Assembly (NCBI GenBank): GCA_016302505.1 | Contig: JAEDNL010000002.1 | Location: 297-64,296 of the forward strand | Length of the DNA stretch: 64,000 nucleotides | Reading direction: 5' to 3' | DNA from: Bacilli bacterium | Lineage (GTDB): Bacteria; Bacillota_I; Bacilli_A; RF39; UBA660 | In this document: positions 1-64,000 of the stretch, piece by piece | How positions within the stretch are numbered: position 1 is the stretch's first letter | Layout of the letters: every line of letters begins with the position of its first letter | Made by a program: the position numbers and the translations under genes | The notes under the pieces: model-generated | Seen by the model: only the letters and a program-made list of their open reading frames with translations | The model's database searches: none | What the model was told of the DNA's origin: nothing

Positions 1-385
1 CTTTTACAGTATATTAACTTTATAATTTATGATAAAATATGTTTAATATTGATTTGCAACTAATAATTGACAAAAAACAACTGAAAATTGGTAGTTCGCA
101 ACTGGCTACAATTGTATAATTATGTTAAGAAAGGAGTTAATATGAATTTATCTGAAAATTAAAAAAAATATAAACAATTATAAATTAGCTAACTATGATA
201 AATATGAAATATATTTCTATGGTAATAAAGAGAATTTAGATTTAATTAAAAAGCGTGCAGATAGTTATTGTAATGGTCTTGAATAATACTATATGGTGAA
301 AATAAATATTACCTTTTTTAATATTTTTATATTTTTTTCACAAATTATTAACATTTTGATTCTACAATTATATTGAGGTGTTGAT

Positions 386-1588
386 ATGAGAAAAGAAAAT
401 AATGTAAAAGAAGCAAAAATAATTGATAAGGAAAAAGAAAGCAAAGTTAAAGAAAAAGAAAATATTCAGGTTGTTAATAACATTGAAAAGAAGAGTAGTG
501 ATGAAAAAAGATTTAATTATAATATGACTGATAAAGACAAAAATATTGTTATTACAATTATATTAACTTTTACTTGTTGCTTATTAATTTTTGGCATTTT
601 TTATAAATTTTATTTAAAAAATTTGGTAGTTGAAACAACTAAAGTACAAAAAGATGTTACTGTAACTGATTTGGGAATTGCTGATGCGGTTGATAAAGTA
701 TATGACTCTGTAGTAGTTATAGAAAATTATATTAATGATAGGGTTATTTCTTCTGGTACTGGTTTTGTATTTAAAACAGATGATAGTTATGGATATATAT
801 TAACTAATTATCATGTTGTTAGTGGTTCTAAAAAAATAGTAGTTACGTTTACAAACGAAAATAAAATTGAAGCTTCGTTAATTGGTACTGATGAATATTC
901 TGATATTGCTGTTTTAAGAGTAAATAAATCAAACGTAATAAGTGTTGCTGAAATAGGTGAATCTGATAATTTAAGAGTAGGTGATACTACTTTCACAGTT
1001 GGTGCTCCTCTTGATTCTAGCGTATATTCATGGACAGTTACAAGAGGTATATTATCAGGTAAAAATAGATTAGTAGAGGTAACTATTAATAATGGTAATT
1101 CTGTGATGGAAGTATTACAAACAGATGCGGCTATTAATTCAGGAAATAGTGGTGGTCCTTTATGTAACTCTAATGGCGAGGTAGTTGGAATAACTAATAT
1201 GAAAATAGCAAGTTCTACAATAGAAGGTATGGGATTTGCTATACCAATTGATTCTGCTATAACAACGGCTAATACTTTAATTGAAGGTAAATCAGCATCA
1301 AGACCATACTTGGGAGTAAGTATTTATGCTGCTAATGATAATATGTATTCAAATAATACTAGTATTTATGTTGAATATGTAGAAAACAATTCTGTGGCTG
1401 ATAATGCTGGTATTAAAAAAGGTGATAAGATACTAAAATTTGATGATAAAAATGTAACAACTACTGCACAATTTAGATATCAATTATATAAGCATAACAT
1501 TGGAGATAAGATTACTCTAACAATAGAAAGAAATGGAAGAGAAATAAAATTAGATGTAACTTTAAGTAGTGCAAATGGAATAAATTAA
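386..1588 (+). CDS. htrA: HtrA/DegP-family membrane-anchored serine protease with C-terminal PDZ domain
   Basis: 400-aa ORF behind a GAGGTG RBS. N-terminal TM (IVITIILTFTCCLLIFGIFY). Trypsin-fold triad contexts TNYHVV (His), DIAVLRV (Asp), GNSGGPL (Ser). PDZ-like tail (GIKKGDKILKFDDKNV). Confidence 0.9.
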   Translation: MRKENNVKEAKIIDKEKESKVKEKENIQVVNNIEKKSSDEKRFNYNMTDKDKNIVITIILTFTCCLLIFGIFYKFYLKNLVVETTKVQKDVTVTDLGIADAVDKVYDSVVVIENYINDRVISSGTGFVFKTDDSYGYILTNYHVVSGSKKIVVTFTNENKIEASLIGTDEYSDIAVLRVNKSNVISVAEIGESDNLRVGDTTFTVGAPLDSSVYSWTVTRGILSGKNRLVEVTINNGNSVMEVLQTDAAINSGNSGGPLCNSNGEVVGITNMKIASSTIEGMGFAIPIDSAITTANTLIEGKSASRPYLGVSIYAANDNMYSNNTSIYVEYVENNSVADNAGIKKGDKILKFDDKNVTTTAQFRYQLYKHNIGDKITLTIERNGREIKLDVTLSSANGIN

Positions 1589-1654
1589 TATTTTAAAATT
1601 CATAATAAAATTTATTACAAATATAGATTTTTATAAATAATTATGGTAGAATTA

Positions 1655-1857
1655 AAACAATTGATTGTGAAGGAAAGAGATGGATATCTGATTTATAGAG
1701 AGTCAATGTTTGGTGTAAATTGATATGATGATACTTGAAAATGGTTCTGGAGTCAAATCGTGTGGTTTCGTTAACAACTATTAAGAGCATGATAATCATG
1801 AATTAAGGTGGTACCGCGGAATTTATAATTTCGTCCTTAGTTTGTGGTTTTTTTATT
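1655..1857 (+). promoter_or_regulatory. T-box leader (tRNA-sensing riboswitch) upstream of metG, probable Met specifier
   Basis: Canonical T-box sequence AATTAAGGTGGTACCGCG at 1801-1818. Stem I elements: GA/K-turn-like TGTGAAGGAAAGAGA (1666-1680), AG-bulge AGAGAG (1697-1702), distal-loop GGTGTAA (1712-1718). ATGATGA (1725-1731) on the 3' side of Stem I offers an AUG specifier followed by A. U-run 1848-1854 lies just before the metG RBS. A possible extended -10 promoter TGGTAGAAT sits at 1644-1652. I did not resolve the terminator/antiterminator helices by eye. Confidence 0.85.
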
Positions 1858-1869
1858 TAGGAGGTTAAA

Positions 1870-3402
1870 ATGGAAAAAAAGAAATTTTATATAACAACGC
1901 CAATATATTATCCAAGTGCTGACTTTCATATTGGACATTGTTATACTAGTACAGCTGCAGATGCAGTAGCAAGATATAAGAGATTAACTGGTTATGATGT
2001 TTATTTTCAAACTGGGACAGATGAACATGGTCAAAAAATAGAAAAGAAGGCTTTAGAAGCAGGTTTAAGTCCTAAAGAATATGTCGATCCTATTATTGAA
2101 AATGGTAAAGATTTATGGAGTAAGTTAAATATTTCATATGACTATTTTATAAGAACTACTGATGAAGATCATATAAAGAGAGTTCAAAAAATATTTAAAA
2201 AAATGTATGATAATGGAGATATTTACAAAGGCGAATATAAAGGACTTTATTGTACTCCTTGTGAATCATTTTGGACAGAAAGTCAACTTGATGAAAATGG
2301 TATGTGTCCAGATTGTCATAGAGAAGTTCATGAAGTTATTGAGGAAGCTTATTTCTTTAGATTATCTAAATATCAAGATAAATTAGTTGAATTTTATGAT
2401 AAAAATCCTAACTTTATTCTTCCAATTTCTAGAAAAAATGAAATGATTAATAATTTTATAAAACCAGGATTAGAAGATTTATGTGTGTCAAGAACATCAT
2501 TTACATGGGGTGTTCCGGTTAATTTTGATAAAGGTCACGTAGTATATGTTTGGGTTGATGCCTTAACTAACTACATTACTTCATTAGGATATCCTGATGA
2601 AACAGAAGAATTTAAAAAATATTGGCCTGCAGATATACATCTAGTTGGAAAAGAAATAGTAAGATTTCATACAATTATTTGGCCATGTATGTTAATGAGT
2701 TTAAATTTACCTTTACCTCATCAAGTATTTGGTCACGGTTGGTTAATTATAAATGGTGGAAAAATTTCTAAATCCTTAGGAAATTATAAAGATCCAAGAG
2801 AATATATCAAATCATACGGAGTTGATGCAGTTAGATACTTTTTACTACGTGAAGTACCATTTGGAAGTGATGGGAATTTTAGTGAAGAAGCATTAATTTT
2901 AAGAACAAATACGGATCTTGTAAATACATTAGGTAATTTAGTGAATAGAACTTTAGCAATGAGTAAAAAATATTTTAATAGTGTTGTTACTAATCCAAAA
3001 ATTAATGAATCTGTTGATGATAATATTATTAGTTATGCTACTAGTTTATCATCTTTAGTGGAAAATAAAATGAATTCTTTAAAGATTAATGAAGCTTTAG
3101 AAGATATATTTGAATTATTAAAAAGAAGTAATAAATATATTGATGAAACGATGCCTTGGGTATTGGCTAAAGATGAAAAGAATAATGATAGGCTTAAAAC
3201 CGTTTTATATAATCTTTTAGAAAGTATAAGAATTTCTGCTGTATTATTAAGTCCATTTATTCCAGATACTAGTGAAAAAATATTTAAAATGTTAAACACT
3301 AAAAATACTAGCTATGAATCTATTAAAAATTTTGGAATGTTAGAAACAAATATTAAATTAAATGAATCTGAAATACTTTTTAATAGAATAGAAACTAAAT
3401 AA
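1870..3402 (+). CDS. metG: Methionyl-tRNA synthetase (short form, no C-terminal tRNA-binding appendage)
   Basis: 510 aa behind RBS AGGAGG. Class I HIGH motif as FHIGH (SADFHIGHCY) and KMSKS motif as KISKS (GGKISKSLGN). Zinc-knuckle cysteines CTPCESFW...CPDCHRE. Preceded by a T-box with an AUG specifier candidate. Confidence 0.95.
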   Translation: MEKKKFYITTPIYYPSADFHIGHCYTSTAADAVARYKRLTGYDVYFQTGTDEHGQKIEKKALEAGLSPKEYVDPIIENGKDLWSKLNISYDYFIRTTDEDHIKRVQKIFKKMYDNGDIYKGEYKGLYCTPCESFWTESQLDENGMCPDCHREVHEVIEEAYFFRLSKYQDKLVEFYDKNPNFILPISRKNEMINNFIKPGLEDLCVSRTSFTWGVPVNFDKGHVVYVWVDALTNYITSLGYPDETEEFKKYWPADIHLVGKEIVRFHTIIWPCMLMSLNLPLPHQVFGHGWLIINGGKISKSLGNYKDPREYIKSYGVDAVRYFLLREVPFGSDGNFSEEALILRTNTDLVNTLGNLVNRTLAMSKKYFNSVVTNPKINESVDDNIISYATSLSSLVENKMNSLKINEALEDIFELLKRSNKYIDETMPWVLAKDEKNNDRLKTVLYNLLESIRISAVLLSPFIPDTSEKIFKMLNTKNTSYESIKNFGMLETNIKLNESEILFNRIETK

Positions 3403-3424
3403 AATCTCGAAAGAGATTTTTTAT
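3402..3424 (+). terminator. Rho-independent terminator after metG
   Basis: Stem AAATCTC (3402-3408) / GAGATTT (3413-3419), GAAA loop, followed by a T-run. The stem is short and AT-rich. Confidence 0.55.
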
Positions 3425-3496
3425 ATTGTGAATTGAAAAATAAATAATTTAATGTTAGAATTAGTTTATAATATGGAGCAAAGGATTGTAAATTAT

Positions 3497-4105
3497 ATGG
3501 AAGAAAATAGAAACATAAAAAATAAAAAAATATTTAAATTAATCATTAAAATATTTAATATTTTTTTTCTAACAATAGTAAGTATATTTTTAATATGTTT
3601 ATTGTTTTATGTTATTAGTGGTAAAATAGCTGAAAAGAAGGGTACTAATCCACTATTTAGTTTTTATACAATAATAAGTTCAAGTATGGAACCATCGTTA
3701 AATGTTTATGATGTTGTTTTAGTAAAAAAAACAAATACTAATAAATTAAATACTGGTGACATTATTACATTCTATTCAACAAATAGTTATTTTGGAGATA
3801 CTCCTATCACACATAGAATAGTAAAAAAAGATGACACGGAAAAAAACTCATTTATTGTTAAAGGTGATAATAATCAAAGTGAAGATAAAGATAAAGTAAA
3901 GTCAAATAATATAATAGGCAAGGTTATATTAGTTATACCATCATTAGGTAAATTACAATTCTTCTTAGCTTCAAAAAAAGGTTTTGCTTTTGCTATAATT
4001 ATACCTGCTTTAATAATTATTACATATGATATTTATAAAATCATAAACGCAATTATTTTGAAAAATAAAATGTCTAAATTAAAAAATAAAAACGGTAATA
4101 TTTAG
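3497..4105 (+). CDS. Signal peptidase I, SipW-like (archaeal/ER type)
   Basis: N-terminal TM, Ser box SSSMEPSLN, THRIV His box, KGDNN motif and a second C-terminal TM (FAFAIIIPALIIITY). This architecture is shared with the two SipW-like genes at 12056 and 18206. The ORF track opens at 3452; I prefer ATG 3497 (AAGGA upstream). The start is uncertain. Confidence 0.8.
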   Translation: MEENRNIKNKKIFKLIIKIFNIFFLTIVSIFLICLLFYVISGKIAEKKGTNPLFSFYTIISSSMEPSLNVYDVVLVKKTNTNKLNTGDIITFYSTNSYFGDTPITHRIVKKDDTEKNSFIVKGDNNQSEDKDKVKSNNIIGKVILVIPSLGKLQFFLASKKGFAFAIIIPALIIITYDIYKIINAIILKNKMSKLKNKNGNI

Positions 4106-4135
4106 TTTAAATAAACTAAAAAGCATTTTGAAAAA

Positions 4136-5209
4136 TTATTCAAAATACTTTTTGTTTTCTTGTAATCTTTGATTATTTGGATTTTCTTCTATTGCTAATT
4201 CTAAAAATTTTAATCCTATTTTTTTATGTCCTAAGTTGAAAAAGCATAAACTTAATATATCGTAGACATATTCATTTCTTGAGAAGTTTTCACTTATATA
4301 GCTTTTATTTTTATTGTTTATTTGAAGTGTTTTAATTCCATAGTTAATTGCATTATTGTAATCATTTAATTCATAATATAGAATCATTAGTTCGGCATAA
4401 CCTTCTTTTAAATATGGAGCTTCATTTATAGCATTTTTATACCATAATAATGATTCTTCTATTTTATTTAAGTGTTTATAACTTCTAGCAATAAATCTCA
4501 TAGAGGCAGCTCTTTCATCTTTCCATGTAGCATTCTTAAGTTTTAAATGATTTTGCAGTGTATCAATACATTGATTCCATTTGCCATAATACATATATTC
4601 TCTACCTAAATAGTGCATATTTCTATCATCGTTAGGATCTTCTTTAACTGAAAGTTCTAGCAAAGGTAAATATGAACTTCTTGATTTTTTAGAATCTGGA
4701 TAATGATCAATTATAAGATCGTCTATTAGTATTTGTTCTTCTTTTTCCTCATCATTTATTGAAAGTATTTCATGTACTGGATGTGTCCATTTATATATTT
4801 TATTTTTATGGATTTTATTAGCATAAAAACTTATCAACGGATTGTTATTATTATCCAAACTCCAATTGTATGTGTATGATATTCTAGTTAAATTATCATT
4901 CCATTTTGATAGAATTTTTTCTTTCCAATTTGGTTGCATTACTTCATCCAAATCTAAGCATATACAAATATCAGTGTCATCAGGTATTAATTTTAAAGAC
5001 TCATTTCTAGCATTATCGAATCTCCATGGATCAATTTTTTCTTCCTTTACTAATACTCCTAATTGCTTTAATTTATTTACAGTATTATCAGTAGAACCTG
5101 TATCTAATACACAGATATAATCAGAATCTTTAATAGAGTTATACCATCTTTCAACAAATTTTTCTTCATTTTTACTAATAGCATATACACAAGTTTTGTA
5201 TTTTTTCAT
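4136..5209 (-). CDS. Family-2 glycosyltransferase with C-terminal TPR repeats
   Basis: GT2 N-terminus (VYAISKNEEKFVERW..., VLDTGSTDNT, DxD-like LDLDE). The C-terminal half has TPR-like repeats (YLGREYMYYGKWNQCID, ARSYKHLNKIEESLLWYKNAI, ILYYELNDYNNAINY). Immediately downstream of, and co-oriented with, the collagen-like gene. Confidence 0.8.
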   Translation of the reverse strand: MKKYKTCVYAISKNEEKFVERWYNSIKDSDYICVLDTGSTDNTVNKLKQLGVLVKEEKIDPWRFDNARNESLKLIPDDTDICICLDLDEVMQPNWKEKILSKWNDNLTRISYTYNWSLDNNNNPLISFYANKIHKNKIYKWTHPVHEILSINDEEKEEQILIDDLIIDHYPDSKKSRSSYLPLLELSVKEDPNDDRNMHYLGREYMYYGKWNQCIDTLQNHLKLKNATWKDERAASMRFIARSYKHLNKIEESLLWYKNAINEAPYLKEGYAELMILYYELNDYNNAINYGIKTLQINNKNKSYISENFSRNEYVYDILSLCFFNLGHKKIGLKFLELAIEENPNNQRLQENKKYFE

Positions 5210-5222
5210 TTAGTAACCTATT

Positions 5223-5762
5223 TTATGCATTTTCATTGGCTCCAGTAGGTCCAGTAGGTCCAGTTGCTCCAGTAGGTCCGGTTGGTCCAGTTGGTCCGGT
5301 TGCTCCAGTTGGTCCCGTTGCTCCTGTAGGTCCGGTAGGTCCAGTAGGTCCAGTTGCTCCTGTAGGTCCGATTGGTCCAGTAGGTCCAGCGGGAATTGTA
5401 AGATTTAGAATAAAGTTTGGAGACGTTCCGGTAATGGAAGCACTCGCATCGCTACCAGCAGCTCCGGTTGTAACTGTTCCTATTGTTAAGATTGGGTTTT
5501 CAGCTGCAGTTCCGGTAGGTCCCGTTGCTCCGGTAGGTCCCGTTGCTCCTGTAGGTCCTGTAGGTCCAGTTGCTCCAGTAGGTCCGATTGGTCCGGTTGG
5601 TCCGATTGGTCCGGTTGCTCCTGTAGGTCCAGTAGGTCCGGTTGCTCCCGTAGGTCCAGTTGCACCACCGCTCGGTCCAGTAGGTCCAGTAGGTCCCGTT
5701 GCACCATAACATGTATAGTATGGTGGAAATACTTTTGGATTATTTCTATTACAATTTGACAT
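5223..5762 (-). CDS. Collagen-like triple-helix repeat protein (BclA-like exosporium/surface glycoprotein candidate)
   Basis: 179 aa. Two blocks of uninterrupted G-X-Y triplets, mostly GPT/GAT/GPI, separated by a ~45-aa non-collagenous insert ([40 protein letters not shown]). Short Cys-containing N-terminus [20 protein letters not shown]. It is a local GC-rich island in an AT-rich genome. RBS GGAGGA lies upstream on the minus strand. Confidence 0.85.
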
Positions 5763-5818
5763 TAAAATTCCTCCTTAATGTATTATATTTTTTAATTTAT
5801 AAAATAAGTATACAATTA

Positions 5819-6595
5819 TCATTCTTTTGTAATAAATATTATAAATTCATACATTATAATTGATATAATAATCAATAAAAATATGCCTGTCATAACCAAA
5901 TTTAAATTAAATATTTGTGAACCGTATAGTATTAAGTATCCGATACCTGCCTTTGATGTTAAAAATTCTCCCATAATAACGCCTATCAAACACATTGAAA
6001 TATTAATTTTTAATGTGTTTAAAATAACTTTTTTATTTTCGGGTATAACTACATTTATTAATATACTTAATTTTGATGCGTTAAATGTTTTAAAAAGTTT
6101 TATTTTTAATTTGTCTGTATTTTCAAAACCATTGTATATAGTTTGTATACTTACTATAATTGAAATAAGTATTGCCATTGTAATAATACTTTTAGTGTTA
6201 GCACCTATCCATATTATTATAATAGGACCTAGTGCTACTTTTGGTAATGAGTTTAATATAGTTAAATAGGGATCTAATATTTTTGATAATGTTTTAAAGT
6301 TATAAAGTAATATGGATATAATTAAAGATAAAATAGTAGTTATTATAAAAGAAATTACTGTTTCTTTTGCAGTTATCCAAATATGAAATAATAAATCATT
6401 ATTTATATAAAGATCTTTTAAAGTAAATATTATATTTTTTGGTGAACTTGTTATAAAAGTATTAATAATATTTTTATCGGATAAATATTGCCATAATATT
6501 ATAAACATTACAAATATAAGTGTTTGATATAACAGTATTTTAAATTTATTTAATTTTAATTTTTTTAAATATTTTTTTTGTTCATTTGACATCAT
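5819..6595 (-). CDS. ABC transporter permease (NitT/TauT-type)
   Basis: 258 aa, polytopic membrane protein. Overlaps the upstream ATPase gene by 4 nt. Has the usual conserved loop region of binding-protein-dependent permeases (LNSLPKVALGPIIIIWIG). Confidence 0.8.
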   Translation of the reverse strand: MMSNEQKKYLKKLKLNKFKILLYQTLIFVMFIILWQYLSDKNIINTFITSSPKNIIFTLKDLYINNDLLFHIWITAKETVISFIITTILSLIISILLYNFKTLSKILDPYLTILNSLPKVALGPIIIIWIGANTKSIITMAILISIIVSIQTIYNGFENTDKLKIKLFKTFNASKLSILINVVIPENKKVILNTLKINISMCLIGVIMGEFLTSKAGIGYLILYGSQIFNLNLVMTGIFLLIIISIIMYEFIIFITKE

Positions 6596-7341
6596 TCATC
6601 AATTTCCTCCCATATTTCTTCATAGTATTTTGGAAATAATGATGACTTTCTATTTTCTATAGGTCCATTATTAGTTTTTAGTTCAATATTTATAACTTTT
6701 TTAATATAAGCTGGTCTTTTTGAAAGAACTATTATTTTTGAACACATTGATATAGCTTCTGATATATCGTGTGTAACGATTAAAACTGTTTTTTTTTCTT
6801 CTTTTATTATGTTATAAACGTCCTCACTAACTTTTAATCTTGTTTGGTAATCTAAGGCTGAGAATGGTTCATCTAAAAGTAAAATATCTGGATTTAGAGC
6901 GAGTGTTCTTATTAGTGCGACTCTTTGTTTCATTCCACCTGATAGTGAACTTGGATATTTATCTTTAAATTCATACAGGCCGTATTTTTTTAATAAATTA
7001 ATTGTATATTCTTTTGTTTTATTATTTAATTTTTTTGAAATTTTTAATCCTAATAGTGCATTATCAAATACAGTAAGCCATGAAAATAAAACTGGTTCCT
7101 GGAACATATAACCTATGGAAACATTTTTGTTTAATATAATGTCTCCTTTATAGTCTTTATCTAGCATTGAAATGATGTTTAATATGGAACTTTTACCACA
7201 GCCTGATGGGCCCACTATACCAATAAAGTCATTTTTATTTATGGAAAATGATACATCTTCAATTGCGAGGGTTTCGCCTTTTTTTGAGTAGTATGTTTTT
7301 GACAAGTTATTAACAATTAATAAATTATTCATTAAATTCAT
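6592..7341 (-). CDS. ABC transporter ATP-binding protein (NitT/TauT-type)
   Basis: Walker A GPSGCGKSS, signature LSGGMKQRVAL, Walker B ILLLDEPFSALD, H-loop VTHD. Confidence 0.9.
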   Translation of the reverse strand: MNLMNNLLIVNNLSKTYYSKKGETLAIEDVSFSINKNDFIGIVGPSGCGKSSILNIISMLDKDYKGDIILNKNVSIGYMFQEPVLFSWLTVFDNALLGLKISKKLNNKTKEYTINLLKKYGLYEFKDKYPSSLSGGMKQRVALIRTLALNPDILLLDEPFSALDYQTRLKVSEDVYNIIKEEKKTVLIVTHDISEAISMCSKIIVLSKRPAYIKKVINIELKTNNGPIENRKSSLFPKYYEEIWEEIDE

Positions 7342-8302
7342 TAGTAAACAATATGGATGTATCTATTTTTTTATCGATTGTATTTCCATGAAACATTATA
7401 TCAATTAATCTATCATAATCTTCTTTAACTATAGTTGTATTGCTATACCATGAATCTATTTTTTTATATCGATCAACAAGTAATGTTAAATCTTTTAATG
7501 AAGTGTCTGGAAATTGATTAATTATTGACTTAGCAATAGTTTCTGATGAATTTTCTTTTACAAACTTTAATCCTTTGTTTAATGCTTTATTAAATTTCTT
7601 AATTATATCTTTATTACTGTTGATATAACTATCTTTTGCGTAAAATGCTGTATATGGTACAGTACCTGTAATGTTTCCTAGTGATGATAAAACGCATCCA
7701 TAGTTTTCTTTTTCTACATTTAAAGCATTTGGTTCAAATAGATTAACAAATTCACCTTGTTTGCTTATAAATGCTCCAGTTAATGCTGAGAATTCAATAG
7801 ATGTGTTAATATTTAATTCATTTTCATTTATATTAGATTCTTTTAAAGCATATTTAAACATAAGCAATGGCATTCCGCCTTTTCTACCAGCCAAGATTGT
7901 TTTTCCTTTTAAATCGTTCATTTTAAAATTATTTTTTAAATTACATGGTCCGACTATAAATTGTCCATCTTTTTTAGTTAAAGAAGCAAAAGTTAATAGT
8001 TTTTGTTTTGAATTATTATAAATATAAACAGTTGCTTCTGGGCCCGAGAAACCTATATTAGCATCTCCGGATAAAACTGATGTTGCTACTTTATCTGCAC
8101 CTGGTGTTAATAATACTTCAATATCGATATCTTGTTCTTTAAAGTAATTATTTTCAATTGCAACATACCATGGTGCATAAAAAACAGAATGTGTAACTTC
8201 TGATACTACTACTTTCGTACTTCTATTATTTGTCTTCTTTAATAAAAAAGATAATATTATTATTAGTAAAAGAGTAGCAAATATTAAAATAATTTTTTTC
8301 AT
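7325..8302 (-). CDS. ABC transporter substrate-binding lipoprotein/anchored protein (NMT1/THI5-like fold)
   Basis: 325 aa with an N-terminal signal/anchor. VSEVTHSVFYAPWYVAIENNYFKEQDIDIEV and SGDANIGFSGPEA resemble NitT/TauT/ThiY-type binding proteins. First gene of a three-gene overlapping operon. The substrate cannot be called from sequence. Confidence 0.7.
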   Translation of the reverse strand: MKKIILIFATLLLIIILSFLLKKTNNRSTKVVVSEVTHSVFYAPWYVAIENNYFKEQDIDIEVLLTPGADKVATSVLSGDANIGFSGPEATVYIYNNSKQKLLTFASLTKKDGQFIVGPCNLKNNFKMNDLKGKTILAGRKGGMPLLMFKYALKESNINENELNINTSIEFSALTGAFISKQGEFVNLFEPNALNVEKENYGCVLSSLGNITGTVPYTAFYAKDSYINSNKDIIKKFNKALNKGLKFVKENSSETIAKSIINQFPDTSLKDLTLLVDRYKKIDSWYSNTTIVKEDYDRLIDIMFHGNTIDKKIDTSILFTNEFNE

Positions 8303-8480
8303 ATATCCTCACTTTCTTTCATGTTATTATATTCATATATTTAATAAAAGTTACGTTATTGATATTTTGTTTATAGTTGAAAAATAATCAATATAGTATA
8401 TTATATAGAGGTAAGTATGAAAGATGTGATTATTATGGAAAAATGTATAATTAGTTATTTAGAAAAAAATTGTAAGAAAT

Positions 8481-9013
8481 TTGAAAACAAAATTAATAAT
8501 TAAAACTATAAATGACTTTTCTAATGAATATAAAAATTTCATTTATAATATATTAAATACTTATCATAAAAGAAAAGTTGATTTAAAGAAAAATAGAATT
8601 ATTTCTTATTGCATGATTTATAACTATTTTGAAGAAAATAATATATATTTAAATATTAATAACATATATTATTCTAATAGTGGTAAACCTTTACTAGAGG
8701 TTTTAAATTTAGTATTTCTAATAAAGATGATATATATGTTTTAGCTGTATCTGACTATGATATTGGTGTCGATATAGAAAAAGTAAAAAATTATGATAAG
8801 AGAATATTAAAATACTTCTATACTAATAATGAAAAGAATATTGTAAATAACAATTATGACTTTTTTAAAATATTTACATTAAAAGAATCATATATCAAGA
8901 TGAATGATTGTTATTTTGATTCAATTAAATTAGATGATTATGTTAATTATTATAATAAAACAATTAATTATAAAGATTATGTCATTTCCTATGTAATATT
9001 TAAACGAAAATGA
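8481..9013 (+). pseudogene. Sfp-type 4'-phosphopantetheinyl transferase, interrupted by a frameshift near 8699
   Basis: The track ORF 8481..8744 reads ...YYSNSGKPLLE and then runs into junk and a stop. The -1 frame from 8699 reads GFKFSISNKDDIYVLAVSDYDIGVDIEKV...FTLKESYIKM... and ends at TGA 9011-9013. Together these give the conserved PPTase blocks (GKP / F-x-I-S / G-V-D-I-E / KES-Y-x-K). The N-terminal start is also unclear: TTG 8481, or ATG 8417 in a third frame. Confidence 0.6.
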
Positions 9014-9093
9014 CATATTCTTTTATTTTTATATTGAATTTTTTAAAATACTAATATATAATAAATTTGTATAGTGTAGTAGAGGAGGTAATA

Positions 9094-18205: not shown

Positions 18206-18757
18206 ATGAAAAAGTCAATAATGAAAATATTTAATATTTTAAAAATGATATTGCTTGCGATATTAATTGTTTTCGTTATTGCAACTGCATATCAAAAAGT
18301 TATACCAAATTATCCTAGTGTTTTTGGATTTAGAACATTTTCAATTATAACCAGTAGTATGGAACCTAAACTTAAAATTGGAGATGTTATTCTTGTAAAA
18401 GAAGTTAAAACTAGTTCATTAAAAGTTGGTGATGTAATTACATTTAAGGGTATGAGTGGTGACCTTGCAGGGAAAATAGTGACTCATGAAATAGTTGGTA
18501 TAACTAAAGAAGCTGGACGAAAGATATTTTATACAAAAGGTATTAAAAATATATCTAATGATCCGGCTGTATATGAAGAACAAATACTTGGAAAATATAT
18601 ATATAAATTTAAAATATTTAGTCTTATAGAGAAAATAATGAGTACTAAGATAGGATTTATATTAATAATAATTATTCCACTTGGATATATATATATTTAT
18701 GAAATTAAAGATATAATAAGCGATGTTAAAAAAATAAAAAACAAAGAAAATAATTAA
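18206..18757 (+). CDS. sipW: Signal peptidase I, SipW type (second copy in island)
   Basis: 183 aa. TSSMEPKLKIGD Ser box, THEIV His box, C-terminal TM (IGFILIIIIPLGYIYIY). Paralogue of the gene at 12056..12610. Confidence 0.85.
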   Translation: MKKSIMKIFNILKMILLAILIVFVIATAYQKVIPNYPSVFGFRTFSIITSSMEPKLKIGDVILVKEVKTSSLKVGDVITFKGMSGDLAGKIVTHEIVGITKEAGRKIFYTKGIKNISNDPAVYEEQILGKYIYKFKIFSLIEKIMSTKIGFILIIIIPLGYIYIYEIKDIISDVKKIKNKENN

Positions 18758-18768
18758 AAGGAGCTAGT

Positions 18769-21700
18769 ATGAAAAGAAGTATTAATAAAATTTATAATAC
18801 TATTGTCAATTATTTAATTGAATCTTTTCATATGTCTAAAAATAAAATAAAGAAAAAAATTAAAAGATTAAAAAATAAACTTAAGAAATTCTATTATTAT
18901 GAAATAATAGGTATTGTTGCGATATCTGTGTATTTTTACAAAAGTGTTAAAAAATTATACGATTCTAAATATGTGGTTCTATTAAGAAATAATATTAAAA
19001 AGTATTATGAAATTATTAGAAATAAAGCATTAGAATACTTTAATAAATATAAAATATATTTAAATACTGCTAAGAAAGAGAATACAAAGAAGATTAAAGA
19101 ATATAAAAATGAATATTCTAAATACATGACTAAACCTATACTTGCTAAAGCATTTGTTATATTAATTCTCAGTGTGTTTGTTATATATGATGCGTATTCT
19201 TGGTTTTACAGTGAATATCAAAGTAGAGGAACTAAAATAAGCTTAGGTACTGTCGTACATGAAATTACTCATTATGATAGTAGTGGTAAAATCATTGGTG
19301 AACATGGTGATACAATTACTGTTATTGAAGAGGATGATTTATCAAATACATTTAAAAATACACAATATATTGTTATCAAAAATACAGGTAGTTTAGATCT
19401 TGATTACAATTTATCTTTTACTCTTGATGGTACGATGTCTAATGCCGGTGTATTATATTATAGAGTACTTGATATTACAGATGAAGTTAATGCTCAGACA
19501 ATTACTTCTTCATCTACTAAACTTGAAACATATGCTTTGAATAATCCTACTCCTGAAGCATTAGAAACTGATGCTGTAAATCCAGTATCTAATTTAACGA
19601 CTATTCCACAACTAATTATTAAAGGTCAAATTGATAAAGATAAAGATGATGATGAAAATAATTACCGTTATTATAGAATAGACTATGGTATGTACCAAAC
19701 AGTTAATTCTTCGTTATACTCTGGTGCATCTGTAGCTGTTCATGCTAATGTATATAGTACTCAAAGAGGAATTGATTATTCATTAAGTCAAGAAGGTCAA
19801 ATATGGCTTGTTGAAAATGAAACTCAATTTAGAGATGCAGTATTGAATGCATTATCTGGTGATACTATTAAACTTGCTGATAATATTAAAGTAGATGGTT
19901 CAATTGATTTTGGACGTAGAGTACACATAGATACTGATATTTATAATCTTGAAATAACAGGAGATCTTGTCTATGATTTTGTTGAAATGGGTTCATTAAA
20001 TATTAATACTTCTGCTGGTGGTAAATTAGATGTTGGTGCAAACTTATACATGAATACGCCTAAATCTAAGATACATTTTATTGGTACTAATAAAGATTAT
20101 GATATATTTGTTGGTTCTAAATTTACTGTAAATGGTATTCAAAATGAAGAAGAAGACGGTGTTCTTATAGAAGCTACAAGAATAATTAAAAATAAAGCAG
20201 GTAATATTCCAGTTGATGTGTATGTTATGTCTAATACAAGGATTACAATTGCGCCTAATGTTGAAATAGGATATTTAATTGCTGAAAAGAATGCTACCAA
20301 TATAGAAATATTAAATAATGGTACAATTACTCAAATACAACTTCAAGATATGAACTTGATAGATACATTCTCTAAGTATCAAATCTATGTATATAACTTA
20401 AATAAAATACTTGGTGTACTTGGTGGTTCTTCAATTATGTTACCTGAAAATTCTACTCCATATATCGGACCTAATAAAGGTAATACTTTAATAATAAAAG
20501 GTGTTTCATCAAATGATATTACTGTATCTGGAAGTGATAACTTTACTGATAAAGATATTAATATTGGTGCACCTGATGATTCTGTATTTCCAATTCAAGG
20601 TGAAGAAGATTCATACTATGTATACATCAGAGATAATAATGAAACGCTAGAAGGATTATTAACTGCTTATTTTACTGAAATAGATGAAAATACTGTTGGT
20701 GAAAAAATAAATAATATTAAAAAGTTAATTATATATACAATTAACTCAGCTTATTTTGAAAATGAAGATTTTGCGTATGTAAATACTTCATTACCTAAAA
20801 TAGAGTATTTAGGCTTATCTAATGCTACTGTAATAGATGGTAAAACTATTAATAAAATAGCTGATAATACTCTTAGTAACAAGACTAGTTTAAGAACTTT
20901 AATTCTTCCAAAGACTGTTACTACTATAGGAAGTGGTGCTTTTGAAAATGTTAATTTAGGTAGAATTTATTCTGATAAAGCATTTGAATTTTTGACTATA
21001 CCATCTACTGTAACATCTATAGGTTCTAATGCATTTAAAAGTACAAGATATGTAACGTTTGAAGGACAGGTTCCTCCGACTATAGAAAGCGGAGCATTTA
21101 ATCTTGATATTAATGGCAGTAAATTTTTTGTACCTATGGGTGCGATTAAAGCATATGAAAATGTAGAAAATATTAACGCAGAAAATATTTATTATGAAGC
21201 AAAACTGTCTGATAATAAACAATATTTCTTATATGATTATAAAGATGGATATGGTATTTCATATTTCATAAATACTGTTTCAATTGGAGATAGTTTAACT
21301 ATACCAAATACATTAACATTAAATTCTATTAATAAAACAATTACAGCGATTGGATATAATGCCTATAGGAATTTAAATACATCTAGTAGTGGTGCATCTA
21401 TGACTATACCAACTACTGTAGAATTAATAGATTCATATGCATTTTATGAAGATAATATAACTAACATTAATCTTGATAATGTAAAATCAATAAATGATTA
21501 TGCATTCTATAAAACTAAATTAACTATATTAGAATCAGATACTATTAATAAAATAGGTTCATATTCATTCTATAATGTTCCTTTAACTAAAGTTATGCTA
21601 GAAAATGTTTCTGAAATAGGAGCATATGCATTTTATAATAATACAACCTTATATGAACTTAATTTGGGTCAAGTTAAAATTATAGGAGATTATGCATTTT

Positions 21701-24700
21701 ATAATTGCCCTCAGCTAGGTAGGGTTTGGTTTAAAAATACATCAACAGTTGTTAAAAACAATAGTGAAGAAATAGATTTAACAGTTGGTGAGAATAGTGT
21801 ATTTACTAATTGGGGAATGTATTTAGATGGTCGTCTTAGAGTTTATGTTCCGAATGGTAGTTCAAAAGATGGATTAAATTATTTAGATGGTTACAAGAAG
21901 TTATTTCAAGCTAATGAGTCATTTATTTATCCGACTGGTACGATTATTGGTAGTTATAAACATGTTGCTATTCCATATGATTTTGGAGAATATTCTTTAA
22001 GAGCAGTTACTAAAAAGAATGGTGCTGGAGAAGATGTAACAGCATATGAAATAATAGAATATCATGGTGCTGATTTAACTAGTGAGTATCAACTTCCTGA
22101 TGTAATAGTAACAGATGAAAATTTAAGTGCTACTATTAGTGGATCTTCATGGCAACAAGGAACTGGTTATAGATTTGGTGGGACTATTAATATTAAGAAT
22201 AATACTTCTGCTGAAATAAAAGATTGGACAATAAGAATTAGTTTGCCAACTGGCGTTACTTGGGGCAACTGTTATGGTAATGCTAATGAAACAGTAAATG
22301 GAAGTATAGTGACTCTTAAAAATAAAGAATACAATGGAACAATCGCAGCAAATGGGCAGATGAGTTTATCTTTCTACTATGATACATCATCACAAAGTTT
22401 AGAGGCTAGTATAGATAGTGTATATTCAAGTACTAGTGCTGTTATGAATGTTATATCAATTGGAGAATATGCATATAGGCATACTACTACAGTGCAGGGA
22501 CAAACAATTGATTTAGTTGCAAACGGTCTATTAAATATTGATGATCATGGTCTTGAAAATATTTCTGTTAAATCTTTAACCTCAGACAGTTTAATATCAA
22601 TAGGAGATTATGGTCTTTACAATACTGCACTTCAGACAGTAAATCTTCCTAATTTGAATTCACTTGGTAAATATGCAATGTCTGACATGGATACATTATA
22701 TAGTGTTAACCTTGGTAATATTCAAGTTATGAAGGAAAATTCTATTAGTAATAACCCTAACTTAGAACAAATATTTATTGGAACTATTAATACTGATAAT
22801 ATGTCTGTTCATTCAACTGCTATGAATAATATCGGGACTAATGCTAATGATAGACTTAGAATATATGTTCCTAAATCTAAAGTTGAATTTTATAAAGCAT
22901 TATTTAGTAATTATTCTGAATATATATTTGAAACAGGTTATATAGTTGGTTCATTTATAAATACACCAATTCCATATGATATAGGTGAATATTCTGTTAA
23001 AGAGGTAACTATTAAAGATAGAAGTGGTAATGATATTAATGGATGGCAAATTATAGAATATCATGGTGAAGATATAACTAATACCTTTGAAATACCTGAG
23101 TCATATACAGTAAATGGTATTACTAAAGATGTAATATCTATAGGTGATTATGCATTTAAGCATACTAGTGTTAATACTAGTGATGGAACTGACATTGTTA
23201 ATAATAAATTAATAAAAATTGGTAATCATTGTTTTGAAGAAATTACTGCTATTAAATCATTTAGTTCAACAAGTTTATTAGAACTAGGAAGTTATGCATT
23301 TAATAAATCTGGTATAGTTTATATGAATATAGAAAACATTAAATCTATTGGTTCATATGCAATAGCAAATATGACTACAACATATAAATTAAATCTTGGT
23401 AAAGTATCAAATATGGAACCAAATGCATTATATAATTTACCTAACTTATTACAAACATTCTTTAATCCAACGACTGAAACAAGAGTATTTGATAAATATT
23501 CTATTACTGATGTTGGTACACAAACTGCTGATCGAATGAGATTTTATGTATCATCAACTGAAGTAACTGAAACTCAAACTGACACTAAGCAAATTGATAT
23601 TAATGTAACTGAATCATGTAATGAATCATCAAGTGGTTGGGGAACTAATAGAACATATACAAATAGTTGTACAGTTACAGTTAAAAATAATACTGATAAA
23701 ACATTAAATTCTTGGACTACAACGGTATCTTTAAACGGACATTCATTGAAAAGTGGTTCTGTAAATAATGCTGTATATGAAAGCAATTCATCATCATTGA
23801 TATTTACTAATACTAATTCAAATGGAACTATTAATCCTAATGAAAGTATAACATTTACATATACATTAACAGGTAGAACATCAAGAAGAAATGGTAAATA
23901 TTTATCCAATTCTATTGGTACTTATACTGAGAGTAAAACAGTTACATATGATGACTTTGTAACTGAAGAGTATGCTAGTTCATTTAGAAGCGAGTATTAT
24001 GATTATTTCTTTGATTATGGAACTATCTTAGGAAATTTTACTAGTACTAATGTTCCATATGATATTGGAGAATATTCAGTTGTATTAAGAGAATATACTA
24101 AAAAAGATGGTGAAGTTGTTACTGGATATGAAATAGTTGAATATCATGGTATGAATTTAACATCTTCATACATAATACCAGAGTCCCTTACAGTTAACAA
24201 TAATACTTATCCTGTTATTGGAATAGGAAAAAATGCTTATAGATTTGCTACAATGGCAACTGGTAATACTCTTGATATATCCAATACATCACTGTTATAT
24301 GTTAATAATTATGCATTTTATAAGCTTGGTATTAGAAATTTAATACTTCAAAATACTGAATATATAGGTCAATATACATTCTTTAATAACTCATTATATA
24401 AAGTTACTTTAAGTGGACTTAATCATGTTGATAATTATGCATTTGCTAATAACACTTTGTTAAATTATATTTCACTTGGATATGTAAGTATCATAGGTGA
24501 GGGAGCTTTCTATGGATGTAGTAATATTGAACAAATGTATTTTAGTACTACTGAAGTTGATAATAGTTCTAATAGTGTTAAGATAAGTATTGGTTCTAAT
24601 GCATTTTATAATACTGGTACTACTATTGGAAAGAGACTTAGAATATATGTTCCTGATGATAATCTTGGTACTACTTCTGTAACTTATCAACAAGCATATA

Positions 24701-26100
24701 AAAATACTCTTCCTACTAATGTTAAAGACTATATTTATCCAACTGGATATATAATAGGAAGTTATAAATATGGTTCATTACCATATGATATAGGAGAATA
24801 TTCTATAAGAGAAGTAACCGTTAAAAATGCAGTTGGAACTAATGTTACAGGTTGGGAAGTAATAGAATATCATGGTGCTGATATAACAAGTACATTTAAT
24901 TTAACTTCTCCAATAAGTAAAGATGGTAAAAATTATAATATAGTTTCTATTGGACCATATGCGTTTTATGGAGTATCTGTATCTAGTGGTCAAACTTGGG
25001 AATTTGTACTTCCAAATAGTGTTGTACAAATAGAAGATTATGCATTCTATAAAACAGATATAACTAAAATAAATGGCAATCAAATTTCTAGAGTAGGTAA
25101 ATATGCTTTTGCTGACTGTGAAAATTTAACTAATGCTATATTTAATAGTGTTATTGTAGCTGATGATTATTCATTCTATAGTTGTAGTAAAATCACATAT
25201 ATTCAATTTGGATCTGGTACTACTACTATTGGTCAATATGCATTGTGGAATCCATATCAAGGAGGACCATCAACAACATTAAACATGCAAGTATCAGCAG
25301 TACCTAATACAGCATCAAATGCTCTTCCTGAGTATGAGGTTGAAACTTTCATAGGTATAACTATAGGTTATAAATCTAATTTTACATATAGTGTTCCAAA
25401 TTCAGTATCAAATACTTTCTCAAATGCGGTTCCATGGAAATATCATAATAATTCTCCTATATATTTTTCAAGTGATTACTTATATATAGTTGATGGTGAT
25501 ACTGCTATAATAACTGGTTATACTGGTACTGGTGCCACTAATAGTAGTTTAGTTATTCCAGATACTGTATCTGGATATAGAGTTACTTCAATAGCAGCTA
25601 ATGCATTTGATAATAATACTTATGTTACCGCAATAACATTACCTTCATCAATGAATAAATTAAGTGATGGCTTTTTAGATAATAATAAAAATATTGCTAA
25701 TATTTATGTTGATAGTGCTAATACATCATTTAAGAGTGTTAATGGTATTCTTTATGATTATGGTGGGACTATATTAATGAGATATCCAAATGGTAAAAAC
25801 GCCACATCATTTACGATACCAAGTAATGTTACAACAATAGCATATCGTGCATTTGCAAACAATGTTACATTAACAAGTGTTACATTTAATTCTTCATTAG
25901 AAACTATCGGTGCGTATGCGTTTGATGGGTGTACGAATATAAGTTCATACACATTTAATAGTGATGTACCTGCTTTAACAGCGTATGATACATTCAATAA
26001 AGATAGTTTGATATATATGTATGTCCCTGGCACATCATTAAATAATTATAGAAATGATGTATATTTTAAAGAATACACAAGTTATTTGTTATCTAATTAA
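18769..26100 (+). CDS. Giant (2443 aa) surface protein: cytoplasmic Lys-rich tail, SipW-type signal/anchor, TasA-like domain, beta-helix-like region, BspA-type leucine-rich repeat arrays and two CBM2-like inserts
   Basis: The N-terminal ~125 aa are Lys-rich. The TM ends in DAYSWFYSEYQS. GTKISLGTVVHEIT...YIVIKNTGSLDLDYNLSF is TasA/camelysin-like. There are many I-G-x-x-A-F/Y-x-N LRR units (IGSGAFENV, IDSYAFYED, IGAYAFYNN, IGDYAFYNC...). Two CBM2-like modules lie at about 22126-22425 (WQQGTGYRFGGTINIKNNTSAEIKDWTIRISL) and about 23590-23890 (GWGTNRTYTNSCTVTVKNNTDKTLNSWTTTVSL). Confidence 0.8.
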   Translation: MKRSINKIYNTIVNYLIESFHMSKNKIKKKIKRLKNKLKKFYYYEIIGIVAISVYFYKSVKKLYDSKYVVLLRNNIKKYYEIIRNKALEYFNKYKIYLNTAKKENTKKIKEYKNEYSKYMTKPILAKAFVILILSVFVIYDAYSWFYSEYQSRGTKISLGTVVHEITHYDSSGKIIGEHGDTITVIEEDDLSNTFKNTQYIVIKNTGSLDLDYNLSFTLDGTMSNAGVLYYRVLDITDEVNAQTITSSSTKLETYALNNPTPEALETDAVNPVSNLTTIPQLIIKGQIDKDKDDDENNYRYYRIDYGMYQTVNSSLYSGASVAVHANVYSTQRGIDYSLSQEGQIWLVENETQFRDAVLNALSGDTIKLADNIKVDGSIDFGRRVHIDTDIYNLEITGDLVYDFVEMGSLNINTSAGGKLDVGANLYMNTPKSKIHFIGTNKDYDIFVGSKFTVNGIQNEEEDGVLIEATRIIKNKAGNIPVDVYVMSNTRITIAPNVEIGYLIAEKNATNIEILNNGTITQIQLQDMNLIDTFSKYQIYVYNLNKILGVLGGSSIMLPENSTPYIGPNKGNTLIIKGVSSNDITVSGSDNFTDKDINIGAPDDSVFPIQGEEDSYYVYIRDNNETLEGLLTAYFTEIDENTVGEKINNIKKLIIYTINSAYFENEDFAYVNTSLPKIEYLGLSNATVIDGKTINKIADNTLSNKTSLRTLILPKTVTTIGSGAFENVNLGRIYSDKAFEFLTIPSTVTSIGSNAFKSTRYVTFEGQVPPTIESGAFNLDINGSKFFVPMGAIKAYENVENINAENIYYEAKLSDNKQYFLYDYKDGYGISYFINTVSIGDSLTIPNTLTLNSINKTITAIGYNAYRNLNTSSSGASMTIPTTVELIDSYAFYEDNITNINLDNVKSINDYAFYKTKLTILESDTINKIGSYSFYNVPLTKVMLENVSEIGAYAFYNNTTLYELNLGQVKIIGDYAFYNCPQLGRVWFKNTSTVVKNNSEEIDLTVGENSVFTNWGMYLDGRLRVYVPNGSSKDGLNYLDGYKKLFQANESFIYPTGTIIGSYKHVAIPYDFGEYSLRAVTKKNGAGEDVTAYEIIEYHGADLTSEYQLPDVIVTDENLSATISGSSWQQGTGYRFGGTINIKNNTSAEIKDWTIRISLPTGVTWGNCYGNANETVNGSIVTLKNKEYNGTIAANGQMSLSFYYDTSSQSLEASIDSVYSSTSAVMNVISIGEYAYRHTTTVQGQTIDLVANGLLNIDDHGLENISVKSLTSDSLISIGDYGLYNTALQTVNLPNLNSLGKYAMSDMDTLYSVNLGNIQVMKENSISNNPNLEQIFIGTINTDNMSVHSTAMNNIGTNANDRLRIYVPKSKVEFYKALFSNYSEYIFETGYIVGSFINTPIPYDIGEYSVKEVTIKDRSGNDINGWQIIEYHGEDITNTFEIPESYTVNGITKDVISIGDYAFKHTSVNTSDGTDIVNNKLIKIGNHCFEEITAIKSFSSTSLLELGSYAFNKSGIVYMNIENIKSIGSYAIANMTTTYKLNLGKVSNMEPNALYNLPNLLQTFFNPTTETRVFDKYSITDVGTQTADRMRFYVSSTEVTETQTDTKQIDINVTESCNESSSGWGTNRTYTNSCTVTVKNNTDKTLNSWTTTVSLNGHSLKSGSVNNAVYESNSSSLIFTNTNSNGTINPNESITFTYTLTGRTSRRNGKYLSNSIGTYTESKTVTYDDFVTEEYASSFRSEYYDYFFDYGTILGNFTSTNVPYDIGEYSVVLREYTKKDGEVVTGYEIVEYHGMNLTSSYIIPESLTVNNNTYPVIGIGKNAYRFATMATGNTLDISNTSLLYVNNYAFYKLGIRNLILQNTEYIGQYTFFNNSLYKVTLSGLNHVDNYAFANNTLLNYISLGYVSIIGEGAFYGCSNIEQMYFSTTEVDNSSNSVKISIGSNAFYNTGTTIGKRLRIYVPDDNLGTTSVTYQQAYKNTLPTNVKDYIYPTGYIIGSYKYGSLPYDIGEYSIREVTVKNAVGTNVTGWEVIEYHGADITSTFNLTSPISKDGKNYNIVSIGPYAFYGVSVSSGQTWEFVLPNSVVQIEDYAFYKTDITKINGNQISRVGKYAFADCENLTNAIFNSVIVADDYSFYSCSKITYIQFGSGTTTIGQYALWNPYQGGPSTTLNMQVSAVPNTASNALPEYEVETFIGITIGYKSNFTYSVPNSVSNTFSNAVPWKYHNNSPIYFSSDYLYIVDGDTAIITGYTGTGATNSSLVIPDTVSGYRVTSIAANAFDNNTYVTAITLPSSMNKLSDGFLDNNKNIANIYVDSANTSFKSVNGILYDYGGTILMRYPNGKNATSFTIPSNVTTIAYRAFANNVTLTSVTFNSSLETIGAYAFDGCTNISSYTFNSDVPALTAYDTFNKDSLIYMYVPGTSLNNYRNDVYFKEYTSYLLSN
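21931..24900 (+). repeat. Four copies of a ~55-aa conserved linker module spaced by LRR arrays inside the giant gene
   Basis: YPTG-x-I-[IL]-G-[SN]-[YF]...[IV]PYD[FI]GEYS...(T/N)G[YW]-[EQ]-I-[IV]-EYHG-x-[DN]-[LI]-T begins near 21931, 22930, 24016 and 24736. The periodicity is coding, not a noncoding repeat. Confidence 0.75.
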
Positions 26101-26127
26101 AAAACAAGTTTAATACTTGTTTTTTTC
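26101..26127 (+). terminator. Rho-independent terminator after the giant gene
   Basis: AAAACAAGT / ACTTGTTTT stem around a TTAAT loop (26101-26124), followed by a T-run. Confidence 0.7.
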
Positions 26128-26154
26128 ATGCTATAATTAAATAGAGGTAAAATT

Positions 26155-28227
26155 ATGACGTTAAATAATAAACAATTAGAAGCTGTAAAACATATTGAAG
26201 GACCTTGTTTAGTTTTAGCTGGGGCAGGTTCTGGTAAAACCAAAGTTTTAACTGAAAGAATAGTAAATTTAATTGATAATGGAATAAGTCCATACAATAT
26301 TTTGGCAATAACATTTACTAATAAAGCTGCGAAAGAAATGAAAAATCGAGTTGAAATTGAATTAGATGGTGTTGCTAACTCTATATTTATTGGTACTTTT
26401 CATTCATTTGGTCTAAAAATACTAAGAGAAAATTATATTGACATTGGATATACATCTAACATTACAATACTTGATACTGATGATGTAAAGGCTATTGTAA
26501 AAAGAATACTTAAAGAAAATGGATATGATCCTGCTAAGTATGATGTTAGAACAATAATAAATAAAATAAGTTCAGCTAAAAATGACGGTATTAGTCCAGA
26601 AGAATATAAAAAATTATTTTTAAATGATCTTGATATAGTTATAGGTTTAGTTTACACAGAGTATACAAAACTTTTAAAAGAAAATAACTCTGTTGATTTT
26701 GATGATTTACTTCTTAAACCTGTTAAATTATTCAAAAAGAATAAAGATATTTTAGAAAAGTATCAAGAGAGATTTAAATATATTTTAATAGATGAGTATC
26801 AAGATACTAATGGTATACAATATGAATTATGTAAGCTTCTTGCAGATAAATATAAGAATATATTTGTAGTAGGAGATGCTAATCAATCTATATATTCATT
26901 TAGAAATGCTAACTATAGAAATATTCTTAATTTTGAAAAAGATTATAAAAATCCTAAAGTAATTCTTTTAGAAGAAAATTACAGAAGTACTAATAATATT
27001 TTAAAAGCAGCTAATTCAGTAATTAAAAACAATAGTGAAGGTAAAAAACTTAATTTATGGTCATCTAAAAATGATGGTGAACTTCTTACATATATTAGAT
27101 GCGAAGATGAAATAAAAGAAGCTAATTTTGTTATAAGCAAAATAAAAGAACTAGTTAATAGTGGATATTCTTATAGTGATATAGCAGTACTTTATAGAAC
27201 TAATGCTCAGAGTAGAGTAGTTGAAGATGCTTTTGTAAGAAATAATATTCCCCATAATATAATTGGTAGTTATTATTTTTATAATAGGAAAGAAATTAAA
27301 GACTTAGTTGCATATTTAAAACTAATATATAATCCTTGTGATTCAGTTAGTTTAGAAAGAGTAATAAATGTGCCTAAAAGAGGTATTGGTATTAAGTCTG
27401 TTGAGAATTTAAGAAAGAAAGCATTAGAAAGTAATTTATCTATGTTTGATGCGATAGATAGTGGTAAAGAACTTGAATTTAAGAATTTAATATTAAAATT
27501 ACAAGAGTTTTCATTAAGTAGTAATTTATCTGATTTAATAGAAGAAGTTCTTATTGCTACTGGTATTAGAATGGAATATGAACTTAATAATTCTCTTGAA
27601 AATGAAGCCAAAGTTGAAAACTTAAATGAATTTAAAACAGTAGCTTTAATGTTTGAGGAAAGTGGAATATATGATTTACAAACCTTTTTGGAAAATATTG
27701 CTCTTGTTAGTGATAGAGGTCAATATAATAATGATGGAAACGAGGTAAGTATCATGACACTTCACTCAGCTAAAGGACTTGAGTTTAATATAGTATTTTT
27801 ACTTGGTATGGAAGAAGGTTTATTTCCACATAATAGAAGTTTTGATAGTTTATCTGATTTAGAAGAAGAAAGAAGACTTTGTTATGTTGGAATTACTAGA
27901 GCAAAAGAAAAACTATATTTATTAAGTGCAAGACAAAGGACTATTTTTGGTAAAACATCTGGTAGTATTGAAAGTAGATTTATAAGAGAAATTGATGATA
28001 AATTAATTAACAAAATATCAACATCTAAAGAACAAGAAAATAAAAAAGTAATAGGCAATATGTATAATTCATCTAGTGAAATAAAAACCGGTGATAATGT
28101 TATTCATACAGTGTATGGTGAGGGTGTTGTTGTTAATATTAGTGGTGGTGTTGCGACTATAGCATTTAAAAATGGTGTTGGTGTTAAATTAATCGCATCT
28201 AATCATAAATATTTAACAAAGAAATAA
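26155..28227 (+). CDS. pcrA: ATP-dependent DNA helicase PcrA/UvrD family
   Basis: 690 aa. Motif I AGAGSGKTKVLTERI, motif II ILIDEYQDTN, motif III VVGDANQSIYSFRNA, EENYRST, motif V/VI MTLHSAKGLEF and CYVGITRAKEKLYL. Confidence 0.95.
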   Translation: MTLNNKQLEAVKHIEGPCLVLAGAGSGKTKVLTERIVNLIDNGISPYNILAITFTNKAAKEMKNRVEIELDGVANSIFIGTFHSFGLKILRENYIDIGYTSNITILDTDDVKAIVKRILKENGYDPAKYDVRTIINKISSAKNDGISPEEYKKLFLNDLDIVIGLVYTEYTKLLKENNSVDFDDLLLKPVKLFKKNKDILEKYQERFKYILIDEYQDTNGIQYELCKLLADKYKNIFVVGDANQSIYSFRNANYRNILNFEKDYKNPKVILLEENYRSTNNILKAANSVIKNNSEGKKLNLWSSKNDGELLTYIRCEDEIKEANFVISKIKELVNSGYSYSDIAVLYRTNAQSRVVEDAFVRNNIPHNIIGSYYFYNRKEIKDLVAYLKLIYNPCDSVSLERVINVPKRGIGIKSVENLRKKALESNLSMFDAIDSGKELEFKNLILKLQEFSLSSNLSDLIEEVLIATGIRMEYELNNSLENEAKVENLNEFKTVALMFEESGIYDLQTFLENIALVSDRGQYNNDGNEVSIMTLHSAKGLEFNIVFLLGMEEGLFPHNRSFDSLSDLEEERRLCYVGITRAKEKLYLLSARQRTIFGKTSGSIESRFIREIDDKLINKISTSKEQENKKVIGNMYNSSSEIKTGDNVIHTVYGEGVVVNISGGVATIAFKNGVGVKLIASNHKYLTKK

Positions 28228-28279
28228 TTTTAATTAAAAAAATTATATGATATAATAAATCATATAATAGAGGTGTGAT

Positions 28280-30874
28280 ATGTCGTTTTTTGAAAAAAGA
28301 AAAAAAAGGAAAATACAATCAAGGGCTAATGCTTATATTAAAAGTTTAAAGGGAAAAGAAATTAAAGATATTGAAAAAAGTTTTTTAGATAATAAAGAGT
28401 TTGAAAACAATGAAATTGTTCTTTCACATCTATTCTTTAATTATAAAGAACTTATAAGAATATTACCTTTAAACTTTCAAGTTTCTAGGGTAAATAGTAA
28501 TTTATCTATGTTTAATTATGCTTCTGATGAGGCAAAGAAGCAAATAGTTTTAAAGTGGTTAAATGAAAATAAATTCTTTATGAATTCTTTTATAGTTAAA
28601 TTTACAGAAAAAGAGTATAATGAGTATTTATCTTTATATTTTCAAAGACCCGATGATGTTGCAAAATTATACATGGATGATTTAAAGAAAGTAATAACTG
28701 TACTTGAAAAAAATGATTTTAAAGAAACAAGAAATCTTATTAATAGAATTAAAGATAAATTAACTGAAAAACAGTGGGAGTATATAATACCAGTTAATCC
28801 TGCGTTTATTGAGTATGCTCCGATAAACATTCAAAATAAATATAGTGATGATGAAAAGTATGCAAGATATATAATTGGACCTGCTAAAAAAGCTTATATA
28901 GAAAAACAACTAAATAAGATTAATAGTGATTTATCTCTTTTGAAAGATATGGAAATAGATATTCAAAAAGAATATATAACTAAATATCCATCTATGATTA
29001 ATTATATCGATGAAGAAATTTTAGTAAATTTGTTAAAATACGATATTAACCTTATTAAATATGTTAATATATCTTCTTTGAAAAGTATTGATGATAAGAG
29101 TCATAAATTTATATATGGCTTACTTGATAATATTCAAAATAAATCAACAAGTGAAATAATAAATATATTTATTGATAAAGGTATATTAAATGCTAAGGGT
29201 AAACTATATAGATATGATGATAAAAGTAATAATTTATCTTATCAATATAGTAAAAAAATAATAAGTATTATTAAGTCTTTACCATTACAGACAATTAATG
29301 AATTAATTAAGGTAGATATTAATTATGTTCTTGCATATATAGTCCCTTTATATAATGATTCAATTGATAGAGTAACTAAGGATAAAATAATAATAGATTG
29401 CAATTCTAGATGTTTAAATCTATTTAGATTGTATTATGGTAGTGATGAAATATATACAAATTATTATAAAATAATAAATAAAATATTTAATGAATATTTA
29501 AATAATTTAGAAAATTATAATTATTTTAATGATTTTGAGTGTGTTTTTGATCTTTTAAAAATATTATTTAATAAAAATATTATGCTGAATAATGATTATA
29601 AAAAAGTTAGTATGTATATTGGAGTAAATTTAAAATATAAAAATGATCAGATGACTGATTCTCATGATTTTAAAATTAAAACATTAAATGAACTATTAAC
29701 TAATGCATATCATACGACTATAAATAATGATTCTGATTTATACGAAATATCTTCATTAGAACTTTTTGATAAAAGATTTTCATTTATAAGTGATAATATT
29801 CTAAAAGAATTTAATAAAAGTAACCATACCAATATATCCACATTATTATATATAGTAAAAAATGACAATACTAGAAATCTATTTATAAATTACTATAATA
29901 TTCTTAAGAATATATATAGTGATACTAAGGAAGTGTTATATAAATCCATTGAAAATTTTACATATAATAAAGAGTTATTAATGTCTTGTTTAAATAAAAA
30001 GTTAAATCCTAAAGAATTAGAAAATTTCATAAGTGTATTGTCTTCTTTTAATAATCCACTAAATGTTAGTGATAGTGAAAGTCTTAATAGTTATGAAATA
30101 GATTATTTAAAGCAATTTTTAATAGAACTTTCAAATATTAAAGATAGTACAATATATAAAAATATTTTATGTAAATATCTATTTAATAGGGGTTATAATT
30201 CTAAGGGCAATAGTGGTTGGTTAGAAATAACTACTATTAAACAAATAATAGATATTTATGATCCTTCTAAATTAAAGGACTTTAAAATTGATGGTAAAAA
30301 TGTCTTTAGTAAAAATGAACTATCTTATTTAAAATTTATTAGTAAATTGTTTTCATATGATGCTGAAGTATTATTTTCTTTTGTAGATAAAATGCTTAAT
30401 AAGAAAATTAAAAGAAATACTGTAGTAATTGGTAGCTTCTTTGAAAAGTTAAAAAAATATAAGAGAGAGATTATTAATTCATCCCTAGTGACATTGAGTG
30501 AATTAGATGCTTTATCATCTAGTGCTGAATTTGTTACTTTAAAGGAAATTGATGGTGTTAAAGTATATACCGTTTATGATAATGATTTTAAAGTATTATA
30601 CTCATATAATGATGATAAAATACATTGTAGTTATAGTGATGCTAGTAAAATATTAAAAAATTCTTATTGTTATGAATTTATACCAAATAATATCAATTTT
30701 AGATTTACAACTTTTGATGATAAAACAATATTAAAAATAAATAAAGATGAAATAATTAATAAAAATAGTCTTATTCCTAAGTTTATTATAGTATCTGGTA
30801 TGGTAACTGATGAAATAATTAATGTTGCGAAGAGAGAGAAGCTTAGTGTAGTGTCATTGGAGGAAAAATTATGA
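28280..30874 (+). CDS. Large (864 aa) Asn/Lys/Ile-rich cytoplasmic protein of unknown function
   Basis: Long ORF behind an AGAGGTG RBS with no TM or signal peptide. Recurrent ...P-x-x-I-x-Y-[AIV]... segments (VNPAFIEYAPINIQ, YPSMINYIDEEILVNLLKYDINLIKYVN) hint at a repeat architecture that I cannot name with confidence. Confidence 0.6.
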   Translation: MSFFEKRKKRKIQSRANAYIKSLKGKEIKDIEKSFLDNKEFENNEIVLSHLFFNYKELIRILPLNFQVSRVNSNLSMFNYASDEAKKQIVLKWLNENKFFMNSFIVKFTEKEYNEYLSLYFQRPDDVAKLYMDDLKKVITVLEKNDFKETRNLINRIKDKLTEKQWEYIIPVNPAFIEYAPINIQNKYSDDEKYARYIIGPAKKAYIEKQLNKINSDLSLLKDMEIDIQKEYITKYPSMINYIDEEILVNLLKYDINLIKYVNISSLKSIDDKSHKFIYGLLDNIQNKSTSEIINIFIDKGILNAKGKLYRYDDKSNNLSYQYSKKIISIIKSLPLQTINELIKVDINYVLAYIVPLYNDSIDRVTKDKIIIDCNSRCLNLFRLYYGSDEIYTNYYKIINKIFNEYLNNLENYNYFNDFECVFDLLKILFNKNIMLNNDYKKVSMYIGVNLKYKNDQMTDSHDFKIKTLNELLTNAYHTTINNDSDLYEISSLELFDKRFSFISDNILKEFNKSNHTNISTLLYIVKNDNTRNLFINYYNILKNIYSDTKEVLYKSIENFTYNKELLMSCLNKKLNPKELENFISVLSSFNNPLNVSDSESLNSYEIDYLKQFLIELSNIKDSTIYKNILCKYLFNRGYNSKGNSGWLEITTIKQIIDIYDPSKLKDFKIDGKNVFSKNELSYLKFISKLFSYDAEVLFSFVDKMLNKKIKRNTVVIGSFFEKLKKYKREIINSSLVTLSELDALSSSAEFVTLKEIDGVKVYTVYDNDFKVLYSYNDDKIHCSYSDASKILKNSYCYEFIPNNINFRFTTFDDKTILKINKDEIINKNSLIPKFIIVSGMVTDEIINVAKREKLSVVSLEEKL

Positions 30875-31038
30875 TAGATGATATTAATAAAGAAATAGAA
30901 AATCTTAAAAATGATGAAGAAAGTTATATAAAATACATTGAATGTTTTTGTGAAATAGATAAGGTAATTGAAGAAAATTCTGAGGAATATATCGAGTTTA
31001 AGAAAATGGATGAAAATAGTTTTGATGATGAATACTAA
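30871..31038 (+). CDS. Small acidic protein (55 aa), translationally coupled to the 864-aa gene
   Basis: Absent from the ORF track, presumably below its length cutoff. Its ATG (30871) overlaps the upstream TGA (ATGA), and GGAGGA lies 8 nt upstream. Product: MIDDINKEIENLKNDEESYIKYIECFCEIDKVIEENSEEYIEFKKMDENSFDDEY. Confidence 0.4.
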   Translation: MIDDINKEIENLKNDEESYIKYIECFCEIDKVIEENSEEYIEFKKMDENSFDDEY

Positions 31039-31046
31039 AAAAAATG

Positions 31047-31098
31047 AATTAATGAGGTTGTTTACATATATCTTACAATCTCAATTAATCATTTTTTT
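31047..31098. terminator. Probable bidirectional terminator between convergent genes
   Basis: Long imperfect hairpin (AATTAATGAGGTTGT ... ACAATCTCAATTAAT) flanked by an A-run (31036-31044) and a T-run (31092-31098). Confidence 0.45.
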
Positions 31099-31666
31099 AA
31101 TATATAATTTCATCATTTTCAAATTTAATATCTAAGAATTTCTTACTTGATAAGTAATCACACATATGAACAAATCTTTGGTATTTATCTTTTGGTTTAT
31201 TTAATATTTCTTCACCTTTATAATTCTTTGTAAATGGTCCCATGTGAGTTTCTATACATCTGCAAACTAGATCAAGTTCATTATCATTAAGTTCTAATTT
31301 GTCTTTATTTTCTTTTATATACTCACTCATTATTATAGGATGTTCAAATACAGTGTATTCGGTTTTAACTTTACCATGTTTAAGACCATCATGAAGTGTT
31401 ATTGCCATAATGATTAAGTCTTTTTCATCATCATTAAAATTATTTAAGCATTCATTATCTAAAAGTTCTTTTGCTATTCTAACTGCAGCTTTTGTATGTC
31501 TTAAAAGTCCTCCTTCGTTTAATGAAAAAGATGGGTGATATTTACCTGTTGATGATGCTGGTACATGAAAAAAATATTCTGGTAGAAGATTTATTAATGT
31601 GATTAAACTATTTTTAATTCTATCATTTTTTATATAATTAATTTCTTTATTAAATTTTTCTTGCAT
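31097..31666 (-). CDS. HD-domain metal-dependent phosphohydrolase
   Basis: 189 aa. TGKYHP...HTKAAVRIA and ITLHDGLKHG give the H...HD...D pattern of the HD superfamily. Confidence 0.75.
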   Translation of the reverse strand: MQEKFNKEINYIKNDRIKNSLITLINLLPEYFFHVPASSTGKYHPSFSLNEGGLLRHTKAAVRIAKELLDNECLNNFNDDEKDLIIMAITLHDGLKHGKVKTEYTVFEHPIIMSEYIKENKDKLELNDNELDLVCRCIETHMGPFTKNYKGEEILNKPKDKYQRFVHMCDYLSSKKFLDIKFENDEIIY

Positions 31667-31735
31667 TTTAATACCTCTTAAATATTATATAACAAAAATA
31701 TTAAATTTTCTATTTATTTATGTTATTATTTAATT

Positions 31736-32611
31736 ATGAAAGAAGAAATAATAAGAATTAGTAAAATTAATAATATAGATAAAATTGGATTTTGTAATAT
31801 TAAAAATTTAAAAATACCATATGAAAAATATAAATTACAAGAAACACTTAATTATAAGTGTTCATTTCAAGTAGGAGATTTATCCGATAAATCACTTATT
31901 AATAAAAAATATAATATTTATAACACAGTAATAGTCATTTTAGTAAGTTATAATAAAGTAGATTTTAGTGATAAGTCATGTGTGAGCTTGAGTTCATGTG
32001 CTTATGGGAGGGACTATCATTTAGAATTAAAAGATAAAATGCAAGATATATGTGAATATTTAAAAGATAATGGATATATTTACAAAACATATGTTGATAA
32101 TAATCCATTGGATGAAAGATTGCTTGCTTATAATGCTGGGTTAGGTTTCTTTGGAAAAAATAATTTGTTAATAAATGAAGATATTGGTTCATATTTTTTT
32201 ATAGGAGAGATATTAACTGATGCGGTAATTGAAAGTGATAAAATACAAAATAATAAATGTATTGGATGTAACAAATGTATAAAAGTATGTCCGACTCATG
32301 CTTTAAATGATAATGGTATTTTAAATTCAAAGAGATGTTTAAGTTATTTAACTCAAAGTAAAAAGTTGGATGAAAATGATTATAAATATTTTGATAATTG
32401 CATATATGGGTGTGATAAATGTATAAGTATATGCCCATATAATAATATAATTAAAGAAGTTAAAAATGAGATTGATATTGATGAATTTTTGAGTATGTCT
32501 AGTGAAGAATATAAAAATAAATATTCTTCTAATGCTAGTTATTGGAGAGGAAAAAAAGTTCTTGACAGAAACATAAATATTTATTTAAATAATTTGAAAA
32601 AGAAAAAATAG
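31736..32611 (+). CDS. queG: Epoxyqueuosine reductase (QueG-like, 4Fe-4S)
   Basis: 291 aa. DUF1730-like N-half (YGRDYHLELKDKMQDI, AGLGFFGKNNLLINEDIGSYFFIGEILTD). Ferredoxin-type clusters CIGCNKCIKVCP and CDKCISICP. CLSYLTQ motif. Confidence 0.8.
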   Translation: MKEEIIRISKINNIDKIGFCNIKNLKIPYEKYKLQETLNYKCSFQVGDLSDKSLINKKYNIYNTVIVILVSYNKVDFSDKSCVSLSSCAYGRDYHLELKDKMQDICEYLKDNGYIYKTYVDNNPLDERLLAYNAGLGFFGKNNLLINEDIGSYFFIGEILTDAVIESDKIQNNKCIGCNKCIKVCPTHALNDNGILNSKRCLSYLTQSKKLDENDYKYFDNCIYGCDKCISICPYNNIIKEVKNEIDIDEFLSMSSEEYKNKYSSNASYWRGKKVLDRNINIYLNNLKKKK

Positions 32612-32649
32612 TGTGTTAAAATTAAATATAGTAAAGATAAGGAGATATT

Positions 32650-33171
32650 ATGATTAAATTATTTAAGAAAAAAGATATACCAAGAAAAAATTATTATATT
32701 GTTATTGCTGTTACAATATTAGTTGTTCTTTTAATGATTTTTGTAAGATCTTTTTATCTAAGTTATAAATCTTCTAAATTATCTAATAGTATTTTTTCTA
32801 ATAAAATAGTTAATCAAATACATATGGATGATTTTGATTTTGCGATTGCTGAAATATCTGATGTGATATTATATGTAAGTTATACTGGTTCTAATGAAAT
32901 TTATAGTATGGAGAAAAGATTATTTAAAGAAATTGAAAATAATAATTTAACTGATAAAATTATTTATTTAGATGTCACTAAATATAATAAAAATAATAAA
33001 TATATTAAGACATTAAGAGATAAATTCCCTAATATTGATAATGAGATAAATTCTGCTCCGTTATTTATATATATAAAAGATGGTCAAGCAGTTGAAGCAA
33101 TGAGCAGTGAATTTAGAATGGTTGATTATAAAATACTTAATAAATTAGTTGATAAATATGAAATAGAATAG
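32650..33171 (+). CDS. Membrane-anchored thioredoxin-fold-like protein lacking the CXXC motif
   Basis: 173 aa with an N-terminal TM. The block order VILYVSYTGSNEIYSMEKRLFKEI / IIYLDVTKY / APLFIYIKDGQAVEAM follows the thioredoxin fold, but GSNE stands where CXXC would be. By-eye call. Confidence 0.45.
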   Translation: MIKLFKKKDIPRKNYYIVIAVTILVVLLMIFVRSFYLSYKSSKLSNSIFSNKIVNQIHMDDFDFAIAEISDVILYVSYTGSNEIYSMEKRLFKEIENNNLTDKIIYLDVTKYNKNNKYIKTLRDKFPNIDNEINSAPLFIYIKDGQAVEAMSSEFRMVDYKILNKLVDKYEIE

Positions 33172-33241
33172 TTTCATATTTTTAATTATGTGTTTTTTTT
33201 TACATTAAATTATGGTATCATATATATAAGATAGGTGATGT

Positions 33242-34837
33242 ATGAAAGAGTATGTTACTTTAAAATTAGAAGATGAAATGATAGTCTTTAATTATGAAAC
33301 TATTTCTGATGAAGCAATTAAAATGGTTGATAAGAATAGTTTTTTTAAAGATACTCTTTTTTATACGTTAAAATACTTTAGAAAAAATATAAACAATATT
33401 TGTAAAAATTTTACAAACATTAAAACTATGTATGTTAAAAGATTAGTAACATTTAAATATATTAGGGATATAATGTTTGATTTAAGGATAGAGAATCTTA
33501 AATTAGATTTTAGATCTACCATATCTTTAGAAGATTATGAATTGTTTTTAGGATTAGATAGTCTTAATAAAATAGATTGTTATTACATGCCAAAATTTAT
33601 TAAAGAAAAGTTTGAAAGTAAAGGTGTAATAGTAAATCTTTATAATAGGAATAAAGTGTCAGATAGATTTATGCTTCAAGTTGATGCGTTTGATTATGAG
33701 ACATTATATTATATTAAAAATCTATGTATTAAAGAAGATTATCCTAATTTATTAGATGATATAAAAGAGTTTTTAAGAATTAATTATAATTTAAAGGCAA
33801 TTCATATATACATATTTTCTAAAGATATAATTGAGGGAATAGTTAATTTAGTTAAAAACGATGAGGCAAGAAATATAATGTTTTTTTTGCATCAAGAATA
33901 TGATAAAGATAATTTTATAGTTAATAATATATCTTGGTTAAAAGAGTTAAATGAAAAATGTAAAAATGAATATACTTGTGAATTTAAAATAATATATTCT
34001 AATTCATTTTTAAGAAAGAATTTATTTAAGCAGTTAACATTTAATAATTTAAAACTTATAACTGTATTTGGCGTTTATGTGAGTTTAGTATCTATAATTA
34101 TAGTTAAATCTTATCAATTTGTTGAAAAAGCTAGTATTGATCAGATAAGAAATAATATTATTAGTGATTCTTATGCAGCTAGCGATACTGAAGATACAAC
34201 AATAGAAGATGAAGAAATAGAAGAACCCGCTGTTAGTAGTGATAAGACTACTAAGAAGGAAGTTACTAATAAATATACATTTAAAAATGCTATCAATGAA
34301 TTAATAAAAACTAATAATGAAACAGTAGGATTTTTAAAAGTAAATAATACTAATATTAATTATCCCGTAGTCCAGCATTCTGATAATAGTTATTATTTAA
34401 ATCATGATTTCTATAAGAAAAAGAAAGTAATGGGTTGGGTATTTTTAGATTATAGAAACTCACATGATAGTTTTGATTCTAATAATATTATATATGGACA
34501 CAATATGCCAAATAAAACTATGTTTGGTAGTTTAAGTAATGTTATGACGTCTTCATGGAGAAAGAATAAAAATAACTTAATAATTACTTATGATACTTTA
34601 AATAATAATAATAAATTTAAAATATTTTCTATTTATAAAGTAGATTATACTACAGATTATTTAAAAACTAAGTTCTCATCAAAAGAAGAATTTGATAGTT
34701 TTGTTAAAATGATTAGAAATAGAAGTACATTAAAGTCAGATGAGAAAGTAGAATATGGTGATAAAATACTTACATTATCTACTTGTGCTGATAAGGGTAA
34801 AAAACGACTTGTAGTGCATGCAGTACTTATAGATTAG
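33242..34837 (+). CDS. Bitopic membrane protein: ~270-aa cytoplasmic domain of unknown function + TM + acidic linker + class-B-sortase-like domain
   Basis: 531 aa. TM LKLITVFGVYVSLVSIIIV. Sortase B-like blocks VGFLKVNNTNINYPVVQHSDNSYYLNHD, IIYGHNM (His), LTLSTCADKG (Cys codon 34784-34786), RLVVHAVL (Arg). Confidence 0.75.
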   Translation: MKEYVTLKLEDEMIVFNYETISDEAIKMVDKNSFFKDTLFYTLKYFRKNINNICKNFTNIKTMYVKRLVTFKYIRDIMFDLRIENLKLDFRSTISLEDYELFLGLDSLNKIDCYYMPKFIKEKFESKGVIVNLYNRNKVSDRFMLQVDAFDYETLYYIKNLCIKEDYPNLLDDIKEFLRINYNLKAIHIYIFSKDIIEGIVNLVKNDEARNIMFFLHQEYDKDNFIVNNISWLKELNEKCKNEYTCEFKIIYSNSFLRKNLFKQLTFNNLKLITVFGVYVSLVSIIIVKSYQFVEKASIDQIRNNIISDSYAASDTEDTTIEDEEIEEPAVSSDKTTKKEVTNKYTFKNAINELIKTNNETVGFLKVNNTNINYPVVQHSDNSYYLNHDFYKKKKVMGWVFLDYRNSHDSFDSNNIIYGHNMPNKTMFGSLSNVMTSSWRKNKNNLIITYDTLNNNNKFKIFSIYKVDYTTDYLKTKFSSKEEFDSFVKMIRNRSTLKSDEKVEYGDKILTLSTCADKGKKRLVVHAVLID

Positions 34838-34846
34838 GAGGATAGA

Positions 34847-35488
34847 ATGAAAAAGATATTATTATTTATATCAATGTTAATTCCTGTTTATGTTAATGCG
34901 GTGTGTGATAATAGTGAAATAGTTAATTTAGGTAAACTTGCTAGTAACATTACATATGATACTGAATATTCTAAGAGTTTATCTAAATATACTGTTACAT
35001 TTTATAATGTAGTAGAAGATATATATTTAGAATATAATAATAAAAAGTATAGTCCTAATCAAAATAATGAGGTTACGATAAGTGGTTTGGAAGAGGGAAA
35101 TGTCATAGATGTAGTTGTTTATCCAAATGCTTCAGATTGTAGAAGTAGTTTATTAACAATAAGTGTTAAACTAAAATACTATAATACATTTTATAATGAT
35201 TCTAGGTGTAAAAAGTATGCTGATAATGGATGTAGCACTGTTTATTGTACTAATCAATTTTTAGATGTAAAACCTACACTAATATTGTTTGAAGAGTCTC
35301 TTAAAAATACATGTGAAGAACCAGCGATACCCTTATCAAAACCTGATAATGAAGAAGTTACATTATATGATAAAATAGCAGATTTTTTATTAGACTATGG
35401 TATCAAATTTTTATTAATCGCAATTAGTTTAACTGTATCAATATTAATATTTACAAATAAATATAGAAAAATTAAACATGGTATTTAA
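34847..35488 (+). CDS. Secreted Cys-containing protein with C-terminal membrane anchor
   Basis: 213 aa. Signal peptide ...PVYVNA/VCDN, several Cys, C-terminal TM (FLLIAISLTVSILIF) with a basic tail NKYRKIKHGI. No LPXTG/NPQTN-like motif precedes the anchor. Confidence 0.6.
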   Translation: MKKILLFISMLIPVYVNAVCDNSEIVNLGKLASNITYDTEYSKSLSKYTVTFYNVVEDIYLEYNNKKYSPNQNNEVTISGLEEGNVIDVVVYPNASDCRSSLLTISVKLKYYNTFYNDSRCKKYADNGCSTVYCTNQFLDVKPTLILFEESLKNTCEEPAIPLSKPDNEEVTLYDKIADFLLDYGIKFLLIAISLTVSILIFTNKYRKIKHGI

Positions 35489-35499
35489 AAGGAGTTAAA

Positions 35500-36120
35500 A
35501 TGAAAAAAGGAATAAAAATAGGTTTACTTATAACAATATTGTTATTCTCATCGAAAGTTTATGCAGAATGTAATAATAATGAACTTAATGATTGGGCAGA
35601 AAATGTTAGTATTGAATATAAAGATAATCTAAAATCAGGTGATTATAATTACCTTTTATTGGTTAGTCCATATAATGAATTAGCTACTGTTAAAGTTGTA
35701 TTAGATGATAAAGAATATTTAATAGATTATGATAGTGATTATAAAACTAATGTTGTTGGTAGTAACATTCATTTTGATGAAAAAAAATATATAATTAAAT
35801 TTTATGGTAATGAAAAGTCTGGTTGTAATAATGAATTATTAAGAGAACTTGAGTATAAAGTTCCTGGATATAATAAATATTCTGATTATGAATATTGTAA
35901 AAATAATAAAAATTTAGAAATTTGTAAGACTAATACTGATAATAAGAATTTAAGTGATGAAGAATTTAATAAAAAAATAGTAAAAGAAGAAGTTGAAGAA
36001 AAATCAATATTATCATTTATTAAAAATTATTGGTGTTTTGTGATTGTCCCTATAGTTATAGTGGCAGTAATTTATTATTATAAAGTATATTTATTAAAGA
36101 AAAAGGAGAATAAGAAATGA
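35500..36120 (+). CDS. Module A gene 1: small secreted Cys-containing protein with C-terminal anchor
   Basis: 206 aa. Signal peptide ...SSKVYA/ECNNNELNDWAENV and C-terminal TM + KKKENKK. Paralogue of 40470..41138, with shared blocks such as FYGNEKS-x-CN-x-ELLRE-[LI]-EYKVP. Confidence 0.65.
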   Translation: MKKGIKIGLLITILLFSSKVYAECNNNELNDWAENVSIEYKDNLKSGDYNYLLLVSPYNELATVKVVLDDKEYLIDYDSDYKTNVVGSNIHFDEKKYIIKFYGNEKSGCNNELLRELEYKVPGYNKYSDYEYCKNNKNLEICKTNTDNKNLSDEEFNKKIVKEEVEEKSILSFIKNYWCFVIVPIVIVAVIYYYKVYLLKKKENKK

Positions 36121-39100
36121 AAAAGTTAAGTAGATTATTTATAATTTCATCCTTATTCTTTATAGGGAATAGTAATGTTAATGCAGTTGTTTCTGTTAAT
36201 AGTGATACTGTTTATAAGATAGAAGAGCAAGGACCTGCTACTTATAAATATGTTGAAAGTAAAACTTCATCAATCGATAAATTTTATAAAGTAGTTGATT
36301 CAACTAAGTATATAATATTTAATACTACTGATGGAGATGTAGATTGTAAAGATAAAACAAGTTGTCAAAATATCGTTGATAAAAAGTGTGCAAATAAAGA
36401 TGATTGTTCTCTTGATTTGGTTGTTAATGAAAAAATAGCTCAGTCACTTGCAAATGATTACTGTAAAGAAAAAGACAACTGTACTGTAATGAAAATGTGT
36501 TGTGATAAAACCAATTGTATTAGTGAAGAAAAATGTATTTCTTCAAAAGAATTAAAAACAGTTGCAGTAGAAAAAGGAAAAGTAAGAAAACAATATAGTG
36601 TAATTGATACATTTCAAACTAGAATATGGAGATATAAAATAAATTATGGTTCTAAGTGGTCAGAAGCATATTGTATTCAACCAGGTAAAATGGGACCATT
36701 TGGTGGGCAAAATTATTTTTTAAATCATTCAATTGATGTAAGAAGTTGTACTTCAGTCTATGATAAAAATATTGGTTATCCATGTGGGCTTGCTGAAGTC
36801 TTCTATCAAGCATATAGTAAAAAATACGATGAATCAAATGAAGATGATTTTACTAGTATAAATATAGCATTAAGATTATGGATAAATTATTATTATAAAG
36901 TATATAATACATATAATTCATTATCTGATATTGATAAATCTGGGTATGAAAAATTAGATGATACTTACACGGAGTCATCAATTTATGAAAGTACTGTTCT
37001 TGCAATACTTGATAATTATAGTAGTGGTAAATGTAGTGATGCATCTAAATATAAAGGAAATATATTATGTGATAGTAAAAATAAAAATAATAATGTAATA
37101 TCAAGAGCTATTCAATTGTTTAATTTAGTTAGAAATGCTAAAACATTTCATGGTAATGAATTTATGAAAGCAGATACTATTAAAGATGCTCAATCTAAAA
37201 TAACTTTAATAGAAAAAGGATATAAAAATAATAAAAAAATATTTGAAGTGGAAGTTAAAGGACTTAAAGATGTAATTATAACGGATGAAACTAATAAAAA
37301 TATTACTTTATATGAATCTATATATAAGAGTTGTCATAATAAAGAAAATACCACTGAATGTAAAAAAGCTATTAAATTTACAGATGGTAATGGAACTTCT
37401 TATTATCCTGCGACTACTAATGCTGATGGAACATTTACAATTGATTGGGATAACACTCAAGGAAAAGATAGTTTAGTGTTCAAAGTTATCAATTATGAAG
37501 TATGTTATAAATCAACAGGAAACGATGTTTCTGATTCAAAAGCTGCTGTATATTTTGGAAGTGCTAGTGGTTATGATGCTAAATTAAGAATATATTATCC
37601 AAATAACAATAGTTATCAAATAATGGTTAGTTATTTTAATGAGGGATTTAAAGATAAGCTTGGTTCTAGCTGGGACTATAGAATTAAAATTAATATAGAT
37701 GATGATTCATATTGCGTGGATAATTGTAGTGATAAATGTAGTGATTCTAAACAATCAACTGATTTTGAACAATCAGGTTCAAAACAATTGTTAGGAACTT
37801 GTGGAGATGATGCTTCTTTGTATTCAGAATATACTATAGAAGATCCAGGAATGAGTTGTATTGTTAATTCGTGTAATAGTGTTACTAAAGACAAGTATGA
37901 AGAAAGTAAAGCTATATCTAATCAATACTGTAAAGTCTATTGTAGAAATACTACAAAATATTATCTTAAAAATAAAGTAGATGTTTATGCAGGAATGCAA
38001 TTTAGCTATGATTTAGGTAGTGAACTTATAAAAAACGGTATCATATCCTCACAAGTAAAACCTGATTATAAATTAACTAGTGTTGTTATGGAGCATAAAC
38101 AATGTACTAGTGTAATTGATAATGATAAATGGCAAAATGATTATAAAAACGCAAATAAAGATGCTAAGACTCAACTTGAATATGATTTATATAATTGTAA
38201 TTTATATAGTTCAAAAAATATGCCAAGTAAATATAATAACTATATAAATAAAAACACTGGTACAATAAGAGATTATTTATATAGTAGTGAACTTGATGAT
38301 TGTGTTAATGGAAGTAGTAATTGTAATAAAATTGATGTATCTTATGATGAGGGATATAAAGTTGTACTTAATAAAAATGTAAGAAAAGAAACTTCAAACA
38401 AAACATACTACTGTAGTAGTAATAATTGTTTTGATAATAGTGATGTTAATAGTTGTTCATCAGAAAAATCTAACATGAATGGTTCTATACCAAATAATAA
38501 ATATGCAACTGTATTCATTGATACACAATATGATTATTACTTAAAAACTAAATTTAAATATGAAACATATACAGGAAATATAATTACAAATGGTAAAACT
38601 GAAAATACAGTAGATCTACCATCATTTAGTTATCCTATAAAGAGTACTACTAGGACAGGTACTTATAATATAAAATATTCAATAACTAATATAGCAAAAA
38701 ATAAAGTATATGATTTTAATAATATTAAATATACATGTAAATATAATGTTTATAATGTAACTAAAAAATATGATTGTAATTATAAAACTGGAGAATGTTC
38801 TAATTCATGTTATGAAGTTAAAAATGGTGTAGCTGTTTTAAAGAGTGAATGTATGAGTTTTAAAAAATCTAATGATGTTGGTATGGGACTTATATATAGA
38901 AATGTTTCATTAGGAAAATTATTCCCTGCTAGTAGAGTTAATTATTCTAACTGGAGTGATTATAATTATGTAATTAATCCTGAGATTTATAATAAAAATT
39001 TTTCCAATAAGACTATTAATGTAAGTGAAATTAAAAAAACTATAGAAAATACTAGTGAAGAATTATATAAACAAGATAATGAACATTTAGAATATAGTTA

Positions 39101-39308
39101 TACTTTAACACCAGAGTCTATATCTAAAATAAAGGAATACAATAAAATTACTAATAATTATTTAGATAATACTCTTACTTGTAGTAAATACATTTCAGTA
39201 GGCTCAAATAATGATGATAATTCAAGGTTGTATTATGATTGTAAAAGTAGTTTCTTAAGAGATATTAAAAAACACGGTGTTATAGTTCATGCAGGAGGTG
39301 GTAACTAA
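36117..39308 (+). CDS. Module A gene 2: 1063-aa secreted cysteine-rich protein
   Basis: Signal peptide ...GNSNVNA/VVS. About 40 Cys by hand count. Blocks conserved with 41135..44326: AYCIQP (Cys codon 36672-36674), IGYPCGLAEVFYQA, ALRLWINYYY, TIEDPGMSCIVNSC, YCKVYCR, AGMQFSYDLG, KQCTSV, YRNVSLGKLFP. Its start overlaps the upstream stop (ATGA). Confidence 0.7.
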   Translation: MKKLSRLFIISSLFFIGNSNVNAVVSVNSDTVYKIEEQGPATYKYVESKTSSIDKFYKVVDSTKYIIFNTTDGDVDCKDKTSCQNIVDKKCANKDDCSLDLVVNEKIAQSLANDYCKEKDNCTVMKMCCDKTNCISEEKCISSKELKTVAVEKGKVRKQYSVIDTFQTRIWRYKINYGSKWSEAYCIQPGKMGPFGGQNYFLNHSIDVRSCTSVYDKNIGYPCGLAEVFYQAYSKKYDESNEDDFTSINIALRLWINYYYKVYNTYNSLSDIDKSGYEKLDDTYTESSIYESTVLAILDNYSSGKCSDASKYKGNILCDSKNKNNNVISRAIQLFNLVRNAKTFHGNEFMKADTIKDAQSKITLIEKGYKNNKKIFEVEVKGLKDVIITDETNKNITLYESIYKSCHNKENTTECKKAIKFTDGNGTSYYPATTNADGTFTIDWDNTQGKDSLVFKVINYEVCYKSTGNDVSDSKAAVYFGSASGYDAKLRIYYPNNNSYQIMVSYFNEGFKDKLGSSWDYRIKINIDDDSYCVDNCSDKCSDSKQSTDFEQSGSKQLLGTCGDDASLYSEYTIEDPGMSCIVNSCNSVTKDKYEESKAISNQYCKVYCRNTTKYYLKNKVDVYAGMQFSYDLGSELIKNGIISSQVKPDYKLTSVVMEHKQCTSVIDNDKWQNDYKNANKDAKTQLEYDLYNCNLYSSKNMPSKYNNYINKNTGTIRDYLYSSELDDCVNGSSNCNKIDVSYDEGYKVVLNKNVRKETSNKTYYCSSNNCFDNSDVNSCSSEKSNMNGSIPNNKYATVFIDTQYDYYLKTKFKYETYTGNIITNGKTENTVDLPSFSYPIKSTTRTGTYNIKYSITNIAKNKVYDFNNIKYTCKYNVYNVTKKYDCNYKTGECSNSCYEVKNGVAVLKSECMSFKKSNDVGMGLIYRNVSLGKLFPASRVNYSNWSDYNYVINPEIYNKNFSNKTINVSEIKKTIENTSEELYKQDNEHLEYSYTLTPESISKIKEYNKITNNYLDNTLTCSKYISVGSNNDDNSRLYYDCKSSFLRDIKKHGVIVHAGGGN

Positions 39309-40375
39309 TGAAAGAATCATTATGGGGTTATTTGATATTAGTATTAGGTGTTATAGTTACTACTGTTATACTTTTAGTAAATAGAGTAACAACAACAACA
39401 GAAGAAGATTATTATTTAGGACAAGAAGTTATGAAGTCAGCTATGCTTGATGCTATAGATTATGGAACTTATAGAACTACTGGTAAAATAGTTATGTCTA
39501 AAGAAAAATTTGTTGAAGTATTTATAAGAAGATTTTCTGAAAGCGTAACAAATAATAAAACATATAAATTAGATTTTTATGATATATATGAAGAACCTCC
39601 TAAAGCTAGTGTAAGAATAAGAGCAACATCAGGTAGTGCTACTATAAATGATGAGACACTTAATGTAACATTAGACACTGTTTTAAATGGTATATTAGAA
39701 ACTATATATGAACAATATTTAGATGGTATAACAACCACTGATAGATATTTTTATCATCAAAATAAAATTAATTATTATTATTCAAGTATTAATGATAAAA
39801 ATGAAGTGGTTGGTTCAACTACTGAAATAAAAGATGGTTCTAAAATAGTATTAGTACTTGATAAATACGCTGAGATTAATCCAAGTGAAATATTTAAATA
39901 TTATGCGGAAGGTAAAGTTGGAGCATCTATGAATGAAGTATCAGAAATATTATCAGCTTCAGCTTGTAATTATAAAGATTCTAGCGGAAAAGAGTATTGT
40001 AAAGGAATATATAACAATAAGATAGTGTATATTTATAGAAAGACATTATCTTATAAAAATAATACTAATACTAGTTTTAATAATCAAACAAAGAAAGCAT
40101 TAACATGTGGTATAAAATCTAGTTTTGACACTAAGTATAATAATAAAACTTATTCAGTAAAATATGTTAATAATAAAGAAGGAGCAACTATATATACAAA
40201 TACTAGTTTTAGTAAAGAAAAAGGAAGTTTAAGTTGCGGTAAATCTGTTATAGTTAATGGCTGTAATTATAAGAATAGTTCTAATACTTATTGTAAAATA
40301 ATTGATGAAAGTGGAAAAGATAATTACATAAATAAAAATTATTTAAGTGATAAACCACAAGAATGTGGTAGTTAA
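39308..40375 (+). CDS. Module A gene 3: N-terminally anchored (pilin-like leader) protein with conserved N-domain and Cys-bracketed SH3-like C-terminal repeats
   Basis: 355 aa. MKESLWG + hydrophobic helix. The first ~137 aa are about three-quarters identical to 44326..45804 by hand alignment. The C-terminus carries repeats like CNYKDSSGKEYCKGIYNNKIVYIYRKTLS. Its start overlaps the upstream stop (TAATG). Confidence 0.65.
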   Translation: MKESLWGYLILVLGVIVTTVILLVNRVTTTTEEDYYLGQEVMKSAMLDAIDYGTYRTTGKIVMSKEKFVEVFIRRFSESVTNNKTYKLDFYDIYEEPPKASVRIRATSGSATINDETLNVTLDTVLNGILETIYEQYLDGITTTDRYFYHQNKINYYYSSINDKNEVVGSTTEIKDGSKIVLVLDKYAEINPSEIFKYYAEGKVGASMNEVSEILSASACNYKDSSGKEYCKGIYNNKIVYIYRKTLSYKNNTNTSFNNQTKKALTCGIKSSFDTKYNNKTYSVKYVNNKEGATIYTNTSFSKEKGSLSCGKSVIVNGCNYKNSSNTYCKIIDESGKDNYINKNYLSDKPQECGS

Positions 40376-40406
40376 GATATTGTAATTTCAATATCTTTTC
40401 TTTTTA
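40374..40406 (+). terminator. Rho-independent terminator between module A and module B
   Basis: Stem AAGATATTG (40374-40382) / CAATATCTT (40389-40397), 6-nt loop, then a T-rich tail. Confidence 0.65.
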
Positions 40407-40469
40407 AATAAAATACTTTAAAAATTTTTTAAAATATATTATAATCATTATAGATAAAGTAGGTGAGTT

Positions 40470-41138
40470 ATGAATAATAAAATATCTAAGTTAACTTTAA
40501 TATTTTCATTAACTTTTATGTTTACATTAAATGTAAATGCACAATGTAATGATGATGAGCTTAATAATTGGGCAGAAAAAGTAAATATTGAATTTAAGGA
40601 AGAAGTTGAAACAAAAGATTATAATCCTGAATTTGCATATGTATTACTTATGAGCCCATATAATGATAAAATAACTATGAAAGCAACGGATGACTATTCA
40701 GATGATTTTTATACCATCGAATATGATGATTATTATAAAACCAATGCAATAGGTAGTTATGTTCATTTTGAAGAAAAAACTTATACTATAAGATTTTATG
40801 GTAATGAAAAATCAACATGTAATGGTGAATTATTAAGAGAAATCGAGTATAAAGTACCTAGCTATAATCAATATGCATTAACTGATTTTTGTCAACAAGA
40901 AGAAAATAAAAACCAAGATATTTGTAAAATGAATACTGATACTAGTAAAATAACGGAAGAAGATTTTAATAAAAAAGCAGATGTAATAGATGAAAAAAAT
41001 AAAGAAACCAATATATTTGAAAAAATAATTAAATTTATTATTAAATATTGGTACTATGTAGTTATACCTTTTGTTATTGTTGCAGCTATTTATTATTATA
41101 AAGTATCTGCATATAAAAAGGAGCAAGATAAGAAATGA
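40470..41138 (+). CDS. Module B gene 1: small secreted Cys-containing protein with C-terminal anchor
   Basis: 222 aa. Signal peptide ...LNVNA/QCNDDELNNWAEKV and C-terminal TM + KKEQDKK. Paralogue of 35500..36120. Confidence 0.65.
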   Translation: MNNKISKLTLIFSLTFMFTLNVNAQCNDDELNNWAEKVNIEFKEEVETKDYNPEFAYVLLMSPYNDKITMKATDDYSDDFYTIEYDDYYKTNAIGSYVHFEEKTYTIRFYGNEKSTCNGELLREIEYKVPSYNQYALTDFCQQEENKNQDICKMNTDTSKITEEDFNKKADVIDEKNKETNIFEKIIKFIIKYWYYVVIPFVIVAAIYYYKVSAYKKEQDKK

Positions 41139-44100
41139 GAAATAAATTATATAAATCTATTTTATTATTTGCATGCTTATTCATATCAACTACAGTTATA
41201 AATGCAGCTACTGCATCAGGAAGTCAAACAATGGTTAATATAAGAAATACAAGCATAGGTGGAAGTAGTTCTAAGATAGCTGGATTTTATAATACTACAA
41301 CGAAAGCTTATCAAAAGGGAGAAGATAAATACATTGGAACTTTTGAAAAGAATTTACAAGGATATGCAGCCTTAAGAAATACTCTTAGAAATTATAATTG
41401 TAGTACTGACAATGAGTCACACTATAGAAATTGTACTTGTGAAAATCCCCATGATACATGTAGAATATCTCACTATAGGCATGATGACGGAACATATCTT
41501 ATGGATGCATATGTAAACCAAGCAAAACTTGCAAGTGTTCCAGCAACAACTGGCACTTATATTCATCACTACACTATAACTAACTCTACTGGTTCATCTT
41601 CAAGTAATGCATATTGTATTCAACCTTCTAAACAATGGCCAGGAAGTAGTGATCAAACTGATCCTAATTACATTTTAAATAGAACTGTTGATGTTAGAAA
41701 TTGTAAATCAATAGGAGATAGAAGTATTGGATATCCTTGTGGACTTGCTGAAATATTTTATCAAGCTAAAAAAGGTACTATGAGTAAATTGTCTGACGAA
41801 AATGAACATTATAATGTTATTGGTGCAGCACTTAGAATGTGGGTTGTTTATTGGTATAAATTTACTAATTATAGGAATATGGCTGGTATTGAGCAAGAAA
41901 GTGTATGTGGAGAAACAGGAGCGGGATGTGTAACTGGAAATGAGTATGCATCAAAGCCAGTATATTATAATACTGTTAATGCGGTATTGATGGGTTATAC
42001 TGGTAGTTCGTGTAGTAATGTTTCTAAAAAATACGGTAATGGGTCTAATCATGGTATATTATGTTGGACTGATAAAAGATCAAAGGAATCAGTTCAAAAT
42101 ATTATAAATTTATTTAATTATGTAAGACTTCATCAAAATGATAAAATACAAGATAATAGATTTGGTGCTGCTGATAATAGTTTTGATATTAAAACATATA
42201 TTAAAGAAAAGCAAAAATTAAAAACTAAATCAGATGGTCAAACTAAATGGAATATGACAATAGAAGTTAAGGTTGATGAAAATGTTAAGAATCAAATATA
42301 TGCTAAATGTAATCCTAAAAATGAATCAGGATGTAAATCACTTGTAGAAGTTATTGATGCTTATGGAGATTCTATTGGATATTGTTCAGGAAATGATATT
42401 AATAATGGAAAATCATGCTATAAAATTAACTTTAATGATCCTGATTATGAAGCTGGTGGAAAAGACTCATATTTATATACATTTAAAGTATATAATTATA
42501 AAGTTTGTGTGTTGACCAATAAAGAGGGAACAGTTGGTTTATATTTAACCAAACCTGGTATTAAGTTTAAATTAAAAGGTGGCTCTACTGGATTTGCTAC
42601 TGTAAGGCAATATATTCATAGTAGTAGTCCTGCTGATCGCCAAGTTATGATGACATATATTGATGATTATAAGAAATTTGATGGTGCCGAGATTAATAAA
42701 CCAGGAAAGGCACAAGATTATCATTTTCCGTTTGATTTAAGCGATATTAGTTGCGATCCTGCTGAGAATTGCGATAAGAAAAATAAGTGTTTAGATCTTA
42801 ATAAATCTACAGATATAAAAGGAAATAAAGATGGTAATAGTGTTGTAAGTGATATATGTAATAGTGGTGGTAATGATGCTGGTAAAGAGTTCAGTTATAA
42901 AACTATAGAAGACCCTCAAATGTCATGTATTCTCAACAATTGTGACACAAAGGCTACTGAAGAATATGATGTTACTAATAAATTAGGTGTTAATTCTGCA
43001 TTTTGTCATGTATATTGTAGAGATGAAGTTAGATTCTATATACCATCTCCTACTAGTGTCCTTGCAGGAATGCAATTTAGATTTGATTTAGGTAATTCAT
43101 TAAGAAAATTTGGGGCTATAACGAAACAAAATGATAATAATAAGAAATTAACAGCAGTAGTTGTTAGATATAAACAATGTACAAGTGTATTTAATCAATC
43201 TGAATATTATAATTCTGTTTCTAATACTAAAGATAAAGAAAAAGATTATTGCTTAATGAATAAGGAATTAATAAATAAATTAATTGATGAAGGTAATAAT
43301 GGTTTTAGCTATGATAGTAATAAAGAACCTACTTCATTAACAGTTACATATGAAGAGGGTAATAAAGTAAATATTAAATCTAATTATACAAAAACACGAG
43401 AAAGTTTAATGTATTGTAAGAATGATTGCTATAAGGTAAATAATACTAAGACTAAGACTTCTTGTGAAGCTAACTTAAGTAAATTTACAACTAGCAAGCC
43501 TACTATTAATTCTAATGATATTGTATATTCGACTTTATTAATAAGGGTTCAAAATGATTATTATATTGATAATGTATTCTCGTATGAACCTATTACTGGA
43601 AAAGTTTCTACAAACACTAGTAGAAAAACTAAAATTCCTAAATATAGTTATCCTGTTAGTATAGATACACCATCTGGTAAATATAATATTAATTATAAAT
43701 TTAACAATGTATCTAAAGATATTACAACTGGATATAATACATTTAATTATTCTTGTACATATAATGTATATAATACAACTAAAAAGAATAATTGTGATTA
43801 CAAATCTGGTGGTAAAGTTGATATATCTAAATGTTCTAATGCGTGTTTTGAAGTTGATTCAGAAGGGAACACTGTTATTGATAAAAATTGTATTAAATGG
43901 AATGAAACTGATAAATATGGTTTAGGTATAAGTTATAGAAATGTAAGCCTTAAAAATTTATTTCCAGTAGCTAGAGGTAATAGAAATAACTGGTATTATA
44001 AAGATGAAATAAACAATCCTTATGCTATTAAAAATGGTATTACTGTTAAGCATGAAAAAAGCAAAATAACTGTTGGAGATTTAATAAAAAAAACACAGGA

Positions 44101-44326
44101 TGTTGGTAATGATATATATAATAAAGAACATTTAGAAGCGAGTTATAAATTAACAACTGAAACCATTAAATCAATTAAAAAATATAATAAAAATAATGGT
44201 AATACTTATCTTAATGATACATCTGTTGATTGTGTTGAAGTGAAAAGAGCATCTGGTGGAAAATATTATAGGTGTGGAAGTACTTTCTTAAATGAAATTA
44301 GAAGTTCAAAGGTGGGTGGTAACTAA
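41135..44326 (+). CDS. Module B gene 2: 1063-aa secreted cysteine-rich protein
   Basis: Signal peptide ...TTVINA/ATA. About 36 Cys in the mature part by hand count. It has the same length as 36117..39308 and the same conserved blocks: AYCIQP with Cys codon 41615-41617, IGYPCGLAEIFYQA, ALRMWVVYWY, TIEDPQMSCILNNC, FCHVYCR, AGMQFRFDLG, KQCTSV, YRNVSLKNLFP. Confidence 0.7.
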   Translation: MRNKLYKSILLFACLFISTTVINAATASGSQTMVNIRNTSIGGSSSKIAGFYNTTTKAYQKGEDKYIGTFEKNLQGYAALRNTLRNYNCSTDNESHYRNCTCENPHDTCRISHYRHDDGTYLMDAYVNQAKLASVPATTGTYIHHYTITNSTGSSSSNAYCIQPSKQWPGSSDQTDPNYILNRTVDVRNCKSIGDRSIGYPCGLAEIFYQAKKGTMSKLSDENEHYNVIGAALRMWVVYWYKFTNYRNMAGIEQESVCGETGAGCVTGNEYASKPVYYNTVNAVLMGYTGSSCSNVSKKYGNGSNHGILCWTDKRSKESVQNIINLFNYVRLHQNDKIQDNRFGAADNSFDIKTYIKEKQKLKTKSDGQTKWNMTIEVKVDENVKNQIYAKCNPKNESGCKSLVEVIDAYGDSIGYCSGNDINNGKSCYKINFNDPDYEAGGKDSYLYTFKVYNYKVCVLTNKEGTVGLYLTKPGIKFKLKGGSTGFATVRQYIHSSSPADRQVMMTYIDDYKKFDGAEINKPGKAQDYHFPFDLSDISCDPAENCDKKNKCLDLNKSTDIKGNKDGNSVVSDICNSGGNDAGKEFSYKTIEDPQMSCILNNCDTKATEEYDVTNKLGVNSAFCHVYCRDEVRFYIPSPTSVLAGMQFRFDLGNSLRKFGAITKQNDNNKKLTAVVVRYKQCTSVFNQSEYYNSVSNTKDKEKDYCLMNKELINKLIDEGNNGFSYDSNKEPTSLTVTYEEGNKVNIKSNYTKTRESLMYCKNDCYKVNNTKTKTSCEANLSKFTTSKPTINSNDIVYSTLLIRVQNDYYIDNVFSYEPITGKVSTNTSRKTKIPKYSYPVSIDTPSGKYNINYKFNNVSKDITTGYNTFNYSCTYNVYNTTKKNNCDYKSGGKVDISKCSNACFEVDSEGNTVIDKNCIKWNETDKYGLGISYRNVSLKNLFPVARGNRNNWYYKDEINNPYAIKNGITVKHEKSKITVGDLIKKTQDVGNDIYNKEHLEASYKLTTETIKSIKKYNKNNGNTYLNDTSVDCVEVKRASGGKYYRCGSTFLNEIRSSKVGGN

Positions 44327-45804
44327 TGAAAGAATCTTTATGGGGATATTTGATTTTATTACTTGGTGTGATAGTTACCACTGTAATGCTTCTAGTGTCA
44401 AGAGTAACAACTCATGCTGAAGAGGACTATTATTTGGCAAGAGAAATTATGCAATCTGCAATGTTGGATGCTGTTGATTATGGAGCATATAGAACAACTG
44501 GTAAAATTATTATGTCTAAAAGTAAATTTATGGAAGTATATATTAGAAGATTTGCTGAAAGCGTTACTAATTCTCAAGATTATCAAATAGATTTTTATGA
44601 TATATGTGAAGAACCTCCTAAAGCAAGTGTTAGAATTCGTACTTCAAGTGGTGGGGCAACTATTAATTCTGATACATTAAACTTTAGTGTTGATACATTA
44701 ATTAGTGGTATTTTAGAAACAAATTTTGAACAATATAATGCTATGGATGTTACTAAAGAGAATAATGCAACTTCAAAAGAATATTCAGAAGGCAAAAGTT
44801 CAACTGTTAGATATACTACTACAAGTGAAGGAAATTATATGCAGACAAATGTATATGAATTAGTAAGTGGTCAAACAGTTAAAAAAACTAATAAAAAAAT
44901 TCCTTCTGGTAGTAGAGTAACATTAGCAATGTCAAATGTAATAGATCAATCTATGGATTTAAAAGAATTAGAATTAGCAGAATCAAATGATTTAACAAAT
45001 AGAGCATGTGCATATAAAATTCAAGGTGGACAATTAGGAAAATATTGTAAAGTATTCTATAATGGTGAAGAAATTTATGTATATAGAATGAACTTATCTA
45101 GAGTTAATACTTCTATATATGAAGATAAATCTGATTCATTTATAAATAATAATTATAAATTATGTGAATATTCAACATTGAAATCTAATTCTAGTAGTAC
45201 ATCAATTGTTGAATATAAATGGATAAAAAATGGTGGAACAATTGCATATCCTAGTTTTTCATCTTCTAAAAATGGTAAGACAGTAGAAGCTTGTACTTTA
45301 GTAAAAGTGAGTGGATGTAATTATGGAAGTAATAAGGATATGTGTAAGGTTGAGAATAAAGGTTACATATATGAAAATGATTTAAAGGATGAATATGAAT
45401 GTGGTAATGAAAAAGTAACCATTCCAGATAATGTTACATTAAAGGACTTGCAAAATATAGGTACTATTGATGAAATAACTAAAGATGTAAGTCAAAAAAA
45501 ATATATGCTTATTGTACTTGATCAAAATGGTGTTACTGATTTGGGTACGCCTATATATTATTATTACGATACAAAAAATGAAAAAATGTACAAGTCTTAT
45601 AATCGTTCTAGTAAAAAATTTAGTGGTGAAATTAAAAAAATAACTATACCTAAAGTAAATAAAAAGTCTTGTCAAGGTTATATAGTTAAGAATGGTGGAT
45701 TTGTTATTGACTCTAAAGGAAACATGGTTAGTGACTTTGAGAAAATTCTTAAATCTACTTATGGTTCTGATGCAATAGTATATATATTATATCCAATGTG
45801 TTAA
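44326..45804 (+). CDS. Module B gene 3: N-terminally anchored (pilin-like leader) protein, longer paralogue of 39308..40375
   Basis: 492 aa. MKESLWG + hydrophobic helix and the conserved N-domain. Cys-bracketed repeats (CAYKIQGGQLGKYCKVFYNGEEIYVYRMNLS; GCNYGSNKDMCKVENKGYIYENDL). Extra C-terminal ~130 aa. Confidence 0.65.
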   Translation: MKESLWGYLILLLGVIVTTVMLLVSRVTTHAEEDYYLAREIMQSAMLDAVDYGAYRTTGKIIMSKSKFMEVYIRRFAESVTNSQDYQIDFYDICEEPPKASVRIRTSSGGATINSDTLNFSVDTLISGILETNFEQYNAMDVTKENNATSKEYSEGKSSTVRYTTTSEGNYMQTNVYELVSGQTVKKTNKKIPSGSRVTLAMSNVIDQSMDLKELELAESNDLTNRACAYKIQGGQLGKYCKVFYNGEEIYVYRMNLSRVNTSIYEDKSDSFINNNYKLCEYSTLKSNSSSTSIVEYKWIKNGGTIAYPSFSSSKNGKTVEACTLVKVSGCNYGSNKDMCKVENKGYIYENDLKDEYECGNEKVTIPDNVTLKDLQNIGTIDEITKDVSQKKYMLIVLDQNGVTDLGTPIYYYYDTKNEKMYKSYNRSSKKFSGEIKKITIPKVNKKSCQGYIVKNGGFVIDSKGNMVSDFEKILKSTYGSDAIVYILYPMC

Positions 45805-45833
45805 GCTACTTTTGTTTGAAAAGTAGCTTTTCT
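45804..45833 (+). terminator. Strong Rho-independent terminator after module B
   Basis: Perfect 10-bp stem AGCTACTTTT (45804-45813) / AAAAGTAGCT (45819-45828), loop GTTTG, then TTTTC. Confidence 0.8.
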
Positions 45834-45836
45834 ATA

Positions 45837-45866
45837 TTGATAAATTATTTCTATTTATGATATAAT
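45837..45866 (+). promoter_or_regulatory. Sigma-A-like promoter for the Tad core operon
   Basis: TTGATA (45837-45842), 18-nt spacer, TATAAT (45861-45866). Confidence 0.5.
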
Positions 45867-45908
45867 TTATATGAATAAAATAGATAACTATATTTGGAGG
45901 AAAAAAGA

Positions 45909-46706
45909 ATGAGTAATATATTAATAGGGATAAAAAGATTTTTAAAGAATAAAAATACAATAACAATTCTTGCATTACTTTTATGTGTTGGACTTATTTA
46001 TGCTGGTTACAATTGGAGAATTAAAAAAGCAACTGAGCCAATAAATGTTCCATATGCTATTCAAACACTTTCACCAAGAACACAAATAACTAGTGAAATG
46101 GTTGGTACTCGTAAAGTGGCAGGAAAAATTGTTACTAAAGATGTTATATTAAATCAAAATGAAATAATTAATAAATATGTTAGTAATGAAGCAGAAATTC
46201 CAGCAGGTAGTATGTTTTATAAATCAACTGTTATTGAATGGGAGGAAATGCCAACAAGTTTAACTGAGAATATACCTGATGGTAATACAATTGTGTCTCT
46301 TCCTGTTACAACAGAAACTACTTATGGAAATTCTATATTTCCTGGTAACTACATTGATTTATATTATGTAGGTACTTACAATGGAAAAACTTTAATAGGA
46401 AAATTTATTGAAAGTATTAAAGTTCTTTCAGTAACAGATAGTTCCGGTAATAATGTGTTTGAACAAAGCAGTGATATTCCATCTCCTTCATATATAATTT
46501 TTTCAGTACCTGAAGATATGCATTTATTATTAAGAAAAGCATTATATTTAAATGGTACTATATTCCCTGTACCAAGAAATTCAGAATATTCAAAAAATCC
46601 TAAGGCTACTGTAATAAGTAGTACACAAATACAACAATTAATACTTTCACAAACAGTTAATGTAAGTGAAAAAGATTTGAATTCAATAAAAATAGGAGGT
46701 AACTAA
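45909..46706 (+). CDS. cpaB: CpaB/RcpC-like Flp pilus assembly protein (SAF domain), copy 1
   Basis: ATG 45909 is 8 nt after GGAGG; the track's TTG 45894 is rejected. N-terminal TM, then INVPYAIQTLSPRTQITSEMVGTRKV...IPAGSMFY (SAF-like) and a beta-rich C-domain, the typical CpaB layout. Confidence 0.7.
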   Translation: MSNILIGIKRFLKNKNTITILALLLCVGLIYAGYNWRIKKATEPINVPYAIQTLSPRTQITSEMVGTRKVAGKIVTKDVILNQNEIINKYVSNEAEIPAGSMFYKSTVIEWEEMPTSLTENIPDGNTIVSLPVTTETTYGNSIFPGNYIDLYYVGTYNGKTLIGKFIESIKVLSVTDSSGNNVFEQSSDIPSPSYIIFSVPEDMHLLLRKALYLNGTIFPVPRNSEYSKNPKATVISSTQIQQLILSQTVNVSEKDLNSIKIGGN

Positions 46707-47488
46707 TGAAAAAGATATTTGCAAATAAAGGAGTTGTTACTTTCTTAGGTGGAATACTTTGTATAGTAATTTTGTTTTTTGCATATAGATATAGAGTTAA
46801 TAAAGAAATTAATCCTATTAGTGTTCCCTATGCTAAAACAAAACTAGAATCTAGGACTGAAATCACAAATGAAAATGTTGGTACAGTTAAAGTTCCTGCA
46901 TCTATGGTAACTGAAGGAGTTATAAGAGATAAAAGCCAAGTAATAGGAAAATATGTAAATTATAATACATTTATTCCAGCAGGTAGTTTATTTTATGCAT
47001 CTAGTGTAATTACATGGGATCAAATGCCTGATTCAGCATGGTCAGATATACCAGATGGTAATACAATTGTATATTTATCAGCTACTTCTACAACTACTGG
47101 TTCATTTATTTATCCTGGTGATAAAATAGATTTATATTTTAAAACTACTGATAATGGAAAACTTGTATATGGAAAATTAATTGAGGGAATTAAAGTTTTA
47201 GCAGTTAAAGATTCAACAGGTGCTCATATATTTAAGAAAACTGCTAGTCAAAAAGATTTTTCAACATTGATTTTCTCATTATCAGAAGATCTACATTTAT
47301 TACTTAGAAAATCTGGATATGTGTCTGGTGAAATAATTCCTGTAACTAGAAATCAAGATTATTGTAAAGATAAAGACTGTACAAAAGTTTCAAGTACATA
47401 TTTAAGAAACTTAATTGAATCACAAGTTGACAGTGCTGTTCAAGATAATACAACTAGCAGTGATAGTCAAGTTAAAGTAACAGAGTAA
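46706..47488 (+). CDS. cpaB: CpaB/RcpC-like Flp pilus assembly protein, copy 2
   Basis: 260 aa. A clear paralogue of the preceding gene (ISVPYAKTKLESRTEITNENVGTVKV...IPAGSLFY; LHLLLRK in both). Its start overlaps the upstream stop (TAATG). Confidence 0.7.
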   Translation: MKKIFANKGVVTFLGGILCIVILFFAYRYRVNKEINPISVPYAKTKLESRTEITNENVGTVKVPASMVTEGVIRDKSQVIGKYVNYNTFIPAGSLFYASSVITWDQMPDSAWSDIPDGNTIVYLSATSTTTGSFIYPGDKIDLYFKTTDNGKLVYGKLIEGIKVLAVKDSTGAHIFKKTASQKDFSTLIFSLSEDLHLLLRKSGYVSGEIIPVTRNQDYCKDKDCTKVSSTYLRNLIESQVDSAVQDNTTSSDSQVKVTE

Positions 47489-47521
47489 AATAAAAAAATA
47501 AAGAATAAGAAAGGGTATAAT

Positions 47522-48667
47522 ATGGAAGATTTGGTATTTTCTCAAATTGATTTTGGACTTTTAATGCCATTGTTACAAGATGATGATATAACAGATATAT
47601 CATATTCTAACAATGGGCAAGTACATATTAAGACTCTTTCTCAAGGTATAAAACAAGTTAAAATTGAAGGTCTTAATAATGAAGTGATGGAAAAATTAGC
47701 ATTTCAATGTTCAAATGTAATGGGTAAGACATTTAATATGGCTCATCCACTACTTGATGCTGAAAGTGCTGAACTTCGTCTTAATTTTGTACATGAGTCA
47801 ATTGCAACTAATGGTATTGCTGTATTAATAAGAAAAACACCTGCTAAAATAAGACTTAATAAAGAAAAATTGGTTAGTGAAGATTATGTATCATTAAAAT
47901 TACATGATTTTCTAATTACATGTGTCCAAGGACACTGTAATATATTGGTTAGTGGTGAAACTGGTTCTGGAAAAACTGAACTTGTAAAATATTTAGCAAG
48001 TAAAATAAAAGAAGATGAAAAGATAATTACTATTGAAGATACATTGGAACTTCATTTAGATAAGATATATCCAACGCGAGATATAGTTGCTATGAAAACT
48101 AATAATATAGCATCATATTCAGATGTTTTAGTGGCGTGTATGAGACAAAATCCAAGATGGATTTTACTATCAGAAGTTCGTTCGGCTGAAGCTGTTATGG
48201 CAGTTAGAAACTCTATTTCTTCTGGACATAACATTTTATCAACAATTCATTCAGATAAAGCAAGTGCTATTCCAATGAGACTTTATTCATTATTAGAAAC
48301 AAGTCAAGATATTGATCAATTTATTAAAGGTATGCATAGATATATTCAACTAGGAATACATGTTAAAGGTTTTTTCTCTAAAAAATATAATAGGTTTCAA
48401 AGAGAAATAACACAAGTAGTTGAGTTTTATGTTGATGATGATAATGGTGAAGCTAAAGTAAATGTTTTATATTCAAGAGATTTGCTAGGAAATGAAGTAT
48501 ATAATAATCCAACTACGCATTTGATAGATTATTTATCTTCACAGGGAATTAGTATGCAAGAAGATCCATTTATACCAAAAGAAAGTGAAATAAAAGAAGT
48601 AAATGAAGATAATAAAGAGATAACTCAAGAGGTTAAACCTAATAATATAGAAATTATAGAGTTATAG
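47522..48667 (+). CDS. tadA: CpaF/TadA-family secretion ATPase (VirB11/PilB superfamily)
   Basis: 381 aa. Walker A SGETGSGKTE, Asp box IITIEDTLEL, Walker B region RWILLSEVR, His box GHNILSTIHS. Confidence 0.9.
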   Translation: MEDLVFSQIDFGLLMPLLQDDDITDISYSNNGQVHIKTLSQGIKQVKIEGLNNEVMEKLAFQCSNVMGKTFNMAHPLLDAESAELRLNFVHESIATNGIAVLIRKTPAKIRLNKEKLVSEDYVSLKLHDFLITCVQGHCNILVSGETGSGKTELVKYLASKIKEDEKIITIEDTLELHLDKIYPTRDIVAMKTNNIASYSDVLVACMRQNPRWILLSEVRSAEAVMAVRNSISSGHNILSTIHSDKASAIPMRLYSLLETSQDIDQFIKGMHRYIQLGIHVKGFFSKKYNRFQREITQVVEFYVDDDNGEAKVNVLYSRDLLGNEVYNNPTTHLIDYLSSQGISMQEDPFIPKESEIKEVNEDNKEITQEVKPNNIEIIEL

Positions 48668-48680
48668 GAGGTGTGTATAT

Positions 48681-49580
48681 ATGTATATAGAAATTCTCAT
48701 TATTGCTGTTATATTAATATTCATATATATATATAGAAAGAATACTGGAGATAGTTCTTACAAATTTATTAATAAAACAATAGGTGATACTTATAATAAA
48801 TATGCTCCTTATTCATTTAAAGTTGTAAGAGAGAAAGCTAAAGAACTAGGACAAGAATATACCAGTAGACAATATGTTGTTCAAATAATAATATTTGGTG
48901 TATCAGCTGCTTTTATAGCATATTTATATTTTTATAGTATATTGTGGAGCGTAGTATATGCAGTGGCTGCGATATTGATGGTTCCATACTTAGCATATAT
49001 GAGATGTAAAAAAGCATATAGTGAGTTTATATTTGAACAAATACAAGTATATACAACTAATGTAATAATGGAATTTAATACAACTCAATCTTTTGTAAAA
49101 GCATTAGAAGGTGTAAGAGATTCTGGAGTGTTAGAAGATCCATTACTTACTGATGTTAAAGAAATGATACAAATGTCATATGAAAATGGTACGATTGATG
49201 AAGCTATTAGATTTATGAATGAAAAATATGATTACTATGTAATAAAAAATATGCATCAATTATTCTTACAAATAACAAAAGAAGGTTCTAAAGATTCAGG
49301 TGAAGCTCTAGAAGGAATGCTTCAAGATATAGATATGTTAGTTGAAAGTGTATATAGAGATAGAATAGATAGAACAACTTTTTATAAGAAATTTATTACA
49401 TTTGGTTTAATGCTATATTTGTTAGTATTATTGATACAATTATTCTTAGGAGAGGCTAGTTATTTAGCATTATTAGATGAAGTATTTGTAGTTATATTAT
49501 TACATTGTGTAATTTTAATAAATACATACTTCTTAATATCAGGTATTAAATATTATCATGAAGATGTGGGGGCTGAATAA
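48681..49580 (+). CDS. tadB: TadB-like (GspF/T2SS-F family) inner-membrane platform protein
   Basis: 299 aa. N-terminal TM, a cytoplasmic helical domain, then C-terminal TMs. Located immediately after the ATPase, as in tad/cpa loci. Confidence 0.65.
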   Translation: MYIEILIIAVILIFIYIYRKNTGDSSYKFINKTIGDTYNKYAPYSFKVVREKAKELGQEYTSRQYVVQIIIFGVSAAFIAYLYFYSILWSVVYAVAAILMVPYLAYMRCKKAYSEFIFEQIQVYTTNVIMEFNTTQSFVKALEGVRDSGVLEDPLLTDVKEMIQMSYENGTIDEAIRFMNEKYDYYVIKNMHQLFLQITKEGSKDSGEALEGMLQDIDMLVESVYRDRIDRTTFYKKFITFGLMLYLLVLLIQLFLGEASYLALLDEVFVVILLHCVILINTYFLISGIKYYHEDVGAE

Positions 49581-50377
49581 TGGAAATAGTTTTAGTAGGT
49601 ATAATATTATTGTTTTTATTTAATTATATAGGAGCATTCAATTTTAATACATTTATAGCTGATAACAAAGCATTATTTTCTAAATTAAAAGAAGATGACT
49701 ATGACTTTCTTTTAGTATCAAAATATGGAGATCAAGTTGATGTTAATGTAAAATTTCAATCTAGGGTAAAAAGTGCTATTATAGCATTTATAATAGGTTT
49801 AATAATTGCGATTACATCTATATCAGGACTTAATTTTGCTGTTAAGCTGGTTGGTGTGTTTTTAGTAACGTACTTTGTATTTAAAAATGATTATAATTCA
49901 GTTAAAGCTTATTATAAGAAACATTTACATGATATTAATTTAAAGTTACCATATTATTTAAAGAGTTTAGAAATATTAATTCAACATTATACAGTACCTG
50001 TCGCAATAACAAGAAGTTTAGAACAAGCACCTGAGATGTTTAAACCTGGTCTTAGAGAATTAATAGCATCAATTGATTCAGGAGATTCTACAATTGAACC
50101 ATATATGGCTTTTGCTAGAAGGTATCCTGTAAGAGATTCAATGAGAATGATGAGACTTTTGTATAGACTTAGTCTTGGTAGTCAAGAAAGAAAACAAGAA
50201 CAATTAATAGTATTTTCAAGAACAATATCAAATTTACAATCTAAATCAAGAGATACTAAGTATAAAGAAAGATTAGAAAAAATGGAAAAGAAGACTATGA
50301 CAATGTTTACTGCAACTGGTGCAGGAGTAATGATTATATTAGTACTTTCTATTATGCAACAGTTTACAGCTATGTAA
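49580..50377 (+). CDS. tadC: TadC-like (GspF/T2SS-F family) inner-membrane platform protein
   Basis: 265 aa with the same topology class as TadB. Its start overlaps the tadB-like stop (TAATG). Position is as in tad loci. Confidence 0.65.
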   Translation: MEIVLVGIILLFLFNYIGAFNFNTFIADNKALFSKLKEDDYDFLLVSKYGDQVDVNVKFQSRVKSAIIAFIIGLIIAITSISGLNFAVKLVGVFLVTYFVFKNDYNSVKAYYKKHLHDINLKLPYYLKSLEILIQHYTVPVAITRSLEQAPEMFKPGLRELIASIDSGDSTIEPYMAFARRYPVRDSMRMMRLLYRLSLGSQERKQEQLIVFSRTISNLQSKSRDTKYKERLEKMEKKTMTMFTATGAGVMIILVLSIMQQFTAM

Positions 50378-50385
50378 AAAAGATA

Positions 50386-50414
50386 TTGATTAAGAATAAT
50401 TATTATTGTATAAT
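50386..50414 (+). promoter_or_regulatory. Near-consensus sigma-A promoter directly upstream of the pilin-like gene
   Basis: TTGATT (50386-50391), 17-nt spacer, TATAAT (50409-50414), followed by the strong RBS AAGGAGG before ATG 50456. Confidence 0.55.
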
Positions 50415-50455
50415 TATATTGTAAATATATAAAAATATAAAAGGAGGAATATTAA

Positions 50456-50749
50456 ATGAAAGAAGCAACAGGAGAATTAAATATGACAGTTGTTACTATA
50501 GTAGCAATCGCTGCTGTAGCATTATTATTCTATGTATTCTTATGGCCAACAATACAAAAGAGTATTGTTAACCAAACATGTAAGACTTATGGTAGTAATT
50601 ACGGTGCTGTTTATGTTAAAGATGCTAATTCTGGGACTGGTGCTAAAGTTGCCGAGTGGAAGTGCTGCCCAGGCAAAGTTACCAATGGTAAAGTTGGTAA
50701 ACCGGATAAAAATAGTGCTGACTGTAAAGATGCAAACTTGGAAAAATAA
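50456..50749 (+). CDS. Small pilin-like protein (candidate major subunit)
   Basis: 97 aa. Short polar leader MKEATG followed by a ~25-aa hydrophobic helix (ELNMTVVTIVAIAAVALLFYVFLW), then a small Gly/Lys-rich globular part with 4 Cys. It has its own promoter and a strong RBS. Confidence 0.6.
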   Translation: MKEATGELNMTVVTIVAIAAVALLFYVFLWPTIQKSIVNQTCKTYGSNYGAVYVKDANSGTGAKVAEWKCCPGKVTNGKVGKPDKNSADCKDANLEK

Positions 50750-50771
50750 CGAATAATAAAGGAAAGAGCAT

Positions 50772-51305
50772 ATGAAGGAATCAATAGGTGGAACTTGGTT
50801 AATTGGTATAGTGGCACTATTTATAGTGCTCTTTTCTGCTTTTATGGCATATTCAATTAATTATACCAAAGCTTTTAGAGCAAAAAATGGTATTATTGAT
50901 TTGATAGAACAAAATGAAGGGTATACTTTTTATAATGGTACTACGCCAATAGATAATCTTAGTAATGAAAGTTTAAATAACGATAAGAGTGTTCAAGCAC
51001 AAGCATTTGGTTTAATTAAATCAATGGGATATGACTATGGTGATAGTAAAAGTAATGGAATAATTTGTAATAATGATGGTTCTATATCTGATGCATCAAT
51101 AATTCAAAAAGCTGATCAACCTGGAGGTTTTTGTCTATATCGGATATGTAATAATGATGGAACTGTTAGATATAAAGTTGTTACTTATGTTATGATGAAA
51201 TTTCCAGTAATTAATTTTGGTATAACTGTTCCAGTTAAAGGTGAAACAAAAACATTATATTATGAATTAGATAATGCATACAATGGTCTTTGTACTAATA
51301 AATAA
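50772..51305 (+). CDS. Pseudopilin-like (TadE/TadF-analogous) protein
   Basis: 177 aa. MKESIGG + hydrophobic helix (TWLIGIVALFIVLFSAFMAY), followed by a globular domain with several Cys. Its position after the pilin matches that of tadE/F. Confidence 0.45.
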   Translation: MKESIGGTWLIGIVALFIVLFSAFMAYSINYTKAFRAKNGIIDLIEQNEGYTFYNGTTPIDNLSNESLNNDKSVQAQAFGLIKSMGYDYGDSKSNGIICNNDGSISDASIIQKADQPGGFCLYRICNNDGTVRYKVVTYVMMKFPVINFGITVPVKGETKTLYYELDNAYNGLCTNK

Positions 51306-51328
51306 TAAATAATCAGGGAGATGATGTT

Positions 51329-52303
51329 ATGAATGTAATGGTATACAATAAATATAAAGAATTATTAATGGGGCTTAATTTAGACATTATGAAGTCTATA
51401 GAGGGAGTTTTTAATGTTGATGAGATAATTGATACTTTTAGTAATTATTATTATGATAAAATGATTCTTGATATTACTGCTATTAGAGATTATCAAAATG
51501 CTGATAATTTACAAAAATTAGCAATGAATATTAATATGGAAAATGTTATTTTATTATTAGATGATAGTCCTGAATGTAATTCTAAGACTTATCTTTCTAA
51601 ATTAATTAGTCTTGGTATTTATAATTTTACAAGAAATACAGAAGGAATTAATTATTTATTAGTACATCCTCATACATATAAAGATGTCGTTAATATTCAT
51701 AATATAAATTCAGTAGATGCTGATAATACTATGAATGCTAATATGAATACTAATAGTATTAATGATACTGACCCTGCTTTAGGTTTTACTACCGGGGGTA
51801 AATTAAGAGTAATAGGTTTTAAAAATGTTACTCCTCATGCTGGGGCAACATCATTAATATATATGCTTAAAAAAGTGTTATCTGAGACTCGTAGATGTGC
51901 CGCATTGGAAGTTAATAAAGTAGACTTTCTATATTACAATGATAAAGATATGATTAGTACTACTACTAGTGAACTTCCTAAGGAATTTATGAAAAAACAA
52001 ATGTATGATGTTCTTCTTATAGATTTAAATGATTATGATGATTTATCTATATGTTCAAGTGTATTCTATTTACTTGAACCATCTACATTAATGGTAAATA
52101 AATTAGTTCATAAAAAGAGAGATATTTTTGATACTTTAAAAAATGAGAAAGTAGTGTTAAATAAGTGTAATTTAAGTCGTGAGGATGTTGCTACATTTGA
52201 ATATGAAACAAAATTAAAATTGTTTTATACACTTCCTCCGATGGATGATAGAAAGCTTGATAATGCTGAATTAAGAAAATTTATTAGTAAGATGGGCTTA
52301 TAA
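51329..52303 (+). CDS. tadZ: TadZ/CpaE-like protein: atypical receiver-like domain + ParA/MinD-like domain with degenerate Walker A
   Basis: 324 aa. The N-half is receiver-like (MILDITAIRDY...VILLLDDSPE...LISLGIYNFTRN). The C-half is ParA-like (LRVIGFKNVTPHAGATSLIYML, YDVLLIDLND), but PHAGATS replaces K-G-G-x-G-K-[ST]. Confidence 0.5.
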   Translation: MNVMVYNKYKELLMGLNLDIMKSIEGVFNVDEIIDTFSNYYYDKMILDITAIRDYQNADNLQKLAMNINMENVILLLDDSPECNSKTYLSKLISLGIYNFTRNTEGINYLLVHPHTYKDVVNIHNINSVDADNTMNANMNTNSINDTDPALGFTTGGKLRVIGFKNVTPHAGATSLIYMLKKVLSETRRCAALEVNKVDFLYYNDKDMISTTTSELPKEFMKKQMYDVLLIDLNDYDDLSICSSVFYLLEPSTLMVNKLVHKKRDIFDTLKNEKVVLNKCNLSREDVATFEYETKLKLFYTLPPMDDRKLDNAELRKFISKMGL

Positions 52304-52368
52304 TCGAGTATTCTATTGACAAAAAAGGCAAAATCATATAAAATTTTAATTAGTGAGGAGTGGTGAAC

Positions 52369-52713
52369 ATGAGCGAAGAAACTATTTGTAGTGATTTAGG
52401 ACCTATATTAAGAATAGTAGGAATTGTTATTTGGGGAATTAAAGTAGTTGTACCAATTATTTTAATAGTTGTTGGTATGATTGATTTGGCAAAAGCAGTT
52501 ACTGAAAAGAGTGATGATAAAATTAAAGCTGCTCAAAATAGTTTAATTAAAAAAGCTATTTCAGCAGTATTGGTTTTCTTAGTTGTAACTATTGTAGGAT
52601 TATTAATGAAATTAATAGGTGATAGTAGTTATCAAGCATGTGTAGACTGTATTAATCATCCATTTAGTGAAAGTTGTAAGGCTCCAAATGGATACATTCC
52701 ATCTGGTGATTAA
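52369..52713 (+). CDS. Small two-TM membrane protein with Cys-rich tail
   Basis: ATG 52369 is 8 nt after GAGGAG; the track's GTG 52360 is rejected. Two hydrophobic helices flank a charged loop (DLAKAVTEKSDDKIKAAQNSLIKK). The tail is YQACVDCINHPFSESCKAP. Last gene before the terminator. Confidence 0.5.
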   Translation: MSEETICSDLGPILRIVGIVIWGIKVVVPIILIVVGMIDLAKAVTEKSDDKIKAAQNSLIKKAISAVLVFLVVTIVGLLMKLIGDSSYQACVDCINHPFSESCKAPNGYIPSGD

Positions 52714-52719
52714 TAATTT

Positions 52720-52742
52720 GAAGCATGGCTTCTTTTTTTTTG
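52720..52742 (+). terminator. Rho-independent terminator closing the Tad-like island
   Basis: GAAGC / GCTTC stem with an ATG loop (52720-52732), followed by a run of about 10 T. Confidence 0.65.
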
Positions 52743-52811
52743 TAAGAATTATGTTTAAAAATCACTTTAAATAAACTAATGTATATTGTATAATATTATT
52801 GTAGGATTTAA

Positions 52812-53204
52812 ATGAAAAGAGTTTTAACATATGGTACATATGATTTATTACATTATGGTCATATTAGGTTATTAAAAAGAGCTAAAGCATTGGGTGATTA
52901 TTTAATAGTGGCATTATCTACTGATGAGTTTAATGAACTTAAAGGTAAAAAGTCATATCATCCATATAAAGAAAGAAAAGAGATGTTAGAGGCAATAAGA
53001 TATGTTGATTTAGTAATTCCCGAAGAAAATTGGGAACAAAAAATTAATGATGTTAAAGAATATAAAGCTGATGTAGTAGTTATGGGTAGTGATTGGGCAA
53101 ACAGTGATAGATTTGAATATTTAAAAGATTATTGTGATGTTGTATATCTTGATAGAACAGAGGGTGTATCTACAACAAAAATTAAAAAAGATTTAAAAGA
53201 TTAA
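52812..53204 (+). CDS. tagD: Glycerol-3-phosphate cytidylyltransferase
   Basis: 130 aa. MKRVLTYGTYDLLHYGHIRLLKRAKALGDYLIVALSTDEFN carries the HxGH cytidylyltransferase signature, and the length is typical of TagD. Confidence 0.9.
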   Translation: MKRVLTYGTYDLLHYGHIRLLKRAKALGDYLIVALSTDEFNELKGKKSYHPYKERKEMLEAIRYVDLVIPEENWEQKINDVKEYKADVVVMGSDWANSDRFEYLKDYCDVVYLDRTEGVSTTKIKKDLKD

Positions 53205-53299
53205 TGTAAATGGACTTACAAAAAGTATGTCCTTTTTATAATATTTGTACAATTGAAATATTACATATAAAGTGATATAATACTCATGAGGGAATTAGT

Positions 53300-55324
53300 A
53301 TGAAGAGGAATAAAATATTTGATTGTATTAACAAAAAAAATATTATATTGTATTTGAAGTCAAATATTTTATTTTTAGTTTATATTATTATGACTTTACT
53401 TTTGGATATTACGCTTAAGTTAATTACTATAGGAAATATTACATTTAGAGGATTAGTGTGTGATTTAATATTATCCTTAATAATTGGATCATTTATATAT
53501 TTTATTAAACCTAAAAAAAGATATATATATTTAACTATGTGGTTATTTATAGCTAGTATAATATGTATTATAAATACAATATATTATGAGTTTTATCAAT
53601 CTTATGTATCTGTAAATCTTATTAGAACAGCTAGTATGTTAGGAGAGGTACACAGTTCTTTATTTGAAAAACTTAAACTATATCAATTTATATATTTATT
53701 ATATCCTTTAATATTTTTATTAATTAATAAGTATATTAATACAAGGAATAAAGTAGTTATTTTAGAAAATAATAATAATGTTAAAAAGTTATATAAATAT
53801 ACTATCTTAGTTGCATTTTGTTTATTTTTTATAGTTATTATTACTCTTAGTAAATCACAAATGACTAAGTTTGTAAAACAATGGAATAAAAATTATATAG
53901 TTCATCAGTTTGGTATTTATACATATACAGTTAATGATATATTACAAAGTGTTAGACCAAAACTAACAACATCTGCTGAATATGATGAAGCTGCTCATGA
54001 TTTTAGAAATTATTATGCTTGTAAATGGGATGAAAAGAATAAAACTAATGAATATACTAATAAATTTAAAGGAAAGAATGTTTTATTTATTCATGCTGAG
54101 AGCATACAAAATTTCTTAATTAATTTAAAAATTAATGGTAAAGAAGTAACACCTAATATTAATAAATTTGTAAGTGAGGGAATGTATTTTAGTAATTTTT
54201 ATCCACAAATAAGTGTTGGTACATCATCTGATACTGAGTTTACTTTAACAACTGGTTTATTACCATCATCTAGTGGTACTGTTTTTGTAAATTATTATGA
54301 TAGAAAGTATTATTCTTTACCTAAATATTTTAATTATTTAGGATATTATACTTTTAGTACTCATGCTAATTATAAAGAATATTGGAATAGAAATACTATG
54401 TATAAAACACTTGGATATCATGACTTTTATTCAAGAGAGTATTTTAACGTTCCTGATGAAGATAGTAAAGATTTTATTGGTCTTGGGTTATCTGATAGTT
54501 CATTCTTTAAACAATTAATACCAATATTAAAAAATATTAAAATTAAAAACAAACCTTTTTATGGTACAGTTATTACCTTATCTAATCATTCACCTTTTAG
54601 TGATTTAGATAAATATGATGATTTTGATGTAAGTATGGATTATACATATAAAAATAATTATGGTTATAAAATCAAATCAAATTCTAATTATTTAGAAGGT
54701 ACTAAAATGGGTAATTATCTTAAAAGTGCTCATTATGCTGATAGTGCATTTGGTGAATTTATAAACAACTTAGAAAAAAATAATTTACTTGAAAATACTA
54801 TAATAATATTTTATGGTGATCATGAGTCTAGACTTGCTAGAAGCGAGTTTGATAAATTATATAATTATGATCCTTTGACTGATTCAATTAAAAATTCAGA
54901 TAGTGAAGGATATATAGATGTTAGTGGATATAATTATGATTTACTTAAGAATACTCCTTTTGTTATATGGTCATATGAAGAGGATTTAAGTAAGAACATA
55001 ACAGATGTTATGGGTATGTATGATGTTCTTCCAACTATTGCTAATATGTTTGGTTTTGATGAAAAATATTCATTGGGACATGATATATTTAGTGATTATG
55101 AAAAAATAGTTGTATTTCCAAATGGAAATGTACTTACAAATAACATATATTATAGTAATGCTAATGATGAATATATTACATTTAATGATGAGCCAATTGA
55201 TGCTGATTATATTGAAAAGTTAAAAGAATATTCTAATAAAATACTTGATATATCTAATGGTATTATTTATTATGATTTAATTGATAGAGAAGAGAAGTTA
55301 ATAGGAGAGTGTGAAAATGAGTAA
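53300..55324 (+). CDS. ltaS: LtaS-family lipoteichoic acid synthase / sulfatase-domain polyglycerolphosphate transferase
   Basis: 674 aa. Five N-terminal TMs, then an extracellular sulfatase-like domain (VLFIHAESIQNF, SSDTEFTLTTGLLPS, SNHSPF, FYGDHES). Confidence 0.85.
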   Translation: MKRNKIFDCINKKNIILYLKSNILFLVYIIMTLLLDITLKLITIGNITFRGLVCDLILSLIIGSFIYFIKPKKRYIYLTMWLFIASIICIINTIYYEFYQSYVSVNLIRTASMLGEVHSSLFEKLKLYQFIYLLYPLIFLLINKYINTRNKVVILENNNNVKKLYKYTILVAFCLFFIVIITLSKSQMTKFVKQWNKNYIVHQFGIYTYTVNDILQSVRPKLTTSAEYDEAAHDFRNYYACKWDEKNKTNEYTNKFKGKNVLFIHAESIQNFLINLKINGKEVTPNINKFVSEGMYFSNFYPQISVGTSSDTEFTLTTGLLPSSSGTVFVNYYDRKYYSLPKYFNYLGYYTFSTHANYKEYWNRNTMYKTLGYHDFYSREYFNVPDEDSKDFIGLGLSDSSFFKQLIPILKNIKIKNKPFYGTVITLSNHSPFSDLDKYDDFDVSMDYTYKNNYGYKIKSNSNYLEGTKMGNYLKSAHYADSAFGEFINNLEKNNLLENTIIIFYGDHESRLARSEFDKLYNYDPLTDSIKNSDSEGYIDVSGYNYDLLKNTPFVIWSYEEDLSKNITDVMGMYDVLPTIANMFGFDEKYSLGHDIFSDYEKIVVFPNGNVLTNNIYYSNANDEYITFNDEPIDADYIEKLKEYSNKILDISNGIIYYDLIDREEKLIGECENE

Positions 55325-55940
55325 AAGAAAGAATAAAAGTGATGCTTTAACAATAGTTGTTTTTGTTATTATAGGGGTAATATTATTTGGTTTTTTAGGA
55401 TATAGAGTTTATAATGATTTTTTTAATAAGCTTGATGCTAAAAAAGAACTTGATTCTATAGGATTATATGGATATAGTTTGCATGATAGGGATTCTAAAA
55501 CATATAAGGATACTTTTAAGGAGCTTAGTAAAACTTTAAATAGTGATAATATTGATTATAAAAATTATGCCACGTTGGCTTCTAAATTGTTTATAATGGA
55601 CTTATTTACTTTAGATAATAAGCTTGGTAGTACTGATATTGGTGGTTTACAATTTATTCATAAAGATTTAAAAGAAAACTTTAAAGAAAATATGGGAAAT
55701 ACTATTTATAAATATGTAGAAATAAATATAGATGGTAAGAAAACTCAAGAACTGCCAACTGTTAAAGATGTAACTGTTTCTGATGTTAAAGAAACAACTT
55801 ATAAATATAATAATAATAGTTATGATGCTTATATTGTTACTACTAGTTGGGAATATGAAAAAGATTTAGGTTATCAAAATTCAATGAAAATAACATTCAT
55901 TAAAGATAAAAATATATTATATATTGTAAAAGGGGAGTAA
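55311..55940 (+). CDS. Membrane-anchored protein of unknown function
   Basis: 209 aa. Overlaps the end of ltaS by 14 nt. Single N-terminal TM (LTIVVFVIIGVILFGFLGY). No motif recognised. Confidence 0.55.
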   Translation: MKMSKRKNKSDALTIVVFVIIGVILFGFLGYRVYNDFFNKLDAKKELDSIGLYGYSLHDRDSKTYKDTFKELSKTLNSDNIDYKNYATLASKLFIMDLFTLDNKLGSTDIGGLQFIHKDLKENFKENMGNTIYKYVEINIDGKKTQELPTVKDVTVSDVKETTYKYNNNSYDAYIVTTSWEYEKDLGYQNSMKITFIKDKNILYIVKGE

Positions 55941-55972
55941 TCCTCTTTTTTAATGCAATAATTTGTTAAATT

Positions 55973-55995
55973 AAAAAAAGCAACTATTCTGTTGC
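55973..55995 (-). terminator. Rho-independent terminator of the minus-strand cell-wall operon
   Basis: On the minus strand: GCAAC / GTTGC stem (55980-55995) that includes the stop codon, followed by a run of 7 U (plus-strand A-run 55973-55979). Confidence 0.55.
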
Positions 55996-57918
55996 TTCTT
56001 CAGTTTTAATAGTTTCAGTAGTTTCTTCAGTTTTAATACTTGGAGTAACTACTGTTTTTTTCTTTACATATATTGTAAGTGTTGATAATTGATCAATTAT
56101 AGTATCTTTATGTTCTTTTTGACTATGGTAATTATAATCATTCCAGTTAGAAATATTTACTGTTTGGTTATTATCTACATTTATAAATGATAATTTAAGC
56201 TTATTAGTAGATGCATACGATTTAATTTGGTCTACAGTATATCCAGACATACTTTTTAAAGTATTTATTTTAGCTTGATTATATTTTCCTTGTCCGACTA
56301 ATGTTTCTTTGTATGGATTATTTAAATCAAATGATGTTTTCTTTATTAAGTTATTATTATTTGATTCACTTAAATTATTTTTAATTTCTTTTTTAATATC
56401 ATTTATACTTCCCGTGTATGGTATTGTAACAGCCGGATAGCTCTTTGATGATGGTTCATATACATGATGCCATGCATTGTATCCTGATAATTGACTTCTT
56501 TGAATATTTACTAAGTTTGTATTGTCTGATATAACAATTGATTTAGCTAGATTATAAAGTGATAATACATCTTTAGATTTAATATTTGTTTGAAAGTTTG
56601 CTTTAACTGTTTCTAGAACATTTATAGCTTGATTTGGATCTCTTAATTTAGTTCCTGCTTCAACTATACCAAGTATTACTTTCATTTGATTTTTACCTCT
56701 TGTATAGTCATTTCTAGTTCCTTCATTATAACTTGCACAATGTTTTGCCATTTGTTTACCAGCACCAGATCCATCATTTGGTTTATGTCTGTTTCTTGAC
56801 ATTGCGAGTGCTTGTTCACCATTTAAATGTTGTTTTCCTTTTAATACAGTTATTGTATTATCTCCCCATTGTCTTGAACTATTTTGTTCACAGAATGAAT
56901 ATGGTACTTCTACATCTATTCCACCAACCGCATCAACTAATTGTACAACTCCTTTAAAGTTTATCTTTGCATAATAGTCAATATTAGTACCAAATAATTT
57001 TTCCATTGTATTAACTGCACATTCTGATGAACTTCCCCAAGTAACAGTGTTAATTCTTCTATAATTATTACCTGAACATGCTGTTTTTAAATACATATCT
57101 CTAGGTACTGATGTAAGCGTTGCTCTTAGTGTTTTAGGATTAAATGTTACTAGTAATAATACATCTGCATTATATCCTGATGTTACTCCATCTTTTGATG
57201 AATCAACACCTATAAATAACATTGTAAATGGTTTATTTAATGAAGCAGTTGTGTTTGTTGAATTGTTTTCTTTTGATTCATATTTTTTAGTTTTTTCATA
57301 AAGTACTACAGTTTCTTCTTTAATATTTTCATATCCATCTAATGAATAAAACATATCAGTATAGTTTGAACTAAAGAATGCTGCGTCTACTTCTTTGTTT
57401 TTAAGCGCATATAATAATTCCATTGTTGATTCGTATTTTTCTATAGTATTATTTTTATCTAATTTTAATTCATCTATTATTTCATTTGGAAGAGTATATC
57501 CTTCAACATCACTACTGTCTGTAATAATGCCTATTTTGGCTTTATATAAATCTTTATATGTTTTATATTTTTTATTGTAAGTTACTAGTGATGAACTAGC
57601 TGTATTTTTAGTATCACTATAAGAGTCAATTGTTTTATATATTTTATTTAAATAATAGTAACCACCAAATTGAATTATTGATACTAGTAAACACATAATT
57701 AGTGGCACTATAAATGCTGATTTGTTTTTCTTTTTAATACTTCTAAGTAATAAGTAACTTATAAAAATAAGTAAATATAGAAGAACTAATATTCCATATA
57801 TTCTATAGAAAGTTTCAACACCTTTATATAAAACAAGGCTATAGCCTAGGAGACCTAGGCTTATTAGTTGTAATAATATTAATATTATACTTAGTAATGC
57901 TTTTACTTTTTTATTCAT
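55984..57918 (-). CDS. LytR-CpsA-Psr (LCP) family glycopolymer ligase with extra domains
   Basis: 644 aa. N-terminal TMs. A periplasmic-binding-protein-like insert (KIGIITDSSDVEGYTLPNE...LYALKNKEVDAAFFSSNY). LCP core (MLFIGVDS...ADVLLLVTFNPKTLRATLTSVPRDMY...INFKGVVQLVDAVGGIDV...ALAMSRNRH). A C-terminal extension. Confidence 0.8.
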   Translation of the reverse strand: MNKKVKALLSIILILLQLISLGLLGYSLVLYKGVETFYRIYGILVLLYLLIFISYLLLRSIKKKNKSAFIVPLIMCLLVSIIQFGGYYYLNKIYKTIDSYSDTKNTASSSLVTYNKKYKTYKDLYKAKIGIITDSSDVEGYTLPNEIIDELKLDKNNTIEKYESTMELLYALKNKEVDAAFFSSNYTDMFYSLDGYENIKEETVVLYEKTKKYESKENNSTNTTASLNKPFTMLFIGVDSSKDGVTSGYNADVLLLVTFNPKTLRATLTSVPRDMYLKTACSGNNYRRINTVTWGSSSECAVNTMEKLFGTNIDYYAKINFKGVVQLVDAVGGIDVEVPYSFCEQNSSRQWGDNTITVLKGKQHLNGEQALAMSRNRHKPNDGSGAGKQMAKHCASYNEGTRNDYTRGKNQMKVILGIVEAGTKLRDPNQAINVLETVKANFQTNIKSKDVLSLYNLAKSIVISDNTNLVNIQRSQLSGYNAWHHVYEPSSKSYPAVTIPYTGSINDIKKEIKNNLSESNNNNLIKKTSFDLNNPYKETLVGQGKYNQAKINTLKSMSGYTVDQIKSYASTNKLKLSFINVDNNQTVNISNWNDYNYHSQKEHKDTIIDQLSTLTIYVKKKTVVTPSIKTEETTETIKTEEATE

Positions 57919-59389
57919 TTTCTTTAGTCACTTCTTCTTTCTTTTTCATATTTGACTTTTTTGTTGACTTTGCGGTTTTTTTAGTAGTAGTTTTCTTTTT
58001 TACTGTTGTATTTTTTTTTACATCTTTTAATTTTTCTTCTTCAAGTTTCTTTTCTTCTTCTTGTTGACGCAATAATTCTTCTTGTTTTTTTCTTTCCTCA
58101 AGTAGTTTTCTTTTTCTTCTTTTATTTTTCCTCATTTTTGATAGTAATATACATATTAATATACATATTATTATAGTTGTTTCTGCTCCTAAAAAGACTA
58201 TGATTTCTGTATACATTTTTATTTTTTCTTTATAATGTTTTGTCATTTCATCGGTATATATAATAGCAGTATTATTTTTACTATCATATAAATAATAGTT
58301 ATCTTTTCCATTTGTTAAATCTTTTGCTTTTATAATAGCATATTCGCTATCTTTTTGAGCTAGTGCTTTTACTTCAATGTTATTTATTTTAATAGTTTTT
58401 TCTTTATAAGCACTATCAAATTTTTTATCTATATCAAGTGGTAATAATTTTAATTTTTCAAGTGATATTTCATTATATTCTTTATATGATTTGTCTTTTT
58501 CATTATATAAATATAATTTTATATTTCCTTCACTATCTTTAAGTGCGATTAATGTTACATTAGCAGATTCATTAAATAGGGAAGGCACTTTTTGACCATC
58601 TATTTCTATTTCTTTTATTTCAAAGTTTTCTTTGCTTTCTATACTGCTTGTTCTTTTTACTATAACATAATCTTTATCATTTATTTTAACAGTTATTGGA
58701 TTAGGATCAATTACACTTACAATTAATGTGTATTCTTTAGTACTTCCATTTTCTGCAGTGACTGTTATTACAAATTTATTTTCTCCTTCGGATACTTCAT
58801 GTTCACCATCTCCATTAACACTGGCAGATGAATCATTTTTACGAGCATTAATATTTACTTTGGTTGTATCTGAGGGTACTTCTACTTTATAGTTTGTTTC
58901 ATCTTTTGAGAAAGAAGGGGATAAGTCGTACCCATCTACTGATAAACTTTTTAAAGTATTGTCTTTTGAATATGATGCTTCTAGTTCTGCTTGAGTAATT
59001 ACTTTTACTGTTTTTGATCTTCTATTCATAGAAAGTTTATTTTCATTTTTATCATAGGCACCAGCAGATTTAACTGTGACAGTTCCACTTCCTTTAGCGA
59101 TTGCTTTTAATGTCCATGTTTTACTTCTTGCGTTTTCGCCATAATCACTAAAGAAATAAACATTTCCTCCGCTTACTAATTTAAATTTGCTTTTATCATA
59201 GTCAAGTGTCCATTCCCATGAACCTAATGTTGCGCTTGATGATATTTTAGTTGATACTGTAAATGTTCCTCCAACTACTACTTTACTCTTATTTGTTGAC
59301 ACGGATATTGTTGCTGATGCTGCATGAACAGATAGGGTAAAAGTAAATGTAAGAAGTATTGTTAATAAATATTTTGTAATCTTTTTCAT
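57911..59389 (-). CDS. Membrane-anchored cohesin-domain protein with cadherin-like beta-sandwich domain
   Basis: 492 aa. Signal peptide ...LSVHA/ASA. Cohesin-like ATISVSTNKSKVVVGGTFTVSTKISSSATLGSWEWTLDYDKSKFKLVSG. Cadherin-like module NTLKSLSVDGYDLSPSFSKDETNYKVEV. TM (IIVFLGAETTIIICILICILL), then a Lys/Glu-rich cytoplasmic tail. Confidence 0.65.
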   Translation of the reverse strand: MKKITKYLLTILLTFTFTLSVHAASATISVSTNKSKVVVGGTFTVSTKISSSATLGSWEWTLDYDKSKFKLVSGGNVYFFSDYGENARSKTWTLKAIAKGSGTVTVKSAGAYDKNENKLSMNRRSKTVKVITQAELEASYSKDNTLKSLSVDGYDLSPSFSKDETNYKVEVPSDTTKVNINARKNDSSASVNGDGEHEVSEGENKFVITVTAENGSTKEYTLIVSVIDPNPITVKINDKDYVIVKRTSSIESKENFEIKEIEIDGQKVPSLFNESANVTLIALKDSEGNIKLYLYNEKDKSYKEYNEISLEKLKLLPLDIDKKFDSAYKEKTIKINNIEVKALAQKDSEYAIIKAKDLTNGKDNYYLYDSKNNTAIIYTDEMTKHYKEKIKMYTEIIVFLGAETTIIICILICILLSKMRKNKRRKRKLLEERKKQEELLRQQEEEKKLEEEKLKDVKKNTTVKKKTTTKKTAKSTKKSNMKKKEEVTKENE

Positions 59390-59397
59390 TCTTCCTC

Positions 59398-61542
59398 CTA
59401 TAATTGTTTATCACCTTTTAGATGTTTTTGAACTTGTAGTAAATCAAGTATTGTTATGTTATTATCGCCAGATGTATCTGCTGCGTAAAAATATGCTCCT
59501 GATAATTTTTTATCATTTTTTAAATGTTTTCTTATTTGAAGTAAATCAAGTATAGTAACATCTCCATCACCTGATGAGTCTCCTCTTACAACTATTGTGT
59601 AAGTTTTAGTATCTATTGCTGAGACTATTGTTATTTTTTGACCTGTTGCTAGTTTTGTATTATCACTTTGTACTTTTCCGTTAGAATTAGTAACAATTAT
59701 GTTTTTAGCACCACTTTTAATTAAATTGTTTTTAAGATCACTAATTAATGTTTTAGTTCTTATATTAGTTAAATAACCATTTTTATCATTAATATATGAT
59801 GAATTAATTATATCTTTATTAGATGTTGTATCTTCAACTTTATGAATAGTAACTGTATATTGTTTTTTAATACCAGTTTGAGATGTTACTGTTATAGTAA
59901 TATCAGTTTCATCTTCTTTAAGTTCATATTCACCTGTGCCAGTTATAGTTGAGTTAGAACTTTGTAAGTTAGCTTTAATAGTTACCTTATTAGTCGTTTT
60001 AGGAACATATGAATCATATGTTAATACATCTTTATCAAATGAAGGAGTGATATTATAATTTACAACTTCTAATTTAGATAAATGGTTATTATTGTCACCG
60101 CTCTTCGGTAGAGAAGTGTAATTAGGCATATTGTTATAAACAGGAATTCTAAATATAAATGTTTGACCTATATTTCCACCATTAACATATGCATTATAAG
60201 CAGAACTTCCTTCAGTAGCAGGTGCTTGTATATTTGTTTGATATTGATGAGTATATTTAGATGATGTTGTATCAGTACTTACATTAAATTTTTGAAAATA
60301 TAATGTGTTTTGACCTTTGGTAATGTAACTTACTGCTAGGAATGATGCTCCTTCTTTAATAGCAGTTTCTACATTATTCCATTCACTACCTTTTCTATCG
60401 ATAAGTTTTGCTGCATAAGCAAGTCCTCTTACTACAGGATCATTTGTATAATCATCTTTGTGTGCTCCGATATTAAAGAAGTTATAGTAACCACTTCTAG
60501 TTTGTCCTCTATATGTAAAGCTTCTACCATCAGTTGAAGCACTACCATCACTACTTACTTCTTGTCTGATTCTACTGGCAATATGTACAGGGCTTATTCC
60601 AAGTGACTTGCCAGCATTAAACATTGGAACAGTATATTTATCATCTTTTAATTTACCATTTCCAAATATAGCTTTTGTTAGACTAGGGTAAGAACTTTCT
60701 AAACTCTTATCGTAATCTAATTTTTCAAACATAAACATATATTTTTCATTTAACCAGTTTCTTGGGTCTAAATAGAAGGCTACTACTTCGCTATTTACAT
60801 AATACCAGTTTTTGCCTTCAGCTGGTGTTGAAGATGTTCTATAACTGTCATTAGTTGTTTGCATATAGTTTTTACCAGTTTCTTTATTAACTGAAGTATT
60901 AAAATCTAAATTAGTTTTATCTGCTATAAATTTCCAATTAGGATATTTTTTATGTAAATAAGTTAAATATGGAATATATGTATCAGGAAAACCTGCGTTA
61001 CTTAATTCTTTTGAATAATTATCATCACTAGCTGTTATATCACTTTTTTTAATAACATAATTTTTACTAACATATCCAATTTTATTTCCATAATACTGTA
61101 CTTTGTACCAATCACCATATGTTCCTAAGATTGTTACATTAACGCCTATAGAAAGTCCTTCAATATATTTTCCACCAGGACTTTGTCTTACTGAAACATC
61201 ATTTCCATATATTCTAGCTGACCAATCTATTACTGTTACATCAGAATTTGATTTATCAACTTTTTTGACATACCTACTACAAACGTAGCCTTGTCTTTCT
61301 TTATATAAAACTTTTGCCCATTTTTGTTTACACCCAGTTCCGGAATATAAAGTATCTTCAAGAACAGTTATTTCTGTTCCTCTGTTAACGCTTACTATTA
61401 CATTATGGTTAGTACCAGCCCCACTTCTTATTCTTACATCATTACCATTTATCTCAGCATCATAACCACTAGCATTTATATATAGTGGAATACACATAAA
61501 AAATATAAGAGAAAATATTATTTTAATTGCTTTCTTTTTCAT
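59398..61542 (-). CDS. Secreted peptidoglycan hydrolase: 2x SH3b, GH73 N-acetylglucosaminidase, cadherin-like module, C-terminal dockerin
   Basis: I prefer the start at 61542 (AAGGAG 7 nt upstream, giving signal peptide MKKKAIKIIFSLIFFMCIPLYINA) over the track's 61602. SH3b-like NGNDVRIRSGAGTNH...GYV occurs twice. GH73-like ISPVHIASRIRQEVSS...GYYNFFNIGAH. Dockerin duplicated F-hand: GDSSGDGDVTILDLLQIRKHL and DTSGDNNITILDLLQVQKHL. Confidence 0.8.
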   Translation of the reverse strand: MKKKAIKIIFSLIFFMCIPLYINASGYDAEINGNDVRIRSGAGTNHNVIVSVNRGTEITVLEDTLYSGTGCKQKWAKVLYKERQGYVCSRYVKKVDKSNSDVTVIDWSARIYGNDVSVRQSPGGKYIEGLSIGVNVTILGTYGDWYKVQYYGNKIGYVSKNYVIKKSDITASDDNYSKELSNAGFPDTYIPYLTYLHKKYPNWKFIADKTNLDFNTSVNKETGKNYMQTTNDSYRTSSTPAEGKNWYYVNSEVVAFYLDPRNWLNEKYMFMFEKLDYDKSLESSYPSLTKAIFGNGKLKDDKYTVPMFNAGKSLGISPVHIASRIRQEVSSDGSASTDGRSFTYRGQTRSGYYNFFNIGAHKDDYTNDPVVRGLAYAAKLIDRKGSEWNNVETAIKEGASFLAVSYITKGQNTLYFQKFNVSTDTTSSKYTHQYQTNIQAPATEGSSAYNAYVNGGNIGQTFIFRIPVYNNMPNYTSLPKSGDNNNHLSKLEVVNYNITPSFDKDVLTYDSYVPKTTNKVTIKANLQSSNSTITGTGEYELKEDETDITITVTSQTGIKKQYTVTIHKVEDTTSNKDIINSSYINDKNGYLTNIRTKTLISDLKNNLIKSGAKNIIVTNSNGKVQSDNTKLATGQKITIVSAIDTKTYTIVVRGDSSGDGDVTILDLLQIRKHLKNDKKLSGAYFYAADTSGDNNITILDLLQVQKHLKGDKQL

Positions 61543-61661
61543 ATATACTCCTTTTATTATCATTATCATTATAATTATAACAAAATTCGATATTTTTTTC
61601 ATCTTTTTAAGGTAAATTTACATATAAATATGTTATAATAGCTAATTAAAGAGGTGTTATA

Positions 61662-62336
61662 ATGAAAAAGAAAGAGAAAATTACTATTAATTCTAAAATA
61701 ATACTAATTATATTGGAAATTTTATTATTGATTTCACTAGTTATTAATATTTATCTTTTTAGTATTAAGAAAAATATTAATTTACTTGATGAAAATATTG
61801 TTTTTTTTGGGGACTCTATTACTAATGGATATAAAATAGAAGAGTTTTATCCAAAAAATAACGTAATTAATAGTGGTATTAGTGGTAATATTACAGAAAA
61901 TTTATTAGAAAGAATGGATGATGTATATAAATATAATCCATCTAAAGTATTTTTACTTATTGGTATTAATGACTTAAATAGGGGTTATAGTAGTGATGAA
62001 ATATTATCTAATATGCAAAAAATAATTAATAATATTAAAACTCATAGAAAGTATACTAAAATATATATTGAGTCTATTTATCCTATAAATAGAAATGTTT
62101 TTGAAGATAAAGATTATTCATTTAATGAAGACATTACAAATGACACTATTAAAGAAATAAATGATAAAATTAAGGATATGTGTAAAGAAAATAATGTCCA
62201 ATATATTGATGTTTTTAGTAATTTGTTAGATTCAGAAGGTAATTTAAAAGATATTTATACTAAAGAGGGACTTCATTTAAGTGATCTTGGTTATTTTAAA
62301 GTTACATCTAGTTTGAGTAAGTATGTAAGTGAATAA
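61662..62336 (+). CDS. SGNH/GDSL-family hydrolase, membrane-anchored
   Basis: 224 aa. N-terminal TM. Block I VFFGDSITNGY, block III IGINDL, block V-like GLHLSDLGY. Confidence 0.8.
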   Translation: MKKKEKITINSKIILIILEILLLISLVINIYLFSIKKNINLLDENIVFFGDSITNGYKIEEFYPKNNVINSGISGNITENLLERMDDVYKYNPSKVFLLIGINDLNRGYSSDEILSNMQKIINNIKTHRKYTKIYIESIYPINRNVFEDKDYSFNEDITNDTIKEINDKIKDMCKENNVQYIDVFSNLLDSEGNLKDIYTKEGLHLSDLGYFKVTSSLSKYVSE

Positions 62337-62394
62337 AAATTTTATATAGTTAAAATAATAAATATGGTATAATTATAATTAAGGATGTGAAATA

Positions 62395-63456
62395 ATGAAT
62401 ATTGAAGTTAATGGTCATAATATATTTATTATAGTAACTACATGTTTTTTAGCATCATTGATATTTGTTCAACTTATGAAAAAAGTTGCTATATTTTTAA
62501 AGATAATGGACGTTCCAAATGATCCTAGAAAGATACACAAAAAACCAATACCATTACTAGGAGGTCTTGGAATATATTTTGCATTTTTACTTGGATACAT
62601 GGCTTTTGCGCCTAAAAACAATTTAATGATTTCAATATTAATTTCATCTTTTTTAATTATACTTTTAGGTCTATTTGATGATATGACTAAGAGTGAAACT
62701 CCAATGCCAAATAAATATAAATGGTTAGTTCAATTGATAGTTGCTGCAATAGTTGTATTTTATGGGGGACTTGAGCTTACCAAAGTTACTTTATTTGGAA
62801 TTAAAATTAATTTTACAGCAGTGCCTTTACTACCTGAATTATTATCAATATTTATAATAATTGCAACTATCAATGCTATTAATTTAATAGATGGACTTGA
62901 TGGATTATGTGCTGGTATTTCTTCAATATATTTTTTAACAATCGCAATAATAGGATTTATATTAAATAAGTTTGGTGGTCTTGATATTATTTTATGTTTA
63001 ATTATGCTTGGAAGTACTCTTGGTTATTTAGTACATAATTTTCCGCCTGCTAGAGTATATCAAGGAGATGCAGGAAGTACATTCTTAGGATTTATGATTT
63101 CTGTTATATTTTTATTAGGATTTAAAACAACTACGCTTACTTCACTAATAATACCATTATTGATTTTAGCTATCCCAATTATGGATACATTATGTGCAAT
63201 TATAAGAAGAAAATTAAAAGGTCAAAAAATAGATCATGCAGATAAAGAGCATCTACATCATCAACTATTAAAGAAATTATCTAAAAAGAGTACTTTACTT
63301 GTAATATATGGTATAAATATAATATTTTCATTAACTAGTATTTTCTATGCAGTAGGTGATAAAAAAGAAGCTGCTGTGTGTTATGTAATAATAGCATTTA
63401 TTGTATTATTTTTAGTATTTAAAACTAATATTATATTTGAAAGGTCTAAAAAATAG
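62395..63456 (+). CDS. tagO: MraY/WecA-family UDP-GlcNAc:undecaprenyl-phosphate GlcNAc-1-phosphate transferase (TagO-like)
   Basis: 353 aa, polytopic. PLLGGLGIYFAF, GLFDDM, NAINLIDGLDGL and YQGDAGSTFLGF are the hallmark GT4/MraY-family blocks. Confidence 0.85.
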   Translation: MNIEVNGHNIFIIVTTCFLASLIFVQLMKKVAIFLKIMDVPNDPRKIHKKPIPLLGGLGIYFAFLLGYMAFAPKNNLMISILISSFLIILLGLFDDMTKSETPMPNKYKWLVQLIVAAIVVFYGGLELTKVTLFGIKINFTAVPLLPELLSIFIIIATINAINLIDGLDGLCAGISSIYFLTIAIIGFILNKFGGLDIILCLIMLGSTLGYLVHNFPPARVYQGDAGSTFLGFMISVIFLLGFKTTTLTSLIIPLLILAIPIMDTLCAIIRRKLKGQKIDHADKEHLHHQLLKKLSKKSTLLVIYGINIIFSLTSIFYAVGDKKEAAVCYVIIAFIVLFLVFKTNIIFERSKK

Positions 63457-63502
63457 ACCTTTTCGTTTTATTGTGTTATTATATTTATAAGGAGAAAATA
63501 AA

Positions 63503-64000
63503 ATGAAAGTAGCTATATTAGGTTGTGGAGCATATGGACTAGCTCTTGCAAGTATACTTGTTAAAAATAAAGTAGATGTATCTATGTGGTCTTATAAAGA
63601 AGAAGAAAAAGATTCATTAGTTAAATCAAGAAAAAGTGATAAGCTAAAAGGCTATAAGATACCTAAATGTATTAATTTCAGTACTGATATGAAAGATGTA
63701 ATAAGTGATAAAGATTTAATTGTGATCGCAGTTCCTACATTTTCGTTTGAAAGTACAGTTATAGAATTAAAAAAATATATAAGTAAAAATCAACCTGTTT
63801 TAATTGCAACAAAAGGTATTCAACAAGATACATGTTTATTTTTACATGATGTATTTAAAAAACATTGTAAAAATAAAATAGCAGTTATATCAGGACCTTC
63901 TTTCGCAGTAGATATTGTAAAAGAAGTACCAATTGGTTTAAGTCTTGCTACTAAATATAACTCAGTAGATATAATAGTTAGAAAGTGTTTTGAGAATGAA
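63503..64000 (+). CDS. gpsA: NAD(P)H-dependent glycerol-3-phosphate dehydrogenase (5' part; runs off the window)
   Basis: ATG 63503 follows AAGGAG. MKVAILGCGAYGLALASIL Rossmann start, LIATKGI, ISGPSFAVDI. The frame stays open to the window end. Confidence 0.8.
   Translation, partial: MKVAILGCGAYGLALASILVKNKVDVSMWSYKEEEKDSLVKSRKSDKLKGYKIPKCINFSTDMKDVISDKDLIVIAVPTFSFESTVIELKKYISKNQPVLIATKGIQQDTCLFLHDVFKKHCKNKIAVISGPSFAVDIVKEVPIGLSLATKYNSVDIIVRKCFENE

Follow-up and report, generated by a model that had tools for sequence, protein, structure and literature searches.

A conserved operon of uncultured gut Bacilli most likely encoding a divergent Tad-type pilus with giant cysteine-rich adhesins

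Gene content and layout of the island

The window, that is the whole 64-kb stretch of DNA that was analysed, carries an island of 17 open reading frames on the + strand (33242-52713), which are separated by gaps of 9-94 nt or overlap by 1 nt (TAATG) or 4 nt (ATGA), in agreement with the dense same-strand packing described in an earlier reading of the sequence by itself (here the sequence-only reading). That reading began the island one gene too late, as the co-conserved upstream gene G0, directly 5' of G1 in about 30 loci, is the operon head in these relatives and brings the operon to 18 genes. All features listed lie on the + strand:

32650-33171, +, G0: membrane-anchored protein, PF20207 (E 2.6e-20)
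33242-34837, +, G1: 531-aa bitopic fusion with a class B sortase domain (aa 324-525)
34847-35488, +, G2: small type I membrane protein with signal peptide, Cys-containing ectodomain and C-terminal TM segment
35500-36120, +, G3: small type I membrane protein, first gene of cassette 1; stop overlaps the G4 start (ATGA)
36117-39308, +, G4: 1063-aa secreted giant, 40 Cys; Cys186 in AYCIQPGK, Gln501 in YYPNNNSYQIM
39308-40375, +, G5: DUF5411 protein (PF17424, E 2.3e-48); start overlaps the G4 stop (TAATG), AGGAGG inside G4
40374-40397, +: weak AT-only 9-bp hairpin then U tract, between the cassettes; absent from the terminator-scan output
40470-41138, +, G6: G3 paralogue, first gene of cassette 2
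41135-44326, +, G7: 1063-aa secreted giant, 37 Cys; G4 paralogue (34% identity)
44326-45804, +, G8: 492-aa DUF5411 protein (PF17424, E 7.9e-48), C-terminal region longer than in G5 and unlike it
45803-45829, +: terminator-like hairpin in the G8/G9 gap, followed at 45837-45866 by promoter-like TTGATA-18-TATAAT with TG
45909-46706, +, G9: CpaB/RcpC-like protein with N-terminal TM segment; reading frame opens at 45894
46706-47488, +, G10: second CpaB-like protein, G9 paralogue (hhalign E 3e-98)
47522-48667, +, G11: secretion ATPase of the Tad/archaeal (CpaF/FlaI/VirB11) group (PF00437, E 2e-29)
48681-49580, +, G12: polytopic protein, about 5 TM segments and a ~130-aa loop (presumably cytoplasmic)
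49580-50377, +, G13: second polytopic membrane protein; hhalign to the plasmid p39 family 94.9%, E 4.7e-8
50386-50414, +: promoter-like TTGATT-17-TATAAT 5' of G14, of a class of matches not above chance
50456-50749, +, G14: 97 aa, 4 Cys, candidate major pilin
50772-51305, +, G15: minor pilin or pseudopilin candidate, M[KR][ED][AS]xGG then TM helix
51329-52303, +, G16: conserved, presumably cytoplasmic protein without TM segments
52360-52713, +, G17: small membrane protein, 2-3 TM segments, Cys-containing tail
52720-52732, +: closing terminator-like hairpin then T run

The hairpin at 52720-52732, found by the terminator scan, closes the island as had been proposed. Of two internal terminators that had also been proposed, the hairpin at 45803-45829 stands, while that at 40374 fails the GC criterion of the scan and lies in a region (40365-40470) that folds no better than shuffled sequence. 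The TTGATA-18-TATAAT site is the best promoter-like match within the island. As a class, such matches number 184, as against 174 +/- 15 in shuffled sequence, so that the separate promoter proposed for the pilin-like G14 is at most putative. The likely start codon of G9 is the ATG at 45909, which is preceded by GGAGG, rather than the TTG at 45894. The abundance of Cys that had been noted was borne out, as exported island products contain 1.8-4.1% Cys compared to 0.3-0.6% in the other exported proteins of the window. The absences that had been claimed hold across all window open reading frames, among which no A24 peptidase, secretin or Dsb/VKOR protein and no LPXTG, NPQTN or SPXTG sorting signal was found; a prepilin peptidase was encountered neither in the window nor in any of 75 loci.

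Family assignments of the encoded proteins

The operon head comprises G0, G1 and G2. Tool outputs differ on the name of the G0 family, PF20207 (DUF6568 or PedC-like); G0 contains no Cys, and therefore no redox-active CxxC site, and its homologues at the operon head contain 0-2 Cys, without CxxC. G1 consists of a conserved and presumably cytoplasmic N-terminal domain of ~270 aa with no match in the PDB, a single TM segment (aa 270-288), an acidic linker and the sortase domain. The latter scores 163.8 bits with TIGR03064 (cutoff 153.75), matches the PDB SrtB chains 5gyj, 4ux7 and 2oqw at E of about 1e-36 (2e-36 reported) and retains the His/Cys/Arg triad with its Cys within TLSTC, which establishes a genuine class B sortase domain in a membrane-tethered protein, as had been suggested, albeit one with no recognisable substrate in the window; no sortase substrate motif was detected among G2-G8. 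The fusion is limited to one subclade (26 of 48 loci) and its position is occupied in more distant loci by a ~535-aa polytopic protein, so that it is to be regarded as accessory rather than core. G2, with a near-invariant tail (...RK(I/V)KHGI-COOH), adjoins G1 in every case across the loci and is homologous to the G3/G6 family (hhalign E 3.4e-27); the three small proteins predicted to combine a signal peptide with a C-terminal anchor thus constitute a single family.

The two 1063-aa secreted proteins, whose Cys content had been put at roughly 36-40, are paralogues that begin with an ordinary Sec signal peptide and themselves lack an anchor. The N-terminal half of G4 is variable and its C-terminal half (aa 560-1063) conserved, and G7 carries the same motifs as G4, with Cys in AYCIQPSK and Gln in RQVMMTY. 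This Cys and Gln are invariant in 39 of 39 giant homologues, which were picked for the Cys motif, and in alignments they fall where class II thioester adhesins encoded on plasmids have their thioester Cys and Gln; hhalign comparisons with such thioester-domain proteins reach 62-81% probability (E 1e-5 to 8e-5). G4 has no match in Pfam, the Pfam thioester-domain model matches neither giant, and the Cys-Gln spacing is ~315 aa as compared to ~188 in Tie of pLS20. Given the thioester-domain Cys and Gln motifs in their N-terminal half, the giants probably bind their target covalently, through thioesters that we infer from this alignment. Both proteins that had been picked out for a pilin-leader-like MKESLWG start belong to DUF5411. 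G5 combines a pilin-like N-terminal module (aa 1-135; MKESLWGY, then a TM helix) with a Cys-containing C-terminal domain, and an AF2 model of the module predicts a helix of 47 residues (2-48) and three strands forming a sheet (85-129), with pLDDT of about 80-94 over most of its length; a Foldseek comparison of the DUF5411 model with PDB pilins returned nothing significant (best E 0.05). Structural comparison of the C-terminal domain of G5 gives weak SH3b/cell-wall-binding-like hits (probability about 0.9, E no better than 0.05), and DUF5411 homologues possess swappable C-terminal domains, namely dockerin, Listeria-Bacteroides repeats, C39-like peptidase and EF-hand. The earlier idea of a fibre that displays modules fits both these domains and the predicted pilin-like fold.

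For the 3' genes, the wording "recognisable Tad core" is too strong. The ATPase and the CpaB likeness stand: among PDB matches G11 is nearest to FlaI (1.8e-20) and CpaF (7e-20), followed by archaeal GspE2 (1.5e-18), VirB11 (2e-13) and PilB/GspE (1e-9 or weaker), while G9 matches Ralstonia CpaB (hhalign 93.8%, E 1.8e-7; TIGR03177 E 1.6e-8, below cutoff) and G10, missing in more distant loci, has weak SAF and RcpC matches. The TadB- and TadC-like labels hold only through chained profile matches, as G12 and G13, two half-size membrane proteins, have no match among Pfam, NCBIfam or PDB sequences. G12 (76% mean column identity across loci) aligns with the plasmid p38 family (hhalign 69.8% over 241 columns), p38 aligns with TadB/C (73.6%), and a distant G12 homologue, P0306, matches T2SSF at E 0.002; p39, the plasmid counterpart of G13, aligns with a FlaJ-annotated protein (hhalign 93.4%). 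G12 is thus a probable first, TadB-like platform subunit, and G13 a probable second, TadC/FlaJ-like one. The Pfam models T2SSF, TadE and Flp did not match any of G12-G15. The N-terminus of G14, MKEATGE(L/A)N(M/I)TV and then a hydrophobic helix (MKEATGELNMTV in the window), is almost invariant and differs from that of Flp pilins; G14 has neither the Flp G/XXXXEY motif nor a Pfam match. G5, G14 and G15 have in common a short polar stretch ending in Gly and then a hydrophobic helix. G15, which is duplicated in distant loci, aligns weakly with plasmid p40-like proteins (hhalign, P 3e-4 to 1e-3). The proposal that G16 is TadZ-like was not supported, as hhalign against TadZ was not significant and Pfam, NCBIfam and PDB yielded no match; a scan of 50 proteins, 10 G16-family members among them, gave a weak CbiA match (E 0.022) in one. 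G17 resembles PF18895 below cutoff (E 1.8e-4), with a weak TrbC/VirB2 likeness, and distant loci contain up to four G17 copies, some with long extensions.

Conservation in related genomes and on plasmids

The island is a real, strongly conserved operon of uncultured, RF39-like gut Bacilli. Its order, G0-G1-G2-[small/giant/DUF5411]-G9...G17, is repeated across dozens of genomes at species level; about 50, from low-GC gut and rumen Bacilli, share the complete gene order, and both halves are therefore one conserved unit. The overlaps between the genes within each cassette also fit a single unit. The nearest relative is Clostridium sp. CAG:1000, of family CAG-1000 in order RF39. A core of small protein, giant, DUF5411, CpaB, ATPase, G12, G13, pilin, G15, G16 and G17 is kept down to about 40% DUF5411 identity, and in 54 of 75 loci a DUF5411 gene comes immediately after a giant gene. 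Counterparts of the 5' genes are not dispersed independently of tad-like genes: of the 62 related loci whose flanking sequence was long enough, 48 have DUF5411 just 5' of the CpaB/ATPase block, the true count being about 50 since a 4-kb rule misscored at least two loci with the block (L013 and L038) as satellites. Satellite giant/DUF5411 cassettes without neighbouring tad-like genes occur at about 10 loci. The island is flanked by the housekeeping genes QueG, TagD and LtaS; an HD-domain gene lies upstream at one locus (L001), and several others have ORFs matched in size, strand and position upstream and downstream (LtaS-sized). The conserved flanks point to vertical inheritance, and no tRNA or integrase marks were found at the island.

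The system itself is uncharacterised, as the sequence-only reading had supposed, but the combination is not wholly new. Operons with CpaF, PilC-like and DUF5411 proteins and large invasin-like proteins were flagged computationally in Clostridia by Miller et al. (2022) as a putative new secretion-related system (PMC9523054), and the island is the chromosome-borne relative of a homologous and colinear module found on Gram-positive conjugative plasmids of the pLS20 type. The adjacency of adhesin, DUF5411-like gene and ATPase is also kept on unrelated plasmids. Tie, the thioester adhesin of the pLS20-type module, is experimentally required for conjugation, has no sorting signal and is anchored by an unknown mechanism (PMC8092201).

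Interpretation of the island

The most likely product of the operon is a very divergent Tad-type pilus with pilin-like DUF5411 adaptors bearing giant, Cys-rich and probably thioester-forming adhesins. We consider it fairly probable that the operon encodes a type IV filament machine from the Tad/archaeal lineage that presents giant modular adhesins, known here from the genes of an uncultured host alone. An unlikely reading is that of a type II secretion-like pseudopilus, in which a short piston (G14, G15 and DUF5411), built by the same motor, would drive the giants, once exported by Sec, across the thick wall as effectors that are soluble or bound to the wall, and would leave no lasting pilus. 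Secretion systems do exist among type IV filament machines, and the "secretion-related" classification by Miller et al., the anchorless giants and the SH3b-like matches of G5 would all suit it; however, the modular pilin build of DUF5411, with swappable display domains that include dockerins, suits presentation better than a piston, every giant comes with one DUF5411 protein and one small anchored protein of its own, and the separate G14, with its almost invariant N-terminus, resembles a major subunit.

It is a good deal less probable that the island joins two independent neighbours, a sortase-dependent surface-protein locus (G0-G8) and a Tad-like pilus operon (G9-G17). The hairpin and promoter-like site in the G8/G9 gap allow separate regulation, which counts against a single unit, as do the satellite cassettes and the restricted occurrence of the sortase fusion. 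Against this, DUF5411 is found immediately 5' of CpaB in 48-50 loci over deep divergence, sortase-less loci included, the corresponding adjacency is preserved on plasmids, G2-G8 carry no sortase substrate motif, and DUF5411, G14 and G15 have a common type of N-terminus. Very doubtful, finally, is a domesticated or chromosomal mating-pair-formation module, which would make cells aggregate for DNA transfer in the manner of pLS20-type plasmids rather than adhere to a host or substrate: the colinearity with the plasmid module, including Tie, and the TrbC/VirB2 likeness of G17 speak for it, yet VirB4, VirD4, relaxase, VirB6/8 and other conjugation genes are absent from the 64-kb window, and the housekeeping flanks with their matching ORFs at other loci, and the lack of tRNA or integrase marks, argue against it. 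The pilus explanation leaves the sortase domain, G0, G16 and G17 without an account, which counts against it, as do the missing Flp motif and prepilin peptidase, the negative Pfam results for G12-G15 and for the thioester domain, the wider Cys-Gln spacing of the giants and the lack of a significant PDB pilin match to the DUF5411 model.

Gene content, gene-order conservation, family assignments, motifs and the predicted DUF5411 fold are directly supported, and from these we infer the protein-protein contacts and the tip location of the adhesin-presenting pilus outlined here. The machine would be a Tad/archaeal-lineage filament adapted to a single-membrane, wall-bearing Bacillota cell, in which the G11 ATPase would power a platform of G12 and G13, the CpaB-like G9 and G10 would form a collar or conduit across the envelope, and G14 and G15 would supply the major subunit and a minor pilin of the shaft. 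G0, the sortase fusion and G2 would be lineage-specific accessories that may attach some part of the apparatus to the wall or mature it there. Each three-gene cassette would provide one adhesin unit, consisting of a small type I protein (G3/G6), a giant (G4/G7) and a DUF5411 protein (G5/G8). The disulfide-rich giant would leave via the Sec pathway, fold extracellularly and be kept at the membrane by the small anchored protein. Its conserved C-terminal half would then be bound by the pilin-like DUF5411 adaptor, which, owing to its type IV pilin-like N-terminal helix, would be incorporated into the filament, in the simplest case at its tip, whereby the variable N-terminal half of the giant would be carried past the wall. 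Interchangeable minor-pilin tips are established for the Tad pili of Myxococcus (PMC12075869), and the tandem cassettes of this operon, together with the satellite cassettes of related genomes, may represent interchangeable tips of the pilus proposed here.

Architecture and conservation of the island

The seventeen ORFs of the island (G1 to G17, numbered along the + strand, 33242-52713) are as tightly packed as the sequence-only reading had described, being separated by gaps of 9-94 nt or overlapping by 1 nt (TAATG) or 4 nt (ATGA), in a window with a G+C content of approximately 25%. At the G4/G5 overlap at 39308, which reads GCAGGAGGTGGTAACTAATG, the AGGAGG ribosome-binding site of the downstream G5 is located within the last codons of G4, and overlaps of this type also occur at the G7/G8 and G9/G10 junctions. 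The C-terminal ...GGN common to G4, G7 and G9 (39285-39311, 44303-44329 and 46683-46709) was ruled out as a processing motif, as reading of the G4/G5 junction showed that these codons supply the Shine-Dalgarno sequence for the gene that overlaps downstream; the placement of this sequence inside the end of the preceding gene suggests that the genes concerned may be translationally coupled. The start of G9 is most likely the ATG at 45909, behind GGAGG. The internal terminator previously proposed at 40374 was not upheld, as it consists of an AT-only 9-bp hairpin and a U tract in a region (40365-40470) that folds no better than shuffled sequence, and promoter-like matches were at chance level (184 versus 174 +/- 15). 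The island and its surroundings contain the following features.

Upstream flank: HD-domain gene and QueG, housekeeping
32650-33171, + strand: G0, co-conserved upstream gene, Pfam PF20207 (listed as DUF6568 or PedC-like), membrane-anchored, without CxxC
45803-45829, + strand: terminator-like hairpin (terminator scan)
52720-52732, + strand: terminator-like hairpin (terminator scan)
Downstream flank: TagD-like cytidylyltransferase, LtaS-like sulfatase and LCP-family protein, housekeeping

A one-genome-per-species scan with the alignment of DUF5411, the family of G5 and G8, yielded 75 loci, nearly all of them from low-GC gut and rumen MAGs labelled 'Clostridium sp. CAG', Bacilli, Mycoplasmatota/Tenericutes or Erysipelotrichaceae. 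The closest, at 91% identity, is from Clostridium sp. CAG:1000, and the GTDB order RF39 includes the family CAG-1000 (PMC8035907). Searches of all ORFs of these loci with the window proteins, and then with family profiles, established the canonical order G0 G1 G2 [G3-type gene, giant, DUF5411 gene] G9 G10 G11 G12 G13 G14 G15 G16 G17, in which the bracketed cassette encodes a small type I membrane protein, a giant secreted protein and a DUF5411 protein, and is present in the window as a tandem duplicate (G3 to G5 and G6 to G8). The giant is encoded directly 5' of the DUF5411 gene in 54 of the 75 loci, and the ATPase block follows the DUF5411 gene within 4 kb in 48 of the 62 loci with enough downstream DNA, a figure corrected to approximately 50 as at least L013 and L038 had been mis-scored. 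The sortase fusion encoded by G1 is present in 26 of 48 loci, while distant loci have a polytopic protein of approximately 535 aa in its place, lack G10, and harbour two G15 paralogues and up to four G17 paralogues. In L062, L063, L070, L074 and L075 a conserved protein of approximately 535 aa that starts MILRKPYAF is encoded 5' of the G2-like gene, and when read by eye these sequences have several hydrophobic segments in their N-terminal part and, after them, a large hydrophilic domain. An HD-domain gene also lies upstream of G0 in L001, and several other loci have ORFs matched in size, strand and position both upstream and downstream (LtaS-sized), such matching flanks in relatives being indicative of vertical inheritance.

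Cassettes without nearby tad-like genes were found in approximately 10 loci. These satellites (L048, L049, L051, L053-L055, L058-L060, L064 and L065) have the arrangement G2/G3-like gene, giant (approximately 850-1140 aa) and DUF5411 gene (approximately 135-145 aa), sometimes two in tandem, and give the impression of a stock of adhesin units that could serve as alternatives.

The exported products of the island had been described as unusually rich in Cys, and this was borne out by a Cys content of 1.8-4.1% as compared to 0.3-0.6% in the other exported proteins of the window. The absence of a secretin, a Dsb/VKOR protein and an A24 peptidase, also part of the sequence-only reading, was likewise confirmed for the window ORFs scanned. 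G0 was considered as the missing disulfide oxidoreductase, and was ruled out owing to the lack of a CxxC motif in its family.

A second same-strand island (9067-26100, +) encodes mostly unknown proteins. It includes two S26 signal-peptidase-like genes (12056-12610 and 18206-18757; a third is located at 3452-4105), three small N-anchored proteins with SYAWF/TYGWM just past the TM segment (15413-18197), a DUF2357 protein, and a 2443-aa BspA-LRR and CBM2 giant (18769-26100). It may represent a locus for a fibre or surface proteins that depend on a signal peptidase (SipW/TasA- or SipA-like). Elsewhere in the window a gene for a 179-aa protein of collagen triple-helix repeats (5223-5762, -) adjoins one for a GT2 glycosyltransferase with TPR repeats (4136-5209, -), a pair that by analogy is reminiscent of BclA-type glycosylated surface filaments.

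The probable Tad-like machine and its plasmid relatives

G11 is a T2SSE ATPase (PF00437, 102.7 bits versus 24.9) whose matches in the PDB place it in the CpaF/FlaI/VirB11 group, with FlaI (76.7 bits), CpaF (74.8) and archaeal GspE2 (70.4) matched at E 2e-20 to 1.5e-18, and VirB11 (53.6 bits, 2e-13) and PilB/GspE (at most 41 bits, 1e-9) matched more weakly. Every NCBIfam equivalog cutoff was missed, VirB11, TadA and FlaI scoring alike at 105-115 bits. The two CpaB-like proteins that had been postulated were both recovered, as G9 matches Ralstonia CpaB by hhalign (93.8%, E 1.8e-7, 171 columns) and G10 is a paralogue of G9; G9 also matches TIGR03177 (E 1.6e-8), and PF16976 at 28.0 bits, just below its cutoff.

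G12 (299 aa) and G13 (265 aa), previously described as TadB- and TadC-like, are candidate platform proteins. Both are polytopic and strongly conserved (mean column identity of 76% and 67%), and their size, position after the ATPase and TM layout fit half-size platform proteins, but neither has a Pfam (including T2SSF), NCBIfam or PDB sequence match, a PDB profile search giving nothing below E ~0.7. Pfam searches of distant G12 homologues and of 50 relatives of G12, G13 and G16, ten of which belong to the G16 family, gave one weak T2SSF match, to the distant G12 homologue P0306 (E 0.002), and one weak CbiA match (E 0.022). Direct hhalign comparison of the platform candidates with TadB/C gave a colinear alignment with P ~2e-3. 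The claim gains its support from profile matches chained through plasmid proteins (70-95%, see the table below), which provide the best evidence from which to infer that G12 and G13 are platform proteins.

G14 (97 aa) has an almost invariant N-terminus, MKEATGE(L/A)N(M/I)TVV, followed by a hydrophobic helix, and G15 starts with M[KR][ED][AS]xGG. G5, G14 and G15 are alike in their short polar N-terminus ending in Gly, and G5, G8, G14 and G15 all show the pilin-type sequence pattern, in which a Gly-ending leader runs into a hydrophobic helix. A Glu at +5 is absent from these N-termini when read by eye; G14 lacks the Flp G/XXXXEY motif, having no E-Y at +5/+6, and its hhalign comparison with Ralstonia Flp was not significant. 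No A24 prepilin peptidase (TadV/CpaA) was found by Pfam among the window ORFs of at least 110 aa and G14, nor among the unassigned ORFs of the 75 related loci. In three loci (L024:1680-2771, L025:1650-2768 and L026:741-3036) genes for large canonical type IV pilins of 362-375 aa (MNKNGFTLVELLAVIAIL...) lie between G0 and the sortase-fusion gene, and a PilD/ComC-type prepilin peptidase is thus presumably encoded elsewhere in each of these genomes. G16, which had been called TadZ-like, did not retain that assignment, having no Pfam, NCBIfam or PDB match (PDB profile search, nothing below E ~0.7) and an hhalign P of 0.18 against TadZ; its GFKNxTxHAGATS segment, read by eye, is at best a degenerate P-loop. 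G17 weakly resembles TrbC/VirB2 (PF18895, E 1.8e-4, below cutoff).

When plasmids were searched with G11 by tblastn, CpaF/VirB11 genes with 28-35% identity were obtained from plasmids of Enterococcus, Bacillus (the pLS20 family, pXO1 and pXO2), Listeria, Paraclostridium and Paenibacillus. For the ATPase of the pLS20-type module the identity is 30-35% (E 1e-36 to 1e-39). The related plasmids include E. faecium pZB18 (L077), a pLS20-family plasmid (L078), Listeria pLIS40, a Paraclostridium plasmid and pXO2; the loci L084, L085 and L087 are of this kind too. Their gene order is colinear with the island, a large adhesin (thioester-domain or SpaA-like) being followed by a gene for a protein of approximately 125 aa, the ATPase, two membrane proteins of approximately 270 and 240 aa, an N-anchored protein of approximately 120 aa, tiny Flp-like ORFs and a TrbC/VirB2 gene. 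The products of pLS20-type plasmid genes are designated p36 to p41 in the comparisons below.

Table. Profile comparisons by hhalign; the plasmid profiles represent five-member plasmid families.
DUF5411 versus p36: 85.5%, E 5.7e-6, 97 columns
G12 versus p38: 69.8%, 241 columns
G13 versus p39: 94.9%, E 4.7e-8
G15 versus p40: P 1e-3, weak
p38 versus proteobacterial TadB/C: 73.6%, E 2.9e-5
p39 versus FlaJ-annotated plasmid protein: 93.4%

The adhesin of pLS20, Tie (gene 34), is needed for efficient conjugation, lacks a sorting signal and is sortase-independent, the mechanism of its anchoring not being known (PMC8092201), and gene 37 has been called VirB11 of type IV secretion, with 'unknown' entered for genes 36 and 38-41 (PMC8557374). 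No link of these genes to a Tad-like filament was found in the literature searched. The profile matches suggest that pLS20 genes 36-41 may build a Tad-like filament that carries Tie, and this offers a testable explanation for Tie's hold on the cell and for the role of the 'VirB11' gene and of genes 36 and 38-41. The plasmid module (genes 34 and 36-41) differs from the island in that it forms part of a type IV secretion (conjugation) operon alongside VirD4 and VirB4. It has no CpaB, sortase fusion, G16 protein or small type I partners, and its adhesins, of approximately 770 aa, have CnaB stalks and few Cys.

DUF5411 proteins, giants and the sortase fusion

The proteins starting MKESLWG (G5 and G8), which had been singled out without a family name, belong to Pfam DUF5411 (PF17424), with scores of 164 and 162 bits versus a cutoff of 30 (E 2e-48; model positions 1-132/133 of 134). 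The family has many database relatives and the N-terminus MKESxWGY. Members with entirely different C-terminal parts, among them peptidase_C39_2, Listeria-Bacteroides repeat, dockerin and EF-hand domains, share the 135-aa N-terminal module at 55-70% identity. AlphaFold2 modelling of G5 with 72 homologues predicted a helix spanning residues 2-48, an antiparallel sheet of three strands (85-129) and two further, short helices, with a pLDDT of mostly ~80-94 over the N-terminal module. A Foldseek search with this model gave no significant PDB match, to a pilin or otherwise, the best matches (E 0.05, probability ~0.9) placing the C-terminal domain of G5 weakly near SH3b-type wall-binding domains. 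It is by its predicted helix-plus-sheet shape and its N-terminal pattern, rather than by a database match, that DUF5411 looks like a type IV pilin. Two secreted cadherin-like proteins are encoded at 57911-61602 (-) of the window, one of them with SH3b domains and a type I dockerin, and the dockerins there and on the DUF5411 homologues hint at surface assemblies of the cohesin-dockerin type in this clade.

The two secreted giants, G4 and G7, were confirmed to be of 1063 aa each, with 40 and 37 Cys, respectively, and are 34% identical to each other. Neither has a Pfam or NCBIfam match, Pfam detected no thioester domain and no other domain in eight diverse giants, and the Pfam thioester-domain model left these ten proteins unmatched at E 0.1 for G4 and G7 and E 1 for the eight others. 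Database relatives are very few (7 matches), and a 42-sequence profile of the giants, with a word prefilter of 8000 candidates, had at least six homologues among the matches listed. An AlphaFold2 model of G4 from an 11-sequence alignment was unusable (pLDDT 48.8), and its Foldseek matches were disregarded as meaningless. G4 is poorly conserved over its N-terminal half and highly conserved from residue 560 on, so that a variable N-terminal half is joined to a constant C-terminal half.

Within the variable half, 40 of the 73 giants examined contain aYC[IL][QD]PGk.gP..G..Y. The YC[IL][QD]PG of this segment (YCIQ here) fits the thioester-domain Cys motif [YFL]C-hydrophobic-polar (PMC8092201), and closely resembles FCIDPDKDAPFGGQSY of a Bacillus plasmid 'thioester domain-containing' protein (hhalign 80.7%, E 1.3e-5). 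Approximately 315 residues after the Cys lies a Gln, within R.Y....Q[IV]M, that is shared by every one of the 39 giants that bear the Cys motif and are long enough for the extended alignment. In a long hhalign alignment the Gln of YYPNNNSYQIM in G4 falls on that of the plasmid proteins (FLPNSSNYQRL and LYMPNKDIQRL), which by position corresponds to the thioester Gln256 of pLS20 Tie (PMC8092201); overall, matches between the giants and plasmid thioester-domain proteins had hhalign probabilities of 49-81% (E 1e-5 to 2e-4), and the N-terminal half of the giants matched the thioester-type adhesin of the plasmid module at 62-81%. Judged by these motifs, the giants carry what appears to be the thioester Cys/Gln pair and look like thioester adhesins. 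As in the class II thioester adhesins BaTIE, SaTIE, EfmTIE86 and Tie of pLS20, the pair is located in the N-terminal region after the signal peptide, and consists of the Cys motif and an invariant Gln in a P-N-x-x-x-Y-Q-x-(L/M) context. Unlike those adhesins, the giants have an insertion of approximately 130 aa between Cys and Gln, contain 37-40 Cys where the thioester domain of pLS20 Tie has a single Cys, lack a CnaB stalk and an LPXTG signal, and have as their C-terminal 500 aa a new conserved module.

The C-terminal domain of G1 was correctly recognised as a class B sortase, matching TIGR03064 at 163.8 bits versus a cutoff of 153.75 and the SrtB chains of C. difficile, B. anthracis, Listeria and S. 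aureus in the PDB at E 1e-30 to 2e-36, and the His-Cys-Arg triad (IIYGHxM, TLSTC, RLVVHA) is kept in 35 homologues. Approximately 270 highly conserved residues precede its single TM segment; for this N-terminal domain a detectable relative was not found, a PDB profile search giving nothing below E ~0.7. In agreement with the earlier statement that sorting substrates are lacking, no island protein contains an LPXTG, NPQTN/NPKTG or SPXTG motif, and no such C-terminal signal is present in the window ORFs of at least 80 aa. G2, G3 and G6 form one family (hhalign E 3e-27) with a signal peptide, a Cys-containing ectodomain, a C-terminal TM segment and a basic tail, but no conserved sorting motif was found in the G2 and G3 families. 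G2 was accordingly rejected as a sortase substrate; what is conserved in its subfamily is a near-invariant RK(I/V)KHGI C-terminus whose KHGI-COOH tail is presumably cytoplasmic. A class B sortase domain with a large fused N-terminal domain and no recognisable substrate represents enzymology worth attention.

Relationship to known systems and proposed function

The island resembles the Tad (type IVc) pili of Caulobacter (Cpa) and Aggregatibacter (Tad) in its single CpaF/FlaI/VirB11-group ATPase, two candidate half-size platform genes directly after it, CpaB/RcpC-like proteins upstream, and a small putative pilin and minor pilins in one operon, as well as in large variable proteins which would be joined to the fibre via pilin-like modules and of which the genome holds alternative sets, like Kil tips or TadG. 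It differs from these pili in lacking the Flp motif, TadV, a detectable TadZ and, in a single-membrane cell, a secretin; Pfam does not detect its candidate platform proteins and pilins, its adaptor is DUF5411 instead of TadE/F/G, its cargo is a separate Sec-exported giant instead of a minor-pilin domain, and it adds the sortase fusion, the PF20207 protein and the small type I membrane partners. Interchangeable minor-pilin tips have been documented for the Kil Tad pilus of Myxococcus and proposed for TadG-bearing pathogens (PMC12075869), and the principle of swappable Tad tips is thus known, while the parts used here are different.

In the literature searched, the one paper to mention DUF5411 is Miller et al. 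2022 (PMC9523054), where gene embedding was used to predict that Roseburia, Ruminococcus and Eubacterium have a 'secretion-related operon'; this is a computational prediction only, with no mechanism proposed. As described there, that operon shares with the island a CpaF-type ATPase, a PilC/GspF-like membrane protein, DUF5411 and a large 'cell invasion'/internalin-like protein, and the Listeria-Bacteroides repeat (PF09479) reported for the latter is also present in the G4 homologue P0004 and many DUF5411 proteins. It differs, by the same description, in having 8-9 genes, a single 434-aa PilC-like protein and small DUF5411 proteins (112-127 aa), Cys-rich giants are not among its described parts, and no CpaB or sortase term occurs in the supplementary files. 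A further divergent Tad-like operon with several pilin-like genes, conserved in the uncultured gut Firmicute order TANB77 (PMC11680825), has a fused 693-aa TadBC, a 640-aa ATPase and a detectable TadZ and CpaE, and DUF5411, giants and sortase are absent from its gene table; it was ruled out as the same system by this different architecture. Pili, sortase and adhesins go unmentioned in a genome survey of RF39 and RFN20. The RF39-type system thus represents a new and elaborate version of a known machine, outlined by one computational study and never characterised.

A Tad-lineage type IV filament whose tips are interchangeable is the reading best supported by the evidence, and three other explanations were weighed against it. 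That the island comprises two unrelated neighbouring loci is a reading to which the satellite cassettes could be assigned; 5' genes scattered without tad genes were looked for in the 75 loci and are not what is seen, in support of the original claim that the two halves form one unit. The colinear homology with conjugative plasmids brings up a mating-pair module. Neither VirB4, the VirD4 coupling protein nor a relaxase was found among the window ORFs (Pfam) or the island proteins (NCBIfam), and no tRNA genes, Rfam matches, mobility genes or integrase were found in the window; a mobile element or conjugation system was ruled out on the absence of tRNA, Rfam, integrase and type IV secretion features together with the housekeeping flanks and the similar ORF layout in relatives. 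The third alternative is a piston like that of type II secretion, by which the giants would be released.

In a Tad-lineage filament, G12 and G13 would act as the platform and G14 as the filament shaft. The DUF5411 protein would enter the fibre and bind the constant half of the giant. G3 or G6 may hold the giant prior to loading, and the giant would form the thioester; whatever roles may fall to G0, G1, G2, G16 and G17 are likewise putative. At somewhat below even confidence, we tentatively propose that the island and the pLS20-type module constitute an unrecognised type IV filament subfamily of single-membrane Bacillota, in which the thioester-type adhesin is exported separately by Sec and joined to a Tad-like fibre by an adaptor pilin (DUF5411/p36), short MKEATG-type pilins are handled without a locus-encoded prepilin peptidase, and, in RF39, a class B sortase domain is built in via a fused, presumably cytoplasmic N-terminal domain. 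This manner of arming would differ from known type IV filament cases in that a separate giant adhesin, probably thioester-forming, reaches the fibre by way of a conserved adaptor that is small and pilin-like, with the spare cassettes elsewhere in the genome forming part of the same strategy, and the model would give the Pfam family DUF5411 a testable function.

RF39-type Bacilli are common, uncultured, genome-reduced inhabitants of the human and animal gut, and to our knowledge almost nothing is known of how they attach to anything. The island extends over approximately 20 kb, and complete genomes among the related records are of 1.2-1.5 Mb; an operon of this size whose order is kept in dozens of species with such small genomes is probably central to the RF39-type lifestyle. 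If the proposal is correct, pLS20-family conjugative plasmids would build a structure resembling a pilus, accounting for the retention of Tie on the cell, and abundant uncultured gut Bacilli would attach covalently to their targets via swappable pilus tips.

Follow-up and report, generated by a model that had tools for sequence, protein, structure and literature searches.

Type IV filament systems are the closest described counterparts of the locus analyzed here. In type IVa systems, minor pilins and PilY1 form tip complexes, encoded by three paralogous clusters in Myxococcus xanthus and represented in Neisseria by PilC1 and PilC2. Streptococcus sanguinis PilB and PilC are modular type IV pilins, Tad/Flp systems (type IVc) use TadE, TadF, and TadG as accessory pilins, and Pseudomonas aeruginosa pilin islands form allele groups in which variants of the major and minor pilins spread by horizontal exchange. 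A Tad-like cluster comparable to the present one occurs in the uncultured gut clade TANB77 (PMC11680825), and a DUF5411 operon has been classed as secretion-related, by prediction from context only (Miller et al. 2022; PMC9523054). We analyzed a 64-kb stretch of DNA (the window) from an uncultured gut bacterium of the RF39 Bacilli and read its pilus-like operon region, with a probability of roughly 0.6, as duplicated, exchangeable tip-adhesin cassettes of a Tad-like filament, a reading whose functional part we infer.

Two three-gene modules, A (35500–40375) and B (40470–45804), lie in tandem on the forward strand, as do all features described below. Gene 1 encodes a predicted type I membrane anchor: A1 (35500..36120; 206 aa) carries a signal peptide, four conserved cysteines, a C-terminal transmembrane (TM) segment, and a KKK tail, and reaches no Pfam family at cut-off; B1 (40470..41138; 222 aa) is 52% identical to it. 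Gene 2 encodes a giant multidomain protein, rich in Cys and secreted by the Sec route, whose family is unannotated (A2, 36117..39308; B2, 41135..44326; each 1063 aa). Gene 3 encodes a DUF5411 pilin-like N-domain followed by a variable C-terminal part, β-rich in A3 (39308..40375; 355 aa) and longer in B3 (44326..45804; 492 aa); the N-domain spans residues 1–137 of A3 (nt 39308–39718) and nt 44326–44736 of B3. The open reading frames are exactly as the earlier note described them, with shared gene order and overlapping start/stop junctions: ATGA between genes 1 and 2 and TAATG between genes 2 and 3 in both modules, each with the ribosome-binding site inside the upstream coding sequence. These overlaps tie the three genes together and are consistent with translational coupling. 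The same note had remarked on the equal length of the giants; the lengths do agree, but the agreement is coincidental, since aligning A2 with B2 requires ~80 gapped positions per protein and relatives of B2 measure 1070, 1076, 1078, and 1138 aa.

The tandem arrangement recurs in six independent assemblies (L001, L002, L010, L013, L014, and L039), which rules out an assembly artefact as its source; most related species carry one module. Neighbor-joining trees of all three genes group A with A and B with B across the window, L001, and L002, and place A and B together as sister to the single-module lineages. A tree of 39 giants agrees, and in six assemblies the A copies and the B copies each fall in an orthologous clade of their own. 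By these trees, A and B are shown to be paralogues from one whole-module tandem duplication in the ancestor of the window's clade.

Divergence between the modules is not uniform, as statistical tests on the alignments establish. A2 and B2 share 35% identity (344/984 aligned columns), and A3 and B3 share 51% overall, with 74% in the N-domain and ~34% in the remainder. The three-quarters identity that had been estimated by hand for the ~137-aa N-terminal part of gene 3 amounts to 102/137 identical residues, against 65/192 in the rest (Fisher P = 3.7e-13), and the underlying DNA is indeed similar (76–80% identical). The giants are likewise heterogeneous in 50-column blocks (chi-square P = 5e-4). 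Their islands of identity coincide with family-conserved columns: the better a column is conserved in 52 other family members, the more often A2 and B2 agree there (r = 0.36, P = 5e-31), with identity of 77% where conservation is 80% or higher and 23% where columns are unconserved. Synonymous divergence of the giants is flat (pS 0.47–0.50 in high- and low-identity windows alike; r = −0.19; saturation reference 0.52). Among orthologues, dN/dS is 0.13–0.35 for the module genes and 0.08–0.14 for the sortase and CpaB genes. The DUF5411 N-domain is under very strong purifying selection: at a pS of 0.40–0.43, the first 98 residues of B3 orthologues are still 97–99% identical in protein. The mosaic thus reflects unequal purifying selection, not recombination: selection preserves the N-domain and those core motifs that giants share across the family, and everything else drifts or diversifies.

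The earlier note had proposed instead that the similar ~400-nt segments (39308–39720 and 44326–44740) could support recombination between the modules, and recent A/B gene conversion might in principle account for both these segments and the islands in the giants. Such a process does occur elsewhere: in L016, which carries an independent duplication, the two DUF5411 genes are 100% identical over ~450 nt with flanks at 55–83%, so that homogenization of precisely this segment can happen, although assembly collapse of near-identical repeats could be part of that signal. In the window genome the explanation is highly improbable and, in effect, refuted. The N-domain segment combines pN of 0.12–0.21 with pS of 0.44–0.57, a saturated level that shows no dip relative to other parts; exact A/B matches reach at most 22 nt; throughout the clade, the N-domains of A3 group with A3 orthologues and those of B3 with B3 orthologues; and the islands in the giants are columns conserved family-wide. 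No recent A/B exchange has taken place in this genome. Across strains and metagenome-assembled genomes (MAGs), module number varies and module B is swapped whole; A and B never group by genome.

The exchange that is observed replaces module B as a unit. Relative to L010, its nearest relative, the window is ~93% identical in DNA along the locus but only 51–77% identical across ~40900–45890, and the module B proteins fall to 70% (B1), 48% (B2), and 56% (B3). The window's B2 is closer to that of the more distant L002 (80%) and L001 (77%) than to that of L010. L039 is conspecific with L002 (A module 96–98% identical in nucleotides), yet its B2 is only 49% identical in protein to that of L002; its B module is instead 94–99% identical in nucleotides to that of L010 (dS 0.05–0.14), against 81% and a dS of 0.67 for A2. 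Module B is nearly identical between two species whose flanks are ~81% identical. Module B (B1-B2-B3) is an allelic cassette of 5.7 kb and three genes, replaced by homologous recombination in conserved flanks both within and between species. The breakpoints of these replacements map to the borders of the module and fall outside the DUF5411 N-domain, which had been suggested as a possible site of exchange.

The right-hand border of the replaceable cassette (45803..45866) contains a terminator-like hairpin (45803–45829) and the best promoter-like site of the region (45837–45866; 11/12 matches plus TG), and identity to L010 returns to ~93% at 45894. The intermodule spacer (40374..40445) holds an AU-rich hairpin with an adjacent T-run (40374–40397) and a promoter-like TTTAAA-17-TATAAT (40417–40445). 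This hairpin is real but weak (−11 kcal/mol, z = −3.4) and fails the GC criterion of the terminator scan. In a region of 25% G+C, the TATAAT at 40440–40445 belongs to a set of 184 promoter-like matches, where shuffled sequence gives 174 ± 15; it carries no evidential weight, since such matches are not enriched, and the view that a terminator and a TATAAT box separate the modules is not meaningful.

Gene 3 provides the structural argument for a filament. Both proteins match PF17424 (DUF5411) strongly (A3, E 2.3e-48; B3, E 7.9e-48). The AF2 model of A3 has a helix at 3–48 and a three-strand sheet at 85–129, with pLDDT of 78–93 over the first 100 residues; the 45-residue N-terminal helix packs on the sheet in a pilin-like shape. 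Foldseek with the full-length model returned no pilin, and the C-terminal part gave weak matches (E 3e-3) to teichoic-acid-binding domains of SlpA and to wall-binding domains of endolysins. DUF5411 shares with two downstream families, pil97 and pil177, a 6–7-residue MKExxxG N-terminus followed by a hydrophobic helix; hhalign joins the three through only ~20 N-terminal residues, which is not significant. The putative mature N-terminus has no Glu at +5, and no prepilin peptidase gene lies within the 64-kb window. Given the pilin-like model, the strong purifying selection, and the place of the gene in a type IV filament-like operon, the earlier suggestion that the N-domain docks into a common machine seems reasonable. 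As in PilB and PilC, a C-terminal functional domain appears grafted on a pilin module: across the family the C-termini carry C39-like peptidase (Peptidase_C39_2), Flg_new repeats, dockerin, EF-hand, PT-HINT, or nothing, the last giving proteins of 137–141 aa. Unlike PilB and PilC, DUF5411 lacks the canonical G/FTLxE prepilin motif, and its globular head is strongly conserved family-wide, whereas ordinary pilins mainly conserve the N-terminal helix. The companion proposal, that the variable parts are alternative specificities, gains from this domain variation and from the replacement of module B as a unit among close relatives.

The giants form a family of 443 clusters at 50% identity, for which neither a Pfam family nor a solved structure gave a match. 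A2 has no Pfam, NCBIfam, PHROG, or PDB sequence match, and its AF2 model (pLDDT 71.6) yields no Foldseek match with E < 1e-3 and no known adhesin fold. The most variable stretch of B2 lies near residues 51–150; an entropy profile covered 106 B2-type sequences. Giants in L042 are not adjacent to DUF5411 and one module in L015 lacks DUF5411, so one-giant-one-pilin pairing is not obligatory. Like the minor-pilin/PilY1 systems, the module encodes a large Sec-secreted non-pilin beside small pilin-like proteins, occurs in paralogous sets per genome, and combines a conserved machine-facing part with a divergent exposed part. Unlike PilY1, the giant has no PilY1/PilC domain or fold match; the module has one DUF5411 pilin instead of four minor pilins, together with an added membrane-anchor gene, and it operates in a Gram-positive envelope with a TadA/VirB11-like ATPase.

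The modules are a core component of an operon of ~15 genes conserved across CAG-1000-type (RF39) MAGs from gut and rumen. In the fetched loci, annotation with HMMs gives the order srt-U-[g1-giant-DUF5411]xN-cpaB1-cpaB2-ATPase-2 membrane proteins-pil97-pil177-p324-p117, with N of 1–2. The first gene (33242..34837) encodes a class B sortase with a ~320-aa N-terminal extension (TIGR03064, 163.8 bits, cut-off 153.75; Pfam Sortase, E 5.6e-14). Anchor U (34847..35488), a distant paralogue of gene 1 (hhalign probability 97.7%, E 1.6e-12, 189 columns), runs from a signal peptide through a Cys-rich ectodomain to a C-terminal TM segment and closes with an invariant RK(I/V)KHGI tail. Downstream of module B are two CpaB/RcpC-like genes (45894..47488; 270 and 260 aa) that fall just below cut-off for PF16976 (28.0 bits, cut-off 28.8) and below that of TIGR03177 (E 1.6e-8 and 3e-8), followed by a secretion ATPase of TadA/VirB11/FlaI type (47522–48667; PF00437, E 2.2e-29), whose best NCBIfam matches, VirB11, TadA-family, and FlaI, are all below cut-offs. 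Two polytopic membrane proteins (48681–49580 and 49580–50377) have no T2SSF match and would take the TadB/TadC role by position. Then come pil97 (50456–50749), with an invariant MKEA(T/S)GELNMTVV N-terminus and a hypervariable C-terminal half in the family alignment; pilin-like pil177 (50772–51305), likewise aligned across its family; p324 (51329–52303); and the two-TM p117 (52360–52713; PF18895, T4SS_pilin, E 1.8e-4, below cut-off), the last two retained by almost every complete locus. The candidate major pilin pil97 has a dS against L010 of 0.27 in its conserved 5′ part and 1.1 in its recombined, hypervariable 3′ half; a split of this kind is common among major type IV pilins.

The operon recalls Tad/Flp systems in uniting CpaB-like genes, a TadA-type ATPase, two membrane proteins placed like TadB and TadC, and small genes of pilin type. 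Unlike these, the locus has no Flp motif, TadV, recognizable TadZ, or T2SSF match, all family scores are below cut-offs, and nothing in Tad systems corresponds to the sortase, the anchors U and gene 1, or the giant. Its overlap with the operon of PMC9523054 consists of a CpaF-type ATPase, a platform protein, and a DUF5411 protein; the anchor–giant–DUF5411 module, its duplication, the cassette exchange, and the present lineage are absent from that description.

In the reading we favor, the operon would build a Tad-like type IV filament in which DUF5411 would serve as a minor, modular pilin. Its constant N-domain would insert into or cap the filament and hold the giant, which the gene 1 anchor would keep at the membrane until loading. 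Two modules would then supply two tip-adhesin specificities, alternative or shown simultaneously.

The same genes might instead form a secretion or contact-dependent delivery device, in which a Tad-like pseudopilus pushes giants or DUF5411-fused effector domains through the wall or into neighbors, with the modules as alternative cassettes of effectors or toxins and the anchors as their cognate partners or as proteins of immunity type. Cassette polymorphism and interspecies transfer are also typical of polymorphic toxin loci, and contact-dependent killing of prey is known from Tad-like Kil systems. PT-HINT/intein-type or Peptidase_C39_2 domains occur in some DUF5411 proteins, and the secretion-related classification (PMC9523054) points the same way. 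We nevertheless consider such a device unlikely: the giant carries a Sec signal peptide of its own but no recognizable toxin or enzyme domain, it is not followed by a small cytoplasmic gene of immunity type, gene 1 and U are predicted extracytoplasmic type I membrane proteins, and a Gram-positive cell has no outer membrane, the barrier that type II secretion normally has to pass. The above-cut-off sortase, which opens most loci reaching that far, raises another prospect, that the modules encode sortase-dependent surface proteins merely co-located with Tad-like genes, their anchors or giants being attached to the wall. Gene 1 and U do end in a hydrophobic segment and basic tail, the topology of a sorting signal, but the 39 aligned gene 1 and 24 U sequences show no conserved pentapeptide ahead of the TM segment, the giants lack a C-terminal TM segment, and the nearly invariant sortase-to-p117 order across species argues for a single functional unit; this sortase-dependent reading is quite improbable. 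A motif scan found no sorting motif in any window protein, which also weighs against the reading we favor, as part of its mechanism is thereby missing.

The behavior of module B, and of the pil97 3′ half, resembles that of P. aeruginosa pilin islands, in that divergent surface alleles between conserved flanks move among lineages, although gene content differs and the unit exchanged here is the whole three-gene cassette. Whole-cassette swapping of module B is the behavior expected of a surface specificity determinant.

The six open reading frames of modules A (A1–A3, 35500–40375) and B (B1–B3, 40470–45804) lie exactly where the earlier note placed them, and their junctions are identical: Gene 1, the membrane anchor, overlaps gene 2, the giant, at ATGA, and gene 2 overlaps gene 3, the DUF5411 protein, at TAATG. 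The ribosome-binding site of each downstream module gene sits within the coding sequence of the gene before, and it is this embedded site (GGTGG or GGAGG) that makes A2, B2, and the first CpaB-like protein end in GGN (39297–39318, 44315–44336, and also 46695–46709). The overlapping start and stop codons are consistent with translational coupling of the three module genes. By contrast, the shared 1063-aa length of the giants, stressed in the earlier note, is a coincidence, because their alignment contains ~80 gaps per protein and relatives of B2 measure 1070–1138 aa.

The module DNA has a G+C content of 25%, and the TATAAT box between the modules carries no weight (184 promoter-like matches vs. 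174 ± 15 expected by chance); the proposed intermodule terminator is a real hairpin, yet AU-rich and weak. A better terminator–promoter pair lies between B3 and the CpaB-like genes (45803–45866), where a terminator-like hairpin is followed by the region's best promoter-like site (TTGATA-18-TG-TATAAT). This pair sits where the replaceable cassette described below has its right border and suggests that the variable block and the machinery block are transcribed separately. No tRNA was found in the window.

The modules are embedded in a conserved operon. On their 5′ side lie a DUF6568/PedC-like gene; the conserved first operon gene, for a class B sortase whose N-terminus is extended by ~320 aa (33242–34837); and the anchor gene U (34847–35488). 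On their 3′ side follow two CpaB/RcpC-like genes (PF16976, 28.0 bits vs. a cut-off of 28.8; TIGR03177, 34 vs. 71), an ATPase with a T2SSE domain (E 2.2e-29; best NCBIfam matches VirB11 at 115 bits vs. a cut-off of 250, TadA-family at 105 vs. 373, and FlaI), two polytopic membrane proteins, 97-aa and 177-aa pilin-like proteins (pil97 and pil177), a 324-aa protein (p324), and a 117-aa two-TM protein (p117). The membrane proteins (299 and 265 aa) gave no T2SSF match at E ≤ 0.1, and their resemblance to TadB/TadC is one of position and topology. The last gene, p117 (52360–52713), gave weak, subthreshold matches to T4SS_pilin (PF18895) and a Mycoplasma ICE pilin-like family, which are odd for a Tad-like operon. 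Further upstream, a separate block of mostly unannotated proteins (9067–26100) includes an S26 signal-peptidase-like gene (12056–12610) and a protein of 2443 aa that carries both BspA-type leucine-rich repeats and a CBM2 domain (18769–26100).

Scanning GTDB species representatives with the giant alignment recovered 25 loci, all from gut or rumen metagenome-assembled genomes (MAGs) labeled Clostridium sp. CAG:1000, CAG:524, Bacilli, Mycoplasmatota, or Mollicutes; in GTDB, family CAG-1000 belongs to order RF39 (PMC8035907). The operon is conserved in these 25 genomes, and HMM annotation gave a near-constant gene order in the fetched loci: sortase, U, N copies of the anchor–giant–DUF5411 module, two cpaB genes, ATPase, two membrane proteins, pil97, pil177, p324, and p117. 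This constancy argues that the module is a core part of the operon system, not an insertion. N is 1 in most species and 2 in the window's clade and in loci L015 and L016. L015 carries a second anchor–giant pair without its own DUF5411 gene, and L013 has two B-type modules and no A-type. In L042 (1–11014) the giants are detached from DUF5411; the locus is rearranged, so that the PedC-like and sortase genes are preceded by a giant–anchor–giant block and U is followed directly by a DUF5411 that bears a dockerin.

Aligned globally, A and B share 52% identity in the anchors, 35% in the giants, and 51% in gene 3. The uneven divergence described in the earlier note held up: It is significantly nonuniform along the module, with the N-domain of gene 3 (first 137 aa) identical at 102/137 positions vs. 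65/192 in the rest (Fisher P = 3.7e-13) and with heterogeneity across the giants (chi-square P = 5e-4 over 50-column blocks). Recombination between A and B through the similar segments, also proposed there, is unsupported in this genome, and we reject recent A/B gene conversion for the window. Nei–Gojobori windows gave low pN in the N-domain (0.12–0.21), whereas its pS (0.44–0.57) is as high as anywhere else in the modules, and no exact DNA match between A and B exceeds 22 nt, the length of the one at the GGN/ribosome-binding site overlap (39297–39318/44315–44336). In the giants, pS is 0.47–0.50 regardless of amino-acid identity (r = −0.19), against a saturation reference of 0.52 from randomly paired codons. 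Their islands of identity are the columns conserved in 52 other family members: Columns that are ≥80% conserved show 77% identity between A2 and B2, and unconserved ones show 23% (r = 0.36, P = 5e-31). Because pS is high throughout, the islands track family conservation, and the longest match is so short, the A/B mosaic is a map of constraint, not of recombination. Orthologue comparisons place every module gene under purifying selection (dN/dS 0.13–0.35), and B3 N-domain orthologues keep 97–99% protein identity although pS is ~0.4.

In trees of all three module genes, the A copies of the window, L001, and L002 cluster together, as do their B copies, with the A + B clade sister to single-module lineages; a tree of 39 giants agrees. 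This topology points to one whole-module duplication in the ancestor of the window's clade and no concerted evolution afterward. Copy number, which the earlier note proposed to compare, does vary among related genomes (N = 1 or 2). Exchange between A and B through the conserved segment left no trace in the window.

Exchange between genomes is a different matter. Over the whole operon the related locus L010 matches the window at ~93% DNA identity, with two exceptions: ~40900–45890 (module B, 51–77%) and, in the gene for the 97-aa pilin, the 3′ half. Protein identity falls to 70% for B1, 48% for B2, and 56% for B3, as against 88–92% for the A proteins and 93–99% for the CpaB-like, ATPase, and platform proteins; synonymous divergence is saturated over module B, B3 N-domain included. 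The window's B2 is closer to those of the more distant L002 (80%) and L001 (77%) than to that of its nearest relative, L010 (48%). L039 and L002 belong to one species (96–98% nucleotide identity in the sortase gene and module A, dS 0.05–0.16), yet their B2 proteins share 49% identity. Instead, the L039 module B matches that of L010 (nucleotide identity 99% for B1, 94% for B2, and 97% for B3; dS 0.05–0.14), whereas A2 of the same two loci is 81% identical with dS 0.67. The segment they share is ~5.7 kb long; it includes the final ~160 nt of A3 and extends to the B3–cpaB1 spacer. L039 settles the question of cassette exchange: Module B has passed between species.

Variation is also nested within the cassette. 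A ~450-nt patch of L039 (10287–10735; B2 residues ~95–245) is 62–81% identical inside a B cassette otherwise 96–100% identical to that of L010, and is a mosaic within the mosaic, in the giant's N-terminal region; residues 51–150 form the most variable block among B2-type alleles. Clustering at 90% identity gave at least 3 A2 and ~110 B2 clusters, counts that are unsafe as a measure of diversity because many B2 representatives are >95% identical to each other and the A2 count comes from the best 8000 candidates. In L016, whose module pair is a duplication independent of the window's, two DUF5411 genes are 100% identical over ~450 nt (7991–8441 and 12642–13092) inside modules only 55–83% identical. 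The homogenized pair reflects gene conversion or, possibly, assembly collapse, and thus indicates that exchange through the conserved segment exists elsewhere. The two genes also have a common frameshift in a poly-A run, possibly a slippery tract. A scan of IMG/VR found no giants and so gave no sign of a phage vehicle.

Gene 3 of both modules belongs to Pfam DUF5411, matching PF17424 at 164 bits (A3, E 2e-48) and 162 bits (B3) against a gathering cut-off of 30 over profile positions 1–132/133 of 134. The family (164 matches) combines a constant N-domain with a C-terminus that is absent (137–141 aa forms) or variable, carrying Peptidase_C39_2, Flg_new repeats, dockerin, EF-hand, or PT-HINT. Dockerins on some DUF5411 proteins of related genomes recall a 734-aa secreted protein on the minus strand of the window (59398–61602), which by eye ends in two apparent dockerin-type repeats. 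Gene 3 has a pilin-type short charged leader ending in Gly and a ~20-residue hydrophobic N-terminal stretch. The leader pattern, MKESLWG/YLILVLGVIVTTVILLV, is conserved in 58 family members, and pil97 (MKEATG/ELNMTVV) and pil177 (MKESIGG/TWL) likewise start MKExxxG ahead of a hydrophobic helix; hhalign found similarity among the three in the N-terminal ~20 residues only, and it was nonsignificant. Unlike type IV pilins, DUF5411 lacks Glu at +5 of the mature protein and has a conserved Glu at precursor position 3 instead, and no A24 prepilin peptidase occurs among the scanned ORFs of the window.

AlphaFold2, run on a 58-sequence alignment, predicts for DUF5411 a helix (3–48), two short helices, and a three-strand antiparallel sheet (85–94, 99–113, and 116–129), with pLDDT 78–93 over the first 100 residues; as modeled, the N-domain is a pilin-like lollipop. 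Foldseek with the full-length A3 model retrieved no pilin, and querying PDB sequences with a profile of the DUF5411 alignment returned only noise. The best Foldseek matches, weak at E 3e-3, link the C-terminal part of A3 to SlpA teichoic-acid-binding and endolysin wall-binding domains, a lead and not a result. DUF5411 thereby gets its first structural and contextual assignment. A literature search on DUF5411 and RF39 pili returned only a context-based prediction of a secretion-related DUF5411 operon (PMC9523054) and a paper on a Tad-like cluster in another uncultured gut clade, TANB77 (PMC11680825), with no match for RF39 pili.

The candidate major pilin shows the same pattern of a conserved 5′ part and a replaced 3′ part. 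Compared with L010 and L013, pil97 (50456–50749, especially 50550–50775) is 95–100% conserved over its first ~40 codons (dS ~0.27), whereas its 3′ half has been replaced (46–59% amino-acid identity, dS ~1.0–1.1). The operon's only fast-moving parts are the anchor–giant–DUF5411 module, anchor U, and this pilin.

Two protein families without annotation are defined here, one made up of the giants and the other of the anchors U and gene 1. The giants fall into 443 clusters at 50% identity (161 with E ≤ 1e-30) and have in common about a dozen invariant Cys and motifs such as AYCIQPGK, CGLAE, ALRLW, EDPxMSC, AGMQF, and CKSSFL. Scans of giants and anchors against Pfam, NCBIfam, and PHROGs gave nothing above cut-offs, and PDB sequences searched with a profile of the giant alignment gave only noise. 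The AlphaFold2 model is multidomain (pLDDT 71.6); Foldseek against PDB and BFVD found no match with E < 1e-3, only insignificant Ig-like adhesin/receptor matches. Thioester-domain (TED) adhesins carry a Cys in [YFL]C-x-[DNEQ] and a Gln in TQxA[IV]W. We rejected a TED reading of AYCIQPGK, invariant or nearly so in the giants, since they lack the partner motif with its Gln (the second motif, ALR[LM]W, has none); Pfam TED gave no match either.

Both anchors, gene 1 and U, have the topology of type I membrane proteins and two probable disulfides each; the two are distant paralogues (hhalign probability 97.7%, E 1.6e-12). The central part of U is swapped between the conspecific L039 (3892–4292) and L002, with 67–81% nucleotide identity vs. 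~97% in the flanks, which makes U a second variable cassette. Removal of the MKEATG leader by the sortase was considered and discarded, as the leader would lie in the cytoplasm and the catalytic domain outside the cell.

Beyond this evolutionary history, which the sequences demonstrate, we propose a filament, a tip location, and a set of contacts. Most likely, the operon builds a Tad-like type IV filament, which DUF5411 would join as a modular minor pilin through its constant head and helix; a Sec-exported giant would be held by DUF5411, and its cognate anchor would retain it at the membrane until loading. Two modules would provide two tip specificities, and cassette replacement, together with hypervariability in the N-region of B2, would alter that specificity or help the cell to escape recognition by phages or immunity. 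The signs of translational coupling and transfer as a unit fit a co-adapted complex. The earlier note's view of a docking N-domain bearing variable specificities is plausible and is strengthened by the cassette data. Alternatively, the operon could encode a machine for secretion or contact-dependent delivery whose cassettes supply effectors, a reading that the PT-HINT or peptidase domains on some DUF5411 proteins fit. Module proteins could also be displayed on the surface by the sortase, which is found in most fetched loci; against this, gene 1 and U, unlike sortase-assembled pilins, have no conserved pentapeptide despite a hydrophobic segment and basic tail, and no recognizable sorting motif was found in proteins of the window.

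The proposed filament has its closest functional analogues in minor-pilin/PilY1 tip complexes with paralogous sets, Gram-positive type IV modular pilins, Tad accessory pilins, and the pilin-island alleles that Pseudomonas exchanges horizontally; other pili are known to have paralogous tip or adhesin cassettes that can be exchanged and keep a conserved part for docking. The likeness to PilY1/PilC tip adhesins is one of functional analogy: The giants have no Pfam match to the C-terminal β-propeller, and no propeller is among their Foldseek matches. Unlike Tad/Flp systems, the operon lacks a T2SSF match and the Flp G/XXXXEY motif, absent from pil97, and TadV peptidase is absent from the window. 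Its ATPase and CpaB-like proteins do match families of such systems, with scores below the cut-offs.

Gut microbiomes commonly contain RF39-type Bacilli, which are uncultured and have small genomes (one MAG chromosome in this set is 1.53 Mb). Duplication, between-strain replacement, and interspecies transfer mark the fast-moving parts as the probable surface-exposed, selected interface of the cell and, as such, as concrete targets for strain typing, partner or host prediction, and structural work. Taken jointly, the operon would be a distinct, lineage-wide branch of type IV filaments with the module as its main specificity determinant, diversified by duplication, transfer, and mosaicism, a reading to which we give a tentative probability of about one in four. 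Such a branch may be hosted by reduced-genome gut Bacilli (RF39/CAG-1000 and relatives) and may combine a sortase, the paralogous anchor families U and gene 1, a giant Cys-rich family, and the modular pilin DUF5411. The anchor–giant–pilin cassette might then be the main determinant of partner or host specificity, for example in attachment to bacteria or mucosal glycans, and its diversity would be kept by duplication, interspecies cassette transfer, and local mosaicism. If so, these uncultured organisms with small genomes could depend on such attachment.
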